Assembly (NCBI GenBank): GCA_964035575.1
Contig: OZ037843.1
Coordinates: 1,054,001-1,118,000 of the forward strand
Source: Rhynchopus sp. YZ270_cl-10
Taxonomy: Eukaryota
DNA length: 64,000 nucleotides
Reading direction: 5' to 3'
In this document: piece after piece, positions 1-64,000 of the stretch
How positions within the stretch are numbered: position 1 is the stretch's first letter
How the letters are laid out: each line of letters starts with the position of its first letter
Notes under the pieces: model-generated
What the model was told of the DNA's origin: nothing
Database searches by the model: none
Seen by the model: the letters and a program-made list of their open reading frames with translations, nothing else
Made by a program: the position numbers and the translations under genes

Positions 1-252
1 CCGTGGTGCGCGCTTTAGAAGTAATTTGTTTGTTTTCATCATTTACCGTCGGGGGCACGGGGTCCTGAGCGGACCCTGCGATGCCCAACTCGCTGAAGGG
101 GAGGTGTCGTCACTCACCTGGGTCCGTCATCATGCCAAGGGTTCTAGTCTTGGCATTCCGGAGCTGCTGCCCCTTGTGTGTGTGTGTGTGTTTGATAACT
201 AGTAGGGGTAATTCTTGCTCAGAATATGGCCCCAAAAAGGGGGGGGGGGTGC

Positions 253-3200
253 TCACGTCACGGCAGACGCCCCCGAAGGGTCGTGACGGTGATGCAGTGG
301 TTGAGTGCCTTCCTGGGCCGCGTGCTTGAATTGCGGGTGGCAGGAGTGGCAGCACTCGTTTAGGCTTTTTCTGTCCAAGTGGCAGGCCCCACAGCGCGTC
401 AATCTGTGGCTCAGGCAGAAGTCCATCACAAGCTCAAGGCCATCATCCTCTCTGTGGTGCAGGTTGCAGCATGTTTCCACTACGGCTCGCACTTTCACAC
501 AGGACACACATCTGACTTTTCCGTGGCTCTCACATGAGATGATCTTGGCGTTCTTGCGGGCCCCCGCGGGGGCTGGTCGCGGGGGTCTGGACCTGAAGGC
601 TGCAGTGTCCACCGCTGCTCTGCCCCGTACCTGGCTGGATGCCTCCGTCCAGTTCGCGGCGTAGTGGTCCTGGGGGTAGAACCGAGCTGCCCATGCTTGG
701 CTCTCCTCATACAGGATGGAGCTAGGGCCATGCGGCTGTTCGCTGCGGATGTTGTGGGTGTTGTGGGCGTTGAGGTGGCGGAGGACGGCCTCTGTCTTGG
801 CGGAAAGCACAGCCCGTCGGTTTACCCCTTGCACCACTGTCCCTCCGAGCGCTGTCAGACTGGTGACACCTCCCTCTTTGCCTCTGGTCCAACTGTCGAC
901 TTGGACCACACTGCGTAGGTCACGGGTGAGGCTCTGCAGTGACAGTGATTTGGCCCATACGCTCTTTTGGAAGAGAGGGTATTCTGTAGCTGCCTGGCTT
1001 AGCTGCTCCGCCCTCGCAACTTCGACCGTATCCATCGCTTCATTGCTGAGAGCGTCAGCGTCAGTGTTGAGGTTCCGCTTGACGTGGCGCCATTCGATGA
1101 CGTAGCGGGGTTGCAGGTTTCGGATTTGGGCCCTGATGCGGTGGAGGAATGGCTGGAGGTTCTCTTTGCATTTTGTGTTCCCCTTGATGTGCTCGATGAT
1201 CAGTTTGGAGTCGCCGTATATGGTCGCCTGGCCACACACTTCTGGGGGTAGGTCGCGAAGAAGGCAAAGGCCACTGCTAGCCCCTTCGTACTCGGCAACG
1301 TTGTTGCTTCTTGCAAATGGCAGGGGCGTAGCTACGGATGCTGCCTTCACCCCGTCGATGTATACAACTGCTCCTGCCCCTGCCCTCGCAAATACCGTAC
1401 CGTTCTGTCTAGCACCACCATCAAAGAACACCTCTGTGCCCCGGCGGCCTTCTATGGTGTTGCGCACAGTGCACACGGTTTGAGACGCACAGTATGGCTG
1501 ATATCTGCGGTTCTTAATACCCGGCAGGGAAAGTCCCGTGGTCAGCTCGAAGTCTATTGCGAGCTCAATGTAGCTAATAGAGTGCTCCGATCCGTTATGC
1601 GCCCATTGCAGACTGTTTACCCAGTGGTTGGTTGCGTACCATAGGTCTTCACTGTGTTTCCATGTGGCCCCCACGTCTTGGTAGCGCAGTGAAGGGAGTT
1701 GCACTCGCATGGGTTGGGGAGAAGACCATCCCCATGGGTAGTCAACCAGGCGGTGGTGGCGGGCCGTCTCTGCTGGGCGGTCATCTCGAATCTGTCTTTG
1801 CCTGACTATTTCTATGAATAGCCTTTGCAGATTACTCACTAGTGCGATCCTCTCGTGGTCGTCTCGCGGGAGAACGTTGTCGTGGCTGTCGTGACGGTAC
1901 CGTGGTGCCACCCCGCAAATGACCAGGCAGTTCGGCCAGTCCGTCCTGTCCGCGGCTGCAACAGGGTGACGGCTGCGTACCTCCTCCCACGCACTGCATT
2001 CCCACCACATATGGCGAACTGTTTCGCGGGCTTCGGTCTCACAGTAAGGGCATCCGTCGGTGATGAGGCCGGATCTACCCGTTGTTGTCATTGCCCCTGC
2101 AATGATGGAGCGAAGGATGCCTTTCTGGTACCCGGTTAGGTTGCTCTTGGGGTCTTCCAGCAGGTGCCTGGTCACTCTGCCGTCAACACCATGTTGGAGT
2201 CCGTCGTAATCGCTCGATCGCTTGTTCGCAAGGGACCTCATTAGGGCATTCCGCAGTTTGTGACGTGCCTCAGCCTCCACTGACGTGGCTTGCTTTTCGG
2301 TGAGGGTGTCAACGTCCAGCAGAGTTTGGTCTCCTGATTCGTTGGTGAATCTGACTCGGTTGGGGGCAACCCAGTCCCACCCCAAGGCGTTCAGTGATTC
2401 ATTGAGGAGGAAGAACGGTCCGTAGGACAGGGAATCTCTGTGCTGCCACGCCACCGCACATAGATGTCTGCAATTTTCTCTTCTCATCTGTTTGATCCAC
2501 GCACGTAACCTGCGAATGTGGAAGACCATCTCCGGGTCCAGTCGGTGGCCGTGCTGTAGGATGTGCATGACCGCCACCACAGCACGTCGCGAAGGCCCGG
2601 TCCAGACAGCTGCTGTGAAGTTTTTCTGAAGTTTTGCCCGTTTCTCCGGGGACAGGTAAGTCACAGACGCGCCATAATAGCACTTTGACCCCGCAGTCAT
2701 TGCCGCTATGTGGTCTCGGTGGTTTACTGGTGTTGGGAGGGACCGCACCCTTCCCAGGTTCTTCACCGCGTTGGAGGACCTGTTGGAGATGCGATTGGAG
2801 ACGGGCAAGGAGCTAAGGTTGGCGCCTGGTTGTGCGTGCTGCATGACCCCTGTGCTGTCGAAGCTGTTCTTGACAGGGAGGAACGTCGGAGGGTTGTGGC
2901 ACATTAGCTCTCCGGTTTGCACGTTGATCACCTTGATTTCACATGGGCGCGTGCGGCACGTGGAGAAGGTGAGCGACTTTGAGACACTGATGTCCATCTG
3001 GGTGAGGTGAGAGAAGATCACTGTTCGGTCAACGGCCATCTGCTGGAGCTGGTGAGATGGGGCAGTGGCGTAGATGTCGTCAACGAATGATGTGGTCTCA
3101 GCCCCCTTGCTGTCGACCTCACGCATCCATACGCTGATAACAATGTTTATTAGGATCACACTCAATGGGCACCCCTGCATGATACCATTGGTTGGCGTGA

Positions 3201-6102
3201 AGGGTTCTCCCACAGACCCGTTGCACCGGAAGTGTCTCTTCATCTTTACATAAGCCTCTCTGAGTACCGATAGCACCACTCCATTGAAGCCCAGTCTCGC
3301 TGCAAGGCACATCGCGATGTTGATGGGGACGGTATCAAAGCATTTCTTGAAGTCTATGGCTACTCCGAAGATGTGTTCACCGGTGAGGTGTGCGCATTCT
3401 AGCTGTGCTGCGAGGTGCCAGTACAAGTCCTCCGTCCCGTGTTTGGGCCTGCACCCGTGCAATCCTGCAGGTGACAACTTGTCCAACCACGGGAAGGCGG
3501 ATTGAGCACGTATCGATGCCCATATCCTATAGAGGACCGCCGTGATGGTGATGGGTCGTTGCGACAGGGGGTCTCCATCACTGTCTGGTTTTGGGATTAG
3601 CGGCACCAGTGCTTGCATGAGGGCTTCAGGCCACACTCCATCCCGTTCGACGGCATTTAGGCATTCCACAAGGATGGTGATGATAGAGTCAGGTAGCTGT
3701 TCCACTTCGTGTGCTCTCCATCCGTGCATGCCTGGTGAGGTGGTACGCTTCATTCGTTTGAGTGCCTTGCGTACATCTTCCACCTTGATGTGTTCACATG
3801 TCATGTCTTCTGCCGCCGGTAGTACATCTTCGTACACTGCGAGGAAGGAGTCCCAACTTGGCTCGGGTGAGGAGGCGTATTTTTGGAATATACCACCCCA
3901 TGCCTGGTTGTCTCTGAGGAGGGAGTCAACCTTGGCTGGGTCAGCCGTGAGAGTGCCATCTTGTTGCTTCATGAACGCTGCCGGCGTTGTGAAGCGGTCA
4001 GCCACATAGTCAAAGATGGTACCTTGACCTTTGCTTCCAACGTTTTGCATGGTGTGCTTCCAATGCAGACTGCGTTGTGCCTTCATGGCGGCAAAGGCTT
4101 CTCTCTGGGAGCCTTCGAGTTTCTCTAGGAGGCGGTGCAGGTAATCCACTCCGGGGTTTGGGACGAAGAGGGCCTCAGTGATCTCGTCCCTCAGCGGGCC
4201 TCCTCGGAGTCGGGACAGCGCCTCCCACGCGTACCTCTCCCTGCGGGTCATTGCGTACGGCTTGTCCACAAGCAGTCTGGCCCTTCCTATTTGGAGAAGC
4301 GTGCGTAGGTTTCCCATGACAGCGTCCCTCGCCCTTGTTAGCTTTGAGGACGCCCCATTTTTGCTGCTGTGCTTTGTGGCGTGCCTGGCCGTCTTCACGA
4401 GGGATGTCTCGCTTCGCCCGCAGTAGTCAGAATGTGGGGACGCTATGTTGTCCTCATGGAGGAGGAGTAGGAACTTCTCACCCACCTCTGCAAACTCAGC
4501 AAGCTTGCTTTCTCCTGATGCCTCGCTCCTGTCCTTTTTCTCCAGCTGGCTAGCAAATGTCACCGCAGTCTCTGGGGTGTTCCTTGGTCTATCCAGTGGG
4601 AAGGGCTTGGGGAGCACGCATCTTCGGGTGCGGCCAGAATATACGTTTAGGTCGAGGGTGAAGGTGAGCGGTACATGTGTCGGGAAAGGGCAGTCGTCGA
4701 AGCTGGAGTCAACTGTCACTTTATAGATCGCTGGTGCTGCCGTCGCATTCGCCAGGCACATGTCAATCCGCGTTCCGCTCGAGTTGGCCGTTCTGCAGGT
4801 GAAAGGTGGAGGGGTTCGCTGGGCAGCGGCTAGGCTCTCCGCCACATCAACCCATCTTCCAGATCTCTGCGCTGCCGCAAGAGTGACGCTATTGGAGGCG
4901 TTGCAGTTGAAGTCCCCGATGATGATGACTGGGACTGCGTGACCCAGACCAGTTGCCATCTCCAGTGCGTCCTTGATGAGTGCTTCTCGTTCGGCCGCCG
5001 CCTCCTGGCCTGCGTGTGCGTAGAGGGAGATGACATGGAAGGCAGCCCCTGCGCCCACCGCAACAGCTGTGTGGACCACCCTCGTTGAATCGTGGCAGCG
5101 TTTTTCCACCGGTGATTTTGGCGCGATGGTTTGCGCTATCAGGCCACTCTTGGTCATTATCGCCACGCCTCCCGGTGCGATTTGCTGGCGCTCGCCTCCT
5201 CCCGTCTTTGTGAGGGCCTTTCCCCAGTGTACCTCCCTTCCTTTTGCGTGGAAGTATTGCCCATGTGTGCCCATGTGTTCCTTCCCGACCCTTGTCTCCT
5301 GTAGGGCAAGGATATCAGCCGGGAGGTCAGCCACGTCACGGTAGTGCGTTTGCAGCGACGTTACGTTGATGGTGGTGATGGTTAGGGGTCTGGGTGCGGG
5401 TGTAGGCGGAGCTCGGGGTTGCCGTCTGTTCCTGTTCGCCGGAGACGGTGCCTCGAGGGGGAGAATGCCGTTCTGACAGGCTCGTAGCCTTCGGAGGAGA
5501 GCCATCGGGATTCTGAGTGAATCGTAGTGCTCAGGTCTGTACGTTAGTCCCAGCACACGGTTCCGTTGGGCAGGGCAGCCCTCACGTCGCAGTGTGCCAC
5601 GACTTCCCGTGCTGGCGTTGAGGACCCATATCTCCGCCTTGAGGACCGTCGCTGCCGCCTGCAAGCAGAGGTGGTCCCCGTAGGTGCCGTCACGGCTCAT
5701 GTGGTCCAGGTACATGCTGAACGAGGTCGTGGCTGCTGCCGGCCCGGCTCCATACAGGTACCTGGACTCTTCGTTTGTGCGCAGGTGGCTGATGACGTCT
5801 CTGCGCAAGGAGGCCGCACATATACTCCCGGTGCATTGTGAGGCGAGCGCCCTAAAGAGGCAGTTGCCGTCCCCAGGGATCACGTGACGGGAGGTGTGCA
5901 AGCTCGCTGCTGTCCGGTCCAGCCACACGTTATTTTCTGCTCTCTCTGCAATAGGGTCATCCCCCCCGCCTCTCATACTTGTACGATGCTTCCCGCACGC
6001 GTGCGCGTATCCAATCTTTGAGTCGATGCTCATCTCTGGAGATGCTGGCGTTGTTACAAGCGGGAGATATACTTTTGGAGGGACTGCTAGGGTCGCCGCC
6101 AT
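253..6102 (-). CDS. LINE ORF2 polyprotein: OTU protease, AP endonuclease, reverse transcriptase, CCHC Zn finger, RNase H, C-terminal Cys/His repeats
   Basis: OTU: IPGDGNCLFRAL...YGDHL...HYDSL. APE: TINVTSL, LQET, GDFN, RIDMCL, PTHVP. RT: QRPIT, IDFKKCFD, GIMQGCPLS, FVDD. Zn finger: CPYC..ETVRHMWWEC. RNase H: FFDGG, NNVAEY, GDSKL, HVKRNLNTDADAL. First ATG is at 6102; the frame is open to 6252. Confidence 0.95.
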   Translation of the reverse strand: MAATLAVPPKVYLPLVTTPASPEMSIDSKIGYAHACGKHRTSMRGGGDDPIAERAENNVWLDRTAASLHTSRHVIPGDGNCLFRALASQCTGSICAASLRRDVISHLRTNEESRYLYGAGPAAATTSFSMYLDHMSRDGTYGDHLCLQAAATVLKAEIWVLNASTGSRGTLRREGCPAQRNRVLGLTYRPEHYDSLRIPMALLRRLRACQNGILPLEAPSPANRNRRQPRAPPTPAPRPLTITTINVTSLQTHYRDVADLPADILALQETRVGKEHMGTHGQYFHAKGREVHWGKALTKTGGGERQQIAPGGVAIMTKSGLIAQTIAPKSPVEKRCHDSTRVVHTAVAVGAGAAFHVISLYAHAGQEAAAEREALIKDALEMATGLGHAVPVIIIGDFNCNASNSVTLAAAQRSGRWVDVAESLAAAQRTPPPFTCRTANSSGTRIDMCLANATAAPAIYKVTVDSSFDDCPFPTHVPLTFTLDLNVYSGRTRRCVLPKPFPLDRPRNTPETAVTFASQLEKKDRSEASGESKLAEFAEVGEKFLLLLHEDNIASPHSDYCGRSETSLVKTARHATKHSSKNGASSKLTRARDAVMGNLRTLLQIGRARLLVDKPYAMTRRERYAWEALSRLRGGPLRDEITEALFVPNPGVDYLHRLLEKLEGSQREAFAAMKAQRSLHWKHTMQNVGSKGQGTIFDYVADRFTTPAAFMKQQDGTLTADPAKVDSLLRDNQAWGGIFQKYASSPEPSWDSFLAVYEDVLPAAEDMTCEHIKVEDVRKALKRMKRTTSPGMHGWRAHEVEQLPDSIITILVECLNAVERDGVWPEALMQALVPLIPKPDSDGDPLSQRPITITAVLYRIWASIRAQSAFPWLDKLSPAGLHGCRPKHGTEDLYWHLAAQLECAHLTGEHIFGVAIDFKKCFDTVPINIAMCLAARLGFNGVVLSVLREAYVKMKRHFRCNGSVGEPFTPTNGIMQGCPLSVILINIVISVWMREVDSKGAETTSFVDDIYATAPSHQLQQMAVDRTVIFSHLTQMDISVSKSLTFSTCRTRPCEIKVINVQTGELMCHNPPTFLPVKNSFDSTGVMQHAQPGANLSSLPVSNRISNRSSNAVKNLGRVRSLPTPVNHRDHIAAMTAGSKCYYGASVTYLSPEKRAKLQKNFTAAVWTGPSRRAVVAVMHILQHGHRLDPEMVFHIRRLRAWIKQMRRENCRHLCAVAWQHRDSLSYGPFFLLNESLNALGWDWVAPNRVRFTNESGDQTLLDVDTLTEKQATSVEAEARHKLRNALMRSLANKRSSDYDGLQHGVDGRVTRHLLEDPKSNLTGYQKGILRSIIAGAMTTTGRSGLITDGCPYCETEARETVRHMWWECSAWEEVRSRHPVAAADRTDWPNCLVICGVAPRYRHDSHDNVLPRDDHERIALVSNLQRLFIEIVRQRQIRDDRPAETARHHRLVDYPWGWSSPQPMRVQLPSLRYQDVGATWKHSEDLWYATNHWVNSLQWAHNGSEHSISYIELAIDFELTTGLSLPGIKNRRYQPYCASQTVCTVRNTIEGRRGTEVFFDGGARQNGTVFARAGAGAVVYIDGVKAASVATPLPFARSNNVAEYEGASSGLCLLRDLPPEVCGQATIYGDSKLIIEHIKGNTKCKENLQPFLHRIRAQIRNLQPRYVIEWRHVKRNLNTDADALSNEAMDTVEVARAEQLSQAATEYPLFQKSVWAKSLSLQSLTRDLRSVVQVDSWTRGKEGGVTSLTALGGTVVQGVNRRAVLSAKTEAVLRHLNAHNTHNIRSEQPHGPSSILYEESQAWAARFYPQDHYAANWTEASSQVRGRAAVDTAAFRSRPPRPAPAGARKNAKIISCESHGKVRCVSCVKVRAVVETCCNLHHREDDGLELVMDFCLSHRLTRCGACHLDRKSLNECCHSCHPQFKHAAQEGTQPLHHRHDPSGASAVT

Positions 6103-6214
6103 GAGAGGTAGGGAGATGAAAGGTTCGTTGGGTACATCAAAAAATGTGTGATGAGTGACGGATGGAGAGGTTGGTGGGGATGGTCGGGAGAAAGGAGGTA
6201 TGTGAATAACAATC

Positions 6215-8203
6215 TCATTGCCGATTCGGGTCCAAGCTGTTCCTAGGCACAAGAGGGAGCTGTCCTTGTTTCGTCTTGGGCTTGGAGTCCCCTTTGGTTC
6301 CGTAGGGCTGGTATGCTGCAGCTGATTTACTGCGCGGTCTGCCCTTCAGTGCGTTCTTGCCCGTCAACGTGAGCTCCTGCTGGCGTGTTTGCTGGATGGT
6401 GTCCGTGGTTGTGGTGGTCCCATCCTGGCTAGTCTCCTGTTTGTGTTGCCGTGTTTGGACCTCAGTCTGGACTGCCATGACCACAGGCTCTGCCTCTTTC
6501 TCCTGTTCTTCCCTCCGGCGTAGCGTAGCCTCCGCCATCTGGTTGGAGAGGAGCTGTGTGGCCTCCTGTTGCTGCGTGATCGCCTGCGCCGCCGCCTCTG
6601 CGTGCTCTTTGGCTTGAACCGACACCATGTTGCTTTGCTGTGCAGCTGATTGGGCGACCGCCGCTGTTCTCTCCACCTCCACTTGCGTCTCCGCCACTTG
6701 TGCAGCAGTTGCCTCCACTTGCGCCCGTGTTTCGGCCGCCACTCTGTCGGCGTGAAGTACAGCGGCGTGGGCGACCCCCGTCACTTTCTCAACCTCTGCC
6801 TGGGTGCCGGCTGCCAGGTTGGCTGCTGTTGCGTCGGTGTGGGCTACGGTCATGGCCCTCAGCTCCTCCGCCATTCGCTGCGTCTGCTGCGATAAGCGTG
6901 TTGCTGTAGCCTCGGCGTGCTTGTCTGCAGTGCTGAGCATGCTCTCAAGATGGGCCTTCATCATTTCCTCCATCCTCGTTGCTGAGGCGTCAGAGTGCTG
7001 ACCTGCCCTGTCCGCCCGCTCTAGCGCCTGGCTTGCCGCACCAGCTGCTGCCTCCGTTTGCTGCTGCAGCTTGTGGACTGCCTCCTTGAGGTGGTGCAGC
7101 TCGTTCTTTTTGATCTGCGACGAGAGGAGCGCCTCGTCGCTGGGTGCCTGGCGTTTCTTTTGCTCCACCTTCGCCATCATCGTCGAGATCATGCTCTCGA
7201 TGCTCTTGCTCAGCCGTTCAGAATCCTGGACGGACTCCACCCGCAGCTGCTGCAAAGCGTTAGTGGTCTGCTGGGTGTGCTGTTCTGCCTTTGCAGATGC
7301 CTCCTCCCTGAGTTGCTGAAGGGTGTTCTGGGTCTGCTGGGCTTGTAGGTCCGCCTTCAATGCGATCTCCTCGCGCATGTGCTGTAAGGAGGTGGCGGTG
7401 GCGGCGGTGGCTTGCGTCACGCACTGCTGCAGCCGTTCCTCACTGACACCGGGAGCAGACGCAGTAGCAGCAGCAGGTGAGGGTGCTGGTGCAGGGTCAG
7501 GGGTGGGTGCTGGCGCTGAAGCATGTGCGGATGTTGGTGCAGACACAGATGCAGATACATGTGCTGGTGTGCTCTCCTCATCCCCGACTGCCCGTAGCAG
7601 CGTCACACGCCGCTCGTTGAGGGCGGTGTCGATCGCCCACCGGTCTGCAGCGGTGAGGGAAATGGCGTCGGTGACGGTGTCGGTGTCGGTGTGGTCGGCT
7701 CTTGCACCCCCACGGCCTTTGCCCCCCCTACCCCCTTTACCCCCTCTTCCCCCTTGCCTGCTGGTCATATCCTTGGTGAGGGAGCGGAATCGCGCCAGCA
7801 TCGCCGTTGCCGCGGCGGCCGCCTCCTTCGCCTTCTTGGTCGCTTCCACCTTGGCGTTCAGAGTCCGCTCCTGCTCGACGTCAACGATCGTCAGCACTCG
7901 GTCGAAGCAGGAGATGGTGTGGTGCGGTGGGGGGTCTGTGGCGTGCACCTCCGCCTCCCCGCTCCTGCGCTTCCCCACCCGCGCCTTCCACTTAAGGCTC
8001 TCCAGGAGGGCCTCCACTTCGTTCAGGTAGGCGGTGGGGGGTAGGTTGGTCACGCGGTATAGCCGCGTTGATCGGACGTTGAGGGTGATGGTGGGGACGG
8101 GGCCATTTGCACCGGTTTTGTTGCACGAACCCACCTGGTCCCGTTGGCCGTCCGGGTGGACGTTACCGGGGGAGCCCGCGTGGAGGTGGGACTGGTGTTG
8201 CAT
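6215..8203 (-). CDS. LINE ORF1 (putative RNA-binding, coiled-coil protein), 662 aa
   Basis: Lies directly upstream of ORF2 on the same strand. Has an RRM-like N-terminal segment (YRVTNLPP..W), an RGG box (GGRGGKGGRGGKGRGG) and a long Ala/Gln/Glu coiled coil. Confidence 0.85.
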   Translation of the reverse strand: MQHQSHLHAGSPGNVHPDGQRDQVGSCNKTGANGPVPTITLNVRSTRLYRVTNLPPTAYLNEVEALLESLKWKARVGKRRSGEAEVHATDPPPHHTISCFDRVLTIVDVEQERTLNAKVEATKKAKEAAAAATAMLARFRSLTKDMTSRQGGRGGKGGRGGKGRGGARADHTDTDTVTDAISLTAADRWAIDTALNERRVTLLRAVGDEESTPAHVSASVSAPTSAHASAPAPTPDPAPAPSPAAATASAPGVSEERLQQCVTQATAATATSLQHMREEIALKADLQAQQTQNTLQQLREEASAKAEQHTQQTTNALQQLRVESVQDSERLSKSIESMISTMMAKVEQKKRQAPSDEALLSSQIKKNELHHLKEAVHKLQQQTEAAAGAASQALERADRAGQHSDASATRMEEMMKAHLESMLSTADKHAEATATRLSQQTQRMAEELRAMTVAHTDATAANLAAGTQAEVEKVTGVAHAAVLHADRVAAETRAQVEATAAQVAETQVEVERTAAVAQSAAQQSNMVSVQAKEHAEAAAQAITQQQEATQLLSNQMAEATLRRREEQEKEAEPVVMAVQTEVQTRQHKQETSQDGTTTTTDTIQQTRQQELTLTGKNALKGRPRSKSAAAYQPYGTKGDSKPKTKQGQLPLVPRNSLDPNRQ

Positions 8204-8725
8204 GGTTCGTGTGTTTTGTTTTTCCCCCTGTGTGTGTGTGTGTGTGTTTTTTTTTGCCCTTCATACCAGGGTATTAGGGTAAAAATCCAAAATTCCGGAA
8301 AAAACTGGTTTTTCTGGTTTTCTCTCCTGGGTGGCGAAAACTAGTGTTTCCGGCGAAAACCTCCACCGTTGACGGACACAGTCACCTTTTTCGGGTTTTT
8401 CGGGGGTGGGGTCAGTGTCTTATCCAGGAATCCAGATTTCAAAATATTTTTCGGCGCTGCTGACCCGGGGTAGACATTGGGAACAGGGCGCGCGCTAACT
8501 TTTCGGAAATTTCCCGAAAAAATGGATATCGGGTCCAAAAAAATGTACCTACAGGAAGTATGTGAAGGGGGGCAGAAAAATCAGGGTCATGTTACATTTC
8601 CGAGAAAATCCCGGGCTGTGGTGGGGGATATACGGAAAAATGGACAAAATTTTGGTGACTTAAATTTTCACAAAATATGAACCCATACTCGTAAACAAGG
8701 GTCATTTTCAGGTCTTTCGGACAGT

Positions 8726-8836
8726 CAGTACACAGTACACAGTACACAGTACACAGTACACAGTACACAGTACACAGTACACAGTACACAGTACACAGTA
8801 CACAGTACACAGTACACAGTACACAGTACACAGTAC
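8726..8836. repeat. (CAGTACA)n microsatellite
   Basis: Perfect 7-bp tandem array. Confidence 0.97.
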
Positions 8837-9191
8837 CGTGACTTCACCGGCCAACACCGGAAAACACCGGCAAACATGGTCAAAATCAGGTGGAATATAC
8901 ATAAGTACATCATGGGGGGTAGGGAACAGGTAGCGCCGCAGGCGCACGGTACCCAACTTTTTTCTTTTTTCTTTCCCCTTTTCTCTGCTTTCTTTTGATT
9001 GCGCGAGCCGATTGCTCTCCACGGTGGGGTCACATGTGTGTCCAAAAACTATCTGAAGTGCCCTTACTGTACAATATGGGATTCTCTGATTTTCTAAAGG
9101 AAATCGTGTAATCAAAAAATTTTTGTACCGCGAAAAAACCGGGTGTGAGGGTGTGGATTTAGCGCGCGCCCTGATTGGGAACATAGGGACA

Positions 9192-9194
<3 letters not shown>

Positions 9195-9225
<31 letters not shown>

Positions 9226-9615
9226 TACTCAGGTAGCTACGTAGCCTTCAGGGAGGCAATCGTGTGCTAATACAGAAAGTATCAGTCAAGGCTGTCCTTA
9301 CAGACGCATGCCAAAGCGGCCGCCACATGGGTGTGGACTTTAGATTGAAGTTTCATCATTGTACTAGCCCAGGGAGGGTTCCCGGCTACCGGCGAGGTCT
9401 CTTCCAATCCGTTCCCTAGTTTCCTAGGGGGGCCTCCTTGGCTTCACTGGCTAGGGCTCTGCAGGTCCCTCCACACATGTTGTGTGCCTGCCTTCAGCAC
9501 CCAGGGTAGCATACCCAGCACCTTTTACCCTCAGGTCAGACCTTCATAGAGTTTCAGGAGGAGTGCCACAAAAGGGCCCCCGGATGCAATTTAACGTCCA
9601 GCCCAGGACGTGGAG
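9195..9615 (-). mobile_element. Poly(A)-tailed retroposed fragment
   Basis: A ~30-nt T-run followed by GC-balanced unique sequence, directly abutting a second poly-T element. Confidence 0.4.
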
Positions 9616-9689
9616 TTTTTTTTTTTTTTTTTTTTTACTTGGTATTTACTCTCGTCTCTTTAGCGCTGCCGAAGCAGTGTGGCTGCTCT
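9616..9689 (-). mobile_element. Short poly(A) retroposon family A, copy 1
   Basis: Reverse complement of 47621-47699 (agagcagccacactgcttcggcagcgctaaagagacgagagtaaataccaagt-polyA). Confidence 0.75.
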
Positions 9690-10020
9690 ATTTTTTTTTT
9701 GCGGGGCAAAACAATAATATAAAATGGCGCCGCAGGCGAAAAATTTTGAGGGTACGGTGTAAAAATCTAGCTTTTTACACCACAGAGCCACTCAAACGAA
9801 CCCTTTTTTGCGGAGCAAAAAATGAAAAATGGCGCCGCAGGCAAAAAAAAATCAAGGAACAGCCATTTCCCAAAGGCACTCCCGTGGTTCAACCACGGTT
9901 CTACCAGGCGGGGAAAAAATGCGGGAAAAAAATCGAGTCCGCCCTAATCTGGGGACGACATTTACAGAAAGGCCTGGTGAAAAGTGTCGGGTTTTTTTTT
10001 CCCCTCCAGATTTCTCTGTT

Positions 10021-10051
<31 letters not shown>

Positions 10052-10072
10052 GAAAACCAGTTTTTTAACCGG

Positions 10073-12052
10073 CAGGCCTAATGCTAACCGTCGGTTCGTC
10101 CGTTCACTTTTATTTATTATTATTTTTATTTATCCGTTGGTTCATCGGTTCACCCTTAAAAATGGGGGTTTTTTGGGATGGGGGGTTCTCTGCCTGTGGT
10201 ATGCCGTGGGTACCTTGGTCCTGGAGATGTGGGCACCTGCGCCGCATCTTCAGGAGGAAGGGAGATTAAAAGAAGGACACAGCAGTGCATACTGCGGCCC
10301 CCACCACTGGGTTCGAGGAGGAGGAGGGTCTGTCAGTCGACGAGACATCGAGTGTTGGAGAAGTTCTGATCTCTGAAGATACAGAGAGCAGTGTTGCATC
10401 TGTTGATGTTAAAGAGGAAAGCGAAGATAGCGATTGCGATGGCGGTGGCGGTGACGATGGAGACTTGTTTCAGGGACTCAATAATGCACCCCCCTTGCCG
10501 GCAAAAATTAAAAAAGTAGCCTACCGTGCGCCTGCGGCGCAGCTCAAAAACTGGCAGCCCACAGACCTCTACCATAGTTTGGCTGTAAAAATGTTCGGTT
10601 TTAGGTCACAAATTTTGAAATGTTGCGTACCGTGGCTTCGCCAGAAAGTTTTGATATTAACCGCCGTTTCTTCTTGTCCTGAGGGAAGGTTTCGTTCACT
10701 AGAGAGAACCTAATGCGAGGGCTTGACGTGGAAAAACGTGAGAAAAGAGTTGGTTTGGTTCTTGATGTACGTTACCATCCCACGTCATCACGTATTTACG
10801 CGAAATGAACGGACCTTTTCGCGCGGAGCGCGAAAAATTTTTATTTGACCCCTTTTTGGACATATCTTCACGATTTTGGGGGAAAATTTTTTTCATGAAG
10901 ATAAGCGAAAACCCTGGACCCCTTCCCGGAGGGAAATTTTTTTTTCGTTTTTTGAGGTGATCCAGTCTCACGCTTTTTCACACATTTTCACTTGGTTTCA
11001 CGGTGTGAAAAAGTGTGTACGAAAGTGAAAAAAAAAACTGCTTCACGCACTCTGAGTGGATTCCTCCAGAAAAAAAACTTGGTGTTTTCACATGGTTTCA
11101 CACATTTTCACTTGGTTTCACATATTTTCACTTGGTTTCACACATTTTCACTTAATTTCACACATTTTCACTTAATTTCACACATTTTCACCTTGGTTTC
11201 ACACATTTTCACTTGGTTTCACACATTTTCACTTAATTTCACACATTTTCACCTTGGTTTCACACGTTTTCACTTGTTTTCACACGTTTTCACGGTGTGA
11301 AAACGTGTGGAAAAGTGTGCGCTGGATCACCTCATTTTTTTTTTTTTTTCCCCGTCGGCAGAGGTTTTTTTAGGAACCGGTTTTTTTGAGCTTAGGGGGG
11401 GTGAGATGTTTTTTGGTCAAAAAAAAAATTCGCGCGCTTCGCGCGCGAAAACCCTGGAGAAGCTAGTTTGTGGGGTTTTTTGGAATACGTCCGCGCTGTG
11501 GTGGGGTCAATTTGACGAAATGGGCAAGTTCTTGGTTTTGCTCAAAAATGAGTGGTAAGGGAAAGGGGCCAGTGAAAACATAGTGGATAATATAAGAAAC
11601 AAGAAAAGGGAGAAATAGGTCAAGGGCTGCCCGCCGCAGGCGGAATTTTTTTGATACATGCACTTTTTTGGGGTCAGCACCCAGTACCATGTCATGGGAA
11701 GAGTGGATGCTAGCTTGCGCCGCAGGCGCACGGTACGCTACTTTTATTATTTCGCCATATCCTTTTTCTCATTCCCCGTTGGGTTCTGCGAGCTCCGTCC
11801 GTCAAATGCTAGAAAACACTTGTATTTTATAGTCTTTGGAAAACACGCCCACATTCTAACTCCGTCTTTTTGACTCACCCCCTCCAAAAACTCAAAACTC
11901 CCAAAAACCACCCAAAATTTTTGCTCACCCCCCCTAAAAACTCAAAAAAAAATCGTGAGAGGGGGTGAAACCCCCCCTCACCCCCCCTAAAAAAAAACTC
12001 TGCCCGTCGGTTCACTTTTTCCCCCCCTCCCCCAAAGTTAGCATTAGGCCTG
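10073..12052. mobile_element. Non-autonomous TIR element (composite)
   Basis: TIR caggcctaatgctaac / gttagcattaggcctg. Internal parts recur at ~19300-19660 and 63420-64000. Confidence 0.65.
10954..11333. mobile_element. MITE with GAG termini and a ~20-bp internal minisatellite, nested in a T-rich site
   Basis: TIR gaggtgatccag / ctggatcacctc; internal (ttttcacttggtttcacaca)n. Confidence 0.7.
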
Positions 12053-12117
12053 ATTTTTAACCACCCTGATACCCTGCTTCACACTTTTCTATAGAAAGTA
12101 TATGAAATAATTGGCGC

Positions 12118-13041
12118 ATGTTTTGTACTCTCTTTGACGACTCTGGGGACCCACAGGACGATTCGTTGCCGGCCACACCAAACACCGCGAAGAATGCGGG
12201 TGGGTGCAGGCGCATAAAAATAGACGTTCTCCTCCAGGACTTCGAACGCAAGGTCGCGAACGTGACGAAAGACGTCCTCACCCCTACCTGGGGGGCCGGG
12301 GTGTTCGAGGAATCACTCCCTTCCACACCGCTGGTGTTTGAAGCGTCCCCCCGGTGTTTGAAGCGGGACGATCGGCCCAACCCAGTAGAACGTTCTGTTG
12401 AGAGCCCCCTGAAGCCACGCGCGCCGGCCATAGCAACACGGGGACGCAGTACACAGAATTCGAGGACTCCAAAGCGCGTCGCATCACCGCTTTTAAAACC
12501 CAAGCCGTGTGTTGCACCAGGTTCGGCAGCTAGCAGGGAGCGCAGCTTGCAGCGGTATGTCGTTGAGTACTTGGAGACGTCTGCCGCAAAGGTCGTGCAA
12601 CGTAGCTGGCGGCGGATGCTGCTGCGCACAGAGATTGCGAGGAGGTGTGCAGCAAAGAAGCGGGCGCTGCCTCCTCTCGAGGGGCAGGCCAACATATCAC
12701 ATCAGTCGGCCAAGCTAAGCATCGTCACAAGGCGTGCCACAAAGCCTCTTGTGATACACCTGTCGCAGTGCGAGGGCGTAAGATGTGATGCAGGTGGTGA
12801 TGATGGGCTAGTGGACCTGGATGCGGAGCTCGCGTCGTCGTCGTCGTGCAGCGACCTGTCAGAGGAGGGCGAAGTGCAGGCGCCTGGTGCGTTTGCTGGC
12901 GTGACCCCAAAGCCAAAGGCGCCGTCTAGGGCGCGCGTACGTACTGCACGAAGAGGGAGTGAGGGTGGAGGTGGTGCTAAGGCGCCCCACCCACCCGCAA
13001 CCCAAAGGCCGTCGTGCGTCACGGTTGCGAGGCATGCGTGA
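12118..13041 (+). CDS. Hypothetical low-complexity protein with an IQ-like motif
   Basis: 307-aa GC-rich ORF in AT-rich flanks; AAKVVQRSWRRMLLR resembles an IQ motif. Confidence 0.6.
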   Translation: MFCTLFDDSGDPQDDSLPATPNTAKNAGGCRRIKIDVLLQDFERKVANVTKDVLTPTWGAGVFEESLPSTPLVFEASPRCLKRDDRPNPVERSVESPLKPRAPAIATRGRSTQNSRTPKRVASPLLKPKPCVAPGSAASRERSLQRYVVEYLETSAAKVVQRSWRRMLLRTEIARRCAAKKRALPPLEGQANISHQSAKLSIVTRRATKPLVIHLSQCEGVRCDAGGDDGLVDLDAELASSSSCSDLSEEGEVQAPGAFAGVTPKPKAPSRARVRTARRGSEGGGGAKAPHPPATQRPSCVTVARHA

Positions 13042-13558
13042 GGGGGTAGGGTAAAAACGATGACATGTGCATGTGTCATTTACTGTAATCGGAATAATTC
13101 CTCGATGTCATTATGTGGTACGTGTTGGTACGTGTCATTCTCTGTACAGAACACACATTTTGCTAAGGTTTGTTGAGGCGTCGTGTGGGGTCCTTCCGCT
13201 GTTTTATTTATTATTCTTAAAACGCGTTCCTGGATTACCCCTATATTAGGACAACTTTGTGGGAATGAAACGCCCACGTCGTTTCGTTTTTTTTTATTCT
13301 CCCTAAGCAGGATAAGTGTTCACCTTATTTCTGCACAAACATCCGTTTCTTCTTATACAATTCTTTGGGAGGTACTGCACTGCGCAAGTCCCTGACACCT
13401 CTCTTTTCTTTTGTTGGCAGACCAAGGGGGTTAGCTATGCCTTACCACACTCACGGGGGGACGAAGTGTGCTCTCTGTGTTTCCTCCTGGGCCGGAGGGG
13501 TATGCGGGACTATTGTGTATTGTCCTCAGGGAGGTAACCTTCTCTTGTCTCTATTAAA

Positions 13559-13669
13559 CACGGGTTGCCTACGATCGTAGTACGATATTTTACGATTGTA
13601 GCTCTTTTTTTGATCGCACTACGATCGTATTATGATCGCAAAATATCGTACGATCGTAGGCAACCCGTG
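13559..13669. mobile_element. 111-bp MITE
   Basis: 21-bp TIR cacgggttgcctacgatcgta / tacgatcgtaggcaacccgtg; flanks tattaaa / aattaaa. Confidence 0.8.
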
Positions 13670-14092
13670 AATTAAATGCGCGTTGACCCGTGGTGGCTGG
13701 GGTGTATAAATGCTTGGGGCCTGGTGGCTTCCCCATGCCGTGAAAAAGCGACCAACAGGAGCTTGCTGGGACATGGCTGGGGGGTTATGTGTGCCTCCTG
13801 TTAGGAGGCCCGCAGCAGGCCCCGTTGTCGGACAACGTGGAAGGCTGAGAGAGAGAAAGAGAGAAGGTGTCTTCCTTGCCTTGGGTGTGAACTTCTTTTT
13901 CCTTCCTGCTATAACGCTCTGCCCGCTATCTTTTATTGCAACAGTTTTTATTTTTATATTTTGAGGTACAGTGTCACGAGAGGGCGTTGTATTTCAACTC
14001 TACTTTATTTATATTTTATTTACACTACTTTCAGGACTTTTGCTAACTGGCATGATGGCATGATGGCATGCTGTTTGCACTTTCAACTTCTC

Positions 14093-14158
14093 TTTTTTTT
14101 TGATAAATTGTTGGAGTAGTGTAGTTGCCTCGGTTGTGTTGCCACAGTTGTGCAATCT
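14093..14158 (-). mobile_element. Short poly(A) retroposon family B, copy 1
   Basis: Near reverse complement of 52366-52433, ending in ...ccaacaatttatc-polyA. Confidence 0.65.
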
Positions 14159-15604
14159 CCACTATTTTTTGAACATCATGCCATTCAGGGGAAAAATACC
14201 AAAGTTAGCAAAAGGCCTGCTGCACTACTTTCTCGCGGAAAGTGTCACGTCGTTCGCCCAATCATTTTTATTCCTCCTTTTTTATATATTTGGAATTCTG
14301 CCCCATACCCGGAACCTGTTGGAACGGGTAGGAAACCCCGCAGGTGACGTGGACACTGTCCTACCTATGAAAAAACATGGAAAATAAAATGGACAACTGT
14401 TCCTTGGTACATCACCCCCCTCCCAGCCTACCGTAAATGGTATTTGTGCAAGGTGACGAAGCACGAGGGGCTTGGGTGCATTGCATAAAACTTTTTGTTT
14501 CCCTTTCCCCGTTTTGTAGTCTTTTTGATCAACAAGCAAAGGGCGTCTCATGCATTTTTTTAGTTCGTAAAAAAGGCTGGGGGAATACAGAGGTTTCTGC
14601 CTCTGTTCTCTTACGGTACGGACCCACTCACGTCTCGCCCTTTGCATGATCTCTACTGAGATGCGTTTTTGCACCTTTCAACTCTTTTTTGTCAAAAAAA
14701 AACCCTTCCCCTTCGTTACAGTGAGATAAAACGATTTTACTAACGCGCCACGAAAAGCCTCCTGAGCCGCTGTTTCCCGCTCGAAGCGAGGGAACACGAG
14801 TTAAAGGGTGCCTTTTTCGTTCGAAGTGCGAAAAAAATGTTATTTCACTTGGTGTGGCTGAAAGGGGGTGCTACTTTCTGCTATTCTGGGCATCTGGATT
14901 TTTTGGTGCGGCTGAAGGGAGCTATTTTTGTGCTACTTTCTGCTATTTTCTGCTATTTTGGGGGCGTCGACCACACCATGAGTCACTGATTATGTGGGTG
15001 ATCTATGAATGGGGAGAGCTTTCTTCTCTATGTCCTCAGTAGCGTCTCACAGACTCCCACAAGCTCTCACTAAGTGTTCAGGGGATTTTTTTTGTACTTT
15101 TTGCACTTTTTGGGGGGGCATGCTTGCATCAGATGGAGTATACAGTGTGTCCAGTGTGTACAGCCCCCACCCTTTATTTGTATTTGTATTTTATTTTTGA
15201 AAAATTGAATAATTGATGACGTGCACACACCTCGCTTTTTTACTTACGCGTACTACTTCGTGAGCGGAAAGTGTCACGTCGTTCACCCCCTAACCGTGCT
15301 CCGCAACACCACCAACAGGTGAGAGATAGTGTGTGTGGAAGCGTGAACGTATTATACAACTACAAGAAGGGGCGGTGAGGGAACGACAAATGACACTTTT
15401 AGTTGTAATTTTACTTCACAAGGGGAAGACGTTGACACATGACGTTGACACGATGGCGTACACCAAACTATTTTCTTGTCTTGTTGCTTGTTCAGCCAGT
15501 CGCGACCATAAAACGTTTTTTACACGTGATATGAAAAACGGTGACTGCAGGATTTCCTAATCCTCACCCTAGACACGGCGGGTTTTCAGGGTTTTTTCTA
15601 GGGG

Positions 15605-18600
15605 CACGACGTTGAAGTAACTTACTTTACTTGTGGTTTTACATGTAATAATTTTTACTTGTGGTCACAAGTAATTACTTGTGACCACAAGTAACTTTTA
15701 CTTGTGCACAAGTAATTTTTTACTTGTGCACAAGTAACTTTTTACTTGTGCACACGGTGCGCTGGTCAGAGATCTGACCAGGTACCCAGGTACCCAGGTA
15801 CCCAGGTACCCAGGTACCCAGGTACCCAGGTACCCAGGTACCCAGGTACCCAGGTACCCAGGTACCCAGGTACCCAGGTACACGGTACACTGTGTACAAG
15901 GAAAAAAGTCGTGAAAGAGCAACCACAGCTCCACATGACAAACACAAAAGTGTCCAGTCACGTGGGGCATTCATGCACTGAGGAGATAATGTTCCAACAA
16001 TTTACAAGAAAGATTACTTAACCTACTGCTGGAAGTTGCCAGGTCGTAGTAACACACAAAGTGTGCCTCCGTTCGGGAAGACCGGATATTCTAGAGACCA
16101 AAAAGGCCTCAAGAATATCTTCCGGTAGTCAAGGTATAACCGAATGAACGGCCCAAGACCCCCGTGGAGAAGTTAAATGTTGTAATGCTATCAAGTAGAA
16201 ACTGCGACCACTGTCTTACCCTCCTCAATACATGGTGGAAGATGTCTTTGACAACAAATATCCTGTACCCAGGTACCCATATTCCCAGAACCACGCAGTA
16301 CTACGTCGCAGTACTACGCAAAATTTACCACCAGACCCTGTCTTCGTGCACCTGAAGTACAACGCCGCAGACAGGCCAAACATGCGTTGGACTCAGAGGA
16401 ATGCCCGCTGTGCAGGTATCATGAGAACCAACTCCCAGCAACAAGGGGCGCCTTTTGGCGGGCGTTGTTGAGTTGAGGGTGTTTGGGGTGCAAAGTTTTC
16501 CACAATTTTGATGCGCGGGTACAGAAGTGTTGTCTTGTTCTTTCATCTCTAGGAATGTAAATGTCAATCGCGTTTAACTACCACTAGGGCTTGTTCAGTG
16601 AACCCACGAGGGGTCGAAGGGGGTTGGTTATCCCATATCTATCAAAGGTTGTGTCGACCAGGCGAATCCACTATGTTACGCTGTACGTTGTTAAATCCGA
16701 AGAAATAACGCTTTAGCAGCCGCAGGAAGTTTGTTAAAAAGAGTGCCTCACGCTACACCCGCGATTGACTTAGATGTTATAACAAAGAGAATTCAGAACA
16801 AAACAACACCCTGCCCCATACACACTAAATTGTCATGCTTCAAGAGCATGCCTGGGCCAAAATTACTGTGACAAAAAGGCAACAAGACCACCCACAAAGA
16901 GTGTGAAATGTGCACTGGATTTCTGGGGGAACGCAATATTTTCTTGTGCCTCGTCCTCCGCAAGCAGAGGACAGACTTTCCGGAAGGTTTCCAAAGTCGA
17001 ATTTCTTGCACTAGCTATGCTCCCTGGTTAATGGCAATAGCAGTGACGGACAAAATGTTCCCACCCCCCTTCATCCGCAAACTCAGTATTGATGCAGGTG
17101 AACGTGTGTGAGTTGAATGTCGGAGACGGCGAAGGTTCTCATCGCACTCGCAGATGCTGTTCAGATTTCACGATCCTGTGATGAGTGGAAATGTGGGGTG
17201 TAGTTAGGTTATGGTAGCTTGGAAAATACAAGTTAATTCATGACTTCAAGAAAAATGGTTATCGAATTTGAGGATGTAGAAAGACAGGGACGCAAAAAGT
17301 AGTGTAAAACCCCCCATATGTGAAAATTGTATTTTCTGGGGGAGATAAAACCATACCTTGTCTGCACATTCACCATTTGTGCCAGCTCCTCTGAGGGATA
17401 GAAGCTGGTTCTGGATCAACGTGGACTGCTCTTAGGGGAACCGGGGAACCGTTCCCTGGTTCCCGTTCCGAAATGACCGGTTCATTATACTCCAGTTCCG
17501 GGGTATCGGACTGTTGGGGCCCCCTCGCCCGACCCCCAGATGACTGGCATGACAGCACCTTAATTTTTTTCTGCTCGCTGTGCTCGCGGAAGTACACCCC
17601 AAAAAAATTTCCGCTCGCTTCGCGCTAACTTTTGGAAAAAATCTGAAAAATCGTGCTTCGGGCCCAAAAAAACGCACCTCAAATAGGGTTACGTCTGGGG
17701 GTGAAAAAGCAGTGTTTTGTGGCATTTCCGAGCTGTGGTGGGGCATATTCGGAAAAGTGGACAAATTTTAGTGACTTAAATTTTCACATAATATGAACCC
17801 ATACTCCAAAACAAGGGGCATTTTCAGTCTGAAAACCCAAATTCAGATGAAATTGTGGTGTTTTTGACTGGGAACAGGTAGCGCCGCAGGCGCACGGTAC
17901 CCAACCTTTTTCCTTTCCCTTTTCTCTGCTTTCTTTTGATTGCGCGAGCTGATTGCTCTCCACGGTGGGGTCACATGTGTGTGTGAAAACACTCTAAAGT
18001 ACCCGTACTCTGAACTATGAGATTCCTCTGGTTCTAGTAAAGAAACCCCGTCTCAAAAAGTGCGTAAATATCCTTTTCCGCCCAAGAGGTCGTTTTGTTG
18101 CATTTCCGAAGACCCACCCACGAGACCTGTCAAATCTATGTGACATGTTATAAAATAACATCTAATCTCGCATGTCGTATCACCAAAAACCCTAGTAACA
18201 TTATCATCATGTGTGGGATGGTAGGTGTTCACATGACTCGTCACAACTCTTCACAACACAGTCTATGACATCTATTGTTGTGAAAGAGTTGTGAATTGAA
18301 ATGAAAATTTGTGTTCTCCAATACCCCGAACACCACCAGGAAAATTGAGCCTTTTGAGCCTTCTTTCGAGCCTTCTCAAGGGGAAAAAGTTTAATTTTCC
18401 CAGTTTGTAATTTTGTTTTGCCGTACAATTGGAAATGAAGCGTTCCTTGTGCTAGTGATCGAAGAAGACGGTGTAATCTTCTTCACAGGATTTGATCTTC
18501 GAAAATTTCAGAAATCCTTTCCGAGCAATGTCGTAGGTTTCTTATGAGGCGTTCTTCTGAGCACCCTCATAGATATTTGCTGCCTGCTTCTTCGTAGCCC

Positions 18601-18959
18601 TTCGCGATTTTGTGTTTTTGACGTTAAAATGCCTATGGGTGTTTTTTGGGGGTGAAAAAACCTCAAAAACGCGTTTTAGACCCCTAGAAAGGCTCAAAAC
18701 TGCTCAATTCTGGCTGGAATTGCAAAATTGGGCACTTTTAGGGTATGACCAAAAAAATTTTCGAGAGTTCAGTTAGTACAGAGGCGCACCTTAGAAGGTT
18801 TTGACAGGTGATTTTTACTTGTGCACAAGTAAAAAGTTACTTGTGCACAAGTAAAAGTTACTTGTGATCACAAGTAATTACTTGTGCCACAAGTAAACTA
18901 TTTTCACAAGTAAAATTACATGTAAAACCACAAGTAAAGTCATTTACTTCAACGTCGTG
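15605..18959. mobile_element. Non-autonomous TIR element with CAC...GTG termini
   Basis: TIR cacgacgttgaagtaa..acttgtggttttacatgtaa and its reverse complement. Subterminal ttacttgtg repeats. GGGG on both sides (possible 4-bp TSD). A solo end occurs at ~51144. Confidence 0.8.
15778..15882. repeat. (CCAGGTAC)n microsatellite
   Basis: Perfect 8-bp tandem array. Confidence 0.97.
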
Positions 18960-20099
18960 GGGGGACGGGGGGGGACGGCGTCCCCCCCCAGATTTTGGGG
19001 GGAAACGCGTCCCCCCCCGGGGGGGGACGCATTTTGACTTGGGAAAAAAAGGATATGGGGGGTGGTTGGGGTCACCCGCACAGACCCCCATTTGGGACAC
19101 CACGCACGTAACCCGTACCAGAAAAAAAAGGGGAGGCAGGGAGTCGAGCGCGCGCGAAGCGCGTCTTATCCCCTTCCTGGCATCATTGTGAAGAGGATAT
19201 AGCGAAGTAAAGTTTCAGACCGTGCCCCCAATTCACTCAATCTTTGCACCATTTGACGGACCGAACAAAGAGTGAGAATAAGGGATCGGCAAAAATAAAA
19301 AGTAGCGTACCGTGCGCCTGCGGCGCAACTCAAAACTTATGAGCGGAATCCCACAGCCCTCTACCATAGTTTGGCTGTAAAAATGTTCAATTTTAGGTCA
19401 CAATTTTTTGAAATGTTGCGTACCATGGCTTCGCCAGAAAGTTCTGATATCATGACCGCCGTTTCTTCTGGTACTGAGGGAAGGTTCCGTGGAACATGAG
19501 AAAAAGGGTTGGTTCTTGATGTACGTTACCATCCCACGTTATCACGTATTTACGTGAAATGAACGGGCTTTTTTGCGCGGATCGCGAAAAATTTTGACCC
19601 CTTTTTGGACATATCTTCACGGTTTTGGAAAATTTTCCATGAAGATAAGCGGAAACCCTGCTTGCACCTGCGAAAAAATGAAATACTCCCCCCTTCTTTA
19701 TTTATTCGTTGTTTGTTGTTTGTTGATCGCATCCATCCTCGTCCGTACTTCAGGCAAAGCACACAGCACTTTTGGTGGTTTGAAACACAGCAGTCCGCAC
19801 TAAAGTCAGATGTCCGCTCTGCACTTTACTTCTCTTCTTCTTCTTCTTCTTTTTTTTTTTTTTTTTTTTTCAAACCCCAAAAGTCCCGAAATACCCCGAA
19901 AACCCGCGTCCTGAAGTACGGGGGAGAGGTGGAGCACAAAAGGGGGGAAGGGGAAACGGTAAGACTCATGGCAACCGAAGAACGCGTCTTTCATTTCCAG
20001 ACGTATTGCATACTCGTACAAAATGAAATACTCCCCCCTTCTTTATTTATTCGTTGTTTGTTGTTTGTTGATCGCATCCATCAGGACCCTTAATAGGGA

Positions 20100-21700
20100 C
20101 GCGCAGCGCTCTCGAAGAGAGAAGTGATCGCCTGTGTTTGTTCGTTTTCCTTCGATTTGTCTCCTCTGGTGTATTTGTCTTCTCTCTGCTGTTTTGTCCC
20201 CACGTGAACGCACCTCCGGGTCATCCCTTTCTGCTTTGTCGTCGCAAACATTTCCGACAGAATGGCGTTCGCTGCGTAGATTCTGCTGTCCCCGCTCAAT
20301 GCAGAGTTGTCGACCTTCATGTATACAGTGCACGCGCTGGTGTATTTTGCCGCCAATAGCACAGACTTAGCCGCCGCATACAGCTCTTCAGGAAAATTGA
20401 GGTGTCCTGTCCCGCGCCGACCGTTCCCTGCGCTACCTTTCTCTCGTCTTCGTTGACTTCCAAGATGCTACCCATTCTGCTTTTGGGGCGTCAGACCACA
20501 CTATGAGTGTCTTAGTGGGGGGTTGTTGGATCCAGTAGTTCGTCGTCATCAGCGATACCCGCTTTCGCACTTCGGAAATCACGCTGCAATTTCGGCCAAA
20601 AAATTTTCTCAAAATCCGGGTTTGTAGTATTGACTTCACCTTCTGTTACCCGTAGTGACCGCTATTCTGCTTCATTATCGTACCCCCCTGCTTGTAGGTG
20701 TGTTTGCCAGTCACCCAAATTATCATGAAACTCTCGCGAGAGAGGTTTTTAAAAAAGCTAGTGCAAGAAATTCGCTTTGTAATCCGGAAATTCTGTCCCG
20801 CTTGCAGAGGTTCAAAAAAGTATGCTACTGTCTATTTCTTTTTGATCGTTCTTGTATTGCAGCGTGATTCCAAACTCCTCGGTACGCGCACGTGAACAAC
20901 GTTGTGCGATCGCAGGAGCGAACGGCCATCCCATCGCCAAAAAATAATAAAAACCCCTATCATCTTTTGTTAAATTGGTACGCTACCCACGTCATACGCC
21001 GATCTCCTGCGGTGTTGACTCCAAAAAACAAAGAACTGTTGAATGTTATTGTCTTCTTTGACATTTGCGGTGGCGGACCCCTCGACCTTTTCAGTTTTCT
21101 GCCACCCACGAATCGTAAGCTCCCCGACTTTTTCTCCACAGTGAAGGCATGCAGAATCACTTCTTGGGGGCTTGCAGATGTTCGCGACAGGACGCCGAAG
21201 TCGATGAGGGAATCCAGATTTTGATCCATGTGGCGCGAGGTGCCTCTCCTTATCCCTGCTTGCTTGTCCCAACCCTCCTTCAGGTGTGATACGAACGTTT
21301 CTCTCTTTCGGATGATCTGCAGAATGTCTTCCAGCTCGTTCTCCTTGTCGAGGCTCACCAGTGTGTCTAGGCAGATGCGTCCCCTCGATGTCGCCGCAAT
21401 GTAGTCCTGGTCGGTTTCTCCTGCATGCGCCTCGGCGGGCCGAGCGTTTGTGGCGCTGCTTCGTCGGTACGCATAGGGAGTTTGTATGAATTGTTCCGAA
21501 TCAAATAAATCGTCGCATGGTAAAGTTAAATTACTTCCGTCTTTTTGGCGCATTCGATAGCAAAGTCGTCTGTTCGACTCGGCGTGGACTCCTATATACA
21601 TCACTGTATCGGATGAGACCCTCCACCGTGTCGTGTCGCGTGATCATCTGGATCTGTTCCAACGGTACCCTCTTGTCGTTGAGGTGGTGCCGCTCCTCGC
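20100..21700 (-). pseudogene. Decayed RT-RNase H of a DIRS-order-like (tyrosine recombinase class; TATE/VIPER/Ngaro-type) retroelement
   Basis: Frameshifted pieces in the expected order: LIDFGVL..AFTVEKKSGSLRFV (RT), IVWSDA, IFL/ELYAA, VYMKVDNSA, HVGTKQQREDKYTRG (RNase H). No recombinase was recognised. Confidence 0.6.
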
Positions 21701-22059
21701 CTTAGGGAGTGAGGGGTGAGGTTCTGCTTCACTCTTTTGGCTCAAAATAGGTTTGTAACGCTGCTGATGGGAACATGTGTTCCAGTGTTCGCTTCTCTAA
21801 ACACAGAATGATCGCCTCGTCGTAACCTAGCTCTGTCTTCATGTGGTACTCCCAGTTTGTCTTGAATTCATTCAGGCGGCCGCACACTTCGCAGCTCCCT
21901 CATGTAAGAACCCGATAGCGCCCGTGAGAGAGTGTGCTGCGCCTTCGCCAGCTTGCTCTGCGGTGAGTGGCAGTTTCCTTCTCCCGAGATACGTAGGAAG
22001 TCTTTCGTCCAGCAAACGCTCAGGCTGCGGGATCGGCTCATGGTAAGATATGCGTGCGT

Positions 22060-22292
22060 ATCTCCTCGTTTGTTTATCTCCTCGTATGTTTATCTCCTCG
22101 TTTGTTTATCTCCTCGTTTGTTTATCTCCTCGTATGTTTATCTCCTCGTATGTTTATCTCCTCGTTTGTTTATCTCCTCGTATGTTTATCTCCTCGTTTG
22201 TTTATCTCCTCGTATGTTTATCTCCTCGTATGGTTATCTCCTCGTATGTTTATCTCCTCGTTTGTTTGTCTCCTCATTTGTTTATCTCCTCG
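22060..22292. repeat. 16-bp minisatellite (tatctcctcgtWtgtt)n
   Basis: Tandem array; a degenerate second block lies at 22870-23020. Confidence 0.92.
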
Positions 22293-25200
22293 TGTACTGG
22301 ACCACCATCAGAAACAGGCAACCACCGACTGCAAACACACTCAGGGCAAGCTCCACCAGACACCACAGACCACCACGGCAACAAATAACCCAAAACTCCC
22401 CAAACAATCAACAACCAACTGATCTCTTTTTTAGTGTGACTTGATACACAACAGCCCTCTCGTGAACAGTGCACCTTGGTACACCCTTACGTGACAGCTG
22501 CACCGGGCTGGACCCAACCATGCAGTCCTACATCCATTTCGTCATTTCGGGAGGAGGTGTCGGAACTCTGCTCTGTTGAGGTGGACTGCAGGCAGCAAGG
22601 GCGCATGGGATGTCTCTTTGCACGCTGTCTGGGAGGTCTGTGGAGCTTCGTGTTCTGTGGCGGATGTGTGAAGAGAGTGATGAGCACAACAACGTTGACA
22701 ACAGCAGCATGTGGCAAGCAGCTTGCAGCACGACACAATACGCGCAGGGGAAAGACACGTTCATCATTCTTCGGTTGTGGCACGTCGTCATTGTGCGTGT
22801 CTCCGTCGCTTCTGGCTTTGCTCGGGGGATTCGTCTCTGCTTCGTTTCGGACGTGCTTCAACCACAAGCTTCCTCCTCATTTGTTTATCTCCTCGTTTAT
22901 TTGTCTCCTCGTTTGTTTGTCACCTCATTGTTTGTCTCCTTGTTTATTTGTCTCCTCGTTTGTTTTGTCTCCTTGTTTATTTGTCTCCTCGTTTGTTTTG
23001 TCTCCTTGTTTATTTGTCTCCCCTAAGGAAATTATGTAACAATAATTCATTTTGCCACTTTTTGGCGTATAGTGGCCACAACCTGCAGAGAACCACCCCA
23101 GAATAGGTCAGAAACACCCTGTGAGGCAAAATTGGGTGAAAATTCGACTCCAGAATGTGAAAAAATGGGAAAAAATAGCAAAAAACTGGCTTTTTGGGGG
23201 TTTTGGCCATTTCGGCCAAAACCCCGATTTTTCATGAAAAAACATGAAAAAAACACCAAATTCGATGTTTCAGAGAGTCATTTGAGACCTATTTTGCCCC
23301 AAAAACGTGCTTGGAGTCCATTCTCGCCTGTTTTTCACATTTTTACGCCTTTTCTTTGGTGAATTTGGCCAAAATTTGGTCAAAATGACCCCCTGTCCAC
23401 CCCCTGTCTACCCCCTGTCCAAGGCCAGGATTTTTCCCCTGGCCATCACATAAAGTAGGGTATGGTGCAAATTTTGGTACATACCCCCCCAAAAAATGGT
23501 CTGCGGACCCAACGGAACCGTTTTTTTTACCCTTTAGAGGACTCAGAAGCACTAGAAATGGGGAAAATGAGTGAAAAATTGCCCTCCCCCCCAGAGAGGG
23601 GGGTAGGGGCGGTTTTTGGGCTAAAAAATGCCAAATTAGGGCCGCCAGAGGCCTCTTGGGGTCACTCTCCTGTGGAAATCGTACTCCTAGGGGTCCTGTG
23701 GGCCTGATTTCGACGAGCTGCACCCTTTTGGGCCCCCCGAACCGATCTTGGTTTGAAATATTGAGTCGAATATGACCCCTGGACAGGGGGTAGACAGGGG
23801 TCATTTTGACCTCAAAACACCAAAAAGCGGCCAAAAAAAGTACCTAAAGTGTCCAAAACAGGTCGGAATAGACTCACGGGACATCCCTGGGGTAGTTTTG
23901 TGTCCAAGCAGCTGTCATGATGTCGAAATTTTACAATTTTTTTGAAAATTTGGTCAAAAATGGTCATTTGTCCCAAAATGGCCCAAATGGCCGTTTTGTG
24001 CTTTATTTTCCATTTTTTTTGTGTTTCTGGTAATCAATCACCCAAAAAAAAGGACACATTTTTGCCATACCATACATCAGCCAAAATCTGCTTAGCCGTA
24101 TATAAAGGCCTGTTTTTGGAGCCACTTTAAAGTGATAAAAAATCCGCCAAAAAAATGTTGCGACCCCGGAATTTTTTCAGATTGCTCCGGGAATGCATAC
24201 AAGCGCCTTTTCGGGGGAAAATATTACACCCCCGGCCTCTCAAACGTACCAGACCGTGGACAGGTGGATTTTATCGATTTTATGGCCCGGGCACATTCTG
24301 AAAAATAATATTCTTGGAAAGATAGGGTGCGAAAACGTTCAATTCCGGGGTCGGACGCTCAAAAATATGCATCTGGGGCGAGCGAGTGGGCGGCGGGAGA
24401 ATGGGTACCATGTACTGGCTACTGTACAGTGTACTTTGTACGGTGAGGAAATCTCCTCTTTGGGTCCAACACAGTGGTGTCTCTAAATTGGATTTGTTTT
24501 GTCAAAAGTTGTCGATTTTTTTTTCTTTGGATTTATTTTTGACAAATCTTTCAATTGCGACCATTTTTCTCAACTGGAAACACACTCCACGGTACGCAAC
24601 TTTTGGTGGAGCCAACCACTCTTTCTGCACTGAAAATCCCCTGTATTACATGTACAAAGCATTGGAGCCACTTTGTTTTGACTTCTACTCCACTAAGGGG
24701 TGGCATCAAAACAAAAAAACGCGGACAATGTCCGCGTTTTGGGGGGGGGAGGGGGGGGGTCTGAAATTCCAGAAAACGCGGACATTTTGGGGTTTTTTTT
24801 TCCTCGAAAATTTTTTTCTTCACTGGGGTTGTACACGATTTTGACCAAAATTTATAAAAACTCGTCCATTTCGGCAAATTGACCCCACCACAGAACCGGC
24901 GGATTCAGGAAATGCAAATGCCGGTGTTTTCGGGCAAAATAAAAAATACAAGATGCCCGCGTTTTTTTGCAAAATGTACACGAATGGGGGCCCTTAAACC
25001 CCTGCTACCATGTGCTTCTACAGGCAAACACTTGGGCCCCTTTACCTTACACTGACGGGTTTTGACCAAAATCAAGAACTTGTCCATTTTGGCAAATTGA
25101 CCCCACCACAGAACGGACGGATTCGGGAAATGCAAATGCCGGTGTTTTTGCACATTTTCATGGTTTCAGCATCAGAGAGAGAAAATCTGGGTTGTGGGAT

Positions 25201-25604
25201 TTACCTTGGCCCCTTTACCTTACACTCATTTTGACCAAAACCAAGAACTTGGCCATTTCGGCAAATTGACCCCACCACAGCGCGGACAGATCCCGGAAAT
25301 GCCAATCGCGGCATGTTTTGGGGCTGAAAAATTTTCACCTGAAATTTTTTTTCAGCAGCATGTTTTGGCCGAAAATGGGCCCCACGTATTAGTGACCGGG
25401 CTCATATTTTCAAAAATTTAAGTGGTCAAAAAATTGTCCAATTTTCGAGATTGACCCCACCACTTTCTGGACGGATTCCGGAAATGCCAAAAAACTGTGT
25501 TTTGGGTCACGAATTTGCACCCCGTCACCCAAAAACCAGCAAAAAATAGGGGAAAAAAAAACAAAAAATGTCCGCGTTTTGGGGGGGGGGAGGGGGGGGT
25601 CTGA

Positions 25605-26530
25605 AATTTTTTGAGTTATGATACCACAGAGGCTCCAAACACGAAACCTCTGGCGAATATGGATTTTTTGGGGCTCAGGAGGGTGGTTTACCTGGTCACA
25701 GGCCTCCAAATGCGCCCAGAAACATGAAAAATATGAAAAATTGACTGGTTTTTCGGGGTTTTCGCACTTCGGGAAAGACGATTTTTTGACCTAAAAATGA
25801 GATTTTGGCCCCGAACAGAGCGTCTAGAGTGTGAAAAACAGATGTATTTGAAAAGATTCGATACTTTCGGGGTGATTTTGGGTATTTGTTCACTATCTGA
25901 TGTCCGTTTTTTGATATTTTTTCAAAAAAAGGGTGAAAAAACGCTGTCCGGGTGCTTGCAATAGCCGTGACTGTTGCAAAAGTGAATTTTTCTGTGTTTT
26001 TTGGGGTCATTTCTGGGGGTACAGAGAGAGTTTTGGGTCTGAAATTCGGTGAAAATGTGGTAGGAGGTTGGTAAATGGGGGTGCTCTGGGTGGTCAGACC
26101 ACCCAGCAGTGGTCAGAAAGTGGCCCAACGGGTTTGAGGAATGGCGCGCGCGCGGTAAACAGGACGATAACAGGACGATTTTTTGACCTAAAAATGAGGT
26201 TTTGGCCCCGAACAGAGCGTCTAAAGTGTGAAAAACAGATGTATTTGAAAAGATTCGATACTTTTGGGGTGATTTTGGGTATTTGCACACTATCTGATGT
26301 CCGTTTTTTGATATTTTTCTCAAAAAAAGAGTGAAAAAACGCTGTTTTCCCAAAAGTGCGAAAAGTGCGAAAACCCCGAAAAACCAGTCAATTTTTCATA
26401 TTTTTCATGTTTCTGGGCGCATTTGGAGGCCTGTGACCAGGTAAACCACCCTCCTGAGCCCCAAAAAGTCCATATTCGCCAGAGATTTTGTGTTTCGAGC
26501 CTCTGTGGTATCGTAACTCAAAAAATTTCA
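25605..26530. repeat. Foldback segment with ~160-bp inverted arms and an internal direct duplication
   Basis: 25605-25770 is the reverse complement of 26365-26530; 25778-25945 is repeated at 26175-26345. Confidence 0.75.
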
Positions 26531-26688
26531 CTAAAACAGGCTTTTTGCCCCCCCCTAGGCATACTTGTCCCCCCATTATGGGGAGGGGTAAAATATGGGG
26601 AAAATATGGGGGAAATATGGGGGATTTTCCCCCCCATATTCCCCCATATTTTCCCCATATTTCCCCCATATTTTTTATGGGGGAATAG

Positions 26689-26960
26689 ATGTACTGGTGT
26701 ACTGGTGTACTGGTGTACTGGTGTACTGGTGTACTGGTGTACTGGTGTACTGGTGTACTGGTGTACTGGTGTACTGGTGTACTGGTGTACTGGTGTACTG
26801 GTGTACTGGTGTACTGGTGTACTGGTGTACTGGTGTACTGGTGTACTGGTGTACTGGTGTACTGGTGTACTGGTGTACTGGTGTACTGGTGTACTGGTGT
26901 ACTGGTGTACTGGTGTACTGGTGTACTGGTGTACTGGTGTACTGGTGTACTGGTGTACTG
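26689..26960. repeat. (TGTACTGG)n microsatellite
   Basis: Perfect 8-bp array inside E1. Confidence 0.97.
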
Positions 26961-27302
26961 TGTACGAAGGAAGAGGTACTGCTTCTGTACGTTACTTACC
27001 TACCCACCCCTCCAACACAACATTTTCGACGTTTCTCTGACGCATGAGGATTACATGGTTGTAAGTCCCTATAAGAAGGGCAAACCTGCTGACGTTTTGG
27101 TATGGGCAGAAAGAAGGGCAACATTATGAGTTCCTCTCAGACTCCCCTGTTTTGCCACCGGTGTCAGGCATCAACAGGCCTAACCGCCCAGATGGTTTCA
27201 ACACAAAGCTTCACGACATCGGGCCTTCCGGTGCCATCGATAAGGCCCTCGACACAGACGGGTTAGCATTGCCCCTGCGTTTGACCTATAGCCCGCTTAC
27301 TG

Positions 27303-27997
27303 GTACACTAGTACACTAGTACACTAGTACACTAGTACACTAGTACACTAGTACACTAGTACACTAGTACACTAGTACACTAGTACACTAGTACACTAGT
27401 ACACTAGTACACTAGTACACTAGTACACTAGTACACTAGTACACTAGTACACTAGTACACTAGTACACTAGTACACTAGTACACTAGTACACTAGTACAC
27501 TAGTACACTAGTACACTAGTACACTAGTACACTAGTACACTAGTACACTAGTACACTAGTACACTAGTACACTAGTACACTAGTACACTAGTACACTAGT
27601 ACACTAGTACACTAGTACACTAGTACACTAGTACACTAGTACACTAGTACACTAGTACACTAGTACACTAGTACACTAGTACACTAGTACACTAGTACAC
27701 TAGTACACTAGTACACTAGTACACTAGTACACTAGTACACTAGTACACTAGTACACTAGTACACTAGTACACTAGTACACTAGTACACTAGTACACTAGT
27801 ACACTAGTACACTAGTACACTAGTACACTAGTACACTAGTACACTAGTACACTAGTACACTAGTACACTAGTACACTAGTACACTAGTACACTAGTACAC
27901 TAGTACACTAGTACACTAGTACACTAGTACACTAGTACACTAGTACACTAGTACACTAGTACACTAGTACACTAGTACACTAGTACACTATAGTACA
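27303..27997. repeat. (GTACACTA)n microsatellite
   Basis: Perfect 8-bp array inside E1. Confidence 0.97.
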
Positions 27998-28979
27998 CAA
28001 GGAAAACAATAGGAAAACCCCCATATTTCCCCCATATTCCCCCATAATCCCCCATATTCCCCCATATTTGTGCAGTATTCCTGCTGTATTCCCCCCATAT
28101 TTCCCCCATATTTCCCACAAAAGTGTAGGGTACCAAAATATGGGGGAATAGGGCCTCCCCATATTGGGGGGACAAGTATGCCTAGGCATAGTGTGCAGAC
28201 GAACAAAATGTTCGTCGATGTTCGTCATGGGGGGAAAAAAAATTTTTGTTCGTCGTTGTTCGTCGTTGTTCGTCGTTGTTCGTCGTTGTTCGTCAATACA
28301 CCCCGGTACAGCAGTACCGTCTTCATATGGACCGCAACGATGTGTACGTAACGTTCGGAACGCAACGAACGTAACGAACCGAACACAACCAGGATGGAGG
28401 TTTAGAGACCTGAAAAAAAATGGCCGAAACCCACCCCTGGGGGGGAGGGAGGGAGGGTGACCAAGCAACCTTGAAAAAGAGTCTCTGAAAAAAAAACATT
28501 CCTTAACACTGAGTGTTAAGGAATGTTTCCCCTGGGAACATCTACACGAAGGGTGGAGGAACAAAGGACAAAAAAAACTGGGTATCAAAAATCTTATTTA
28601 CAGAGTCTACCTTCTAGAAAAGCTGTACAGCAGAACACGAAAAAACAAAGGCAACGCTTACGCACCCGCTCCTGTGGGGACAACCCCGGTCTTTCGACGG
28701 GGCCGTCGCCCTTTGCGGGCACATTATTCACAGGTTGGGCAACTGATATGATGTCCAACAAAAACGGTCTGAAAGTTTTAAAAAAAAATCACACAACAAA
28801 AATCACGCAGCGCATCATGTGGACAATGTGCGGGGATTTGGGAACATCCACACGCAGGATGGAGGAACAAAGGACAAAAAAAACTGGGTATCTAGTCTAA
28901 ACAAAAATCTTATTTACAGAGTCTACCTTCTAGAAAAGCTGTACAGCAGAACACGAAAAAACAAAAGCAACGCTTATTA

Positions 28980-29457
28980 CAATGTGCGGGGATTTCCACG
29001 ATTTCCCCTGTTTTGACACCCAGCGCATCCTGTGGACAACAGATCTGCTCGCGCTGTCAAACGACGAGGTGTGGCACGAGTTCAAGGCATACAGAAATCA
29101 GCCTGCCTCATGGCTGATGAGGGGTGTGTACTGGATTACTGGTGCGAGGGGAACACGAAGTTCCCCAAGTTGTCTCTCAAAGTCAAAGTTGTCGCTGGGT
29201 TGCGGACACCGCTCTCCGTGACGAGCGTGGAAGGCGTGTTCTCCACCGCAGAAGCGGCAAAGAACAAGAGGACGCGCTCAGTGAAGGCTGGAGTACGCCC
29301 GCCGACTGTTCCTCAGGAGGTCTTGCGACATTCTGGGGCTTCTCGGTGGGAATAACAAGTACCGAGAAGCCCTTGACGCAGACACGATGAGCGGTGAGGA
29401 GTTGGAAGAGGAATTGGAGTAACTTAATACTGAATTCGAAATAGAAATTATCTCATA
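28980..29457 (+). pseudogene. Inverted, frameshifted partial copy of the E2 transposase 3' end
   Basis: GDFHDFPCFD..LSNDEVW..LDYWC..LRTPLSVTSVEGVFSTAEAAKNKR mirrors 29472-29950. Confidence 0.85.
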
Positions 29458-29471
29458 ACCGGTAATAAGGA

Positions 29472-31943
29472 TCAGATAATTTCTATTTCGTATTCAGTGT
29501 CATACTCCAATTCCTCTTCTTCCGACTCCTCATCGCTCATCGTGTCTGCATCAAGGGCTTCTCGGTACTTGTTATTCCCACCGAGAAGCCCCAGAATGTC
29601 GCCAGACCTCCTGAGGAACACTCGACGGGCGTACTCTTCGGCCCCCACCGCGCTCTTCCTCTTGTTCTTTGCCGCTTCTGCGGTGGAGAACACTCCGTCC
29701 ACGCTCGTCACGGAGAGCGGTGTCCGCAGCCACGCGACAACCGCTGCAGACAACAGGGGGAACTTCTTCTGTGTTCCCCTCTTGCACCAGTAATCCAGTG
29801 CGCACACCTCATCAGCCAGAGCTGAGGCAGGCTGAGTTCTGTATGCCTCGAACTCCTTCCACACCTCCTCGTTTGACAGCGCGTGCAGATCGACTGTCCA
29901 CAGGCTGCGCTGGCTGTCGAAACAGGGGAAATCGTGGAAATCCCCGATCAACACCGTCTCTGGCTCAAAAATTAGCAGCAGCTCCCACCTGGAGCGTGAC
30001 TTCCACGAATTGTACATATTCTCCATCAGATCCTGTAGCGGCCGGGAGGTAGCTTCGCTCTTCATCATGCGCACGTACTCATCTAGGGTTTCGAGGCTGG
30101 TCTGTGCAGGAGAAGGATTCTGTATTTTGTTGATGACACCCATTGCAGGCTGGAGGAAGTCAGCAAGCAATACGCAGTCATCGACGTTCCTCTGCCAGTG
30201 GCCCTCTTGTATCAGCCGGGCCAGCACCCTGAGTGTCTCCGGTTTTTTCGCTCTGCCCATCTCGGAGTCCAGGAACTCCAAGAGGACGTCCGCCCGGTCC
30301 CGGATGTGGATCACGAGATCCATGGCGGCGCCCCAGCGGGTGTCGGAGGTGGAGGTCGGCTGTGCGGGAGCGACGACCTCAACGTTCTGAGCGTCGACGT
30401 CCACTTCCTCCCGCACGAACTGACGGGCCTTGCCCAGCACCTCCTCATCCGTTTCCGCAGCTGTGAGGCGCAGTAACGACCGCAGTGCTCGCACCTTCTC
30501 CTGCTTCAGCGCTGCCTTCACACGCAACCACGTGTCCTTCGTGCCACTCGCCTGCTCCTGTTCCTTCTGGATTTTCGCCAGTTGGAACAATTTCCATCTG
30601 CGACGCCTGGCCTTGCATCCGAAGAATTGGCTTATGAGCGTCGTAAATGCGTACGCATATTTGAACGCCTCCTTCACAGTGACTTTTAACACCGAATTAA
30701 GATGATGGCCCAGGCACCAAGCAATTTCCTCCGCGGCATCCGTCAGGCCCCTCAGATTTATCGATCCGTAGTCCGCCACTACCGTACTCCGAACAAGTTC
30801 ATAGTATGAGCGAACTTCGTGCAACAGATTCGCGACGTCCATACCCCTGTCCTGTTCACCGTCACAACGAGCTCGAACCATCAGGAGCACTGCTTCACCC
30901 CCCACAAAACCCACCACGGCTAGGAGGGCCATACCGATGTATCGAACCCCCGTGCCGTCTATCCCGAGGGCGACGGTTTTGCCTGACAATTTTTTTTTAA
31001 TGGCCTGCATTGTTTCCTCCGTGAATTGTTTGCTTTTATTGAGCAGTGAGCGCGGCTGCGGAAGCGTGACGAACATCGAGAGCACCAGTGCCAGAATACA
31101 TGCCTGCTGATGGGTTATGCCCGCAATTATGAGGGCAAGGGCCCATGCTCTTTTGAACGCCGTAGGGGAAACAATTGGCGTCAATACGGCTTGAGTCGGT
31201 GTTGGGGTAGGTGCGCTGGTCGTTTTCTGCTGCGCCTTCTCCTCCTTCTTCCCCTTCTTCTCCTCCACCCTCTTCGCGTGTGTCTTGTTCCGACCGTCTA
31301 CGTGGGATTTTACGCTCGTAATTTCTTGGTGCTTTATCATACAGCTACAAAGTGTGCACCAGAGCACCTCGTCGTCCCCCGTCATTCCGTCGGTCAGCAG
31401 CCCCTCTCTCACCTCGAAGGGCACGTCCTTGACCGCCCTGACCTCTATGCCAAACTGCTGGGTTTCTGTCAGTCCCTGGATCCTCGCGTCGGCTGTGATC
31501 TGTGGTTTTTTCCGTCGCGCCTTTTCAGCCTCGGCCTTGACGTCCGCCTTTAACTTGTTCGTGTCATTGGCCTTTTCTGTGGGTGTCAGTCCAGTCTTTG
31601 GGGAAGGTTTTGCTGCCGTCTTCGCAGAACTTTTCGCGCTTGGTTTTCCCGCAGGTTTTGCTGCTGCCTTTCCCGCAGGTTTTGCTGCTGGTTTTTCCGC
31701 AGGTTTTGCTGCAGGTTTTGCTGCAGGTTTTGCTGCTGATTTTTTTGTTGTTTTCTTTCTTGACGCCTTCCTCACGGGCTTCACATCGCTCGACTCGCTC
31801 TCGTCACTCCCGCTGCTACTGGGCTCCCTTTTCCGCTTCGACATTTTTTTTTGGGGGGTTTTTGAATCTGTTTTTATTGATGATGCCGCATTGGGGTGTG
31901 GGAAGGAAGAGGAATTGTTGGAAATTTCACTAGAAATGCACAT
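29472..31943 (-). CDS. hAT-superfamily transposase
   Basis: Zn finger WCTLC...H...H; LGIDGT; VVADYG; CLGHHLN (CxxH); DTRW; hATC dimerisation domain LDYW..FPLLS..LRTPLSVTSVDGVFS..R..VFLR; N-terminal AKPA repeats. The true start may be MSKRKRE. Confidence 0.9.
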   Translation of the reverse strand: MCISSEISNNSSSFPHPNAASSIKTDSKTPQKKMSKRKREPSSSGSDESESSDVKPVRKASRKKTTKKSAAKPAAKPAAKPAEKPAAKPAGKAAAKPAGKPSAKSSAKTAAKPSPKTGLTPTEKANDTNKLKADVKAEAEKARRKKPQITADARIQGLTETQQFGIEVRAVKDVPFEVREGLLTDGMTGDDEVLWCTLCSCMIKHQEITSVKSHVDGRNKTHAKRVEEKKGKKEEKAQQKTTSAPTPTPTQAVLTPIVSPTAFKRAWALALIIAGITHQQACILALVLSMFVTLPQPRSLLNKSKQFTEETMQAIKKKLSGKTVALGIDGTGVRYIGMALLAVVGFVGGEAVLLMVRARCDGEQDRGMDVANLLHEVRSYYELVRSTVVADYGSINLRGLTDAAEEIAWCLGHHLNSVLKVTVKEAFKYAYAFTTLISQFFGCKARRRRWKLFQLAKIQKEQEQASGTKDTWLRVKAALKQEKVRALRSLLRLTAAETDEEVLGKARQFVREEVDVDAQNVEVVAPAQPTSTSDTRWGAAMDLVIHIRDRADVLLEFLDSEMGRAKKPETLRVLARLIQEGHWQRNVDDCVLLADFLQPAMGVINKIQNPSPAQTSLETLDEYVRMMKSEATSRPLQDLMENMYNSWKSRSRWELLLIFEPETVLIGDFHDFPCFDSQRSLWTVDLHALSNEEVWKEFEAYRTQPASALADEVCALDYWCKRGTQKKFPLLSAAVVAWLRTPLSVTSVDGVFSTAEAAKNKRKSAVGAEEYARRVFLRRSGDILGLLGGNNKYREALDADTMSDEESEEEELEYDTEYEIEII

Positions 31944-32772
31944 GTCTTGTAAATGAAGACACAGAGGAAAAGCGTTGAGAGAGATGGCGAAGAAAGCGCG
32001 AGAAGAACGAAGAAAGTAAAGGTGGCCCTTAGGCTACTACTGTGGATTTTCGCAGAGCGACGACCTCAACGTTCTGAGCGTCGACGTCCACTTCCTCCAC
32101 GAACTGACGGGCCTTGCCCAGCACCTCCTCATCCGTTTCCGCACGTGTGAGGCGCAACGTCCGTTGCTCGCACCTTCTCCTGCTTCAGCGCTGCCTTGAC
32201 ACGCAACCACGTGTCAAGGCAGCAGAATTGACTAATGAGCGTCGTAAATGCGTACGCATATCCGAACGCCTCTTTCACAGTGGCTTTTAAAAACGCGGTT
32301 AGATGGTGACCGTTCTGTTGAGGAGCGCGGCTGGGGTGATCCCCGCAATGATGAGGGCAAGAACCAAAAAGCACCGGAGGGAAAAAAAAATAGCCAAGCA
32401 GGCTAAGGATTCTGAGAAACAGAAGCTTGCAAACGCCAGGTGCCAGGGCTAAGGTGGCGAAGAAAGCGCGAGTAGAAGGAAATAGGGGTAAAACAAACTC
32501 TCACTTTTATTTTTTTTGGTATTCCGGAGGGGGGCAATATTGACAGGCCCCTGCCACAAGGGAGGCCCCCCCCCCCCCCCTCCCCCCCCTCCCCCCCTCC
32601 CCCCCCTCCCCCCCTCCCCCCCTCCCCCCCCCCCCCCCCCCCCCCCCCCCCTGTGGCAGGGACCTGTTCGTCGGTTTTGTTCGTCGATGTTCGTCGACGA
32701 ACCTCGACGAACAAAACCGACGAACATTTTGTTCGTCGACGAACAAAAATGTTCGTCTGCACACTATGCCTA

Positions 32773-32804
<32 letters not shown>

Positions 32805-32805
<1 letters not shown>

Positions 32806-33786
32806 AGGGGGTATCTTAAGGGGGTGAAATGGCCAAAAAATCGAACTTTTTCGCCTGGGTGCCAAAAAAGGCACCAAACCAGAAAATATGTCCCTTGGGA
32901 CCCCAAAAATCGAATTCCGCCCGGTTTTGAGCACTTTTGACCACTTCTGAGCGACTTTTTTGCATTTTTTAAAAAGTGACCACCAACTTGTACCTGCCCA
33001 CCCCCCCGTAGGTAGAGCAACTCACATATCCATCAGCCTCAGTGTTAGCCAGGGGCCAGAAAAGCCCCCAAAGCCACATATTTCCACCCCAGAACCTATC
33101 CCGAGGGGTACCCAGGTGGTTTCGGGGTGTTTAGGGGACTTCGTGGAACTTAGAACCATGTTTCAAAAAGGGTACAAGGACGTGGTCCCTTGAGAGGGCA
33201 AGCCCTTGGTACGAGTTCCTGGACACTTCTTGAAACATGGTTCTAAGTTCCACGAAGTCCCTCTAAACACCCCGAAACCACCTGGGTACCCCTCGGGATA
33301 GGTTCTGGGGTGGAAATATGTGGCTTTGGGGGCTTTTCTGGCCCCTGGCTCACACTGAGGCGTGATGGATATGTGAGTTGCTCTACCTACGGGGGGGTGG
33401 GCAGGTACAAGTACTGTAGGCGCTTTTTTAAAATTGCATTTCAGGCATCATCTGAGTGTTTCTGTGTCAAAACTGGGGCGCTGGTGCGTTTTTTGGGTCC
33501 CCTAGGTGGTTTGGTACGGTTTTCGGGGACTTCTGAGGTTCTGAAGATCAAAATCGGGAAAATTGCTTATCGAGTACAGTGACCGGGGGGTGGGCAGGTA
33601 CAAGTTGGTGGTCACTTTTTAAAAAATGCAAAAAAGTCGCTCAGAAGTGGTCAAAAGTGCTCAAAACCGGGCGGAATTCGATTTTTGGGGTCCAAATGGG
33701 CCTATGGTGTGGTTTTTTTGACCTCAGGGGGAGTTTCCCAATTTATTGCCTACTTCACGTTTTTTGACAGCTTAAGATACCCCCTA
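32805..33786. mobile_element. Train 1, element E3: foldback TIR element (TAGGGG end family)
   Basis: TIR tagggggtatcttaag / cttaagataccccc-ta; internal palindrome centred near 33200. Confidence 0.88.
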
Positions 33787-33956
33787 GGCATACATAGCGT
33801 GCGAACGGCTCATTCGCATCATTCGCATCCTGTTCGCATTGGGTATTCGCATCCTGTTCGCATTGGCCAATGCGAACAGGATGCGAATGACATGCGAATA
33901 ACATTTATTATGGGGTGGCGACAGGCAAGTTCTCATTTTTTGGTCAATTTCCGCAC

Positions 33957-34310
33957 TACACAGTACACACAGTACACACAGTACACACAGTATACACAGT
34001 ATACACAGTATATACAGTATACACAGTATACACAGTATACACAGTATACACAGTATACACAGTATACACAGTATACACAGTATACACAGTATACACAGTA
34101 TACACAGTATACACAGTATACACAGTATACACAGTATACACAGTATACACAGTATACACAGTATACACAGTATACACAGTATACACAGTATACACAGTAC
34201 ACACAGTATACACAGTATACACAGTATACACAGTATACACAGTATACACAGTATACACAGTATACACAGTATACACAGTATACACAGTATACACAGTATA
34301 CACAGTATAC
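33957..34310. repeat. (CAGTATACA)n microsatellite
   Basis: 9-bp array with some CAGTACACA variants. Confidence 0.97.
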
Positions 34311-34713
34311 CATAGCTGATAAGCTAATAAAGCCTAATAGGATATTAGCCTATTTAAGCCTTATAGAATAGGCTAATGAAACTGGAATAGGCTAATATTT
34401 TATTAGCCTATTCCAGTCCTTCCCAGCTACCACTGGTGGTACGGTGGTAGCTGGCTTAACCCGTTAAACAAATCCGAAAAATCCAAAATTTAAGGCCAAC
34501 TCCGTTACAGACACAACACAACTTATTTCTCTTGTGTTTTTCACTGATGAGCGTGAGTGAGGTGTATGTTACAGCACCGACTGCAGCCTACGTCTAAGAT
34601 GGCATATAATAGGCTATTAGCCCAATATTAGCCTATTATAAGACATACTGTGGGTGTTATAACGTTATCGATAACGTTATAACAAGTGTTATTTTGGAAT
34701 AACGTTATTCAGC

Positions 34714-35313
34714 AGTACAGTACAGTACAGTACAGTACAGTACAGTACAGTACAGTACAGTACAGTACAGTACAGTACAGTACAGTACAGTACAGTACAG
34801 TACAGTACAGTACAGTACAGTACAGTACAGTACAGTACAGTACAGTACAGTACAGTACAGTACAGTACAGTACAGTACAGTACAGTACAGTACAGTACAG
34901 TACAGTACAGTACAGTACAGTACAGTACAGTACAGTACAGTACAGTACAGTACAGTACAGTACAGTACAGTACAGTACAGTACAGTACAGTACAGTACAG
35001 TACAGTACAGTACAGTACAGTACAGTACAGTACAGTACAGTACAGTACAGTACAGTACAGTACAGTACAGTACAGTACAGTACAGTACAGTACAGTACAG
35101 TACAGTACAGTACAGTACAGTACAGTACAGTACAGTACAGTACAGTACAGTACAGTACAGTACAGTACAGTACAGTACAGTACAGTACAGTACAGTACAG
35201 TACAGTACAGTACAGTACAGTACAGTACAGTACAGTACAGTACAGTACAGTACAGTACAGTACAGTACAGTACAGTACAGTACAGTACAGTACAGTACAG
35301 TACAGTACAGTAC
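34714..35313. repeat. (CAGTA)n microsatellite
   Basis: Perfect 5-bp array of ~600 bp. Confidence 0.97.
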
Positions 35314-35706
35314 CCCTGCTAACGACCCACCCAGAGTGGGACAAAAAAAGCTCATCCCAAAATATGCCGATCACAAAAAAATCACAAAAAACCCCGATCA
35401 TCCAACAATCACACACCCACAGAATTCACACACTACTATAACATTCGCACTACGTTCGCATCATTCGCACTATGTTCGCACTGTGTTCGCATCGTTCGCA
35501 TCATTCGCACATGCGAATATAGTGCGAATATAGTGCGAATGATGCGAATGATGCGAATGATGCGAATGATGCGAATGATGCGAATGATGCGAACGACAAT
35601 GCGAATGAATGCGAACAGGATGCGAATGCATTCGCACATGCGAATATATGCGAATGGTCATTCGCACGCTATGTATGCCTAGGGGGGGGGGGGGGGGGGG
35701 GGGGGG

Positions 35707-36673
35707 TAGGGGGTCCGACTGTGAGTAAAATTACCGTACCAAAAACTCATTATTAAACTTCTGGTCATCTCCAAGGCAACTGCGGGTGAAACACTCCCTC
35801 AGAGTGGGTCACAGGGGGCCTGTGGGCCGAAAAACGACCCAGAAGCCACCCCAGAATACAAAAAAATGGAAAAAAATAGTGAAAAAACGGCTTTTTTCAC
35901 GTTTTGGCCATGTTGGGCAAAACAGCGATTTTTCAAGAAAAAAACCAAAAAACCCCCGGAACCCCAATCTTTCCAAATTTCCACCTCATCCCCACCCAAA
36001 CACCGCAAAAACACGATAGAAAATCGTCTTTAAAAACACACTTTTTTCAAAAAGGCTATTATGGAACCCGCCTGATGACCTTTTTGAAAAAAATGTGTTT
36101 TTAAAGACGATTTTCTATCGTGTTTTTGCGGTGTTTGGGTGGGGATGAGGTGGAAATTTGGAAAGATTGGGGTTCCGGGGGCCCTTTTTCGGGGGTTTTA
36201 AGCAAAAATATGGCCGAGAATGTGGTCGGAGCAATGGTGGCAGTGCTGTCCCTAGGGTGTCCCTAGCACTTTTGGGGGTGTTTTTCAGTGTGAAAACACC
36301 AAAAAAACACTTCCAAAAGTGTCAAATATGCCCAAAACAGGTTGGAATGGACTCACAGGCCACTTTTGGGGTATATTTGTGCCAAAGGAGGCTTTGTGAT
36401 GTCAAAAAATATGCCGTTTTTTGGTTTTTTTCTTGAAAAATCGCTGTTTTGCCCAAAGTGGCCAAAACGTGAAAAAAGCCGTTTTTTCACTATTTTTTTC
36501 CATTTTTTTGTATTCTGGGGTGGCTTCTGGGTCGTTTTTCGGCCCACAGGCCCCCTGTGACCCACTCTGAGGGTGTTTTTCACCTGCAGTTGCCTTGGAG
36601 ATGACCAGAAGTTTAATAATGAGTTTTTGGTACGAAATTTTATACACAAGTCTATTAGGAGTCGGACCCCCTA
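35707..36673. mobile_element. Train 1, element E5: foldback TIR element
   Basis: TIR tagggggtccgact / agtcggaccccc-ta; long inverted arms with centre near 36070; internal sequence shared with E7. Confidence 0.88.
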
Positions 36674-36957
36674 GGGGGGGGGGGGGAAAGCGAACCCCCC
36701 GTGTGAACCGCAAGAACCCCACAAAATTGGGTCCGGGGGGCAGGGCATATCCTAAATCTGAGGTCTGTGCGTCCAAATTTTGAAAAAGGGTGCAAAAAAA
36801 AAAGGGGGCGGATTTTTTTTTTTTTTTGATTTTTTCCCCAGGTTTCATCGTTGGTGAAGCTTTTAAACGTCGGCATTTGCATTTCCGGAATTTGTCCGGC
36901 CAGTGGTGGGGTCAATTTGCCGAAATAGACATGTTCTCGTTTTTGGTCAATTTCCTC

Positions 36958-37141
36958 ACAGTACAGCACACAGTACACAGTACACAGTACACAGGTACAC
37001 AGTACACAGTACACAGTACACAGTACACAGTACACAGTACACAGTACACAGTACACAGTACACAGTACACAGTACACAGTACACAGTACACAGTACACAG
37101 TACACAGTACACAGTACACAGTACACAGTACACAGTACACA
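36958..37141. repeat. (CAGTACA)n microsatellite
   Basis: 7-bp array. Confidence 0.96.
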
Positions 37142-38622
37142 CGGGGTCCACCAAAAATCGACATTTCGCAGAGTCACCAAAGTGTAAGATTTTTTCGGCA
37201 TTGGAAAGATTGGGCCATTTCTGAGAACTTCAATAAATCAGATCTCTGATGGTGTGGCTAACTCCAAAAATAAAGTGTATTTTTTGTACTTCTTTTGTAC
37301 TTTTTTTGTATACCCTAAAAAGGGGTTTTTTTTATTTTTGGTACCAATTCGTACTTTCCCAATCGCCCCAAGTCATGGCACCCAAAAGTTCCTGGCGAAG
37401 CCACGGTACGCAACATTTCTGAAAAATGTCGACATAAATTGGCACTGTCGTTGGTAATTATCGTCAGTTCCGTAAATTTCACCTAGTATTTTGCTAGAAC
37501 GAAAGTTTCTGGCGAAGCCAGGTGCGCAACATTTCAAAAAATTGCGCTTATACTTGCACATTTGTGCTGCTGAACTATGTCATGGGAAAGGGTGGGTTGC
37601 AATCTTGCGCCGCAGGCGCACGGTACGCTACTTTTTTCGTTGGTCATATCCTTCTTTCTCACTCCTCATTGGGTTCTACGAGCTCCGTCCGTAAAATGGT
37701 GGGGTCACAACATGCAGCAAAGTTCACAGCTATGCAAACTGCCCCCACGTTCACCTTGCACTTTACCCTCAGTGGTCAAGTACTGACCATATTTTACACC
37801 AAACCTGAAAATGCCCTGTAAAAACTGATGCATGCATTTTAGGTCAAAAATACTCATTTCTCAGCGCAAAGTGACCCCATCACAGCACGCACGGACTCCC
37901 GAGAATCGAAGAAGAAAAAAAAATTCCCCAATTTTTTGTAGGCCAAAAAAAAATTCCCCCCCGACCCCGACCCCCAAAAAGTTTATACAGGGAAATAATT
38001 TTTCGCGAAAAACACCCCCAAAATAAAGTGTAATTTTTGTACTTCTTTTGTGATTCTTTTGTGCTGTTTTTGTACTGGATTTAGCCACACCATCTGAGAG
38101 ATTTATTTTTAATTCCCATTTTCATATCGGGAGTTTACGTGGAAACGCCTTTGAAACCGTGCGTTCCTTAAGGATTCTATAGGCAAAACAGGCGCTTTGC
38201 ACCAAAAATCACGAGTTTCAACACAAAACCCGGTTTTGGCTCAGACCCATGTATGTGGCGCCGGAAACACGCTTGCGCGTTGTCAGAACCCTGCGTGGGC
38301 CACACACGGTCGTGCACACGTGCCCTTTGCCTTGTCACACACCCAAAAACCCACACACACGTCATATATTCACAGCGGAAACACTACAACCATTGCTGGG
38401 AAAATGTTTGGTTCACAAAGTAAAAATAACTATTCATCTGATGAAATAAAGTGCACTTTACTAGCGTCGCGAACCCCGCAAATGGGGTTGTCAGGACCAC
38501 CACAAGTAATCTTTTACGGCTGCGCCCTTTTTGCACCAACCTCTAAAAACCCACCTTTTTCCTTTCCATCCTCCACACCACAAACTAAGGCAGAAATACA
38601 CCTTTACACACCACAGTGCACA

Positions 38623-40341
38623 ATGGGCTGTCTCGAGCGTGTACTGTCGCTTGACGGGACACTGGACAAGCAAAGCAGACATATACGAAATGTATTCTTT
38701 ATTTTCAACTGCTTAGTATTTGCAACCTCGTCTTCCTTCATCCTGTTAGAGGTGGCATCCTTCCGTGGGAGCTACGTCTTTATAGTATGTGCGATGTGCT
38801 CTTTGCTGTGCAGCATCTGTTCTATGCTAGTCATTATGTTTAAGTACGAGCTGACCACATCCGTCATGGTGTCAGTCGGCGGACTGTACGCTGTTTCGCT
38901 GCTGGGCAGTGACCTGAGTGAACGCACTGAATCTGGATATGCCTGGCCATTGATGGTGCTTGTGGTGGACTATCTCCTGGTGATGCAGGTGCCCACACGG
39001 TACAGCACAGTTGTCGTGGTGTGCACACTGGTGTATTTGGTCATTATTGCTGCAGAAGAATTGTGGAGGTTTGGTCTGCTCGACATGCCCGGGCTCGCAC
39101 CTCAAGACCGTCGACGTTCCTTCGTGGATAGCCTGGGTGACTGTGATGTGCTGCCTTGCAAGCAGAATAGAGCTGGGAAAGAGCTTGTGGGTGCAGCGTC
39201 CGTCTTCGTCCTTGACTTCATCACAACGCGAAGATTTGCACGTGGTCTCCTGAAGGAGCAGGCATCAATGCAACGCACAATCGCGACAGTGCAGGACATC
39301 GCCTCGCTCCTTGCTGGCTACGACGTGGAGAAGGTGGCGGAGCTGCTGGAGGAGCACGGTGGTGAGCTGCCTGAGGGGATGACGACAGCACTGCGGAAGT
39401 TGGAGCAGAACCTGCGTGTGTACAAGGCGTACCTCCCGCAGACGTGTCTGCCGTTTGAGGACGAGAAGGACGAATGTGTGGAACCTGGTGGTGAGCTGGA
39501 TGGCACTGACAGTAACGATGAAAGCACAGGGTCAGCGGCAACATCGAACACGTCTGTTGCAGTGCGACGCACTTCCTTCCGTGCACAGTCGCTGCTGCTC
39601 TCATCCACAAATGCAACACTGCTGATACTGAACATCAAAGACACCCTGCACCGCCTGGAGGAGGACAGTGCACGCTTCTCCGACCTCTTCACAACTGTTC
39701 TTCTGAAGACCCTGCAGGCAACAGACAGCAGACGTGGGATGGTGGACGTCTTTGTTGGGGACAGGATCCACTGCTCGTTCAACACGTCGAAGCAGTGTGC
39801 GTCGCACGCAACCTCAGCACTGCATGCAGCAAGCATGCTCATGAGAGCTGGCCTGGCAGCCTCTGTGAACGTGGGTGTTGCAATGGGGACAGTGCTGCGT
39901 GGTGACATGGGTTGTGATGTGATGCGTCGCTTCAGCATGGTGGGGACACTTGTGCGCAACGTGCACGGGATGGAACGTGCAGGACGTATGCTGGGGTGCG
40001 ACGTTGTCTGCAACAGGATGTGCTTCAGCGACGCTGAGTGCGAACACGACCTGCGTCTGCTTCCGTGCAAGGTGGAGGTTGCTCGAGACTGCGAGGCACA
40101 GGTTGTGGCTGAGCTGGTTTCGAAGAACGAAGAAGCCTCAACTGCAGCAGACGAGTGGATGTACCTGATAGGCGGGAAGAAGCACTGGGATTTGTACAAC
40201 ACAGTGGTGCGTGGGTACCTGCGTGGTGAGAGTTGTTACACGGACGTTGCGAGGGCGTGGGTGGAGGCGGGTGGGAGTGGCACACCAGCACATGCAGTCC
40301 CTTCCGGGACGTGCAGTGTTGTGTGTTCCTATCTTCGGTGA
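38623..40341 (+). CDS. Multi-pass membrane protein with a degenerate class III nucleotidyl cyclase domain, paralog 1
   Basis: About 5-6 hydrophobic N-terminal helices, then KAYLP, VDVFVGDRIHCSFN, NVGVAMG..GDMG..RRFSMVG. The ATG follows ccacag, where similarity to paralog 2 begins. Confidence 0.85.
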   Translation: MGCLERVLSLDGTLDKQSRHIRNVFFIFNCLVFATSSSFILLEVASFRGSYVFIVCAMCSLLCSICSMLVIMFKYELTTSVMVSVGGLYAVSLLGSDLSERTESGYAWPLMVLVVDYLLVMQVPTRYSTVVVVCTLVYLVIIAAEELWRFGLLDMPGLAPQDRRRSFVDSLGDCDVLPCKQNRAGKELVGAASVFVLDFITTRRFARGLLKEQASMQRTIATVQDIASLLAGYDVEKVAELLEEHGGELPEGMTTALRKLEQNLRVYKAYLPQTCLPFEDEKDECVEPGGELDGTDSNDESTGSAATSNTSVAVRRTSFRAQSLLLSSTNATLLILNIKDTLHRLEEDSARFSDLFTTVLLKTLQATDSRRGMVDVFVGDRIHCSFNTSKQCASHATSALHAASMLMRAGLAASVNVGVAMGTVLRGDMGCDVMRRFSMVGTLVRNVHGMERAGRMLGCDVVCNRMCFSDAECEHDLRLLPCKVEVARDCEAQVVAELVSKNEEASTAADEWMYLIGGKKHWDLYNTVVRGYLRGESCYTDVARAWVEAGGSGTPAHAVPSGTCSVVCSYLR

Positions 40342-40468
40342 TTGTGTGGCTATTGCGTTCATGTTTAAAGTACAGTGGACTCACGTCTACTGGCACTGTT
40401 TTGCTGACCAAAATCTTCGGTAGAACAAGTTTTCCACAACCTTCCTTCCCCCCCCCCCCCCCCCCCTA

Positions 40469-41371
40469 GGCATAGGTGCCCGCCGAGTCGTTTTTGGGCG
40501 AGTTGTCGGAACTTTACGATTTCACCTAACAACTCGCCCAAAACTCGGACAACTCGGCCACAACTCGCCCTATACTCGGCACAACTCGCCCTATACTCGG
40601 CACAACTCGGCCACAACTCGGCCACAACTCGCCCATTTTTACAGGCAAAAACATACAGGGATGGGAGGTGACGTTGTAAGGTTACACACATGTAACGTTG
40701 GTACAACACATAATCTCAAGAAAAACAACCAGGGCTAAGGCCAAACGCCACTCATTACATGCACCTTGTCATATGACTAGTCATAGGTGGTAACTAGGTC
40801 GCGGTGGTCCATGGGCCACCGTGCACTTTTGGTAATTGCTGGGGGGAATGGGATATACTCCGTACATGGATACACACAGAACACACGGTTCCCCAGACAT
40901 CTGTCAGGCAATCACTGATTCACTTCACACAGGTCGGGCAGGCGCTGCCTGCCCATCCTCTTTTCCTGTCTGCTATCGATTCCAGGTTCACAACGTTCAC
41001 ACGTTTAGTCAAAATGCTTTGGGCGACGACTTCCTTTGGGATACACAAAACCACACAAAGCGCACATTCACAGACCAGCTGTGAAGCGTGGGATGCACGA
41101 GATAAAACGTGATGTGGTGTACCTGTGTACCTGTGTACCTGTGTACCTGTGTACCTGTGTACCTGTGTACCTGTGTACCTGTGTACCTGTGTACCTGTGT
41201 ACCTGTGTACCTGTGTACCTGTGTACCTGTGTACCTGTGTACCTGTGTACCTGTGTTTTTGTAGCCATAAAAAATCCCAAAAAAAAACAACTCGCCCAAA
41301 AAAAATGGGCGAGTTGTTGGCCGAATTTGGGCGAGTTGCCGAGTTGTTTTAACTCGCCGGGCACCTATGCC
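40469..41371. mobile_element. Train 2, element E6: non-autonomous TIR element (GGCATA end family)
   Basis: TIR ggcataggtgcccg.cgagt / actcgccgggcacctatgcc; caactcg subterminal repeats. Confidence 0.88.
41118..41255. repeat. (TGTACCTG)n microsatellite
   Basis: Perfect 8-bp array inside E6. Confidence 0.97.
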
Positions 41372-42563
41372 TAGGGGGTACGACTCCAGCCATTTTTTGC
41401 GCACGGAAAATTCATTTGGCATTATCTGGCCATCTCCAAGGCAACTGCGGGTGAAAAACACCCTCAGAGTGGGTCACAGGGGGCCTGTGGGTCGAAAAAC
41501 GACCCAGAAGCCACCCCAGAATACAAAAAAATGGAAAAAAATAGTGAAAAAACGGCTTTTTTCACGTTTTGGCCACTTTGGGCAAAATAGCGATTTTTCG
41601 AGAAAAAAATCAAAAACCGGGATATTTTTTGACATCACAAAGCCTCCTTTGGCACAAATATACCCCAAAAGTGGCCTGTGAGTCCATTCCAACCTGTTTT
41701 GGACATATTTGACACTTTTGGAAGTGTTTTTTTGGTGTTTTTCGGTCAAAAAAATGCCCAAGACGTCCCCAAGACATCCCCAAGACACTTTGCACACCCC
41801 CTGTTACGGTCATATTTTTTTCGTTTTTTTGCCTGAAACCCCCAAAATACCCCTCCCGGACCCCACATAGTCCCGAATATCCATCACACACCCACTCAGA
41901 GTGAGTAGAAGCACCCCAAAAAAAATATTTTTTAAAGCCCTTCAACTTCAACATGGATGCTGCCGAAACTGAAGCACAATTTTAGGGCTTTAAAAAATAT
42001 TTTTTTTGGGGTGCTTCTACTCACTCTGAGTGGGTGTGTGATGGATATTCGGGACTATGTGGGGTCCGGGAGGGGTATTTTGGGGGTTTCAGGCAAAAAA
42101 ACGAAAAAAATATGACCGTAACAGGGGGTGTGCAAAGTGTCTTGGGGATGTCTTGGGGACGTCTTGGGCATTTTTTTGACCTAAAAACACCAAAAAAACA
42201 CTTCCAAAAGTGTCAAATATGTCCAAAACAGGTTGGAATGGACTCACAGGCCACTTTTGGGGTATATTTGTGCCAAAGGAGGCTTTGTGATGTCAAAAAA
42301 TATCCCGGTTTTTGATTTTTTTCTCGAAAAATCGCTATTTTGCCCAAAGTGGCCAAAACGTGAAAAAAGCCGTTTTTTCACTATTTTTTTCCATTTTTTT
42401 GTATTCTGGGGTGGCTTCTGGGTCGTTTTTCGACCCACAGGCCCCCTGTGACCCACTCTGAGGGTGTTTTTCACCCGCAGTTGCCTTGGAGATGGCCAGA
42501 TAATGCCAAATGAATTTTCCGTGCGTTTGGTCCCAGCCAAAATGGCTGGAGTCGTATCCCCTA
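41372..42563. mobile_element. Train 2, element E7: near-perfect ~1.2 kb palindromic (foldback) element
   Basis: TIR taggggRtacgactccagccatttt; arms of ~560 bp; loop at ~41942-41983; poly-C on both sides once E6 is removed. Confidence 0.9.
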
Positions 42564-42578
42564 CCCCCCCCCCCCCCC

Positions 42579-44181
42579 TAGGGGCTATCAAATGGGGGTA
42601 ACATTGGGCGTTTTTTCAAGTTCAAATAAAAAACGTGTTTCTATGTCTTCTGATGATGAAATCCACCCCACAGCCCCATAAAAATGACGCATGAGCCCAA
42701 AAAACCCGGTTTTGGGGTGATTAGAGACCTTTTTTTCACTTTTTCGATTTTCTGGGCACACCTAGGTACCTATGTGTGCCCTTCAGTACGTGCTTTTTTT
42801 GAAGATACGGAGCTTGATTGTGACAATTTGCGCTTTGGAGTCCTCCTGTGAGGGACGGAAGGGGGTTCACATTTTATTGTCGATTCTGACCTCGACAAGG
42901 TCATCCCTCAGCGCCCATCGGGACTCAAGCCTATTGATTCGGCTTCTTCCTTCAAGTCATCCATTAACACGTCCTTCAGCTTCGTCCGTTTTCTTGCCTT
43001 CGAGCTCACCGCGTGCACCTCTCCCCAAACCTGATCTGCAGGCTGCGCTGTGGTCCTTGGAACTTCTTGACCACTTTATAGCGCACAAGGGATTCCTAAA
43101 GCGAGCGCGGTACCCGGAGTTTTGCTGGTACTGCGCAATTTGGGACGTATGCAGAGGGTTAGCTCCTGGCAGACGGTCAGAGAGTTGCGCAAACGTTGCA
43201 TGCGAAGATTCCGTAAAATCGTTCGAATGTGGCGCCATCTCGTACGCCTGTTTGTTCTCCACAAACTGCTGTTCGTCTTTAGCCACAACTCGTGTGAGGG
43301 TGGGAATCATGGCTGCTGTCCCTTCCTTGAGAAGCTTGGCACACTGTGTCTGTTGGGCTGGCTTCAGTGTGCAGTTGATGCTGGACACGTAGGATTCAGG
43401 GAACCACGGTGGGAGTTTGGAGTTGTTATAAATTTGACAATGTAGTTAGCCAACTCTTTAACGTGGAGAAGTGGGGACGAGCTTCAGAAGCCGACAACTC
43501 ACCTTCTTGGTTTTTATCGCACTTCAATAATTTCACGGAGGAGAGGTACCACCACAGACACACCACTGACGCAGCTGAAAGTGCTGGTTTAGAGGCTGGG
43601 GCAAAATACCTTCATAGCATTGCCGCCAACAACGTATAAGGTGCCCTTCTTAACTTCCCCGCTGAGGAAATCATACTGCGGTGTCAGGTTTGCAGCTTGG
43701 CTCAGTTTCCATCCATATTTGTTGCCGATTTGGCGCACAAGCTTGGGCCTCCTCATTGGGCACCCCTATGGGGCCCCCATTAGTAGGAGAAAAGCGCCTT
43801 TTTGGTGGATAAAATTAGTTGCTTCGGAATGTCTAAGTACTGAATGTGGCAGCTATATTTTGATCGAATTCAACCCTGGTGTGGTATATTGTGGCGAACT
43901 GGGGGTTTTGAGGGAGAGCAGCGTGCCTTTGTTGACATATCATCTATCCTAGAATATGGGCACACTCAGGTACCTAGGTGTGCCCAGTTTTTGAGATTTT
44001 TTCGAAAAATGCAAAAAAAAGTTTCGCAGATGCACAAAATGGTGAAAAAACGGGGCACAGGTAGTTTTTTGGGGGGTATGTACCACATTTTCCGGTCGAA
44101 AACACTTAGAAACACGTTTTTAAAAAAAAATCGAAAAAATGTCATTTGTTGACAAAATTATACAGCATTTGATAGCCCCTA
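42579..44181 (-). mobile_element. Train 2, element E8: TIR element with a decayed transposase
   Basis: TIR taggggctatcaaatg / catttgatagccccta. The minus-strand remnant PHSNDFTESSHA..SDRLPGANP resembles E9 CTNDYVEGFNS..SGRLMNQTNP. Confidence 0.82.
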
Positions 44182-44469
44182 GGCCCCCCCCCCCTAGGGG
44201 CCGTAATGGCCTTAAGGAAGGGTGAAGCCAAACCACAAAAAACGGGAAAAACTACTTTTGACCAGGGAAAAATGCCAAAATCCACCTCAAAAACACCCTG
44301 GGACCCCCTGTCGGGCAAAAATTGGCACCAGAACCATGAAAAATGCAAAAAAAAAATGGTGAAATATGGTGAAATATGAGGTAAAATGGGTGAGGGTTGG
44401 GAGGGTACTTTTTACAAATTTTCTGATCCCCCCCGTCTCCCCTCTTATGCACAAAACTGGCTAGATATG

Positions 44470-46718
44470 TTATGTGCCCCTCCCCCTCTTCCCCTTTCCC
44501 CTTGGTCTGTGCACTCTCAGTGTCTGCTTGTCCGATGGCGGGGTGTACGTCTCCGTGGCAATAGCCTTGGCAACGTCCTTCTTCAGTCGTGGCTGAGTAG
44601 CAGGGAGCCCCAATTTCTCATACTGTTCACGAAGCTCGTGGGAGTTAAACTTCTTATCGAGTCTGTTTTCCTCCGCCACCTTAGTTTCCACTGCGTGTAT
44701 CCTCTTGTACACTTCTCGGATTGACTCCACAGGCTCCTTCTGCGCAGCAACTATGTCTTTCATTTTTAATGGGATGTGCTCCAATGATTTGGAGTTGTAT
44801 CCCCACATGGCCAGGCCGAGAACAGTGCATGGGTTCGTCTGATTCATGAGCCTGCCAGAGACCCAAGCAAGGTAGCTGTTAAACCCCTCGACATAGTCGT
44901 TGGTGCATGCGGTAGCGTTTCTCTGGGCTTCTGTGGCGTTCGAAGGCTGTGGCCAAGAAGAGAGGTAGCGGGTCCACGTTTCCTCCATCACTCCCGCAGT
45001 TTCCTTCAGGAGCTTCTTGAACTTCATGACGTTACCCTTTGTTGTGGCTATTGTTTTGGCCTGGGTAATGCCGACCAGCTCCTCAGACACCCACTCAGGA
45101 AACACCCCCTTTTTCAATACAGAGATGAGCTCTGTAATGGCAGGGTACCCAACTTCTTCGGCGTACTTGGAGTTTTTAACTCCGTCCTTCTTCAGGTACT
45201 GCAATGCCTTCAGAAAAAAGGCATTCACAAGTGTGAGCACCGCAAGCACAAGGCGGGTTTCCTTGTCTTCGAGGAGGTGCTCCAGGGCATCATTCTCAAT
45301 GGTGAGATGTCCCTTAGTCACCAAGTCCTTGTACCTGTCAGTGTGGTGATACGGGCAGCATTCGTACTAATGTACGCAAAACGGCTGCCGACTTCACGCT
45401 GCAGAGTCATGCCCGCCGGCCATCTGCCTTCTTCCGCAATGGCGTAAGCCCTCACTGCCGACCCGCTCTTCGTCGTCCACGCAGTTGCTCCGGCGTCACA
45501 AGCGGTGGCGAAGCTTCCGATCCAGGTCTTGAGACGGTCTGAGCCGTCGTCAAGTGTATTATCCAGACCATCAAGCAAAACCGTCTCGGCTGCGGACACA
45601 GTGTTCGCAATCTTGTGCGTGGCACAACCCTCGTGTTCGCAGCCGCAGAGAGGAGCGGCCCCGACCTGATCAGGTGCATGATCCCCGGTCAGTGTCGTCG
45701 TCGGCTGCACCTCTGGGCAGAGTCCCGACAGTGCGGTCTTGCACTTCGTAATCTGGCAGGCCTTGTCTTTGGCTCTACCACGCACACCCGTCTCGACGTC
45801 AAGGATGAGGGAGGCGACGGTGTTGTCCTTCTCGTTGGCGGCCCATGACACAGATACTGCGGAGTACTTGTGACCAAAGGCAAACCTTGCCCCCCCACCC
45901 ACGTCTTGCCCCATGCTGACCGCAATGTTCCCCTTGCGCTTCAGCATCCTTCCGATGAGGGTCCGAGAGAGGGGAAGTGCGAGCTTGCTCCAGTTCCGGA
46001 TGGTGCCTTCGGAGATGGGATCCATGGGGGTTTTCGTTATTGCCGAGTAGAACGTGGCAACAACTTCTCCGGTCGTGTCGGCACCAAGACCCAATCCACG
46101 CAGAACAAGCGCAAGGCGGACAATGCCGGCGGAGTACCTCTGGTGCCCCTCGTGTGTGATGAAGACGGGCATCACACGAGCCCGGAGGGTGTCGTTCTCC
46201 TGCTTCAGGGCAGCCACCCGTGCATCGCTACGCCGCACAAGTTGTTGCAGCCCCTTCACCTTCGCACGCAACTTCTCCAACGTGGCGGTAGCGTCCTCCT
46301 CATCCTCCATGCACTCCTCCTCGGCGGACAGGTCCGAGAAGTCCACTGGTCGGGCGACTTCATCGTCCGAGCTGCTGCTGGTGACGTCTTGATGCTCAAG
46401 TCTATGCTTGCGCACCCTGTCTGTGGAGCTGCGCCTCTCCGACTCCTCCTTCTCTTCCCTGCTGCGCACACGGTCGCGGTGACGCTGCTGTCGGCAGTTG
46501 TCGGCGGTGGCGCAGGAGGGGGTGTGCTCGCAGGGAATTGCGCGTCCGTGCACAGGGGTGTCCGAGTCAGCGATCTTCAGTCGCTTGCGTGGGGAGTCCT
46601 CGCCTTCCTCTGCCGCCTCTGCCCTACGAGTGTGAGCGCGTTCGCGACTACGCCTCGACGAACAGGTAGACGGGTTCTTGCATGGGGGAACATGCTCGCA
46701 GGCCATCTTAGGGGGCAT
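44470..46718 (-). pseudogene. DDE transposase (hAT/MULE-related CxxH class) split by a 1-nt frameshift near 45340
   Basis: ORFs 45318-46718 and 44470-45324 overlap. Motifs MGQDVG, TGDHA, CATHKIAN, GSRF, TNDYVEGFNS; two N-terminal CEH.P.C....C repeats. Confidence 0.7.
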
Positions 46719-47620
46719 AGTGATATCTGTACTCGTGACGTGAAGGGTGGAATGCGAGGGGAGGACACAAAAGGGAGGGAAGGATTTTTTTTTTTTTTTG
46801 TGGCGGGAAGCAGGTTTGGTAAGCGTCCGAAAGTGTCCAAGCGTCCCCACTCTTGCATTGGGGTTTGGGGTGCATCCCTTAACGTACTTTCCCCCAAACA
46901 TGGTGGGTTACACCCCCCAGGAGGTGGCAGGATGACATGTGGGGGTCCTTGGAGGCCAACGACGTGTACTTACAACTTTAACTTGAAAAAAAATATGAAA
47001 AAATACGCAAAAAACGCAGCAAAATCGGGCTAAAATAGGGCCTCGGAGCCCAAAAAACCCAAAAAAATGTCATATTTTCGACTGATAAAGCCCCAAAAAC
47101 ACATATAAACACCCTGATAACCCCAGAAAAATCATTTTGGGTGTGTTTTGGACACTTTAGATGACGCTACAGCACTTTGGGTGGTCATGCAACACATGCG
47201 GGGTATTTGAGGGAAAAGTGCGTTTTGCAACCGTTACGCAACCGTTACGCGATGCAAGAGTGGATTTTGGGGCGCATCCCTCGACGTACTTTCCCCCAAA
47301 CATGGTGGGTTACACCCCCCATGAAGTGGCAGGATGACATGCGGGGGTCCTTGGAGGCCACAGACATGTACTTACAACTTTAAATTGGATTTTTTTTTGA
47401 AAAAAAACGGGAACCTCTTTTTCAGGCTTCCACCTTTTGACGTCAGGCCAGTGTCCTAAATGATGCTGCCACACCCTGAGGGGGAGGTGTGCTGTCTGTA
47501 AACTCTGTGTGGCAACAACGGGGAGGTGACCTCCGTATATCGGCAACCCGCACGTCCTAGATGTGAAAAACGGCACCAGCCGGGACACGGTCCCGGGTTT
47601 ACTCCGGATAGAACAAAAAA

Positions 47621-47699
47621 AGAGCAGCCACACTGCTTCGGCAGCGCTAAAGAGACGAGAGTAAATACCAAGTAAAAAAAAAAAAAAAAAAAAAAAAAA
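47621..47699 (+). mobile_element. Short poly(A) retroposon family A, copy 2 (may extend upstream to ~47420), nested in E9
   Basis: Same body as 9616-9689, with a 26-nt A tail. Confidence 0.75.
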
Positions 47700-48346
47700 C
47701 TCAAAAAATACGGTAAAATTGGGCAAAAATGGGGCCTTCACGGCCTTTTGCCACAAAAATAAACCCATTTTCGACGAAATTTTCCCCAAAATCACATAGA
47801 AATACCCATACAAACCCCAAAAAAATCGATTTGGGTGTGTTTTCGACACCTTAGACGACTCCAAGTCACTTTAAAGTTCCATGCAAGAGTAAGCCTTAAA
47901 TCGGCCTTTTTCCGTTACATTTTTGTTACATGTTTTGGAGTCATTTTTTCAAAAAAAACCAAATTGTTTTTGTCCCTAAGTCGTCCATTGGTGGTTTCAG
48001 TGGGTTCTCTGACCTAGATCGTAGATCCCAGGGTGTACCCCGCCGGTTTTTTGCAGATTTATTAACTTTTTCCGGGAAAAAAGTGAAAATATTCAAAAAG
48101 CTTCACCCTTCCTTAAGCCATTACGCCCCCTAGGCCCCCCCCCTGTAGGGTAACCGAAGTTACCTGAATGCAGCTGGTGTGGTGTGTTTGTGCTTTTGGT
48201 GGCAACTCATCCCAGCATCCAAATGGCAAAGATATGCAGAACAAGACGAAATCTTCCCACTGGCAGACGGGAAAAACATATACCCACCCATTTTCCCTTC
48301 CCAACCTCAACACCACAAACGAAGTCCTTACACAGCACAGTGCACA

Positions 48347-50059
48347 ATGGGCTGTCTCGAGCGTGCACTGTCGCTTGACGGGACACTGGACAAGCAAAGC
48401 AGACGTATACGAAAGCTGTACTTTATCTTCAACTGCTTAACATTTGCAGCCTCATCTGTCTTCATCCTGTTAGAGCTGGCATCCTTCCGTGAGAGTTACA
48501 TCCTCATGGCAGGTATGATCGGCTCTGCGCTTGCTGGCTTCTATTCTATGCTACTCATTCTGTTTAAGTACGAGCTGACCACGTTCGTCATGGTGTCAGT
48601 CGGCGGACTGTACACTGTTGCGTTACTGGGCAGTGACCTGAGTGCGCGCACTGAGTACGGATACGTCTGGCCAATGATGGTGCTCATGGTGGACTATCTC
48701 CTGGTATTGCAGCTGCCCACACGGTACAGCACAGCTGCCGTGGTGTGCACACTGGTGTATTTGGTCATTATTGCTGCAGAAGAATCGTGGAGGTTTGGTC
48801 TGTTCGACATGCCCGGGCTCATGCCTCAAGACCGTCGACGTTCCTACGCAGATGGCCTGGGTGACTGTGATGTGCTGCCTTGCAAGCAGGAGAAAGCTGC
48901 GAAAGAACTCATGACTGCAGCCTCCGTCTTCGTCCTTGACTTCATCACAACGCGTGGCTTTGCACGTGGTCTCCTGAAGGAGCAGGCATCAATGAAGCGC
49001 ACAATCGCGACAGTGCAGGACATCGCCTCGCTCCTTGCTAGTTACGACGTGGAGAAGGTGGCGGAGCTGCTGGAGGAGCACGGTGGTGAGCTGCCGGACG
49101 AGATGACAGCGGCACTGCGGAAGTTGGAGCAGAACCTGCGTGTGTACAAGGCGTACCTCCCGAAGACGTGTCTGCCGTTTGAGGCTGAGAAGATATTGTG
49201 CGTGGAACCTGGTGAGCAGGATGGTGCTGACAGTGACAATGCAACAACAGTGTCAGCGGCAACATCGAACACGTCTGTTGCAGTGCGACGCACTTCCTTC
49301 CGTGCACAGTCGCTGCTGCTCTCATCCACAAATGCAACACTGCTGACACTGAACATCAAAGACACCCTGCACCGCCTGGAGGAGGACAGTGCACGCTTCT
49401 CCGACCTCTTCACAACTGTTCTTCTGAAGACCCTGCAGGCAACAGACAGCAGACGTGGGATGGTGGACGTCTTTGTTGGGGACAGGATCCACTGCTCGTT
49501 CAACGCGTCGAAGCAGTGTGCGTCGCACGCAACCTCAGCACTGCATGCAGCAAGCATGCTCATGAGAGCTGGCCTGGCAGCCTCTGTGAACGTGGGTGTT
49601 GCAACAGGCACATTGTTGCGTGGTGACATGGGTTGTGATGTGATGCGTCGCTTCAGCATGGTGGGGACACTTGTGCGCAACGTGCACGGGATGGAACGTG
49701 CAGGACGTATGCTGGGGTGCGACGTTGTCTGCAACAGGATGTGCTTCAGCGACGCTGAGTGCGAACATGACCTTCGTCTGCTTCCGTGCAAGGTGGAGGT
49801 TGCTCGAGACTGCGAGGCACAGGTTGTGGCTGAGCTGGTTTCGAAAGACCATGACGCTTCCGGTACAGACGAGTGGATGTACCTGATAGGCGGGAAGAAG
49901 CATTGGGATTTGTACAACATAGTGGTGCGTGGGTACCTGCGTGGTGAGATCCGTGACACGGACGTTGCGAGGGCGTGGGTGGAGGCGGGTGGGAGTGGCA
50001 CACCAGCACACGCAGTTCCTTCTGGGACGTGCAGTGTTGTGTGTTCCTATCTTCGGTGA
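48347..50059 (+). CDS. Multi-pass membrane protein with a degenerate class III nucleotidyl cyclase domain, paralog 2
   Basis: Colinear with and highly similar to 38623-40341; same motifs. Confidence 0.85.
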   Translation: MGCLERALSLDGTLDKQSRRIRKLYFIFNCLTFAASSVFILLELASFRESYILMAGMIGSALAGFYSMLLILFKYELTTFVMVSVGGLYTVALLGSDLSARTEYGYVWPMMVLMVDYLLVLQLPTRYSTAAVVCTLVYLVIIAAEESWRFGLFDMPGLMPQDRRRSYADGLGDCDVLPCKQEKAAKELMTAASVFVLDFITTRGFARGLLKEQASMKRTIATVQDIASLLASYDVEKVAELLEEHGGELPDEMTAALRKLEQNLRVYKAYLPKTCLPFEAEKILCVEPGEQDGADSDNATTVSAATSNTSVAVRRTSFRAQSLLLSSTNATLLTLNIKDTLHRLEEDSARFSDLFTTVLLKTLQATDSRRGMVDVFVGDRIHCSFNASKQCASHATSALHAASMLMRAGLAASVNVGVATGTLLRGDMGCDVMRRFSMVGTLVRNVHGMERAGRMLGCDVVCNRMCFSDAECEHDLRLLPCKVEVARDCEAQVVAELVSKDHDASGTDEWMYLIGGKKHWDLYNIVVRGYLRGEIRDTDVARAWVEAGGSGTPAHAVPSGTCSVVCSYLR

Positions 50060-51090
50060 TTTTACGTTGTACTGTGGACTTAAGTGTATTGATACTGTTT
50101 TGCTGACCTCACTCCGCGAGCACAGAGGACACAGAGGACACCTGGCCGAGAAAAGGGTGGAGATCGTTGACCTACACCCGGCAGTCACCAAGGTCCTTTG
50201 GCAGTCCTTTCTTTTTACCGCATCTTTCCAAGCGTTGTTCACCATCACGATTGTTAACGACTCTGTCATTGTACCAAGGTACTGTCACGAGAGGGCTGTT
50301 CTTATTAAGGCAATTAGTATTTTGTGAAGAGAAAACCAAAAACGGAACTGAAGCTTGCGAAATGAGAGTGGAGGTTTTTTTCGTATTTTATTTCTCCCCC
50401 TCACCCACACACTTCGCGGAAAAAGAAAAAAAAAAAATCTTTTTTTTTTTTTTCGTTCGCGAGTTTGTTTTGCGTCTTCCGCAGTTTACAAACTTTTTCC
50501 TGGTATCACTTGTGATACAGTTTCCATGGATAGACATGAAAAGGGGCAGCACACAGGTGGTTCTGTGCAGGTTTTTCCACAGAACCGACACGTGGGGCGT
50601 GTCTCCCAAACAACAAAAAAGTAAATGAATAAAAAATGTTGGAAGCAAGGTTTTTTCAACGGGGACCCTATACATCCCCAATGAGGTTTTCTCTTCACGG
50701 CCAGGTCAGTGGTGCGTATTGCAGTAATAAAGAAATATCAACACAGCGAAGACTTTGCGCACAAACAAACCCCACGTCTTCCTCACCCCATTCATTACCC
50801 CCCACTGCAACAGCTTGTAGTGAGGCTTCAACGGGAATTAGTCGTTATCTCAACAAAGAAGCGCACCTACCTCTTAACTTACAAAGTACAATGAAATACA
50901 ATACAAAACAAACAGAGTAGCAAAAACAAAAACAACTGCAAAACAAACAAACTTTCAAAACCCCTACCTACTACAGCAACCACACAACATACACACCTTG
51001 TAGTGAGGAAGGGAAAAGACACGAGGAGAAAAGGGGTAAAGACAGAAGCGCTGAGCGAGCATGAGATGGCACCGACTGGACTTCGCGACG

Positions 51091-52227
51091 ATGGCATCCG
51101 TCGCTCAGCAGGTTGATGAGGTACTTACACAACGTGTTCAATACACGACGTTGAAGCAAATGACTTTACTTGTGGTTTTACATGTAATTTTACTTGTGAA
51201 TTCTTGCGAATCCTATGGGGCACACTGTCCAAACACCACACTTTTTTCCCCTCATTTTATTTGTGAAGGTACACTGTTCACGAGAGGGTTTTTGTATTTC
51301 AAGTAACCTTTTTAATTGGGGGAAAAGACATCATCCCAAAACAAACTTTGTGGAAAACCAGCGCAGCCTGATACTGCGCGATAACGAATGTGGTCAATGT
51401 GACTAAGCACAGAGAGGCTTAGGATCATCTTACAAAACTTTTCTTTTTATTTCCTCAAACTTTTCTTTTACCGGTCTGGTTGTTATTTTTTATTTTTCTT
51501 CCAGGTCATCGACGCACTGAAGTCCCTCTGTGGACAGCTTGGGGACCCGCAACTGAGCGCCCCTGGCGTTGACCCTGCGCAGATGCTTGGCGGGCTTATA
51601 GGTGCATGCCGTAAGCGGATAACCTCTTTGGAAACGTTTTACGCTGCGAACGACCTTCACGAACGTGCCAGCGAGGTAGAACGCACACGGCTCCGTCTCA
51701 AGCGCGCTGTACGCGATGCCGAAGTCGCCCTAGAACAGCACCACGCGCACACCACGACCCCACCCGCCCCCCGCACCTCAACCACACAACTCAGGGTGCG
51801 CCTCACCCCAGAAGAGTTCGAAGATCTGCAACAACGCCGCACCGCACACAGGCAGTCCCAAGCACACCTCACGAAGGGCGAAGGGAAGCTCATGTGGGAG
51901 CACACCGCGGCACGTCCAGGGCATACGGTGTCCCGACTGCACGGTGTTGCCGGGTTGATCTCAGAAGGGCCGTGGTCAGACCCTGCACGGTTTTCACATA
52001 GGGAAGACACCGATGCAGCAAAATGGATAACAAAAGACGGCTTCGACTCGACAGGGAAACACCCGCAAAGACTGCAGCCACGAGCGTCCGAGGTGACCGG
52101 GCCGTCTGCAGGGCCGTACACAACGTCACGCGCAGAGGTTGTCCTAGTCAGGCCTAACGAAACGCCATACTCCGTCGATAAAAACAACCGTTTCACACCA
52201 ATCGTCACCACAGGAAGCAGAACATGA
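51091..52227 (+). CDS. Hypothetical protein, 2 exons (51091-51120, 51505-52227)
   Basis: The phase-0 intron GAG|gtactt...ttccag|GTC joins MASVAQQVDE to VIDALKSL..., in frame with ORF 51583-52227. An alternative start lies at 51061. Confidence 0.6.
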
Positions 52228-52365
52228 ACTACAGTTGGACAAAAAACTTGGCGACCAAAAAATATTGGCGGATTTTGGGGGTTTTCTTGCAATTGGCGAC
52301 TTTTTTGGTCACCAATATTACTTGTCCAACTGTTTTAAAAAAAACGACAGTGGAGAGAGGTGGAA

Positions 52366-52433
52366 GAGATTGCACAAACTGCGGCAACACTACCGAGGCA
52401 ACTACACTACTCCAACAATTTATCAAAAAAAAA
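52366..52433 (+). mobile_element. Short poly(A) retroposon family B, copy 2
   Basis: Matches the reverse complement of 14093-14158. Confidence 0.65.
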
Positions 52434-53514
52434 AGGTCAAAAAAGGGTCCCCCTCCTTGGAGGGGATGGAGGGGGGATAACGACTGCGTGCTTTTTAACG
52501 ATTTTTTTTTTTCACCCTGGAAGCTCGTCAGTGGCAGTAAGAGTTAGAGAAATCCACGGAGTGTTTAGTGCCTGTGACAGACGTTTGTCACTTTTTGTGG
52601 GTGGGTGGGAGGATAAAAAAAAAAACCTGTTACAAAAGCTTGGCTCGAAGTTGTATTGCAAGACTGCTTCTTGTCTATGTTAACACAATTTTTTTTTTTC
52701 GTGGGTGGGAGGGAAAGAGGAGGGATTTATGTAATATGGGATAGGTTACAAAAAAAATGGTGATGACAAGTATGTCTGGCAGCTTTGTGCATGACACCAA
52801 TAGATTATCAACAAAAAAGGTGAATACGGCTTTGTCAGACATGTTCCTTTAGAGTTTTAGGATTTTTTTTTTCGGGGGTCTTTTGCAGGGCGTTCGCTAT
52901 CGCCATCGTTTTTTCCTGATCGTGGCGAAATGCCAAAAACCCCGAAATTTTCGTTTTTTTACTAGTGCTTAAAATAGGTCAAAAAAATTTTCCCGCCGGA
53001 GAGAAGTTAGTTCGTGGGTGAATCCCTGGTACTGAATGGTCAAAAAAAATTTGCGATTTGCGCGTGATCCCTTCCCCAGCACAAGTGATATTACAGCTGA
53101 ACTTTCCTGATACTAAAACCAGCAAAACGATGAAGAATTTCATCAATCCCCCCTCACTGAGGGTCTCTTTGTGTTGTTTAATCAAACAGATGTACAAGAG
53201 AGAGGCATCCGTCATATGAGACTTCATCCTTATTTTGATTATTTTCAACTCTCTGCCATTGAAGATAGAGTTGACACGAGCAGTGACACCTTCTATAACA
53301 GGGGGTACGGTACACCTTCAGCAGACTGCAGGATTGAGGAGCGAGCGGGAGTGCTGGGGAAACTTCCTCTCACGGCAGGCGGGTTTACGGATGATTTTGA
53401 GTACAGTGGACACCCCTCTGCGACCCCCGGAGGGGGTCTACAGGGTGGTGGGGAGAAATCTCTCTCTCTCTCTCTTTTTTTTCCCCCCTTTATTTATTTA
53501 TTTATTTATTTATA

Positions 53515-53627
53515 CAGGGTTTCGCCCCGGTGGGGCGAAGCCCTGGGGCGAAATAAAACGTCATTTTTTCAGGAAAAAATTTTTTTTAACGAAAAAAAAT
53601 ATTTTTCGCCCCGGGGCGAACGCCCTG
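53515..53627. mobile_element. Small MITE with CAGGG termini
   Basis: cagggtttcgccccgg / ccggggcgaacgccctg; no TSD seen. Confidence 0.55.
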
Positions 53628-53831
53628 GTCTTTTGGTACATTTGTCACGGAAGTGCTGTTGTATTTCAAGTCAAACTTTTTTCTTGTTATTTTTCAATAA
53701 CGTCTTTTTTGTGCTTCGTTTTGTTTTTTTTCTAGAATAAGAGTAGAAAGCGAGCGGGATCACATAGAGTGCACTCCCATAAAGATTGACTAAGCAAACA
53801 GAGAGGCATAAACTGTGTTTTTTTTTTTTTT

Positions 53832-56011
53832 GAGAAAAGTTCGATTTCGGCCTCGAAAATACCCGTGACACCGATTTGTCACGGTACTTTGTCACGGATT
53901 TTTTTTGAAAGATTCGATTTCGTGACAAAAAAAGTTCGATTTCGTGACAAGCCGATTTTTTCATTGACACACAAAATTCAATTTAGTGACAAATGACTTT
54001 TTTCATTGACAAAAAAAAATTCGATTTCGTGACAAATCCATTTTTTCATTGACAAAAAAATGTCATTGAAAAAAATGGATTTTGTCAAGGAAAAAGTCGT
54101 GACAGCCAACCCGCCAGTCACTGAAAAGTGACCAGACAGCCACTTGACAAACACAAAAGAGGCCATTCTTGAGCTGTCTAGAAACCTAAGGGCAGAGACT
54201 GAAGACACAAGGTATGATAACTTTATGATTATGCAAGACTTAGTATATCGCGAACACGGTCAGGCTTGCACGCCTCTGGCCAGAGGCCAGCCCCACTAAA
54301 TGATATGCAGCAGACACTCATTGCAGATTTCATTTTCATTCGGTAAAAAATTAATGGGTGCGCAAGTTTCTATACCTAATACCCCAACCCTCACCCATAC
54401 ATTCCATTACACACACCAAAACAGATCGAATCCACCAGCGCATGCGACGGAAGCAGATTCAGATTGTGGTTTGATAAGCAGAGTTCGGTTATTATGGTGG
54501 TGGAAAGGGGGGTGGGAACACTTTGTCAGTCACTGCTATAGCCATTAACCAGGGAGCATAGCTAGTGCAAGAAATTCGACTTTGGAAACCTTCCGGAAAG
54601 TCTGTCCTCTGCTTCCGGAGGACTAGACACAAGAAAATATTGTTTGTTCCCCCAGAAAACCAGTGCACAATTCACACTCCTTGTGGGTGGTCTTGTTGCC
54701 TTTTCGTCATAGTAATTTTGGCCCAGGCATGCTCTCGAAGCATGACAATTTAGTGTGTATGGGGCAGGGTGTTGTTTTGTTCTGAATTCTCTTTGTTATA
54801 ACATCTAAGTCAATCGCGGGTGGTGGTTTGTGTAGCGTGAGGCACTCTTTTTAGCAAACTTCCTGCGGCTGCTAAAGTGTTATTTCTTCGGATTTAACAA
54901 CGTACAGCGTAACATAGTGGTTTCGCCTGGTCGACACAACCTTTGATAGATACGGGATAACCAACCCCCTTCGACCCCTCGTGGGTTCACTGAACAAGCC
55001 CTAGTGGTAGTTAAACGCGATTGACATTTACATTTCCTAGAGATGAAAGAACAAGATAACACTTCTGTACCCGCGCATCAAAATTGTGGAAAACTTTGCA
55101 CCCCAAACACCCTCAACAACGCCCGCCAAAAGGCGCCCCTTGTTGCTGGGAGTTGGTTCTCATGTTTTGATACACTGCACAGCAGGCATTCCTCTGAGTC
55201 CAACGCATGTTTGGCCTGTCTGCGGCGTTGTACTTAAGGTGCACGAAGACAGGGTCTGGTGGTAAATTTTGCGTAGTACTGCGACGTGGTACTACGTGGG
55301 TCTGGGAACCTGGTACCTGGGTACAGGATATTTGTTGTAAAGACATCTTCCACCATGCATTGAGGAGGGTAAGACAGTGTTCGCAGTTTCTACCTGATAG
55401 CATTACACATTTAACTTCTCCACGGGGGTCTTGGGCCGTTCATTCGGTTATACCTTGACTACCGGAAGATATTCTTGAGGCCTTTTTGGTCTCTAGAATA
55501 TCCGGTCTTCCCGAACGGAGGCACACTTTGTGTGTTACTACGACCTGGCAATTTCCAGCAGTAGGTTAAGTAATCTTTCTTGTAAATTGTTGGATCATTA
55601 TCTCCTCAGTGCATGCATGCCCCACGTGACTGGACACTTTTGTGTTTGTCATGTGGAGCTGTGGTTGCTCTTTCACAACTTTTATCCTTGTGTCCAGTGT
55701 ACCCAGTACCCAGTGCCCTGTCACGACTTTTTCCGTGACAAAAAGTTCGGTTTCCTTGACAAAATCCATTTTTTCATTGACATTTTTTTGTCACTGAATT
55801 TTTGGATTTGTCACGAAATCGAATTTTTTTTTGTCAATGAAAAAATCGGTTTGTCACGAAATCGAATTTTGTGTGTCAATGAAAAAATTGGTTTGTCACG
55901 AAATCGATTTTTTTTTGTCACGAAATCGAATCTTTCAAAAAAATTCCGTGACAAAATTCCGTGACAAATCGGTGTCACGGTAATTTTCGAGGCCGAAATC
56001 GAACTTTTCTC
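53832..56011. mobile_element. Non-autonomous Mutator-like TIR element in a poly-T site
   Basis: Long TIR gagaaaagttcgatttcggcctcgaaaat..ccgtgacaccgatttgtcacgg with gtgacaa subterminal repeats; T-runs on both sides are compatible with a 9-11 bp TSD. Confidence 0.82.
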
Positions 56012-56569
56012 TTTTTTTTTTTATGTGTGAATGTTTGTGATCCTATACTCCCGTTCTCCCCTCCCCTCGCCACCCAAAGATAGGGGGGCCTTACAACTTT
56101 TCCCTTTTTTTTTTTCTCTTTCGCCCATAAGAGAATACGAAAAAAGCCGCCACCTATTTGCCCATTTTTTTGTGTCATTCCGTTGTCGCTTCGTCAGTCT
56201 ATGGTTGTGTTTTTCTCAGCGCAATCCGACTGGTTACTCAGTGGTGAAAGAGAAGATGCTAACCTTTGCTGTTCTGTACAGGCCGAACTTTTAGATTAGA
56301 CTTGAGTCTCTCCATCCTGTTCTCACCCTTCCCAGTCAGGGGGAATGACTGTGTGCCTTACAGTTTTCCTGTCGGCAGCTCTCAAACGCAACACCCCGGG
56401 GGTTCGATAACCCCGTGGAGTGTCAGTGCCTGCGTCCCAGAGGCGTTGGCACTATCAAGTTCACTTTAGATTTGTTGTGTCTATGATATTTCTAAACCTC
56501 ACACCTCCTCCAGATAGCTTTTTTTTGCTCATATATTCGCCTTCTTTCCGTTTATTTTACTTTTCTAAA

Positions 56570-57058
56570 ATGGGAAAGAAAGACAAAAAGGAAGGCGCCA
56601 AAGAAAAGAAGGCCGACAAACTGAAGCGCAAACCCCCACGCAGCGAGATCTGTGAGTGTGGTGTGTTTGAACCCGACGAGCGTGAGGCAGCTTGGTCTCG
56701 AAACGATCCTCGACGTGGGTGGGTGAGGGTGGGCGCTCCGCCAGCGAAGAAGGGGAAGAAAAAGGGGGCCGACGTGGCCAATCACAACGTGAACTGCACC
56801 TACCAGCGTGCGCCGTGTGGGAAGTACCCACATCTGCAGAAGTGCGCTGCCTGCGCGGAAGGATGCTCGCTGTGCGAAAAAGTCTTTCGCGACTGCCCCG
56901 GCCCCTGCCGGCCCTGTCTCTTCATGTTCAAACGCGACACGCTCCGTTCGTCTGTCACTACTACCTTGCCACTTGGATCCCTCGCCTCAGGTCTGTTCGG
57001 TGGGTCATCATATCTCCCTGGGGTGCAAAGAAGTAGAGTCGCACCGACATATTATTGA
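56570..57058 (+). CDS. Small basic Cys-rich hypothetical protein (putative Zn-binding)
   Basis: aaaATG start; Lys-rich N-terminus; CEC, HxxxC, CxxC x3; GC-rich relative to flanks. Confidence 0.7.
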   Translation: MGKKDKKEGAKEKKADKLKRKPPRSEICECGVFEPDEREAAWSRNDPRRGWVRVGAPPAKKGKKKGADVANHNVNCTYQRAPCGKYPHLQKCAACAEGCSLCEKVFRDCPGPCRPCLFMFKRDTLRSSVTTTLPLGSLASGLFGGSSYLPGVQRSRVAPTYY

Positions 57059-58463
57059 ATGTGACATTGTGTGTGTGTTTTTTTTTGCATGTTTACATGT
57101 GTGAAAAAAAGGTAGAGGGTCAGAAAGTTTCGTAGCTTGTTCACTCAAGTTGCAAAATAAAGGGGAAAAATTACGCGCAATTATATTTTGTCTTGCCAGT
57201 TGGATTATTTTTTCAATCTGCGGTCATTTGATTACGACTGAAATACGCTCTTTTACTTTCCCTCCCCCCGCGGAGCAGTGCATGCGCCCGCCGACGAATG
57301 GTGGGGGTTATTTTTTTTGCACTTTTTAACTTCTCCTTTTCTTTTTCTTTTCTTTTTCTCCCACATGAAGACGGCTAGCGACGAGCGGTGGTCCGCTCCC
57401 TGTTATCCCCCACTCCTCAAAATGACTGGGTTTCCACCCACGTCGGAACAACATCCCCTTCGTCTTTCATTTTTCTTTCTTTTTGTAGCAAAACCCTCTA
57501 CGTCTGGCATCGTGGGTGCACTCCGCATCCACGTGCACGACGGTGAAGTAAATGCCTTGACTTTGTCGTTTTACTTTGTCGTTTCACCATTATCAGTCAA
57601 CGATGAAACAAACCACAAAAGTAAAAACACAGGCATGTGCTTTCACCATTGTGCACTCTCCGCTGTGACTATTATTTTTTTGTTGTATGTTCCTGCTCAC
57701 AACCTCCCTCGTGGTAACCGTGTGCAATGAAGTGCTCTCTGGGGGGTTCGATAACCCGTGGGGAACTGGTGCCCTGAAAAGTCCGCCGATGAACGGTGAG
57801 GCGCTGGTACTTTCAACTTCTCTTTTTATTTATATTTTATGCCTCTCAAAAAAAAGAAGGGCTTTTTGCGTTTTGGCACCTGAGATGTGCACTTTATTTA
57901 CATTTTTTTTTTTTTGTTTTTTTTTTTTTTAAAGGGGCACCTTTGCTCTGCATAGTGTTTTCAATTCATTCAACTATTTTTTGAACTGAAATCATGATGA
58001 ATTTAAAATGTTTTGAGTATTGATTCAGTGGTCCAGGCTCTCTTTTGGGTGCTGTCGCCATGCCGACGTCGTAGCTTCGTGCGCCCTGCTGGACTGCAGC
58101 CCCATATGCATAGCCCGATCCTAATCTCACTCACCGCGAAAGCAACTGTTTGGTGGTGGGTGGGCAGGAAAACACTGGTTGTAGGGTTCTGCACACACTC
58201 CCTTTCTTTCCATTTTACTCACCCACCCCCCTTCACCCCGTTTCAAAAAAAAAAAGTTTCCCCCAAGTGTTCCTTCTGCACTTTTGTGTCTTCTCGGTAC
58301 ATTTAGTGCACCCTATTAAACCCATCTATTCAGTAGAATAGTTGGTATATGAAACAATTTCTTCTCCATCTCCACAGCTTGGTGATTTATTTCTTCTTCC
58401 TTTCACTTCACTCAAACCCCCCCTCAGACACAATACACACCCTCCTGGGCACCGCACACCACC

Positions 58464-61400
58464 ATGCCTGGCAAGAAGAGAAGCGCAAGCTCCAAGGGTG
58501 GCGCGCCATCCAAGCGTCGCCGCCAAGCTGAAGAGGACGATGAGTTTGACCTGCACGGCCTCGATGGGGAGGACTTCAATGACACCGCACTGGCACCTAT
58601 GGGGGAGATCGATGGGGACGACGCGGACATCCACTTTGACAACAGACGTCGCGTGCATGCAGATGAGACCTTAATTGACCCTACACAGGCGCATAAGACA
58701 GAGGCGCAGGGTATCGAAGCTGGGCAAGGAGACATTGATAAGGAGGAGGCCGAGCTTGCGGCAGAGCAGCAGAAGCGGAAGCTGGCGGGGTATGCGGAGG
58801 AGGATTTCATGGGGGATTTTGCGATGGAGGCTGCACCAGCGAAGGGAAGCAAGAAACGCTCCGGTGCAGCAGCGCACCAGCGTGACATGGACGCACTCTC
58901 GCAGTTCCTTACAACAGCAGAGACCAGCTTCGCGGCAGAAAAGGTGTCAACAGACTACGCAACTCTCTCAGCAGAGGACAAGCGTGCACTCCTCGACAAG
59001 GACGCCCCAGAGCTCCGCGCGATGCTGGCGGACTTCAAGGAGAAGCTGACGACGGTGCGTGATGTGCTCTCCCCGACCCTTCAAAAAGTGCAGGATGGGG
59101 AGCTGGAGACCAACAAGGGTGTGGGGTTCCTTGAGATGAAGGTATGTGTCTTAAGAGAAAAGAAACTCCACCACACACACACACACAGATGCATTTGTTC
59201 CTCACGTACCTGATGCACCTGTCGTTCTACCTCCTCCTCAAGGCAGAAGGAAAGCCGGTGAAGGGCAACCCAGTTATCGAGTATGTCTCCACTCCCACTT
59301 CCTTTTTTTTTGTTGAAAAGATGAAAATCCTCGAAATGAATTAACTGGGTCCCACCCGGTGCTGTACCATACTGTTGAAGGGGTTATTGTATTTCAAGTC
59401 AACGTTTTTATTTCGATGTAAACCACGAAATGGATGTAGACTTGCATGGTTGAGGGTCCACCAAGGTACACTCTTCGAGGCTTTGTATTTCAATTCAACC
59501 CTTATTTTGTTTTGCTCCGGCAATTCTAATAATCTACCAAAAAAAATCAGAAAACTTGTTGAACTTCGTGCGTACATCGACAAATTGAAGCCTGTCGAGA
59601 AGAAGCTGCATCACCAGATCAGCCGTCTTCTCAGCCGCGCGGCCGTCCGCGCAGCAGGCGGCACTGTTGCAGGAACCGACAAGCCGAACCTCGACGCTCT
59701 GGCCGACGCCTCCGACGACGGCGAGACAACCACCTACGTGGCGCAGAAGCACGGTGGTGCGCGTCTCAGCAAAGATGAGAAGAGACTACGCGAAGACCGC
59801 CTGCTCTCAATGGCCGCCAAGGCTAAGGGCGATATGGAGGAGGGTCAGATGGCTCGCGCCACAACGACCCGCAAGAAGGACAAAATCCTCAAAAACGCAA
59901 AAGCAAACTTCTCCCTCCCCAGCGACGACGGGGACGATGAGGAAGGTGCCGGGATCGACCCGATGCTCGCAGGCACGCTGGCTGACCCAAACGCTACTCT
60001 TATGTCTCGTGTCAAGCAGAGGCAAGCAGACAAGATTGTGCAACAGCAGCGTATGCAGGAGGAAGACGAGGAAGAAAGCGACGAAGAAGGGGATGAGGGC
60101 GACGAGGAAGGTGAGGAAGGCGAGGAAGAGGCGGAAGAGGGCGAGCTCAAGGAGTTCCTCGCCGAGGAGCTGGCGCGGGTCGACGGCGAGAAACGGCGGA
60201 AAAAGCGTGTCGCAAACGAGAACCGTCAGTTCGGAGGCAAGAAAGAAGAGGATCTCGGACAGCGCGGTATGTAAAAAGCCATTTGATTTTCAATCCATCA
60301 CCAATATCCGATAAAACCGCATCGTACCAACTAAATAAGAGGACGAATGGAGTTTTTTTTTTTTTTTTTCTGTGAGGAGAAAACCAAAATGGAAATGAAG
60401 CCTGCGAAATGATGGAGGTTTTTTTTCGTACCTACCCCCCCCCGTGTATATGTCCTGTGCATATGTCCGTGTTGGCCGAGGCTCGGACATATACACATGT
60501 TTTCGGACATATACACATCCCGGACATATGCACAGTTCAGTGTATACAGTGTACAGTGTACAGTGGCAAAAACCCATTCCGAGCTTTCCGGCCGGTGCGT
60601 TGGCGGGGCATCTCTCCTCATGTTTTCGGAGAGGGTTTTTCGGGGGATAGGGTTGAAGAAGGGGGAAAATGGGTCAAATACGAGAGGGGGCGGTTGTGAA
60701 CCATCCCGCCACCAGGCCTCTCCTCCTCTGTGCAGCCTTGAGAGCTTTGTAGCCACCGGCGAGTCACAAGCCGTAGGTACATACAAAGAACGCGTAACCC
60801 TGCGCTCGCGGAGGTACACCTTAAAAATTATACCGCTCGCTTCGCTCGTGGAGGTACACCTTCAAAAAATTTTCCGCTCGCTTCGCTCTCGGAGGTACGC
60901 CTTCAAAAAATTTTCCGCTCGCTGCGCTCTCGGAGGTACACCTTCAAAAATTTTTCCGCTCGCTACGCTCGCGGAGGTACACCTTAAAATTTTTTTCCCG
61001 CTCGCTTCGCTCGCGGAGGTACACCTTAGGGCAGATTTTTACCTCTCACACGGACATATACACCTGTACCTGTGTATATGTCCGGAAAATTTTCAGAAAA
61101 GTCCCGGACATATACACATCAAAATGGGTCCGGACATATACACGGGGGGGGGGGGGGGTAGGTAATGTTTTATGGGAAAAAAGGAAGAACAAAACAGTGT
61201 GGTTTCCAGGGACTATAAAAATACGAAGTGCAATTCAAATTCTTTCGACAATGAATCACACACACACCACACAGCGGGAGAGGTGCTGGAAGGTCACCGT
61301 AAGATTTCGAAGGAAATCACAAAGAACCGTGGACTGGTGCCCGAGAGGAAGAAGAAGTTCAAGAACCCGCGCGTCAGGTCGAAGTACCGTGCCGAGAAGC

Positions 61401-61516
61401 AGTCGAACAAGGTCAAGAACCAGATCAAGCCTATTATCAAACCCCTTCACAAGTACCGTGGAGAGAAGAGCAAGATCCGTACCGATATTGTTCGCAGTAT
61501 CCCCATGCGCACATAA
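58464..61516 (+). CDS. SAS10: Sas10/Utp3 SSU processome subunit; exons 58464-59141, 59189-59280, 59551-60266, 61275-61516
   Basis: Three GTATGT...AG introns give one continuous frame. Sas10/Utp3/C1D-like FLEMK|MHLFLTYLMHLSFYLLLK..NPVIE|KLVELRAYIDKLKPVEKKL, and the C-terminal RKISKEITKNRGL..KNPRV..YRGE..IRTDIVRSI domain. Confidence 0.92.
60431..61162. mobile_element. MITE inside SAS10 intron 3
   Basis: TA|cctac(C)ngtgtatatgtcc ... ggacatatacac(G)ntagg|TA; internal ~40-bp tandem repeats (cgctcgcttcgctcgcggaggtacacctt). Confidence 0.8.
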
Positions 61517-62665
61517 GGGGTTTTTTACTTTTTTTTTTTTTTGTTTTTGTTTTTTGTTTTTGGGGTGGGTATTTTGCATGAATCAGCGGAGGGTTTTGAA
61601 GGGAAAATGGGGCCTTCTTTTTGTCTTGCTTTTTTTTGGCTGTTTTTTTATTTTATTTATTTTTTGTGGTGTTTTGCAGAGGCTTACGTTTGAGGGTTTT
61701 ATTGTGTTTATTTTTTTTGTGCAGCTGTCTCCGTACCCTCACCAGATCACTCACCCCACATAGGAAAAATAGTAATCAAAGAAGAGAAAGAAACAAACAA
61801 AAGGTTTGGCGAGGTGTCTGTCATCTCAATCAAGGTTTCTTTTCAGTTTTTTTCTTCTTTTTTATGTGAGATTTATTTTAAAGTTTTTCGTAAGGTGACC
61901 CTGTTTTCAGTCTTTAGCAGACGTATGTGTCGCACACATCCACAGCTAAGTGTTGTAAACAATTTTTTTTGTCACAATTTGACTTTCGATCAACAGAAGG
62001 TAGTGTGTGCATCAACGTCACACTCACCGAGATAGCAGGTGGCCTAGTCACTACCCTGCTTCCGTTTTTATCAGAATTTTTTTTTTTAATTTTTATTTGC
62101 TTCCGAAGCGAGTCAGTGCGAACAGAAGACGGGAGAAACAAAAGGGAAAGAGAAGAACAAATAAGAAAAAAAATCTGGGGGGGGGGGGGGGGGGGTCAAA
62201 AATATCAGGTCTATAGGTCAAACAAGGCATAACAGTTCCCCCTCTTTTTTCCCCCTTAGCAATGTGGTGTAAGCTTACCCTACAGTCAACGAGAAGGGAT
62301 CTGGCAATTATTCCAGACACAGTGCAGCTTCTTCCCTTCTCCCTGGCCCCGTTTGTTTTAACGTAAACAACAAACAAACAACAGTTCAGGCTGGATAGGT
62401 CGTAAATAACATACTAAGTAACGTGCCCTTTCTCTCTGAATTTCACGCCCCTCTACAACACTACCAAGAAACAGAGCACAAAGCTCTTGAAAACATTTTC
62501 AAACCCCCTCCCCGTACATGCCATGCTCGTCATGCCCTATTCGTCAATGAGCAACTCGAAACGGGGTTTGCAAAGAAGAACACAACCACGCGGAGTTTTG
62601 CGCTTTTCAACTCCCCCCTTTTAGTCAATCACAGAGGAAAAAAAAAAAACACAAATACCAAAAAT

Positions 62666-62866
62666 ATGGCAAAAAGCAACAACCAGCGCCGTGCAGTAGC
62701 GAAGAACGGTGGCCCCGCCTTCAAGCCGAAGTCCTTCAAATCGAAGGCGAAGAAGGCGTCCATCAAATCGCAGATCGAGCAGACCAAAAAATTCAACAGC
62801 AAAAAACGCGGAGGTGGCCCGAGAAGCAAGCGTCAAATCGCAAAGGACTTCAAGGGCAAGAAGTAG
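62666..62866 (+). CDS. Small, very basic hypothetical protein (66 aa)
   Basis: MAKSNNQRR...KDFKGKK; codon style like SAS10 (aag, gcc); A-rich leader. Confidence 0.6.
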   Translation: MAKSNNQRRAVAKNGGPAFKPKSFKSKAKKASIKSQIEQTKKFNSKKRGGGPRSKRQIAKDFKGKK

Positions 62867-62991
62867 TAACACTGTCCCAACGGGGAAGAGAAGGGGAAAG
62901 GGGGTCGATATCAGCAAGGTGTCGGAGGTCTACACTATATAACCAACAACGGCGTTACCTTGGGCGCAACCATGTGTGTGTGTGTGTGTTT

Positions 62992-63091
62992 GATAGAGAA
63001 ATAGGGTTATACCATCTATTCAGTAGAATAGTTAGTATATGAAACAATTGATAGAGAAATAGGGGTAATTCTTGCGCAGAATATGGCCCAT
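62992..63091 (-). mobile_element. 5'-truncated 3' end related to the LINE at 194-8223
   Basis: Shares tttgata...taggggtaattcttgcKcagaatatggccc with 191-232; flanked by catgtgtRtgtgtgtg(tg)tt direct repeats (62971-62990, 63092-63109). Confidence 0.78.
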
Positions 63092-63417
63092 CATGTGTAT
63101 GTGTGTGTTCATGTGCAAATGAAGGTCAGATCAGGATCATGAGTGGAGCAGGATGGATAAAGGACAGCTTTCGCGTGAGGGAGAGGAGGGGAGGCTGGCC
63201 TGGAGGGGGGGGGAAAATAAAGTAGCGGAGCATACTCTAGGGTGGCTGCACTAATACAAACAAAAAGTTTTCAAAAAAAAAAAAAAAAAAATGTGGTGTA
63301 CTGTGCTGTGTTGGGGTGTTGTGTTGTATGGGCAGGGGATGGACTGTGAGGATTTCTCAGAGCTATCTTTTGTTTGTGCTTTTTTGTTATTTTTTTTTTA
63401 TTTTTTTTAAATACCTG

Positions 63418-64000
63418 CCAGAGGTTTTTTTAGGGACCGGTTTTTTTGAGCTTAGGGGGGGTGAGATGTTTTTTGAGCAAAAAAAAATTTCGCGCGCTTC
63501 GCGCGCGAAGACCCTGGAGAAGCTAGTTTGTGGGGGTTTTGGAATCCGTCCGCGCTGTGGTGGGGTCAATTTGACGAAATGGGCAAGTTCTTGCTTTGGT
63601 CAAAATGGGTGTAAGGAAAAGGGGCCAGTGAAAACATAGAGGATAATATACGAGGGTGAAATGGGTCAAGGGCTGCCCGCCGCAGGCGGAAAATTTTAAT
63701 ATCATGCACTTTTTTGGGGTCAGCAACGAGTACCATGTCATGGGAAGAGTGTGATGCTAGCTTGCGCCGCAGGCGCACGGTACGCTACTTTTATTGTTTC
63801 GCCACATCCTTTTTCTCATTCCCCGTTGGGTTCTACGAGTTTCGTCCGTCAAATGCTAGAAACACTTGTAGTTTATAGTGACTAAGTCTTTGGAAAACAC
63901 GCCCACCCTCTAACTTGCTCCTCGAATCACCCAGTTCACAAGCATTCTCACCCCCCCTAAAAACTCAAAAAAATATCGTGAGAGGGGGTGAAACCCCCCC
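63418..64000 (+). repeat. Second copy of the repeat at 11359-11978 (runs off the window)
   Basis: Colinear high similarity. Confidence 0.88.

What the first reader, a model, noticed from the sequence alone, without database searches (positions are those of the whole stretch)
170..8249. LINE family appears to target (TG)nTTT / AAA(CA)n microsatellites
Seen: the full element is bounded by CCCCY(TG)8-9TTT direct repeats. An independent truncated 3' end at 62992-63091 is also bounded by (TG)nTT direct repeats, with the same 3' junction (tgtgtttgata). There is no poly(A) tail. Known: (AC)n-specific LINEs exist in insects (Waldo, Mino; R1 clade). Inference: this is an independent origin of microsatellite targeting in a protist APE-LINE.
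Basis: partly seen in the sequence, partly recalled or inferred. Interest (0 to 1): 0.75.

Follow-up and report, generated by a model that had tools for sequence, protein, structure and literature searches.

The report
Diplonemid LINE targeting CA-rich microsatellites
A young, intact LINE retrotransposon of a diplonemid (marine protist) sits between two copies of a CA repeat, and many cut-short copies elsewhere also border CA-rich tracts on their 5' side, so the family likely inserts by preference into such microsatellites, a habit probably gained independently of the animal elements known for it.

Summary
Observation essentially real. A two-ORF LINE (minus strand, 194-8230; ORF2 = OTU protease, APE, RT, CCHC, archaeal-type RNase H) lies between direct repeats whose perfect core is 19 nt, (TG)8TTT; there is no poly(A). 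The second site (62992-63091) is composite: a ~45-nt 3' terminus between (TG)n repeats, with an unrelated 38-nt repeat nested in it. The 'tail only' rival fails. In contigs of four public runs, 14/18/16/2 contigs carry the 3' motif followed by (TG)n on its 5' side with diverse flanks. Three of three gene calls that read from flank into 5'-truncated copies have His/Thr-rich (CA-type) flanks (null 61 of 86,310), against 0 of 2 in sister LINE families. A Diplonema papillatum relative (~44% identity) also ends in (CA)n ~60 nt after its stop. The target looks looser than (CA)8: an AAAC core plus an A/C-rich tract. No empty allele was seen, and independence from R1/Tx1 rests on architecture, not on a tree with named references. 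Microsatellite targeting is known (Waldo, Mino, Kibi, Koshi, Dong, Togen); this is a new variant in a protist APE lineage.

The parts
175..193 (+). 3'-side copy of the target-site repeat, (TG)8TTT (sense strand AAA(CA)8)
   Evidence: sequence; 19-nt perfect match to 8231-8249
194..252 (-). 59-nt 3' UTR without poly(A); holds the 28-nt family motif (205-232), which can fold as a small stem-loop
   Evidence: fold not beyond shuffles, z -0.78
253..6102 (-). ORF2, intact, 1949 aa from the first Met
   Evidence: 98% identical to a cluster of 24 sequences
5527..5877 (-). OTU-like cysteine protease domain, Cys and His motifs present
   Evidence: Pfam PF02338 E 2e-9; motifs
4630..5400 (-). APE-type endonuclease domain
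   Evidence: PF03372 E 1e-12; model pLDDT 95; Z 24.0, rmsd 2.4, 215 aligned to L1 endonuclease, tied with ExoIII homologues
2965..3597 (-). reverse transcriptase core (FVDD)
   Evidence: PF00078 E 1e-18; best PDB match human L1 ORF2p
1996..2052 (-). CCHC zinc-finger motif after the RT
   Evidence: motif scan
1036..1437 (-). RNase H of the archaeal type (Arg in place of His)
   Evidence: PF13456 E 3e-6; PDB hits Rv2228c and RNases HI; motif
6215..8203 (-). ORF1, 662 aa, rich in Ala/Gln/Glu, no CCHC knuckle, no family found
8204..8230 (-). very short 5' leader (about 25 nt) starting with a G-run; true 5' end uncertain
   Evidence: sequence; shared contig reaches about 8222 (table 8)
8231..8249 (+). 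5'-side copy of the target-site repeat, (TG)8TTT, inside (TG)9T9
62971..62991 (+). 3'-side repeat of the short insertion, CA(TG)8TTT
   Evidence: bridged by contigs in X1 and X4
62992..63009 (-). duplicated piece of the LINE terminus (one arm of the 20-nt repeat around the nested element)
   Evidence: 19/20 to 63048-63067
63010..63047 (.). separate 38-nt high-copy repeat nested in the short insertion
   Evidence: second copy 58322-58359; highest summed depth
63048..63091 (-). ~45-nt LINE 3' terminus (5'-truncated copy or very short non-autonomous form)
   Evidence: 29/30 to 203-232
63092..63109 (+). 5'-side repeat of the short insertion, CA TGTGTA (TG)4 TT

Best explanation
This is an intact, multicopy diplonemid LINE whose copies border CA-rich tracts at both ends, and it likely inserts by target-primed reverse transcription into sites of the form AAA(CA)n, duplicating about 19 bases of the target. 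Shown: the architecture, the 19-nt repeat, no poly(A), and CA-type sequence at the 5' junctions of many truncated copies. Inferred: the APE domain nicks the (TG)nTTT strand at the T-run, an L1-like T-rich site; the RNA 3' end, probably extended by read-through into AAACA(CA)n, pairs with the freed TG/T-rich primer; reverse transcription starts at the fixed TATC junction; a second nick about 19 nt away makes the duplication; frequent abortion just past the 3' stem-loop leaves ~45-nt copies. Specificity is moderate: an AAAC core plus an A/C-rich tract, with (CA)n the commonest form seen. I put about 55% on RNA-primer pairing being the main determinant and 45% on the endonuclease alone.
For: Window: 4 of 4 element ends fall on TG arrays, all in one orientation, against 1 other (TG)>=4TT site in 64 kb; at the short copy two non-repeat bases (CA) beyond the array match on both sides. 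Contigs: at place 235, just 5' of the 3' motif, 14/18/16/2 contigs (X1/X3/X4/X6) run on into (TG)7-9 with agreement 0.54-0.56 in the first three, so flanks differ (24 of 311 loose-end rows shown); 5 of the 8 pieces shown for X1 are other contigs near single-copy depth (75-119 against 70-72) laid across motif plus TG run; 8 distinct junction variants lie at 63090-63094, as expected of separate truncations; 34/35/36/5 contigs share TGTGTTTGATAACT at the 3' end with diverse flanks. Proteins: of 30 listed members (of 41) of this family and its 61% sister, 3 have an unaligned N-terminus read from flank into a copy truncated deep in ORF2 (residues 271, 709, ~950); 3 of 3 are His/Thr-rich with A/C-only codons, against 61 of 86,310 stop-free background 8-mers. 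Controls: 0 of 2 junctions of LINE families lacking OTU/RNase H. D. papillatum P0042 reads through a frameshift (11 of 11 residues compatible, 0 of 20,000 random) into HTHTHTTH about 61 nt after the stop, against 59 nt here. The endonuclease hairpin loop, which affects specificity in L1 (PMC1950540, abstract and headings), differs in length and sequence among these families, which fits a role for RNA pairing.
Against: No empty allele was seen; the tool skipped the repeats themselves and dropped rows there, so the 5' flanks of other full-length copies are unseen and no share of copies can be given. The 3'-flank consensus of 34-36 contigs is clean only for about TGTGTTT and merely G/T-rich beyond, though contigs with long TG runs break there, which biases this sample. 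Of the three peptide flanks only one fits (CA)n (2 mismatches of 21); one fits (CACAA)n (1 of 21) and one fits no tested unit better than 4 of 21. The peptide score was set after seeing the data. The two control junctions share one host gene family, so they are not independent. A D. papillatum junction (P0061, family outside the well-supported clade) is not CA-rich. The C-runs of the full element are out of register and the short copy's repeats are imperfect. Nicking, RNA 3' end and pairing are untested.
Confidence: 0.8

Rival explanations
1. The (CA)n is a 3' tail made by template slippage, so the element creates microsatellites rather than targeting them; the 5' repeats are chance or part of the 5' UTR.
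For: RTE elements of moths have short 3' UTRs ending in simple repeats and seed microsatellites (PMC2887409, abstract). The 3' end is CA-linked in both species. The full element's C-runs are out of register.
Against: CA-type sequence at 5' junctions of copies truncated at very different points: ~45 nt from the end and at ORF2 residues 271, 709 and ~950. Neither 5' repeat in the window is preceded by the element's TATC end.
Confidence: 0.07
2. The very short copies are a SINE-like family with a built-in (CA)n head; only the tail is shared with the LINE, and targeting is weak.
For: Many copies end within a few bases of one point just past the stem-loop, and the short copy's terminal bases differ from the full element.
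Against: 8 different junction variants. It does not explain the full element's 19-nt repeat or the three deep truncations. A short non-autonomous form could exist alongside targeting.
Confidence: 0.08
3. Insertion is random and copies survive mainly in CA-rich, repeat-dense DNA (passive accumulation, as suggested for Drosophila Waldo-A and -B).
For: PMC3812793 (passage) gives this reading for Waldo-A and -B. Both flanks of the full element are themselves multicopy.
Against: It does not predict arrays exactly at the junction, a fixed TTT/GATA joint, or one strand polarity. The short copy lies in single-copy DNA.
Confidence: 0.05

Closest known systems
Waldo (ACAY) and Mino (AC) elements, R1 clade, insects
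   Same: APE-type LINEs that insert into AC-type microsatellites (PMC3812793, passage).
   Different: Here ORF1 has no CCHC knuckle; ORF2 has an N-terminal OTU domain and an archaeal-type RNase H; the endonuclease scores PF03372 (48.6 bits) over PF14529 (20.1 bits); the host is a diplonemid. The R1 features are from my own knowledge.
Togen (fish; near NeSL/HERO)
   Same: (TG)n microsatellite-specific (PMC4640811, passage).
   Different: Togen lies among restriction-like-endonuclease elements; this one has an APE domain upstream of the RT.
Kibi (TC) and Koshi (TTC), Tx1 clade; L1 group in general
   Same: APE-type and microsatellite-specific (PMC3812793; the Tx1 placement is recalled). The nearest solved RT is human L1 ORF2p (130 bits against 76 for R2), and some relatives show weak zf-RVT.
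   Different: Different repeat; no poly(A); OTU and RNase H domains; RT identity to named Tx1 or L1 families not tested by tree.
SART1Bm (telomeric repeats, R1 clade)
   Same: A model for repeat-targeted TPRT: it needs at least three repeat units, and the RNA 3' tail sets the start of reverse transcription (PMC7265360, abstract).
   Different: Targets (TTAGG)n and has a poly(A) tail.
Ingi / L1Tc of trypanosomatids
   Same: Euglenozoan APE-RT-RNase H LINEs with short non-autonomous partners (PMC12278014, passages).
   Different: Ingi has the 77-nt 5' signature and a poly(A) tail; here there is a separate 662-aa ORF1, a ~25-nt leader, OTU and no poly(A).
ORTE (OTU-bearing RTE-group LINEs of mosquito; name and features recalled, not found)
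   Same: OTU protease upstream of APE-RT. OTU also occurs in Ginger1 and Helitron proteins (PMC2836005, passages).
   Different: Two ORFs and RNase H here; RT relationship not tested.

Membership tests
APE-type non-LTR retrotransposon (LINE) | ORF2 with APE endonuclease followed by RT, catalytic motifs intact | tested here: met
APE-type non-LTR retrotransposon (LINE) | multicopy, 5'-truncated copies, target-site duplication, no LTRs | tested here: met
   24-member cluster; truncated members; 19-nt repeat; no long terminal repeat in self-BLAST
Microsatellite-targeting LINE (functional class) | same repeat at both 5' and 3' junctions of independent copies | tested here: met
   share of all copies not measurable
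Microsatellite-targeting LINE (functional class) | repeat present in the empty (pre-insertion) allele | tested here: inconclusive
   no skipping joint listed; rows at the repeats were dropped by the tool
Microsatellite-targeting LINE (functional class) | sequence-specific nicking or integration shown by assay | not testable with these tools
   needs an endonuclease or retrotransposition assay
R1 clade (Waldo, Mino) | gag-like ORF1 with CCHC zinc knuckles (recalled) | tested here: not met
   3 Cys in 662 aa, no knuckle pattern; no Pfam hit
R1 clade (Waldo, Mino) | RT groups with R1 references in a tree | not testable with these tools
   no named R1 sequence was returned; the tree holds relatives only
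R1 clade (Waldo, Mino) | endonuclease closest to TRAS1/R1Bm endonuclease | tested here: inconclusive
   listed rows are L1 endonuclease and cellular ExoIII/APE-type enzymes, tied; a family not listed is not excluded
Togen / NeSL / HERO / R4 (Dong) | restriction-like endonuclease instead of APE | tested here: not met
   APE domain with intact motifs upstream of RT
Tx1 / L1 group | RT groups with L1 or Tx1 references | tested here: inconclusive
   nearest solved RT is L1 ORF2p, but the PDB holds few clades; no tree with references
Ingi clade | 77-nt 5' signature and poly(A) tail | tested here: not met
   leader about 25 nt and no poly(A); no Rfam match at gathering score
Proto1 / Ambal / ORTE | RT placement with the Repbase reference families | not testable with these tools

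The most novel reading that the evidence does not exclude
A diplonemid LINE lineage outside Tx1 and R1, with OTU-APE-RT-RNase H, evolved target specificity on its own. One branch has kept AAA(CA)n targeting across species (about 44% protein identity) despite a freely varying endonuclease loop, being guided by its RNA tail, while a sister branch targets one fixed site in a multicopy ubiquitin-like gene family. That would be a further origin and radiation of site-specific APE retrotransposons, in Discoba.
Probability: 0.3. Interest if true: 0.7.

Novelty: new variant of a known kind. Interest (0 to 1): 0.52.

Why it matters
Kojima and Jurka (PMC4640811, Introduction read) state that most target-specific non-LTR families fall into three groups: early-branching RLE elements, Tx1 and R1. 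The microsatellite-specific families named in the two papers read are all from animals. A young, intact APE element with target preference in a diplonemid would add an origin in another supergroup. It offers a natural test of whether specificity lies in the endonuclease or in RNA-primer pairing, because related families share the target type but not the endonuclease loop. It also explains why long (CA)n arrays in this window sit mostly at element ends (3 of 4 arrays of 8 or more units).

Tried and rejected
No whole genome is held for the window, so the genome-wide flank table could not be made. The 28-nt motif found nothing in metagenome, genome or viral contigs. Protein-guided locus scans gave nothing in viral or genome contigs and 7 distant loci (27-48% identity) in metagenomes; 0 of 7 hold a (CA)>=4 run, but most do not clearly reach an element end, so they are uninformative. 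No RNA holder was listed, so expression and the RNA 3' end are open. ORF1 gave no hit in Pfam, protein search or Atlas. TRAS1 and R1Bm endonucleases were not among listed PDB matches; this excludes nothing. The 3' stem-loop and the left flank do not fold beyond shuffles (z -0.78, -1.48, +0.42). Rfam gave no match at gathering score and only one E 3.6 hit in 1-400, so a ribozyme or snoRNA reading of the left flank has no support. Rejected: that CCCC must be part of the duplication (out of register in a young copy); that 62992-63091 is one truncated copy. Earlier scan notes held nothing. Literature: nine searches listed no paper on target sites of diplonemid LINEs. The D. papillatum genome paper mentions LINE ORFs, has no occurrence of 'microsatellite' in its main text and says a rigorous TE analysis is still due (passages). 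Seven supplement files were searched; I cannot tell whether its repeat section was among them. Repbase Reports and most subscription papers, including Kojima and Fujiwara 2003, are not held.
Full report
Question. No genome is held for the window, so I used the window, contigs of public runs, and protein collections.

Anatomy. The element runs on the minus strand. ORF1 (8203-6215, 662 aa) has no family and no CCHC knuckle. ORF2 (6102-253, 1949 aa) is intact and holds OTU (E 2e-9), APE (PF03372, E 1e-12), RT (E 1e-18), a CCHC motif and RNase H (PF13456, E 3e-6), with all catalytic motifs scanned present and Arg in place of His in the RNase H, a mark of the archaeal type (PMC4640811, passage). 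A model of the endonuclease (pLDDT 95) matches L1 endonuclease (Z 24.0, rmsd 2.4, 215 aligned) about as well as ExoIII homologues. The 3' UTR is 59 nt and ends ...TATC, followed by AAA(CA)8; there is no poly(A).

Host and family. ORF2 is 98% identical to an unnamed cluster of 24 sequences, 61% to a second of 17, and 44-47% to D. papillatum proteins; more distant relatives are named from Rhynchopus and Lacrimia. In an RT tree of 137 sequences (those covering at least 230 of 300 residues; FastTree, midpoint root, no named outgroup) the window, its sister family, D. papillatum P0003, P0004 and P0005 and four unnamed proteins form a clade with support 1.00; most full-length members carry OTU and RNase H and end in ..AVT. 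Single-contig depth against unique flanks (70-72 in X1) gives rough ratios of about 36 at the ORF2 3' end, 19 at its 5' end and 3-4 over ORF1; the tool warns that depth is no copy number. The ORF1 contigs match the window with no differences, so this subfamily is young.

Check of the two sites. The perfect repeat around the full element is 19 nt, (TG)8TTT, at 175-193 and 8231-8249; the C-runs beyond are one base out of register. In so young a copy I read the right C-run as the element's own 5' G-run and the left one as the start of a neighbouring multicopy sequence (1-166 has high depth); this is inference. The second site is composite: about 45 nt of LINE terminus (63048-63091) with a separate 38-nt high-copy repeat nested in it between 20-nt direct repeats (19/20); that repeat recurs at 58322. 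The outer repeats are CA(TG)8TT(T) and CA TGTGTA (TG)4 TT: one substitution, one unit short, but sharing two non-repeat bases. Contigs in X1 and X4 bridge the left junction and the inside of this insertion, so it is not an assembly error, although one of the runs may be the source. Of 5 (TG)>=4TT sites on the + strand, 4 are at these ends; none lies in the other orientation.

Test of the tail rival, DNA. Laid on 1-8700, contigs leave the element at place 235, just 5' of the 3' motif, into (TG)7-9 followed by unlike sequence: 14, 18, 16 and 2 contigs in X1, X3, X4 and X6, agreement 0.54-0.56 in the first three (24 of 311 rows shown). Laid on 62880-63240, 5 of the 8 pieces shown for X1 (32 of 3,290 shown in all) are other contigs near single-copy depth that cover motif and TG run together; 10 indel rows at 63090-63094 amount to 8 distinct junction variants; 15/17/17/6 contigs leave at 63089 as a mixture of LINE body and TG; and 34/35/36/5 contigs share TGTGTTTGATAACT on the 3' side with diverse flanks (24 of 132 rows shown). 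Against a strict reading, that 3' consensus is clean for only about two TG units. Contigs with long TG runs break at the shared word, so this sample leans to short or old tracts. Both calls skipped the repeats, so flanks of other full-length copies and empty alleles were not visible.

Test of the tail rival, proteins. Gene calls sometimes read from flank into a 5'-truncated copy. Of 30 listed members (of 41) of the two close families, 3 have such an N-terminus: P0018 (junction at ORF2 residue 271, flank ending HPHTPTH), P0028 (residue 709, HNTTQHK) and P0038 (about 950, TPHHHTH). All three have 7 of the last 8 residues from A/C-only codons, with at least 4 His/Thr; 61 of 86,310 stop-free 8-mers of the rest of the window pass, and none of 3,921 in the two ORF2s. 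The score was set after seeing the data. Best-fit repeats differ: (CA)n with 2 mismatches of 21, (CACAA)n with 1 of 21, and no tested unit better than 4 of 21 for the third. Two junctions in LINE families without OTU or RNase H do not pass, nor does D. papillatum P0061, whose family lies outside the supported clade. D. papillatum P0042 shifts frame 11 residues before the family's stop (11 of 11 compatible; 0 of 20,000 random) and reaches HTHTHTTH about 61 nt after it, so the CA-type 3' junction is shared at about 44% protein identity; its 5' side is not seen.

Mechanism. The data fit target-primed reverse transcription into AAA(CA)n-type sites with a duplication of about 19 nt. The T-run beside the TG array is where the first nick would fall, as in L1 (own knowledge). 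The endonuclease hairpin loop, which affects target choice in L1 (PMC1950540, abstract and headings), differs among the CA-linked families, and that abstract says factors beyond nicking shape integration. I therefore lean (55%) to pairing between a read-through AAACA(CA)n RNA end and the TG/T primer as the main filter; SART1Bm shows that the RNA tail can set the start of reverse transcription (PMC7265360, abstract). The stem-loop in the 3' UTR is plausible but not beyond shuffles. None of these steps was tested.

Comparison with what is known. Microsatellite-specific LINEs are listed as Waldo (ACAY), Mino (AC), Kibi (TC), Koshi (TTC) and Dong (TAA) (PMC3812793, passages), and Togen for (TG)n in fish (PMC4640811). 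Most target-specific families fall into RLE, Tx1 and R1 groups (same paper, Introduction). The element works like Mino or Togen but fails an R1 feature (ORF1 knuckles, recalled) and the RLE feature; its nearest solved RT is L1 ORF2p (130 against 76 bits for R2). Placement in Tx1, L1, Proto1 or another clade could not be tested, as no named references were available. Nine paper searches listed nothing on target sites of diplonemid LINEs; the D. papillatum paper defers TE analysis (passages; 7 supplement files searched, its repeat section possibly not among them); Repbase Reports are not held.

Verdict. A real feature: preference for CA-rich tracts, about 0.8; independent origin, about 0.75 but untested by tree. 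New variant of a known kind.

Noticed in passing
proteins P0239 and P0078 (not in the window): 5'-truncated copies of two other LINE families (no OTU or RNase H) both join host sequence two residues after LTKT, at the end of a weak ubiquitin-like domain (Pfam E 0.02-0.06), in two paralogues 57% identical. This hints at a sister lineage that targets one site in a multicopy protein-coding gene family; n = 2, protein level only.
   Followed up: partly
window 63010-63047 and 58322-58359: A 38-40-nt repeat of very high copy number; 81 contigs of X1 leave it into T/pyrimidine-rich sequence. At 58322 it precedes a pyrimidine tract and AG upstream of an ORF; at 63010 it has a 20-nt flanking duplication, like a tiny retroposon. 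Its reverse strand holds TACTAAC. No Rfam match.
   Followed up: partly
window 6100-8222: Depth drops about five-fold from ORF2 to ORF1 while ORF1 contigs are identical to the window: most ORF2 copies seem to carry a different 5' part, which suggests subfamilies with swapped ORF1.
   Followed up: no
window 1-174: The left flank is multicopy, begins with AGGGG right after the (CA)n on the minus strand and has an ATG open to the window edge; it may be the 5' end of another element in tandem. No Rfam match, fold not beyond shuffles.
   Followed up: partly
window 57068-57086: (TG)5 followed by a T-run, like an unoccupied target site, just after an ORF.
   Followed up: no
window 8250-8730, 17621-17827, 25398-25463: The right flank is a very high-depth dispersed repeat with 75% copies elsewhere in the window, followed by a (CAGTACA)16 array.
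   Followed up: no
window 8726-41256: Many tandem arrays built on a GTAC core with periods 5, 7, 8 and 9 (e.g. 27299-27990, 34713-35313, 33957-34310).
   Followed up: no
window 29472-31943 (-) and 45318-46901 (-): Long ORFs (823 and 527 aa) without a Pfam hit; the first reads by eye like a DDE (hAT-like) transposase, untested.
   Followed up: partly
window 38404-40341 and 48347-50059 (+): Two paralogous membrane-protein ORFs with a C-terminal part that reads by eye like a nucleotide cyclase domain; no Pfam hit at E 0.01.
   Followed up: partly

Follow-up and report, generated by a model that had tools for sequence, protein, structure and literature searches.

An OTU-class protease at the N-terminus of a LINE ORF2 protein (ORF2p), encoded on the minus strand of the window (the whole 64,000-nucleotide stretch analysed here), is predicted to act on the protein that carries it. 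Sequence comparison and structural modelling lead us to favour, with modest confidence, a reading in which the OTU domain cuts ORF2p after a Gly-Gly motif, removes the N-terminal leader, remains attached to ORF2p and may act as a deubiquitinase too. What carries this proposal is the recurrence of the motif beside the OTU domain in related elements.

Results

Layout of the element

The element, from a probable diplonemid protist, is a two-ORF LINE with both ORFs intact, and its closest named relatives are from Diplonema papillatum. It combines an AP endonuclease and a reverse transcriptase in ORF2 with an upstream ORF1, occurs in many copies (a 24-member cluster) and, in the 20 largest families listed, shows no long terminal repeat, as in APE-type non-LTR retrotransposons; among general Pfam profiles, ORF2 gave no match to a restriction-like endonuclease. 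Its features, all on the minus strand, are as follows.

236..8228 (-), whole element, approximate extent; ends inferred from a repeated 203-235 unit on one side and a (TG)n tract on the other
6215..8203 (-), ORF1, 662 aa counted from the first Met
6103..6214 (-), inter-ORF spacer
253..6102 (-), ORF2 counted from Met82; the frame itself is open back to 6345
5965..6102 (-), N-terminal leader, predicted disordered (pLDDT <50, model residues 29-45); part removed in the proposed cut
5962..5976 (-), MRGG/G, hydrophobic-x-Gly-Gly motif; predicted cut between 5965 and 5964, following the second Gly
5902..5955 (-), opening helix of the OTU fold, beginning 3 residues past the predicted cut
5476..5961 (-), OTU protease domain
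4654..5385 (-), AP endonuclease
2965..3597 (-), reverse transcriptase, Pfam stretch; FVDD at 3087-3076
1996..2052 (-), CCHC zinc finger
1036..1437 (-), RNase H, Pfam RVT_3 and RNase_H, downstream of the CCHC finger
310..498 (-), Cys/His-rich region at the C-terminus, common to family P0004

The ORF2 frame is stop-free for 2030 codons (253-6345) and carries the motif, the OTU and the downstream domains in the order OTU, AP endonuclease, reverse transcriptase, CCHC finger, RNase H, with Pfam matches after the OTU to Exo_endo_phos, RVT_1 and RVT_3/RNase H. Alternative candidate starts are Met105 (at 6033) and Met124 (at 5976), the latter of which would leave 4 residues to remove. ORF1 is Ala/Gln-rich and of low complexity, with a short RGG-rich stretch; it has no Pfam family match and is probably a coiled-coil protein.

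ORF1 and ORF2 might instead be fused, by +1 frameshifting or readthrough in their 130-nt overlap, with the OTU cut freeing ORF2p from ORF1p in a Gag-Pol-like manner. Consistent with this, the ORF2 frame is open across the ORF1 stop, a long ORF1-like region is fused to the OTU in two relatives (P0165 and L039), and in a degenerate copy (L013) the motif codons overlap with the stop of ORF1, with no in-frame Met ahead of the OTU. Nonetheless we consider fusion improbable, as such openness of the frame is not unusual (overlap P 0.30, spacer P 0.43) and the spacer, with 72% pyrimidine on the sense strand and no AG, resembles a polypyrimidine tract; moreover, a second subfamily differs in its upstream sequence above a junction at 6119. 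The first AGs downstream of the spacer, at 6087 and 6084, possibly mark a trans-splice acceptor.

The OTU domain

The earlier note on this DNA had described an intact OTU catalytic set N-terminal to the AP endonuclease and had proposed a search with the OTU profile, and the description is borne out by Pfam, by individual residues and by the fold. PF02338 matched aa 157-252 (E 2.2e-9), scoring 38.3 bits where the curated threshold is 23.3. The catalytic residues Asp159 (5869-5871), Cys162 (5860-5862), His273 (5527-5529) and Asp275 (5521-5523) lie within GDGNC (5874-5860) and EHYD (5532-5521), and model and alignment together give an OTU fold with Asp-x-x-Cys and His-x-Asp. Cys and His of the catalytic set stay invariant in all 14 aligned rows, Asp-Gly-x-Cys and His-x-Asp are kept in at least 90% of that alignment, and codon changes at the His, Tyr and Asp between the two subfamilies are silent without exception. 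An AlphaFold model of aa 82-298 built on the 14-row alignment had a mean pLDDT of 85, with OTUD3 (4bou) as the top Foldseek match (E 2.7e-9, rmsd 2.5) and OTUD3, DUBA, OTUD1 and Otu2 as the closest folds. An earlier fold from a 3-row alignment (pLDDT 55) resolved the endonuclease alone, and the ESM Atlas likewise returned endonuclease clusters alone, all under 0.9. Taken together, sequence and model indicate that the domain is likely a protease of the OTU class. The MRGG/G position coincides with the start of the predicted fold; in the model of aa 82-298, confidence at the motif is low and there is no sign of docking.

A Gly-Gly motif beside the OTU

SMRGGG lies at 5979-5962, its MRGGG portion at 5976-5962, and the last Gly of MRGG is 34 residues from Cys162. 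The Ser is replaced by Asn in the commoner subfamily. By itself the motif of this element is weak (shuffle P 0.066), so that support for it rests on relatives. It is the protein's one ubiquitin-tail-like site lying at a domain border, the N-terminal one, and since no GG site occurs between the OTU and the endonuclease of this element, leader removal is suggested rather than full polyprotein cutting; the processing of a polyprotein at ubiquitin-like sites put forward earlier was thus too wide. Other candidates were set aside. A second LRGG (aa 713-716) lacks conservation, being RHRGG in P0004 and missing from the others, and the remaining GG pairs either belong to catalytic or structural motifs of the endonuclease and RNase H or are without a large hydrophobic residue at position 4. 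We also dropped N-myristoylation of the exposed Gly, as GDDP departs from the consensus.

Relatives were surveyed for hydrophobic-x-Gly-Gly within 70 aa before the catalytic Cys in 13 families with both OTU and endonuclease; motif and interval were defined after inspection of the sequences, and the families are related to one another. The motif was found in 11/13 families, against 0.94 expected from shuffles, and these include OTUs down to 23% identity to the present one. All 11 motif-bearing families have L, M, F or W at position 4, and the distance from motif to Cys was 34-35 aa in 5. Arg stands at position 3 in only 3/13, so the match to the ubiquitin tail is partial, and what sequence comparison shows to be conserved is hydrophobic-x-Gly-Gly instead of SMRGG or RGG. 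Conservation of a motif upstream of the OTU, as anticipated in the earlier note, therefore holds for the hydrophobic-x-GG form and fails for RGG; a lack of RGG conservation in OTU-bearing relatives is an outcome by which that note would have judged itself wrong. Individual families vary: P0081 (MGPGGG) is missing the hydrophobic residue, P0087 has RRGG, and P0165 has no upstream site and carries the motif between OTU and endonuclease, its OTU lying behind a long N-terminal region.

Three OTU-LINE loci found after the motif had been defined all have it beside the OTU: LIGG upstream in L013, LSGG upstream across a frameshift in L030, and MRGG downstream in L039, between OTU and endonuclease and again with the OTU behind a long N-terminal region. 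Among non-LINE OTUs, the motif was present in 1/49 distinct upstream intervals and 1/31 downstream ones, and it was absent from all four OTUs without endonuclease (the related DDE-transposase OTU P0166 and three others). Of 32 OTU-less relatives, 8 have the motif somewhere upstream and 2 within 70 aa before the endonuclease.

The GGG might also be a flexible hinge, or mere N-terminus of an ORF2p started at Met124, with the ubiquitin likeness due to chance and the OTU a plain deubiquitinase cargo as in Ginger1 and Helitron transposases. Gene callers do place the start at MRGGG in several cluster members, leaders are short in several relatives (in five, the called start is 4-13 residues ahead of the cut position), the motif lies within a predicted disordered stretch, and the Arg is not kept. 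A hinge, however, needs no large hydrophobic residue two places before GG, which is seen in 11/13 families (first register), and would not be expected to be near-absent beside non-LINE OTUs. Nor is there a Met at the motif in P0199, P0131 and P0179; in P0199, LRGGG stands 92 residues past the sole upstream Met, indicating that the motif is more than a start codon. We regard this explanation as unlikely.

Possible alternation with 2A-like signals

A 2A-like motif was found in 0/13 OTU families versus 25/32 OTU-less relatives, using a permissive pattern: NPGP closes 10 of the 25 matches, and a single one agrees with D[VI]ExNPGP. GEAxNPGP and GDIHPNPGP are among the motifs of OTU-less relatives. 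In a quick tree built only from the endonuclease domains of search matches, with no reference clade elements included, 11/52 branches are supported, and these force at least four changes of the OTU label; independent pairs with support number two, and in this underpowered comparison the sign test is not significant. Since a Symbiodinium ORF2p with OTU is reported among 2A-bearing proteins (PMC13405545), the two features are not always exclusive. Within this LINE group, as judged from sequence, OTU plus GG and 2A-like peptides look like alternative means of shedding what precedes the enzyme.

Discussion

In the mechanism we favour, the motif would fill the pockets that bind the L-R-G-G tail of ubiquitin, and the Gly frequent after the cut may take the place of an isopeptide's slim lysine side chain. 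Cutting in trans seems likelier than in cis, because in the model just 3 residues separate the site from a rigid helix of 18 residues. Leader removal, the role that 2A would have in relatives, would give ORF2p a defined N-terminus and leave the OTU fused to endonuclease, reverse transcriptase and RNase H, where, by analogy with tymovirus and marafivirus proteases that do both jobs, it may strip ubiquitin from ORF2p. In P0165 and L039, a cut after the OTU would free the enzyme.

The motif could instead be conserved beside the OTU as a ubiquitin-tail mimic that is bound but uncut, an auto-inhibitory pseudo-substrate, or that a deubiquitinase of the host cuts, with the OTU of the element acting only as a deubiquitinase. 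Ubiquitin substrates are indicated by the cellular enzymes closest in fold and by ubiquitin-interacting-motif (UIM) matches between motif and OTU in three relatives, which are weak (E 0.14-3.4, below the cut-off), P0179 and P0113 being UIM-type relatives, and ORF2p deubiquitinases have been linked to rescue from ribosome stalling (PMC13405545). A host enzyme, on the other hand, would need no OTU in the element, yet OTU-less relatives rarely have the motif close to the endonuclease, and in P0165 and L039 it follows the OTU, where cutting would release the enzyme. This account has a small chance of being right, if a slightly better one than the hinge or N-terminus.

More broadly and tentatively, with the odds somewhat against it, a broad group of protist LINEs may mature ORF2p through self-cleavage at a ubiquitin-tail mimic by a deubiquitinase they have captured. 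The module would have been repeatedly swapped with 2A skipping, and perhaps on one occasion with a Josephin-like protease (P0056); protease and 2A are the same pair of solutions that RNA viruses use. The N-terminal domain of P0056 resembles Josephin by eye, a tentative assignment that has no Pfam match and only a PDB match at E 1.1.

Non-LTR proteases (Ulp1, Josephin, C48, OTU) have long been catalogued and, in the literature available to us, a role in blocking degradation has only been guessed; a conserved candidate substrate site beside the protease makes that question testable. If true, this would be the first protease-processed LINE protein found in our literature searches. If the site is cut, LINEs join RNA viruses in the dual use of a protease/deubiquitinase and in exchanging it for 2A skipping, and a self-trimming OTU that is compact and has relaxed hydrophobic-x-GG specificity is open to study.

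An OTU on LINE ORF2p is already in print (PMC13405545), likewise at the N-terminus of an endonuclease-RT protein. A 2A-like peptide led to that protein, which also contains a second RT, whereas the present element has the GG motif and no 2A; the main text of PMC13405545 contains no LRGG, and the passages available to us propose no self-cleavage. Literature searches found no GG site beside a LINE OTU, and the available text of PMC11943222, PMC6338049, PMC5890265 and PMC10161547 (the last including its supplement) holds nothing on OTU in LINEs. Other transposon-borne OTUs are those of Ginger1, where the domain is C-terminal, and Helitron (PMC2836005), which are DNA transposons; P0166, whose OTU is related to the present one, is missing the GG motif.

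Other non-LTR elements likewise bear N-terminal ubiquitin- or SUMO-type cysteine proteases, namely Ulp1 in NeSL and Utopia-1_TSP (PMC4640811) and Josephin and C48 in Dualen (PMC8557442, PMC5029228). These belong to other protease families and accompany a restriction-like endonuclease, joined in Dualen/RandI by an AP endonuclease; for the restriction-like type ORF2 here has no Pfam match, and the available text of the three papers describes no cleavage site. APE-type LINEs with 2A (L1Tc, Ingi, CR1, L2, Crack, Rex1; PMC3708506) resemble this element in having a leader-splitting signal in the ORF2 N-terminal region, about 40-80 aa from the start, but 2A acts by ribosome skipping and uses no protease. 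Ingi-clade elements have no separate ORF1 (PMC3708506); in place of the single ORF and N-terminal 2A-like peptide of the Ingi/L1Tc clade, two ORFs and no 2A motif are found here.

The tymovirus and marafivirus proteases (PRO) are a further parallel. Besides being a deubiquitinase, marafivirus PRO cleaves LRGG-AMC and junctions of the form LxG[G/A] (PMC8348309), and TYMV PRO is likewise both (PMC3744425). The present element shares with them an OTU-fold protease in a replication protein and ubiquitin-tail-like sites, and one enzyme serving both polyprotein and ubiquitin, as in these viruses, may likewise be at work here. The viral enzymes belong to RNA viruses and cut at the PRO C-terminus and at further junctions, whereas this retrotransposon has a single N-terminal site and not several junctions separating enzymatic domains; and while TYMV PRO has a pared-down dyad, the OTU described here has a full triad and a fold nearest to cellular OTUD3 and OTUD1.

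OTU domain of the element

The element was free of interrupting stops and frameshifts in both of its ORFs:

253-6345, minus strand: ORF2 frame, 2030 codons open, containing the OTU domain and the GG motif
6215-8260, minus strand: upstream frame (ORF1), 681 codons, preceding the 2030-codon frame

Pfam searches assigned OTU, AP endonuclease, reverse transcriptase (RT) and RNase H to the 2030-codon frame and no family to the shorter one; a CCHC finger sits between RT and RNase H. The ORF2 protein (ORF2p) falls in a 24-member cluster, its closest named relatives being from Diplonema papillatum (39-43% over the searched region), which makes a diplonemid host probable. The intact OTU that the earlier note placed ahead of the endonuclease is genuine: the HMM search it proposed gave a match above the Pfam cut-off, sequence matches were to OTUD3 and OTUD5, and a fold model from a 14-row alignment (pLDDT 85) had OTUD3 as its best structural match. 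Cys162 and His273 do not vary in this alignment. Between the element's subfamily and a commoner one present in all four runs, every difference in the codons for His, Tyr and Asp is silent. In the model the domain begins at a helix three residues past MRGG, confidence being low over the motif and the leader (the ORF2 residues ahead of it).

The element seemingly lies inside a repeated unit, since 203-232 is found again at 63060-63089 (regions 170-235, 8224-8247 and 62975-63089). At 235 many contigs depart from the window and run into (TG)n, which also borders the element's 5′ end; repeated unit and flanks possibly reflect a target preference. Elsewhere, 38155-40341 and 48149-50059 (plus strand) form a paralogous ORF pair whose N-terminal segments are hydrophobic; neither ORF has a Pfam match. 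Long ORFs at 29472-32033, which has a CxxC...H finger, and 45318-46907 (both minus strand) also lack Pfam matches and look transposase-like by eye. A perfect 7-nt tandem repeat, CAGTACA, occupies 8726-8836 (∼16 copies).

A Gly-Gly motif accompanies most LINE OTUs

Relatives were sought among 1.84 billion representatives with a profile that spanned the leader, the OTU and the endonuclease, and the best 150 of 5706 matches were taken. Families were kept if they had an OTU, an endonuclease and 25 or more residues ahead of the Cys, which gave 13: the element, related proteins P0004 and P0007, and ten from those best 150 of 5706, with P0199 representing the truncated P0047 (P0001 and P0004 are closely related, 61%). 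Excluded were nine proteins truncated in the OTU or upstream part (P0037, P0070, P0088, P0110, P0130, P0158, P0168, P0172 and P0177) and D. papillatum gene models without the Cys region; five endonuclease-less OTUs were scored separately. The motif [LMFWIVY]-x-G-G occurred within 70 residues before the Cys in 11 of the 13 families versus 0.94 expected (5000 shuffles each), pattern and window having been fixed after inspection of the same sequences. Spacing to the Cys is 34-35 residues in five families, and the forms are MRGG, MVGG, LVGG, LRGG, WSGG, LAGG, FEGG, FVGG, LIGG, MRGG and WLGG. The exceptions are P0081 (MGPGGG) and P0165, whose LSGG lies between OTU and endonuclease. The observation of an OTU with its motif is confirmed, although the proposed co-conservation held for hydrophobic-x-Gly-Gly and not for Arg, found in 3/13. 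That the motif is a mimic bound yet uncut, or cut by the host, is rather unlikely. We also consider it improbable that it is a hinge or N-terminus; P0199 has LRGGG without a nearby Met, so the motif is more than a start codon.

None of the five endonuclease-less OTUs had the motif; the fragment P0087, of this kind, carries RRGGG at roughly its position. Another, P0166, is a CENP-B/DDE (pogo-like) transposase whose N-terminal OTU, related to LINE OTUs, lacks both the Asp and the GG motif. Two collection scans gave 105 OTU loci (80 kept of 128, plus 25): three unparsable, three with endonuclease or RT downstream, and 99 others. Sixty of the 99 had at least 40 residues upstream, and the motif appeared in one of the 49 distinct windows; L071 has FLGG, yet with only 16 residues upstream it is outside this count. 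Downstream, the single match in 31 windows falls within the OTU. All three LINE loci, which serve as an out-of-sample check and are each a degenerate copy, carry the motif:

L013: LIGG, upstream of OTU
L030: LSGG, upstream of OTU, across frameshift
L039: MRGG, downstream of OTU

In L013 another OTU-like stretch, with endonuclease sequence after it, lies downstream of the first OTU in broken frames (6468-7462), a nested or tandem copy.

OTU-less relatives

Among the matches listed, 35 OTU-less endonuclease matches had at least 40 upstream residues. Setting aside P0172 and P0177, whose OTUs look truncated by eye, and P0056, which may carry another protease, left 32. With a permissive pattern, a 2A-like motif was found in 25 of these 32 (10 ending NPGP, one canonical) and in none of the 13 OTU families. 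The GG motif occurred within 70 residues in 2/32 and anywhere upstream in 8/32 of the same listed matches. OTU-bearing and OTU-less kinds were interleaved in a quick tree built from 55 endonuclease domains, supported branches forcing at least four OTU-label changes. Since the independent comparison comprised just two supported pairs, with non-significant sign tests, repeated swapping of OTU and 2A among these LINEs is suggested at most. The two appear able to coexist, because a Symbiodinium ORF2p with an OTU was found among 2A-bearing proteins (PMC13405545). By eye, residues 1-190 of P0056 resemble a Josephin-like domain; a Pfam search of this N-terminal domain gave no match, and ISGG, LRGG and IRGG precede the endonuclease.

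Proposed removal of the leader

OTU enzymes cleave after the Gly-Gly of ubiquitin. On balance, we favor a reading in which the element's OTU cleaves after Gly127, probably in trans, and the cut removes the leader. The earlier note's proposal of self-processing at ubiquitin-like sites is partly supported and narrowed to one conserved hydrophobic-x-Gly-Gly site and to removal of the leader. No GG site was found between the element's OTU and endonuclease, and LRGG at residues 713-716 was ruled out as a cut site, being unconserved in relatives; the OTU would remain attached to ORF2p.

The leader would measure 46, 23 or 4 residues from Met82, Met105 or Met124, respectively. The spacer ahead of Met82 is pyrimidine-rich without AG, the first AGs lying at 6087 and 6084. 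Euglenozoan transcripts are trans-spliced, and if either AG were the acceptor, Met105 would be the ORF2 start; P0004 has a Met at that position. A deeper contig matches the element's ORF2 only to 6119 and then differs (4/4 runs), and since this second subfamily diverges there, the unit common to the subfamilies starts just above Met82. ORF1 and the 5′ part have seemingly been exchanged between subfamilies, the join at 6119 being 17 nt above Met82. An OTU cut freeing ORF2p from an ORF1-ORF2 fusion is very unlikely, the ORF2 frame being open over the ORF1 overlap no more than chance yields.

An additional deubiquitinase role for the OTU that would shed the leader is compatible with these data, sub-threshold UIM matches in three relatives lending it weak support. 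These UIM-like helices lie between GG motif and OTU in P0113, P0179 and P0184 (Pfam UIM E 0.14-3.4); another was seen by eye in L030 (4676-5095).

Comparison with known systems

An OTU on LINE ORF2p is already in print, in one sentence of PMC13405545. No GG cleavage site or OTU/2A alternation in LINEs was found in titles, abstract openings and text passages of the searchable literature, which is largely non-subscription and outside the Repbase reports, or in the supplements of PMC10161547. Ulp1 occurs in NeSL and Utopia and Josephin and C48 in Dualen (PMC4640811, PMC8557442, PMC5029228), and OTUs are carried by Ginger1 and Helitrons (PMC2836005). OTU-fold proteases of marafiviruses and tymoviruses cleave ubiquitin and also act on LxG[G/A] junctions within the polyproteins that contain them (PMC8348309, PMC3744425).

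Follow-up and report, generated by a model that had tools for sequence, protein, structure and literature searches.

A Common Core in Eight Microsatellites

The birth of long, pure microsatellites with units of 5-9 nt is usually ascribed to slippage. Why do the long microsatellites in one 64-kb stretch of DNA from Rhynchopus sp. YZ270_cl-10 (the whole of which we refer to as the window) all share one palindromic core? A first-pass annotation had reported eight different microsatellites built on GTAC or GTATAC, and we found all eight where it had placed them. All of the near-perfect arrays longer than 100 bp (8/8) carry a GTAC core, one of them mostly in the form GTATAC, and four of the eight show no lag mismatch. 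The arrays are indeed eight in number, but they represent seven long-array units and one in-array variant, with CAGTACA occurring twice:

8726-8836, plus strand: array 1, CAGTACA, 15.9 copies, inside a hAT-type MITE (8484-9173)
15778-15881, plus strand: array 2, CCAGGTAC, 13 copies, 24 bp inside the sub-terminal repeats of element D
26690-26965, minus strand: array 3, TGTACTGG (on the minus strand, CCAGTACA), 34.6 copies, left arm of element A, inner border
27299-27990, plus strand: array 4, CTAGTACA/GTACACTA, about 86.5 copies, right arm of element A, inner border
33957-34310, plus strand: array 5, a 9-mer, 39.3 copies, in element B
34713-35313, plus strand: array 6, CAGTA, 120.2 copies, perfect, in element B
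36958-37141, plus strand: array 7, CAGTACA, about 26 copies including one CAGGTACA unit, 3' of a dispersed repeat
41117-41256, minus strand: array 8, TGTACCTG (on the minus strand, CAGGTACA), 17.5 copies, right arm of element C, inner border

No other perfect run of period 1-12 in the window exceeds 60 bp; without the core, perfect runs reach 60 bp at most, and dinucleotide runs do not go beyond 19 bp. Ordinary slippage therefore does not explain the core bias, as the annotation had argued. Only 1.5-3.1% of random cyclic units of 5-9 nt drawn from the window contain GTAC, and by our own arithmetic, with four independent families counted and all 16 palindromic cores admitted, a shared core has a chance of about 1e-5. 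Outside the arrays GTAC is enriched only 1.24-fold in the window; close pairs of GTAC number 15 where 5.8 are expected, which places GTAC 25th among the 256 four-mers, and the commonest extension of GTAC is CACGGTAC (15 sites). Hairpin stability was rejected as the cause of the specificity: because 17-42% of random units matched for length and GC content fold equally well, hairpin strength fails to explain why the GTAC family alone expanded. In a control with viral contigs, the period-8 arrays comprised 63 stretches with GTAC, 57 with GATC, 45 with CTAG, and 46 with CATG, and GTAC is not special among them; their spacers were varied, and blastn gave no match to the window. A metagenome scan with a terminal motif returned two loci of 67-68% GC, which we judged to be unrelated to the window.

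Host Elements and Their Junctions

Seven of the eight arrays lie within delimited TIR elements, in keeping with the annotation, and the eighth (array 7) lies 3' of a dispersed repeat, which has five further copies in the window, all without an array. The elements and two associated mini arrays are these:

8484-9173: MITE, host of array 1, with a 15-bp perfect TIR (CAGGGCGCGCGCTAA) and an exact 8-bp TSD
15598-18960: TIR element D, host of array 2
26556-28184: element A, non-autonomous, TA GGCATAC...GTATGCC TA, with CCCCCATATTT sub-terminal repeats; arrays 3 and 4
28183-32772: transposase-carrying element with a 23-bp perfect, TA-inclusive TIR
29472-31844, minus strand: ORF for a transposase that looks hAT-like, with a BED-like finger, CxxH, and a hATC-like C-terminus by eye
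33785-35681: element B, non-autonomous, with TTCGCA sub-terminal repeats; arrays 5 and 6
40467-41373: element C, non-autonomous, with ACAACTCGCCC sub-terminal repeats; array 8
55696-55712, plus strand: mini array of two GTACCCA units, at a site homologous to array 2, with the unit inverted relative to array 2
60540-60565, plus strand: mini array of three TACAGTG units, at the inner border of the left arm of a TA-flanked element (60429-61164)

Elements A, B, C, and D and the MITE at 8484 are all non-coding and bear inverted repeats, terminal or sub-terminal, and most of the arrays are found where the sub-terminal repeats meet the core. For five of the eight, another tandem-motif domain is no more than 55 bp away, which is true of 5.8% of non-coding positions (binomial 3e-5, for a threshold picked after looking and arrays that are not independent); arrays 7 and 8 lie 894 bp and 482 bp, respectively, from a TRF-detected domain. 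By eye, array 8 adjoins degenerate sub-terminal motifs.

Many of the hosts, among them one that carries a hAT-like transposase, are stacked in chains at common TA dinucleotides. A single TA is shared by host and neighbor at three junctions, an 8-bp TSD fails in five of nine tested elements of this type (6-8 mismatches out of 8), and the chains hold four short TA-bounded G/C pieces. TA-directed transposition is active in the window. The suggestion that unit size equals TSD size is not supported, as most hosts share TA and lack duplications of 5-9 bp.

The norm for hAT elements is an 8-bp TSD; such a duplication is absent from the transposase-bearing element (6/8 mismatches), which has its TA in common with its neighbor and contains a mini doublet, GGTACAGCAGTAC, at 28305. 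As judged from its sequence, the transposase looks hAT-like: it scored 0.94-0.95 against hAT/BED clusters of a protein atlas and matched Hermes weakly (E 1.4), with no Pfam match at 0.01, and its single-sequence fold had a pLDDT of 39, too low for use. A protein search with the transposase yielded one match, without a named relative; in similar searches a cyclase-like gene had no named relative among 120 listed of 359 matches, and a Sas10-like exon had zero matches. The form of the introns points to a likely diplonemid.

Some of the elements are chimeric. Element D and the element at 53832-56011 have cores that are 95% identical in inverted orientation (15877-17071 in D), and the two elements combine this common core with different arms, which meet it at a GTAC stack. 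At this homologous site the units are both inverted and different (CCCAGG versus CTGGG), a configuration that fits independent additions better than descent.

A Network of Related Units

All of the units are 1-2 edits from CAGTACA and form a one-step network with CAGTACA as its hub. The mean pairwise cyclic edit distance among the seven units is 2.10, as compared with 2.70 +/- 0.16 for units around real GTAC sites, and none of 400 control draws was as low as 2.10. Turnover can be seen inside the arrays themselves. The hub unit persists at the edge of array 3, whose final unit is the 7-mer, and of array 5, which proceeds from CAGTACA through three copies of CAGTACACA to CAGTATACA; the majority unit of array 5 lacks GTAC and yet has expanded to about 35 copies. 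The variant within array 7 is the unit of array 8. Arrays 5 and 7 have about 34 bp of homologous 5' flank in different hosts and next to different units, and the five other copies of this flank elsewhere in the window are all array-free. No other arrays share a flank, and no one-sided flanking body is common to the arrays. These findings contradict the view of the arrays as unrelated units produced by independent events. The annotation had itself named descent from a single ancestral satellite as one outcome that would overturn its proposal, and this is borne out in part, by the CAGTACA network and the homologous flank of arrays 5 and 7.

GTAC is kept in six of the seven variant units (p ~0.1, our own arithmetic); 13 of 21 insertions into the hub and 9 of 21 substitutions retain it. 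Retention of the core under descent is weak evidence either way. A small dispersed repeat with GTAC at one end (seven copies) was found to have no connection to any array. In one contig (run X3) the beginning of the TGTACCTG array adjoins a different flank; evidence for exchange is thin, consisting of two array-bearing copies of one flank and this one contig with a foreign flank.

Because the arrays are CAGTACA-like variants inside cut-and-paste elements, one repeat family is likely, rather than eight chance events. We assign a probability of roughly 0.5 to the reading that TIR elements have exchanged a single microsatellite family, which break repair has expanded and which excision scars of the form TA-C..G-TA perhaps seeded. 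The first seed may have been a scar of the TA-CAG-TA type. The family, with CAGTACA as its hub, sits where arm meets core in several unrelated TIR elements, and transfer between elements would occur, we infer, by template switching during the repair of cut-and-paste gaps. Repair synthesis at breaks would both lengthen and re-homogenise the arrays, and mutants of a single unit could take over entire arrays.

Alternative Explanations

Alternatively, each array could be new: transposons that target TA at G-TA-C would leave scars of TA plus C..G, each creating a second GTAC target, and one scar would be amplified by repair at the recut site. We consider this rather unlikely. Every unit parses as TA plus C..G, a weak argument since any unit with a GTAC core does so, and TACAGTA and TATA are among the footprints reported for Sleeping Beauty (10.1101/659086). 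Heterogeneous stacks of the expected kind occur at the end of array 2, which is followed by the odd units TA-CACGG-TA-CACTGTG-TA, and at one further site:

24405-24441, plus strand: TA-CCATG-TA-CTGGC-TA-CTG-TA-CAGTG-TA-CTTTG-TA-CGG, a scar stack or decayed array

In this stack 7 of 18 spacer positions are changed, as against 1 of 24 core positions (Fisher p 0.013), a pattern unlike that of neutral decay. The inverted units at the site common to element D and 53832-56011 are also in favor of de novo scars, as is a like stacking logic at CC-TA-GG. On the other hand, array 6 consists of 119 CAG units and no CTG units, whereas the cited footprints are mixed, and pure footprint stacking is rejected on this ground; a mixture of left- and right-end scars is seen only in the short stack at 24405. 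Most units (CACAG, CACCAG, CACTAG, CACAGG) lack the symmetry of a two-ended scar, a search of the TA-C..G-TA pairs of the 64-kb window turned up no donor whose ends match, none of 101 gaps of at least 2 bases between paralogous stretches is TA+C..G-like by our own reading, and outside the arrays the window contains TACAGTA 0 times and TACTGTA four times. The stack at 24405 fits the site-specific process at GTAC that had been proposed, but the CAGTACA network and the expansion of a GTAC-less unit in array 5 speak in part against it, and insertion-excision cycles could not by themselves yield a 120-unit array of one footprint type. A bolder version, likewise doubtful, is that a TA-cutting transposase (possibly hAT-like and duplicating only TA) makes GTAC a self-feeding microsatellite factory, in which cycles of cutting and repair add targets, transposition makes almost all of the long microsatellites of the genome, and the arrays serve as swap points for chimeric MITE families.

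It is improbable, in our judgment, that selection favored the arrays as putative platforms to which a transposase or host protein reading (C/T)AG(G)TAC would bind, extra sub-terminal repeats aiding competition among elements or their tolerance. The arrays do adjoin sub-terminal domains, the two arms of element A carry arrays 3 and 4 as an inverted pair (array 4 being inverted relative to array 3), CACGGTAC is the most frequent GTAC extension, and there is a precedent in placozoans, in which Mutator TIRs at loop anchors contain a motif (PMC12221973). But the orientation of arrays relative to the arms is not fixed, the carriers are different families with different TIRs and TSDs, arrays of 86-120 perfect units exceed the other sub-terminal domains in the window, and array 5 grew after losing GTAC. 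Slightly less probable still is that a reverse transcriptase, telomerase-like or non-LTR, adds repeats at breaks by iteratively copying a short RNA template. Long, perfect arrays of related units might resemble error-prone templated repeats, and an intact-looking element is at hand:

253-8260: OTU-APE-RT-RNase H LINE

This LINE ends in (CA)n rather than in a GTAC repeat, however, each array is homogeneous for a different unit, a conserved element body is not found beside every array, and an RNA family search found none. Finally, it is extremely improbable that the arrays, whose lengths are those of the assembly, are artefacts of assembly or amplification, and none is evident: internal variants are ordered, there are homologous flanks, and the ends of the stretch bounded inside arrays 7 and 8 are crossed by 9, 5, 29, and 8 contigs (both ends pooled) in four contig sets from two studies, one of which may be the source of the assembly, a comparison of array edges.

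Comparison with Known Systems

We did not find a description of such arrays in the diplonemid literature; seven supplementary text files of PMC10161547 contain neither "microsatellite" nor GTAC, and its repeat section may lie elsewhere in the supplement. In the window, slippage-prone repeats are short, and one palindromic family reaches up to 700 bp inside transposons, with intermediates visible. If the link to transposon breaks were true genome-wide, the genome would allow transposase-driven microsatellite birth, and the way in which MITEs exchange modules, to be tested directly; if descent alone were responsible, the known association of MITEs with microsatellites would be extended to a poorly studied protist lineage.

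The hAT-like transposase and the one MITE with an exact 8-bp TSD match hAT transposons and their MITEs, but the transposase-bearing element and its relatives share TA with their neighbors and lack the 8-bp TSD. Tc1/mariner footprints, as reported for Sleeping Beauty (10.1101/659086), include TA-CAG-TA, the unit of array 6, and TATA, the core of the new unit of array 5; those footprints are single, mixed CAG/CTG, and 0-3 nt, and no mariner donor was found in the 64-kb window. The placozoan loop-anchor motif (PMC12221973) is likewise a short motif in the ends of DNA transposons with a possible binding role. The closest precedent is provided by the MITE-like elements pearl, DTC84, DINE-1, and mini-me, in which, as described in PMC3879986, an internal microsatellite lies beside a tandem core and the related motifs ACGG, ACTG, ACGA, ACCG, and ACAG recur in otherwise dissimilar elements. 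Common to both systems is a microsatellite next to a tandem domain in inverted-repeat elements (here, 5/8 within 55 bp). Theirs are tetranucleotides of 2-13 copies in elements with an AA TSD, whereas the arrays in the window are built of units of 5-9 nt around a palindromic core, run to as many as 120 perfect copies, and have hosts with TA or 8-bp target sites.

The Arrays and Their Setting

The window is repeat-rich eukaryotic DNA that contains nested TIR elements, among other features.

253–8260, intact-looking LINE; ORF1, plus ORF2 of OTU-APE-RT-RNase H type; (CA)n adjoins each end
38623–40341 and 48348–50059, two paralogous cyclase-like genes, 90% identical
32961–33438, 35720–36648 and 41372–42563, near-perfect foldback elements with arms of up to 542 bp and 100% complementarity
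13950–14015, 22430–22490, 50262–50320, 51255–51320, 53622–53690, 59350–59415 and 59450–59510, copies of a dispersed repeat of about 55 bp
8726–8836, array 1, in a MITE (8484–9173)
15778–15881, array 2, in element D (15598–18960)
26690–26965 and 27299–27990, arrays 3 and 4, in element A (26556–28184)
33957–34310 and 34713–35313, arrays 5 and 6, in element B (33785–35681)
36958–37141, array 7, following a dispersed repeat
41117–41256, array 8, in element C (40467–41373)

The (CA)n at both LINE ends suggests insertion into CA repeats or a CA-repeat tail, and a short element at 62973–63095 resembles the LINE 3' end. The cyclase-like pair belongs to a large membrane family with hundreds of unnamed paralogs. 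All three introns of a Sas10-like gene (assigned by eye) begin with GTATG and two of the three have a CA-rich CAG end, features reported for Diplonemidae introns in excerpts of PMC12621601. By this intron form the source is probably a diplonemid; searches with the transposase, a cyclase-like protein, and a Sas10-like exon yielded no named homolog among the matches listed. For the D. papillatum genome, the portion of PMC10161547 drawn on here puts the repeat share at 52%, describes ORFs of MULE, Helitron, and TATE, and contains no reference to satellites.

All eight GTAC arrays of the first-pass annotation were confirmed, and they are the only perfect runs over 60 bp of period 1–12 in the window (longest dinucleotide run, 19 bp; longest mononucleotide run, 32). 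GTAC is present in 1.5%–3.1% of randomly drawn units. Outside the arrays it is mildly enriched (1.24-fold), and close GTAC pairs number 15 against 5.8 expected (rank 25 of 256). In a viral-contig control, period-8 arrays had a GTAC core about as commonly (63) as GATC (57), CTAG (45), or CATG (46), and the GTAC bias is thus this genome's own. Hairpin strength, considered as an explanation of the specificity, is unremarkable for these units.

The Units Are Related

Read on one strand, the units are CAGTA, CAGTACA (twice), CAGTACACA/CAGTATACA, CCAGTACA, CTAGTACA, CAGGTACA, and CAGGTACC. Each lies one or two edits from CAGTACA, and their mean distance is 2.10 against a null of 2.70 ± 0.16 (0 of 400 null draws); by sequence, the units are kin. 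Turnover is visible within three arrays: array 5 runs from the 7-mer through three 9-mers to a GTATAC 9-mer, array 3 has the 7-mer as its final unit, and array 7 holds one unit of the array 8 type. The GTAC core is kept among variant units weakly above chance. A common flank precedes arrays 5 and 7, whose hosts differ, and five further copies of it are array-free. The first-pass annotation had invoked a GTAC-specific process that repeatedly duplicates the local 5–9 bp, and had set common descent against it; from unit kinship, turnover, and the flank common to arrays 5 and 7, common descent now holds in part.

Arrays Lie Mostly at Borders within Their Hosts

The MITE carrying array 1 has an exact 8-bp TSD. 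Arrays 2–6 and 8 lie inside elements A–D, which have TIRs of 16–21 bp (imperfect in D) and family-specific sub-terminal repeats. For five of the eight arrays another tandem-motif domain lies within 55 bp (null, 5.8%). Arrays 3 and 4 occupy the two inner borders of A, mutually inverted, and mini-arrays mark the arm–core border in three more elements. Element D and an element at 53832–56011 share a core (95% identical) and differ in their arms, which meet the core at a GTAC stack whose units differ and are inverted between the two. In one contig of one run, the start of the TGTACCTG array stands behind a different flank. As separate observations, a 41-bp minisatellite (60803–61027) lying on the inner edge of one TIR arm also has GTAC in its unit, and six of the seven copies of the 55-bp repeat, two of which lie within one intron, have GTAC near one end.

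Host Elements and TA Targets

28183–32772, transposase element; ORF 29472–31844
44195–48132, second TA-chain element; minus-strand ORFs 45318–46718 and 44470–45366

CC-TA-GG chains are made up of A, the transposase element, B, C, and five further elements (E, H, I, J, and K); a single TA is common to both neighbors at three junctions, and the pieces between elements read TA-G32-TA, TA-G25-TA, TA-C15-TA, and TA-GGC11-TA. From these chains, junctions, and TA-bounded pieces, it is evident at the sequence level that the hosts target TA, with TA-directed cut-and-paste leaving short remnants at this locus, with G..C rather than C..G ends. An 8-bp TSD test on nine elements failed in five; the other four had 0, 2, 2, and 4 mismatches, with homopolymer flanks and one end mis-set by a base. 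ORF 29472–31844 looks like a hAT transposase and matches Hermes weakly. Its element and the related MITEs (26556–48132), which have a single TA in common with their neighbors in place of an 8-bp TSD, may form a group allied to hAT whose target duplication is 2 bp (or CTAG). The ORFs of the second element look like one DDE transposase broken by a frameshift, with a CxxH motif. The hAT-like transposase gene is followed, past its 3' end, by a degenerate copy of that end in inverted orientation (85% identical); this inverted repeat (28987–29946) could form a hairpin RNA.

Origin of the Arrays

We favor, at a probability of about one-half, a single microsatellite family that is swapped between elements and expanded by repair synthesis following transposon breaks. 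One repeat family would lie behind all arrays, exchange would take place at arm–core junctions, and breaks made by transposons would be followed by repair synthesis that lengthens the arrays.

Excision scars (TA-C..G footprints) arising de novo at each site and then amplified are an unlikely source, even though TACAGTA is given as a Sleeping Beauty footprint in the part of 10.1101/659086 consulted. Such scars can seed arrays but not build them, because array 6 has 119 CAG spacers but not one CTG, most units lack the symmetry of a scar, a search of the 64-kb window found no donor element with matching ends, and no scars were seen in indels between its paralogous stretches. The single-family and de novo readings differ mainly in how often seeds are born, and both could be partly true. 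The best evidence of action at GTAC itself is a heterogeneous run of TA-C..G pieces (24405–24441), in which the core is kept and the spacers vary (p = 0.013), together with the opposite orientation of the units where D corresponds to the 53832–56011 element. That a TA-cutting transposase makes GTAC a self-feeding microsatellite factory is a tentative idea that we consider doubtful. A role of the arrays as a putative binding platform is improbable, and their manufacture by an RT is less probable again. An artefact is very improbable: contigs from four runs of two studies reach into arrays 7 and 8 and their sets cover the elements deeply, summed depth not being copy number.

Comparison with Known Systems

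No account of comparable arrays in diplonemids came up in the literature searched. Among the pearl/DTC84/DINE-1 elements, MITEs that are unrelated to each other carry related microsatellite motifs, according to the excerpted text of PMC3879986. The arrays here behave in a like manner across their hosts, but depart from those elements in the unit (5–9 nt against tetranucleotides) and in the target site (TA sharing or an 8-bp TSD against AA).

Follow-up and report, generated by a model that had tools for sequence, protein, structure and literature searches.

The five TIR elements that stand end to end in train 1 of the window (the whole 64-kb stretch analysed) were probably brought together by one-way piggy-backing of two transposon groups, resulting in a non-nested stack, and the arrangement likely arose because one group (TAGGGG type) creates the preferred site of the other (GGCATA type). 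Elements E1-E5 account for 10,053 of the 10,118 bases from 26556 to 36673, and the remaining 65 bases are four TA dinucleotides, G32 and G25. The order is C8-TA-E1-TA-E2-TA-G32-E3-E4-TA-G25-E5-G13, as the original prediction had read it, with no host DNA between elements (Table 1). Common ends divide these elements, first described as five unrelated ones, into two groups, with TAGGCATA in E1, E2 and E4 and TAGGGGGT in E3 and E5; moreover, the subterminal arms of E5 share 95-97% identity with those of E7 in a second train. Besides their subterminal repeats (CCCCCATAT-type in E1, TTCGCAT in E4), E1 contains the arrays (TGTACTGG)35 and (ACTAGTAC)86 and E4 the arrays (TACACAGTA)39 and (CAGTA)120. 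The flanks of train 1 are derived from repeats, not unique host DNA, and no terminal repeat matching the left C8-TA end was found within the 64-kb window. The quasi-palindrome said to remain after removal of the elements amounts to just 5 bp (gcttt...aaagc) and was rejected as a meaningful site.

Table 1. Features of trains 1 and 2 (TIR, perfect repeat measured from the TA).
Feature	Position	Strand	Description
C8 + TA	26548-26555 (C8), to 26557 (TA)	+	Left end of train 1
E1	26558..28182	.	Non-coding, GGCATA type; 20-bp TIR
TA	28183..28184	.	Single TA common to E1 and E2 (TATGCC-TA-GGCATA)
E2	28185..32770	.	GGCATA type with transposase gene; 23-bp TIR; TTGTTCGTCG subterminal repeats
E2 inverted copy	28987..29412	+	Inverted decayed copy of transposase gene 3' end; 85-94% complementary to 29515-29946
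E2 transposase frame P0001	29472..32033	-	Open for 853 aa between stops; Met 31 and Met 64
TA + G32	32771..32804 (G32 32773-32804)	+	Linker; length as assembled
E3	32805..33786	.	Non-coding fold-back element, TAGGGG type; 16-bp TIR
E4	33787..35679	.	Non-coding, GGCATA type; 21-bp TIR; multi-copy
TA + G25	35680..35706 (G25 35682-35706)	+	Linker; length as assembled
E5	35707..36673	.	Non-coding fold-back element, TAGGGG type; 14-bp TIR; kin of E7
G13	36674..36686	+	Right end of train 1
Train 2	40448..48143	.	Between two paralogous host genes
E6	40469-41371		GGCATA type
E7	41372-42563		TAGGGG type
E8	42577-44183		Inferred boundary, read with CCTAGGGG...CCCCTAGG ends
E9	44193-48134		Inferred boundary, read with CCTAGGGG...CCCCTAGG ends
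E9 transposase-like frame	44470..46721	-	Two pieces (P0002, P0003); CxxH and TNDYVEGFNS motifs

Train 2 follows the same grammar (C19-TA-E6-E7-C13-E8-C9-E9-C9). Together the two trains hold nine elements of different TIR families, linked by G/C runs or TA, and none interrupts another. We propose that such trains would grow in four steps. First, TAGGGG...CCCCTA elements would insert into G or C runs; the same homopolymer lies on either side of E3, E5 and E7 once GGCATA inserts are removed, and each insertion would copy a stretch of that run, which thereby remains a target and lengthens. Second, whichever orientation the element takes in a run, its sequence dictates that exactly one end would read C>=5-TA-G>=5. 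Third, GGCATA...TATGCC elements, probably mobilised by E2-like transposases of hAT fold, would settle at the TA of CCCCC-TA-GG with a short duplication, a site that is seen to be occupied and that the enzyme presumably prefers, and would use lone NCTAG sites less often. Fourth, both kinds of insertion would land between elements, so that none is interrupted and the train grows. Within the window a TAGGGG-type end is the precise seat of both E4 and E6, the TA under E4 coming from the right end of E3 (CCCCCTA), and the right end of E5 with G13 forms an empty CCCCC-TA-G13 site. End-to-end docking recurs elsewhere in the genome, and a TAGGGG-type end that adjoins a run of G or C forms the site occupied by GGCATA-type elements, as originally suggested.

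In order to follow this joint beyond the window, contigs of four public sequencing runs from two studies (X1-X4, one of which may be the source of the assembly itself) were compared over the E3/E4 junction, leaving out the G32 junction (32763-32814), with 32 of 90 pieces listed. Junction k-mers were present in all four runs; none of the listed records covers the junction with 31 letters on each side, the best reaching ~30 and 14. The depth of k-mers leading from the E3 right end into a GGCATA element (245, 285, 1125 and 408) relative to that of the E3 end (643, 672, 2283 and 887) suggests that a share of 0.38-0.49 of E3 right ends is followed by a GGCATA element, as a ratio of contig depths, which are not copy numbers. 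If E3 orientation is random, a G run can adjoin only about half of the right ends, and most of the available ones would thus be filled. CCCCC precedes the E4 left end in 0.64 (X1), 0.65 (X2) and 0.76 (X4) of E4 contig depth, X3 being left out as matching rows were absent among the pieces listed; in X1, CC+E4 is scarcely deeper than CCCCC+E4 (1050 and 1000), and the contig listed for X2 and X4 extends without a break from 33780. CCCCC is missing from between a quarter and a third of the left ends of E4, and solo E4 copies exist. Neither of the outcomes that the original prediction had set against itself, i.e., mostly solitary members at varied targets or junctions left unspanned by long reads, arose, with junction k-mers in every run and most E4 left ends behind CCCCC.

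Loose ends in the same contigs show further neighbours. C runs follow E3 right ends (clearly in X2 and X4, with a mixed consensus in X1), an inverted E3 left end is docked on E4 in all four runs, an E7-type end is docked on E4 in X2, and E4 stands behind a longer C run in X3. At least six neighbours of the E4 left end can be told apart (E3 right end, E3 left end, E7-type end, long C run and two solo flanks). With the depth of a single solo-flank contig as the unit, the depths in X2 amount to only ~6 E3 and ~22 E4 copies, with only ~3 of the 22 E4 copies shown docked at the left end; the E3-right/E4 joint itself corresponds to about one copy, and other GGCATA elements follow other E3 copies. 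In one diverged copy, E3 appears to continue into DNA that is not a homopolymer (mixed consensus in X1 and X3). A loose end of X3 in which the E6 left end meets the E3 end (at 33772) may be chimeric and was disregarded.

In the window, all eight ends of GGCATA type (those of E1, E2, E4 and E6) lie within CCTAGG; a fourth-order Markov estimate predicts 6.3 occurrences of this motif there, and 19 are present. The original claim that these elements always sit in CCTAGG holds for the window and fails outside it, where other E4 copies follow T-CTAGG. Duplications of 2, 4 and 6 bp each fit four of four window elements; one of 8 bp fits none and was rejected. Since no empty allele was seen, we infer both the order of insertion and the duplication length, and the duplication is most likely TA or CTAG. 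It is also conceivable, if somewhat unlikely, and compatible with piggy-backing, that the group ends in CATA...TATG and duplicates 6 bp (NCTAGG). This fits all four window elements and would make for a less unusual hAT, 5'-CA ends being hAT-like; however, E4 copies differ (C or T) at the base three places to the left of the TA centre, and the matching element-side G shows no branch in any of the four runs, whose contigs begin at 33784 or 33785. With a symmetric 6-bp target, variation would be expected on either side, an argument that is not decisive as contigs drop rare variants.

The main challenge to a real dependence of one group on the other is that both might simply be drawn to homopolymers, GGCATA elements taking the sole CTAG that such tracts provide, which would make the other element's end incidental. 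The largest E4 left-end class follows CCCCC with no partner element shown, the C8-TA at the left end of train 1 has no shown element origin, other TIR elements of the window also lie within T runs (53832-56011, 10953-11334) or G runs (15605-18959), and the SaTar arrays of plants arise by repeat attraction according to the available part of the report (PMC5907723). Nevertheless, CCCC precedes CTAG in only 1 of 162 background half-sites, i.e., where no TAGGGG end is present a C-run/TA/G-run site seldom occurs, and the exact seat of E4 and E6 together with the occupancy of ~0.4-0.5 of E3 right ends renders a shared taste for G/C runs an unlikely explanation.

Dependence in the reverse direction, as in the mutual landing pad first envisaged, where the groups build each other's target and regenerated CCTAGG drives open-ended growth, is very unlikely. 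The E1-E2 joint is a case of re-use of a regenerated site, and E8 and E9, if CCTAGG-ended, would bear the GGCATA target at both ends. A GGCATA insertion, however, repeats only TA, CTAG or CCTAGG and adds no homopolymer of G or C, and hence the TAGGGG group gains nothing from the GGCATA group. TATGCC before the E4 left end reaches at most ~50 of 1559 depth units in X1, with no branch in X2 and X4, so E4 left ends behind another GGCATA end look rare, E1-E2 type joints look to be the less common case, and strong self-propagation is not borne out. The dependence thus looks one-way, with TAGGGG elements building the GGCATA site and not the reverse.

A common descent of the joined forms from one or a few old arrays, through segmental duplication or composite movement and not by independent insertion, we consider highly improbable: the E3-E4 joint occurs in all four runs and unequal exchange can expand tandem TE dimers (PMC5932611, available part), but the variety of E4 left-end neighbours, the near-single-copy depth of the E3-right/E4 joint in X2 and the other GGCATA elements behind other E3 copies argue otherwise. 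Misjoining of repeats at homopolymers during assembly is scarcely credible: although G32 and G25 are difficult tracts to sequence and no record spans train 1, the E3/E4 junction k-mers recur across both studies, every element has intact paired ends and the window contains no N.

The sole long intact ORF of train 1 encodes the E2 transposase, with residues D359, D421, C440xxH443, R566-W567 and, in place of Hermes E572, D779. A profile of 14 sequences matched Hermes (E 1.6e-7) with D248, CxxH and E572 aligned, and a predicted model (pLDDT 76.7; single-sequence fold only 39.9) retrieved Hermes at Foldseek ranks 1-10 (E 2.4e-8) and superposed on it with Z 23.1 and rmsd 5.2 over 385 aligned residues (next family Z 11.5). 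As modelled, the protein has the hAT architecture of Hermes, comprising RNase H core and helical insertion domain. The E2 group has the D-D-CxxH-RW motif order and C-terminal dimerisation region expected of hATs, and the GGCATA group the short TIRs and subterminal repeats that are a hAT trait; Pfam Dimer_Tnp_hAT scored above cut-off in 2 of 14 relatives scanned, with E2 itself below it (E 0.061). E572 is the third catalytic residue (Glu) of Hermes. Asp occupies this column in all ten rows covering it (4 of 14 do not reach it), and Glu appears only in the inverted copy of E2 (SVEGVFS vs SVDGVFS in the gene) and in an 81-aa match (P0013). A gene dead for want of Glu was rejected, Asp being conserved across the E2 family. 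The enzyme is similar to Hermes in fold and motif order and differs from it in Asp at 572, in Arg573 (kept in just 1 of 10 rows) and in a 2-6-bp, not 8-bp, duplication; it is predicted to be a divergent hAT transposase with Asp as third catalytic residue. All named relatives are from diplonemids; a word-index search with the protein gave no match, a profile search with the family recovered just two of the known matches, and no related loci were found in the metagenome and viral contigs searched. Tentatively, the group may represent an undescribed diplonemid hAT branch with a DDD site and a 2-4-bp duplication, which homes to transposon-end/G/C-run junctions and fills most of them.

Non-nested arrays at simple repeats are already known from the microsatellite-targeted MULEs (SaTars) of guayule, rice, sorghum and citrus (PMC5907723), and the SaTar array is, by analogy, a closer known counterpart than the integron to which the original prediction likened the train, a likeness that is figurative: no tyrosine-recombinase integrase or other site-specific recombinase, attI/attC site or cassette promoter was found in train 1. 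As far as the available portions of the cited reports describe them, SaTar arrays are likewise linear and non-nested, join different TIR families at simple repeats that may lengthen upon insertion, and contain autonomous members, with some copies outside arrays (PMC5907723). SaTars mostly occupy (TA)n tracts as a single tier, with 9-10-bp duplications off target; here, in contrast, the linkers are G/C homopolymers or a bare TA, E2 is of hAT fold, E3, E5 and E7 have no coding partner in the window, and a second tier docks linker-free at the fixed TA of the first tier's end (PMC5907723). Double insertion of P element, hobo and R1 also yields tandem dimers in which the target survives the first insertion and one duplication serves two elements, as in E1-TA-E2; those dimers, however, are same-family and at host sites (8-bp duplications for P and hobo), whereas here different families are joined at a site made by another element (PMC5932611). 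Dada elements, DDE transposons of the C/DxxH group, share strict targets and two families in tandem with one duplication, and differ in targeting small-RNA genes, lacking TIRs and duplicating 6-7 bp (PMC3706591). Kolobok, also of the C/DxxH group, has RR...YY ends and inserts at a 4-bp target that is likewise fixed, TTAA (PMC9587614); the target here is CTAG and the E2 model matches Hermes, a separation made on Kolobok's description. MITEs insert next to or into one another (PMC5172404), and rice MITE multimers, unlike these trains, are more often nested (PMC5907723). The TAGGGG(G/A)T ends of E3, E5 and E7 resemble those of hATm (TAGGGTG, 8-9-bp duplication; PMC6004678), their own duplication length being unreadable inside a homopolymer, and no transposase linking the three elements to hATm was found. 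No report of G/C-run targeting, a second tier, a DDD hAT lineage or these diplonemid elements was found in a search that lay outside Repbase reports and subscription journals. Taken together, the original interpretation is partly supported.

Duplication length helps define the superfamilies of eukaryotic DNA transposons, and strict targeting is, to our knowledge, rare among them. If the piggy-backing holds, a eukaryotic DNA transposon would owe its safe haven to a second transposon group, and the use of a target that another element's end creates would provide a two-party route to harmless insertion. An Asp-for-Glu hAT-fold enzyme with a 2-6-bp duplication would make stagger and target choice testable against Hermes structures, and the E2-type enzyme would be a compact sequence-specific integrase. 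Docking may also help explain the long repeat blocks between diplonemid gene clusters; the D. papillatum genome paper, in its available part, deferred its transposons to later study (PMC10161547).

Ordinary CAGG-ended elements with 8-bp duplications are present in the same window. E9 would be bordered by C9 on both sides if its ends read CCTAGG, the reference for MULEs being a duplication of 9-11 bp and a transposase of MuDR type. Its protein had no match in Pfam, PDB sequences or the E2 profile, and at least three shorter copies of the frame occur on other contigs, with 98-100% identity over the matched part.

Train 1 (26548-36686) has the order set out in the original prediction, C8-TA-E1-TA-E2-TA-G32-E3-E4-TA-G25-E5-G13. 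The five elements E1-E5 together make up 10,053 of the 10,118 bases between 26556 and 36673, the remainder being four TA dinucleotides, G32 and G25; the terminal inverted repeats of all five, measured from the TA, are perfect over 14-23 bp. They had been described as five unrelated elements; by their ends they instead sort into two groups, TAGGCATA (E1, E2, and E4; GGCATA-type or second tier) and TAGGGGGT (E3 and E5; TAGGGG-type or first tier). The flanks of the train are derived from repeats, with a fold-back element (25602-26530) adjoining it on the left and an older relative of E5 and E7 (23020-24019; 68-79% identical) lying further left. A search of the window for a partner end to the left C8-TA found none.

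The grammar of train 1 is repeated in a second train, E6-E9 at 40448-48143, which is flanked by two tandem paralogous host genes (38549-40409 and 48282-50108; 90% identical) with no convincing Pfam match. Comparison of these genes yielded no empty allele of the train, as the similarity of their 3' flanks is lost immediately ahead of it. The subterminal arms of E7, a first-tier element, are 95-97% identical to those of E5. E8 and E9 would best be read with CCTAGGGG...CCCCTAGG ends, a reading drawn from two elements which would leave exactly C9 at either side of E9. The transposase-like protein of E9 (see table) has no match in Pfam or PDB, is present on other contigs as shorter copies without the first half, and may represent another undescribed family.

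Duplications of 2 bp (TA), 4 bp (CTAG), and 6 bp (CCTAGG) each fit all four GGCATA-type elements (E1, E2, E4, and E6), and duplications of 8 or 10 bp were rejected, fitting none. That the group has CATA ends and a 6-bp duplication, a question independent of the other readings, is a possibility to which we give limited credence. Two ordinary hAT-type MITEs with CAGGGCG ends (8484-9173 and 52886-53627) have clean 8-bp duplications (ATTGGGAA and GTCTTTTG); because such CAGG-ended elements in the same window show 8 bp, it is the GGCATA group, not the genome as a whole, that is characterized by the short duplication. Once the GGCATA inserts are removed, identical homopolymer flanks appear on both sides of E3, E5, and E7 (3/3), and on the simplest reading TA would be part of the ends of these elements, which would duplicate part of the run.

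We consider a one-way model, in which the first tier makes the site and the second tier docks, to be reasonably likely. TAGGGG-ended elements would likely enter runs of G or C, lying either way round and duplicating part of the run, and a stretch of at least five C, TA, and at least five G would then necessarily arise at one end of the element. GGCATA-ended elements, using an E2-type enzyme, would likely favor this stretch and duplicate TA or CTAG, and arrays would grow without nesting because both kinds of insertion would fall between elements. The two groups had been proposed to build each other's targets, but the reverse link is missing, in that no homopolymer is made by GGCATA insertion. 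Re-use of the regenerated CCTAGG, also proposed, is seen at E1-E2 and looks uncommon elsewhere, since CC without CCCCC accounts for at most ~50 of 1559 depth units at the left end of E4 in sequencing run X1 (among the pieces listed).

The train is a real feature and recurs in the genome. Parts of E2 were found in five public sequencing runs, four of which, from two studies, contain 76-90% of sampled E2 words, and one run may be the source of the assembly itself. All run data are assembled contigs, whose depth is not copy number. The contig graph over 33745-33826 resolves the E3/E4 joint, the one joint covered, with 32 of 90 pieces listed; among these, no record spans the joint with 31 letters on each side. 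The k-mers leading from the right end of E3 into a GGCATA end were present in 4/4 runs (X1-X4), at 0.38, 0.42, 0.49, and 0.46 of E3-end contig depth (not copy number). Beyond this point the path splits in X2, X3, and X4, where only a third to a half enters E4 among the pieces listed, indicating that other E3 copies are followed by other GGCATA elements. If E3 orientation is random, an occupancy of 38-49% would mean that most available E3-made sites are filled, although numbers are small (~6 E3 and ~22 E4 copies implied by contig depth in X2).

Among the pieces listed, CCCCC precedes the left end of E4 in 0.64 (X1), 0.65 (X2), and 0.76 (X4) of its contig depth, against a background of 1 in 162 CTAG half-sites in the window, trains excluded. 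Additionally, the loose ends listed join E4 to an inverted E3 left end (4/4 runs) and to an E7-type end (X2), place a long C run ahead of E4 (X3), and reveal that the right ends of other E3 copies are followed by C runs. At least two solo E4 flanks were present, one T-CTAGG-ending (X1, X2, and X4) and one AT-CCTAGG-ending (X1). The main alternative, that G/C runs simply attract both groups, neither truly depending on the other, we judge unlikely; in its favor, further TIR elements of the window also sit in homopolymers (T runs, 53832-56011 and 10953-11334; G runs, 15605-18959, CACGACG ends), and targeting of homopolymers may be a general feature of this genome. Loose ends at 33781 also include E3 relatives in which a GATACC end, not CCCTA, is followed by TTAGGGTG or TTGGGTGGG, which suggests kin having other ends and G-rich flanks.

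The E2 open frame encodes 853 residues, for which Pfam returned a hAT dimerisation match alone, below threshold. Scanned in full, a set of 1.84 billion representatives yielded 21 relatives; among ten looked up, the named clusters belong to Diplonema papillatum (13 members) and Flectonema neradi, the other eight being ENA records, which makes a diplonemid the probable host. KAJ9439401.1 is one of the D. papillatum homologues of E2. A profile of E2 and 13 of these relatives matched the hAT transposase Hermes (E 1.6e-7), with D248, CxxH, and E572 aligned. Hermes was also the best Foldseek match (E 2.4e-8) of the predicted structure (mean pLDDT 76.7), and VIA-align superposed the two over 385 residues (Z 23.1, rmsd 5.2), integrase cores coming next (Z 11.5). 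E572 is a catalytic residue of Hermes. Asp, D779 in E2, occupies its column in 10/10 covering rows (the other four stop short of it or have a gap), and a VD motif stands at this position in 7 of 13 listed D. papillatum proteins, so Asp is a family trait rather than decay of this E2 copy; the neighboring Arg is kept in 1/10 rows. Against a clean Asp picture, Glu occurs at this position in E2's own inverted pseudo-copy and in one 81-residue match. The hAT-fold enzyme of E2, with a predicted DDD site and a short duplication, appears new. Its fold agrees with hAT, yet Glu and the 8-bp duplication, two defining features, are both absent. Subterminal repeats differ among E1, E4, and E6, so that each is probably served by a cognate enzyme of its own. 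Within E2, directly downstream of the transposase gene, lies an inverted, decayed copy of the gene's 3' end (the pair together spanning 28987-29946); a read-through transcript would fold back, possibly as a self-silencing hairpin. Pieces of the gene are also present at 32055-32311 as decayed copies in direct orientation.

The array form is already known, and the G/C-run tier and the docking of a second tier on the first appear new. Plant SaTar arrays bring together different TIR families, non-nested, at simple repeats (PMC5907723); train 1 works alike but does not belong among them, containing neither a demonstrated MULE nor a (TA)n linker. Double insertion lets two elements share one duplication in P, hobo, and R1 (PMC5932611), and two Dada families likewise share one (PMC3706591). 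First-tier TAGGGG ends resemble hATm ends (PMC6004678), which offers no more than a lead. The DNA transposons named in the D. papillatum genome paper are TATE, MULE, and Helitron, its main text having no words beginning 'hAT' (PMC10161547), and for G/C-ended diplonemid introns MITE-like origins are only suggested (PMC12621601). No report of a G/C-run tier, second-tier docking, or a DDD hAT was found in the literature covered; Repbase, subscription journals, and supplements lie outside this scope and may bear on novelty.

A further TIR element (60431-61162; ends CCTAC9GTG...CACG15TAGG, TA-flanked) has a G run and TAGG within its own end; near 50380, the paralogous site is empty and carries a single TA. 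Several unrelated repeat elements contain long internal GTAC/GTA-based microsatellites (CAGTACA, CCAGGTAC, TGTACTGG, ACTAGTAC, TACACAGTA, CAGTA, and GTGTACCT). In the non-LTR retrotransposon frame, an OTU-like protease domain precedes the endonuclease, reverse transcriptase, and RNase H.

Table. Coordinates of repeats and coding frames in the window
Feature	Position	Strand	Remark
Non-LTR retrotransposon frame	253-6345	-	2030 aa
GTAC/GTA microsatellite	8726-8836		
GTAC/GTA microsatellite	15778-15881		
GTAC/GTA microsatellite	26690-27990		
GTAC/GTA microsatellite	33957-35313		
GTAC/GTA microsatellite	36963-37141		
GTAC/GTA microsatellite	41117-41256		
E9 transposase-like protein	44470-46721	-	split here by frame break

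Follow-up and report, generated by a model that had tools for sequence, protein, structure and literature searches.

The window analysed here is a stretch of 64,000 nucleotides from Rhynchopus sp. YZ270_cl-10 (contig OZ037843.1, positions 1,054,001–1,118,000). It contains a cluster of nine elements with terminal inverted repeats (TIRs), E1 to E9. Four of them, E1, E2, E4 and E6, have CATA...TATG ends, and E2 carries an intact transposase gene. Their features are given below, with the strand where the feature has one:

26560–28180 (26554..28186 with flanks): E1, non-autonomous CATA...TATG element; 16-bp TIR, CCTAGG on both sides, CCCCCATAT subterminal repeats
28181..28186: left CCTAGG target duplication of E2, which is also the right duplication of E1
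28187–32768: E2, with CATA...TATG inverted ends and CCTAGG on both sides
28187..28205, + strand: left TIR of E2, 19 bp exact, begins CATAG
28210..28285, + strand: left subterminal array, five copies of GTTCGTCG, putative transposase-binding sites
28338..28445: piece like an AACG(C) repeat array, resembling another abundant repeat family by contig depth and loose ends
28987..29412, + strand: inverted, frameshifted copy of the transposase's 3' terminal part, with E at the third catalytic codon
29472..31844, − strand: transposase ORF, intact, single, 790 aa
29697..29699, − strand: D716 in V-D-G-V-F-S, aligned with Hermes E572
30333..30338, − strand: R503-W504, aligned with Hermes R318 and W319
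30705..30716, − strand: C377-x2-H380, C/DxxH motif, from the alignment with Hermes
30771..30773, − strand: D358, second catalytic Asp, aligned with Hermes D248
30957..30959, − strand: D296, first catalytic Asp, aligned with Hermes D180
32055..32311, − strand: internally deleted second copy of the middle part of the ORF
32666..32745: right subterminal GTTCGTCG repeats, in both orientations
32750..32768, − strand: right TIR of E2, ends TATG
32769..32774: right CCTAGG target duplication of E2
33789–35677 (33783..35683 with flanks): E4, non-autonomous CATA...TATG element; 17-bp TIR, CCTAGG on both sides, inserted at the right end of E3
40471–41369 (40465..41375 with flanks): E6, non-autonomous CATA...TATG element; 12-bp TIR, CCTAGG on both sides, inserted at the left end of E7

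The four elements have TIRs of 12–19 bp and subterminal arrays. Base 3 of the terminus is T in all of them and base 5 is G in two. The consensus start of hAT TIRs is (T/C)A(A/G)NG (PMC6027215): CATA deviates from it at base 3 and keeps the (C/T)A start. E1, E4 and E6 probably belong, as non-autonomous copies, to sister families whose mobility would depend on further enzymes from this lineage. The window also contains an unrelated element with a perfect 8-bp target site duplication (TSD). A cyclase-like gene is also found nearby, with 366 relatives in the homologue search, of which the 120 listed are all without a name.

The interior of E2 is rearranged: it has the inverted 3' copy, the deleted copy of the middle part and the foreign repeat piece at 28338..28445, which has no partner end within the window. 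In the contigs the ends of E2 are about 100-fold deeper than its interior, and no contig bridges TIR and ORF. All this would suit a composite, a CATA-ended MITE shell with a captured or nested hAT gene, where the ORF would not be the enzyme of the ends. We find it highly improbable. An ORF belonging to a nested element with its own ends would, by the initial annotation, have refuted its reading, but the ORF is bracketed by no inner TIR pair or TSD, apart from matches in G/C runs. Contigs from three of four runs join 28231 to 32675–32689, as expected of copies which derive from an autonomous element by internal deletion. In hATs, too, CA...TG ends go together with subterminal arrays. The CATATGG at 28324 was rejected as the end of a nested element: it has no partner in the window, and the resemblance to the other repeat family sets in at 28338, from where it runs on as repeats.

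The transposase and its third catalytic residue

From the N to the C terminus the protein has a low-complexity K/A/P region, a putative BED-like C163-x2-C166 finger, a hAT catalytic core with a helical insertion and a dimerisation region. The initial annotation called it a clear hAT protein. This is not so for the single sequence, since Pfam Dimer_Tnp_hAT stays under its cut-off (E=0.061), but it is borne out by the family profile, for which Hermes is the sole match at E<0.001 (best E=1.1e-12), in an alignment which spans Hermes D180, D248, CxxH, RW and E572. Residues D296, D358, C377/H380 and R503/W504 are conserved across the family. The C-terminal hAT dimerisation region (PF05699) is present by the matches of relatives: 2 of 21 scanned pass the curated cut-off (P0134 and P0147) and six more match weakly. 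The CxxC...H...H motif is aligned to the CxxC of Hermes, with weak Pfam values (zf-U1 0.084 in the E2 protein, zf-BED 0.078 in P0126).

The fold is in agreement. An AlphaFold model of the transposase has a pLDDT of 80.9 and its Foldseek ranks 1–11 are all Hermes (E=9.8e-9, probability 1.00, TM 0.40–0.44 by query length); a mariner-type Metnase domain is found at E about 0.07. Atlas matches are hAT/BED clusters at 0.94–0.96, some of them DUF7963 only. A single-sequence fold was useless (pLDDT 40), and a two-sequence profile found no relative in the PDB. From profile and model, the E2 protein is a divergent hAT, a predicted transposase with an RNase H-like core homologous to that of Hermes.

The most distinctive feature of the family, absent from the initial annotation, is an Asp at the third catalytic position. 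All 14 rows of alignment A3 which reach the column of Hermes E572 have D, the other six of the 20 being gapped. The six long members have pairwise identities of 20–54%, and in most members the following residue is S, G or A, against R in Hermes. The search profile was built from two D-bearing sequences, a mild bias, and the degenerate inverted copy P0135, with E at this position, was excluded from alignments A2 and A3. In plant hATs judged active the Glu is unchanged (PMC6027215). A GAA (E) codon appears in contigs of runs X3 and X4; we rejected it as a sign of active copies with E, since the ORF and the inverted copy do not differ over 31 and 37 bases to either side of the third catalytic codon, and an assembler can therefore exchange the E and D variants. 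Because all 14 rows have D, the family is a predicted D-D-D hAT lineage. Neither a DDD hAT nor a CCTAGG-specific hAT was found in the literature searched.

The named relatives are unannotated proteins of Diplonema papillatum (genes KAJ9439401.1, KAJ9440642.1, KAJ9441851.1 and KAJ9444172.1) and Flectonema. Nine contigs carry identical copies of one D. papillatum member, which suggests recent movement with the D form. A search for further loci gave none, neither with the TIR pattern (metagenome and viral contigs) nor with protein alignment A1 (contigs of metagenomes, viruses and prokaryotic genomes); word-based homologue searches, which are insensitive, gave one match each. In the D. papillatum genome paper the repeats named are TATE, MULE and Helitron; its main text and the seven supplement files searched do not contain the term hAT. 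The family adds elements of hAT type to the diplonemid repeat inventory.

The CCTAGG target and the length of its duplication

The ends of E1, E2, E4 and E6 were moved from −6 to +8, with TSD lengths of 1–14. No 8-bp duplication appears at any register in any of the four, as had been noted initially; an 8-bp TSD with the ends shifted inward or outward is thus excluded, and no variable 8-bp TSDs are found among them. The register at the CATA boundary gives 6 bp in all four, and stray matches of 1–2 bp at other registers do not recreate an empty site with a single CCTAGG. Ends of the type TAGGCATA, in the classical TAG style, were also discarded: no duplication remains, and E1 and E2 would overlap. 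When E4 or E6 is removed together with one CCTAGG, the interrupted end of E3 or E7 becomes whole again, which indicates that the empty site held one CCTAGG. Such a site fits a duplication of 6 bp (CATA ends), 4 bp (GCATA) or 2 bp (GGCATA), the three lengths first proposed, but also a blunt insertion of 0 bp (CCT^AGG), which had been omitted. The junction bases of the four elements fit 0, 2 and 4 bp as well as 6.

Outside the window we have the junction contigs of two studies, runs X3 and X4 (12 of 21 loose-end rows, nine at the junction, 14 contigs listed). They are one-sided, few and summarised by consensus, and no copy shows an imperfect site at both of its ends. A perfect CCTAGG is found in 5 of the 14 listed contigs; the other nine deviate, mostly by a single base, so the 'fixed' target of the initial annotation goes too far. 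The first mismatch is the outermost base in four contigs (TCTAGG three times, CCTAGT), the next to outermost in two (CATAGG, CCTAAG) and the base touching the element in three (CCTAGA before CATA twice, ACTTTA after TATG). None falls at distances 2–4 among the listed rows, where one listed piece starts at 28184, which is distance 4. TCTAGG before CATA corresponds to CCTAGA read on the other strand, the two faces expected from one 6-bp duplication. Since the element-adjacent base varies, the 0-, 2- and 4-bp readings need later mutation; decay after insertion, or a later break, might account for the three inner mismatches. These imperfect junctions, the check suggested initially, are one-sided but favour CATA ends with a 6-bp TSD.

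A rival reading keeps the same hAT-fold enzyme, gives the element the ends GGCATA...TATGCC and a duplication of TA (or of CTAG, with GCATA ends), and explains CCTAGG by the pile-up of elements at one another's CC-TA-GG junctions. It fits every junction of the window exactly. All the ends of the nine elements in the cluster read TA then GG, for which a single model with GG ends and a TA duplication would suffice, and among the listed junction rows there is no mismatch at distance 2 against two at distance 5. We consider it unlikely. The base touching CATA or TATG is altered in three listed contigs; published hAT TSDs, in the available part of PMC12730594, have 5–8 bp and none has 2 or 4, and GCATA or GGCATA ends would forfeit the (C/T)A start of hATs (PMC6027215). 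E3, E5 and E7 are simpler as TAGGGG-ended elements in homopolymer runs, and the ORF of E9 is unrelated to the E2 transposase family.

The specificity of the target can also be questioned. There are 15 CCTAGG in the 54,985 bases of the window without the four elements, and the three independent insertion sites are all CCTAGG (p ~7e-8, given the first). All window sites are located at other elements' ends, and the context CCC-CCTAGG-GGG is found at 3/3 independent sites against 1/12 unused ones (p=0.009). Local clustering might then replace enzyme specificity, with 6-bp duplications of loose preference falling in repeat islands rich in CCTAGG within C/G runs; the nine imperfect contigs, with ACTTTA far from CCTAGG, point the same way. 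We judge this very unlikely, since 11 of the 14 listed contigs with certainty, and 13 by consensus, are within one base of CCTAGG, several of them in unique flanks which are not runs. More perfect sites with unique flanks are present in the contigs, and perfect sites in homopolymer runs are probably under-counted by the junction listing, to judge from contig collapse. CCTAGG is a strongly preferred target, not a fixed one.

Proposed mechanism and comparison with known systems

The best fit is the one put forward in the initial annotation, a sequence-specific hAT lineage which ends in CATA...TATG and, judged from one-sided junctions, probably duplicates the six bases of CCTAGG. We would give a probability of about 0.7 to E2 being a hAT-fold CATA...TATG transposon with a D-D-D enzyme, which makes a six-base staggered cut at CCTAGG and duplicates the hexamer. 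By analogy with hAT chemistry, the transposase would bind the subterminal GTTCGTCG arrays and excise E2, leaving hairpins on the flanking DNA; each 3'-TATG end would be joined to a different strand, one on each side of CCTAGG, and gap repair would yield the duplication. Neighbours with TAGGGG ends in C/G runs may create CCTAGG at their junctions, and the family's own duplications would be further targets; both together would lead to the E1–E2 tandem and to chains of elements.

It is possible, at somewhat less than even odds, that E2 represents an undescribed, deep-branching, diplonemid-centred hAT lineage, in which D-D-D, a six-base stagger and near-specificity for CCTAGG go together, the third Asp and the short target being mechanistically linked. 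Descriptions of hAT enzymes give them a D-D-E site and, for the most part, loose 8-bp targets. A natural lineage in which the Hermes fold is combined with D-D-D, a rare palindromic target and a stagger of probably 6 bp would be a probe of target spacing and specificity in hAT and RAG-like enzymes. Near-identical copies occur in Diplonema papillatum, a model organism that can be transformed, and this makes the proposal testable. As a tool for gene delivery, a transposon confined to a rare hexamer would be useful and more predictable.

E2 resembles Hermes (PDB 4D1Q, 6DWW, 8EDG) in its fold, in the residues aligned with D180/D248, CxxH and R318/W319, in the putative BED-like finger and the C-terminal dimerisation region, and in the short TIRs starting with CA accompanied by subterminal repeats. 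It differs by D in place of E572 across the family, by a structural identity of only 14–15% and by the lack of an 8-bp TSD. In the 8-mer target of Hermes the preferred bases are T2 and A7 (PMC8721813), whereas the target of E2 is a near-fixed hexamer. The Repbase groups hAT5, hAT6 and hAT7 share a TSD different from 8 bp. In hAT6 it has 6 bp (PMC12730594), so that a 6-bp TSD alone is not new. In that paper hAT5 and hAT6 sit among Blackjack and other animal hATs, and hAT7 with fungal and plant Ac-type elements; the named relatives of E2 are diplonemid. In Hydra hATm-3, another hAT, the TSD sequence is likewise strongly biased, TATATATA (PMC8721813), but it has 8 bp and a microsatellite-like target, in contrast with the GC-rich 6-bp palindrome of E2.

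A DDD triad combined with a short, fixed palindromic target is known in piggyBac (TTAA) and mariner/pogo (TA). They belong to other superfamilies and are like E2 in logic only, as the eleven first Foldseek ranks of Hermes indicate. If the lineage is indeed novel, its CCTAGG rule would be the hAT counterpart of the TTAA rule of piggyBac.

The element E2 and its surroundings

E2 has an exact 19-bp inverted repeat at each end and one intact gene, placed in a chain of other elements.

Features of the window
28187–32768: E2, 4,582 bp, CCTAGG flanking each side; inverted repeats start with CATAG and are followed inward by GTTCGTCG arrays
31844–29472, minus strand: E2 ORF, single, intact, 790 aa counted from the chosen Met
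26690–26960, 27299–27990, 33950–34310, 34713–35310, 41120–41255: GTAC/GTATAC-rich tandem arrays
32805–33786, 35707–36673, 41372–42563, 42579–44181: E3, E5, E7, E8, TAGGGG...CCCCTA ends
44195–48132: E9, TAGGGG-ended, within C runs; frameshifted DDE-like gene (45318–46907 and 44470–45366)
253–8260, minus strand: non-LTR retrotransposon, two long ORFs
38155–40341 and 48149–50059: two paralogues of a large membrane-anchored cyclase-like gene family

The interior of E2 also contains an inverted frameshifted duplicate of the ORF 3' end, a deleted duplicate of the ORF middle, together with a fragment from a different repeat family. The elements E1, E4 and E6 lack a long ORF; they share CATA...TATG termini and CCTAGG flanks, while the TIR continuation and subterminal motif differ from one to the other. 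Long, perfect tandem arrays with 8–10-bp units are found inside them, adjoining the subterminal regions.

E3, E5, E7 and E8 lie in poly-G or poly-C runs, where TSD length is unreadable. The E9 gene has CxxH and TND-x-x-E-like motifs, no match in Pfam, no similarity to the E2 family and an Atlas match at 0.93 to unnamed eukaryotic clusters. Two further TIR elements are present: 42752–43987, nested within E8, has CTGGGCAC ends in T runs; 15605–18959 has CACG ends in G runs. In the retrotransposon, a 2030-aa frame encodes an OTU-like protease, an apurinic endonuclease, a reverse transcriptase and an RNase H domain; it is uncommon for such elements to have an OTU domain at the N-terminus. The cyclase-like family has 366 relatives, none of them named among the 120 matches listed.

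The transposase and its third catalytic residue

The initial annotation called the E2 product a clear hAT protein. By itself it matches Pfam weakly (Dimer_Tnp_hAT, E=0.061), but the family profile and the fold agree with that assignment. Its only close relative is P0001 (45% identity); a profile built from both recovered 34 representatives. The alignment A3 contains the query and 19 relatives: 18 from this list plus P0156, a full-length cluster mate substituted for the truncated P0126. We excluded short fragments, P0137 (apparently a chimera) and P0135 (a degenerate copy of the window type). The only PDB match of the A3 profile at E<0.001 is Hermes, the model hAT enzyme (best 1.1e-12), in an alignment which covers D180, D248, CxxH, R318-W319 and E572. 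An AlphaFold model from A3 has a mean pLDDT of 80.9, and Hermes chains occupy ranks 1–11 in Foldseek. Its neighbours in the Atlas belong to hAT/BED and DUF7963 clusters. From these matches the protein is predicted to work like a hAT transposase.

Relatives with names come from Diplonema papillatum (hypothetical proteins) and Flectonema neradi (transcripts), and the others are ENA, JGI/IMG or Logan records. The host is probably a diplonemid; the E2 protein shares only 22% identity with its D. papillatum relative. Several of the other relatives sit on contigs equal in length to those with paralogues of a window gene, which agrees with the presence of multiple sister families in this genome or its relatives; the four different TIR families would need them.

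At the position of Hermes S-E-R-T-F-S the family has V-D-[S/G/A/R]-x-F-S. All 14 A3 rows which reach the E572 column have D; the other 6 of the 20 are gapped there. Pairwise identity among the six long members is only 20–54%, so D appears to be a conserved lineage trait and not a lesion of the E2 copy. The profile used to find relatives itself contained D, a bias which counts against this finding. E is found at this codon in the degenerate inverted copy, against D being universal, and also in contigs of the public runs X3 and X4, where the assembler may swap the ORF with that copy. From the aligned sequences a family-wide D-D-D site is nevertheless well supported. Identical copies of one D. 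papillatum member lie on 9 contigs, which suggests recent movement; assembly duplication may inflate this count.

Target site and duplication length

As had been proposed from the sequence, none of the four elements (E1, E2, E4, E6) shows an 8-bp duplication when the ends are shifted by up to 6 bases inward or 8 outward, with lengths of 1–14 tried. Such duplications are detectable in the window, because a CAGGG-ended element unrelated to E2 (8484–9173) shows a perfect one. It is a miniature CAGGG...CCCTG element, a canonical hAT-type MITE of the same genome.

Excising E4 or E6 plus one CCTAGG in silico rebuilds the intact TIR of E3 or E7, respectively; therefore the empty site contained a single CCTAGG. 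Only three sites are independent, because E2 occupies the right duplication of E1; the probability that all three are CCTAGG, given the first, is ~7e-8. With a palindromic site, the window alone fits 6 bp (CATA ends), 4 bp (GCATA) and 2 bp (GGCATA), the lengths initially suggested, and equally 0 bp (AGGCATA). The extended context CCC-CCTAGG-GGG is found in 3/3 independent sites and 1/12 unused sites (p=0.009); other contexts also occur in contigs.

Between 73 and 87% of sampled E2 words are present in four public runs from two studies, one run possibly having the same source as the window. Contigs aligned to E2 are about a hundredfold deeper at its ends than in its interior, a depth which is not copy number. 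In three of the four runs contigs join 28231 to 32675–32689, as internal-deletion derivatives would. X3 and X4 contigs were aligned to the 97-bp E1/E2 junction; among the 12 of 21 loose-end rows listed, 9 lie at this junction and cover 14 contigs. Among these, 5/14 have a perfect CCTAGG. Counting away from the element, the first mismatch falls at distance 6 (n=4), 5 (n=2) or 1 (n=3: CCTAGA/CATA twice, TATG/ACTTTA once), and another listed piece begins at distance 4. The target is thus preferred, and not fixed as first thought. That both outer positions of the hexamer vary, and that TCTAGG is the reverse complement of CCTAGA, is what one would predict if a preferred palindrome were duplicated over 6 bp; shorter-duplication models must ascribe the distance-1 changes to decay. 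These copies in imperfect targets favour the suggested CATA...TATG ends with a 6-bp TSD; as the junctions are few, seen from one side and in part consensus, they support 6 bp without proving it. We give a probability of roughly 85% to CCTAGG being a strongly preferred target, probably duplicated over 6 bp.

The mechanism we propose starts from the observed ends, flanks, fold, motifs and D-D-D residues of E2. hAT chemistry involves subterminal-repeat binding, hairpin excision and strand transfer. By analogy, the transposase would bind the subterminal repeats, excision would leave the flanking DNA with hairpins, and the ends would be joined across CCTAGG by strand transfer with a 6-nt stagger. 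The role of C/DxxH in hAT enzymes is treated in passages of PMC7780238. CCTAGG would arise at the junctions of E3, E5, E7, E8 and E9, because the TAGGGG...CCCCTA ends of all five sit in G or C runs; E8 and E9 too are CCTAGG-flanked on both sides, since an unexplained GG precedes the right C run. From the window, E4 and E6 probably took such neighbour-made sites and E2 the duplication of E1. Use of junction sites would drive the family into repeat islands, building chains of elements.

Comparison with known hAT elements

piggyBac and mariner/pogo also combine a DDD triad with a short palindromic target (TTAA and TA), but as other superfamilies they resemble E2 in principle only. According to passages of PMC12730594, hAT TSDs are generally 8 bp, with 5, 6 and 7 bp in hAT5, hAT6 and hAT7; its supplement has no match to hAT5, hAT6, hATx or Diplonema. 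Passages of other papers give five key hAT residues including E572 and a TIR consensus (PMC6027215), the 8-bp target preferences of hATx-6 and Hermes and the hATm-3 TSD TATATATA (PMC8721813), and the presence of 7-bp hATs in Repbase (PMC4455052); 'DDD/E' is only a generic label in those of PMC11008031. hAT was not found in text passages or 7 supplement files of PMC10161547, nor CCTAGG in these files, and passages of PMC12621601 contain nothing specific to the E2 system. Our literature search, with Repbase, Repbase Reports and subscription papers outside its scope, found no description of a transposon with a CCTAGG TSD or of a DDD hAT transposase with D as third catalytic residue; for D. papillatum transposases and transposable elements, the literature searched does not describe the E2 system. 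The termini, targets and triads of hAT6 could lower the novelty of this lineage.

The E2 family departs from canonical hATs at E572 and in the 8-bp TSD, whereas the fold and all other catalytic motifs agree. Because two canonical features fail while fold and motifs match, we place E2 within hAT but in no named subgroup. It is a real DNA transposon of ordinary-looking architecture with two unusual traits, its D-D-D site and its CCTAGG target.
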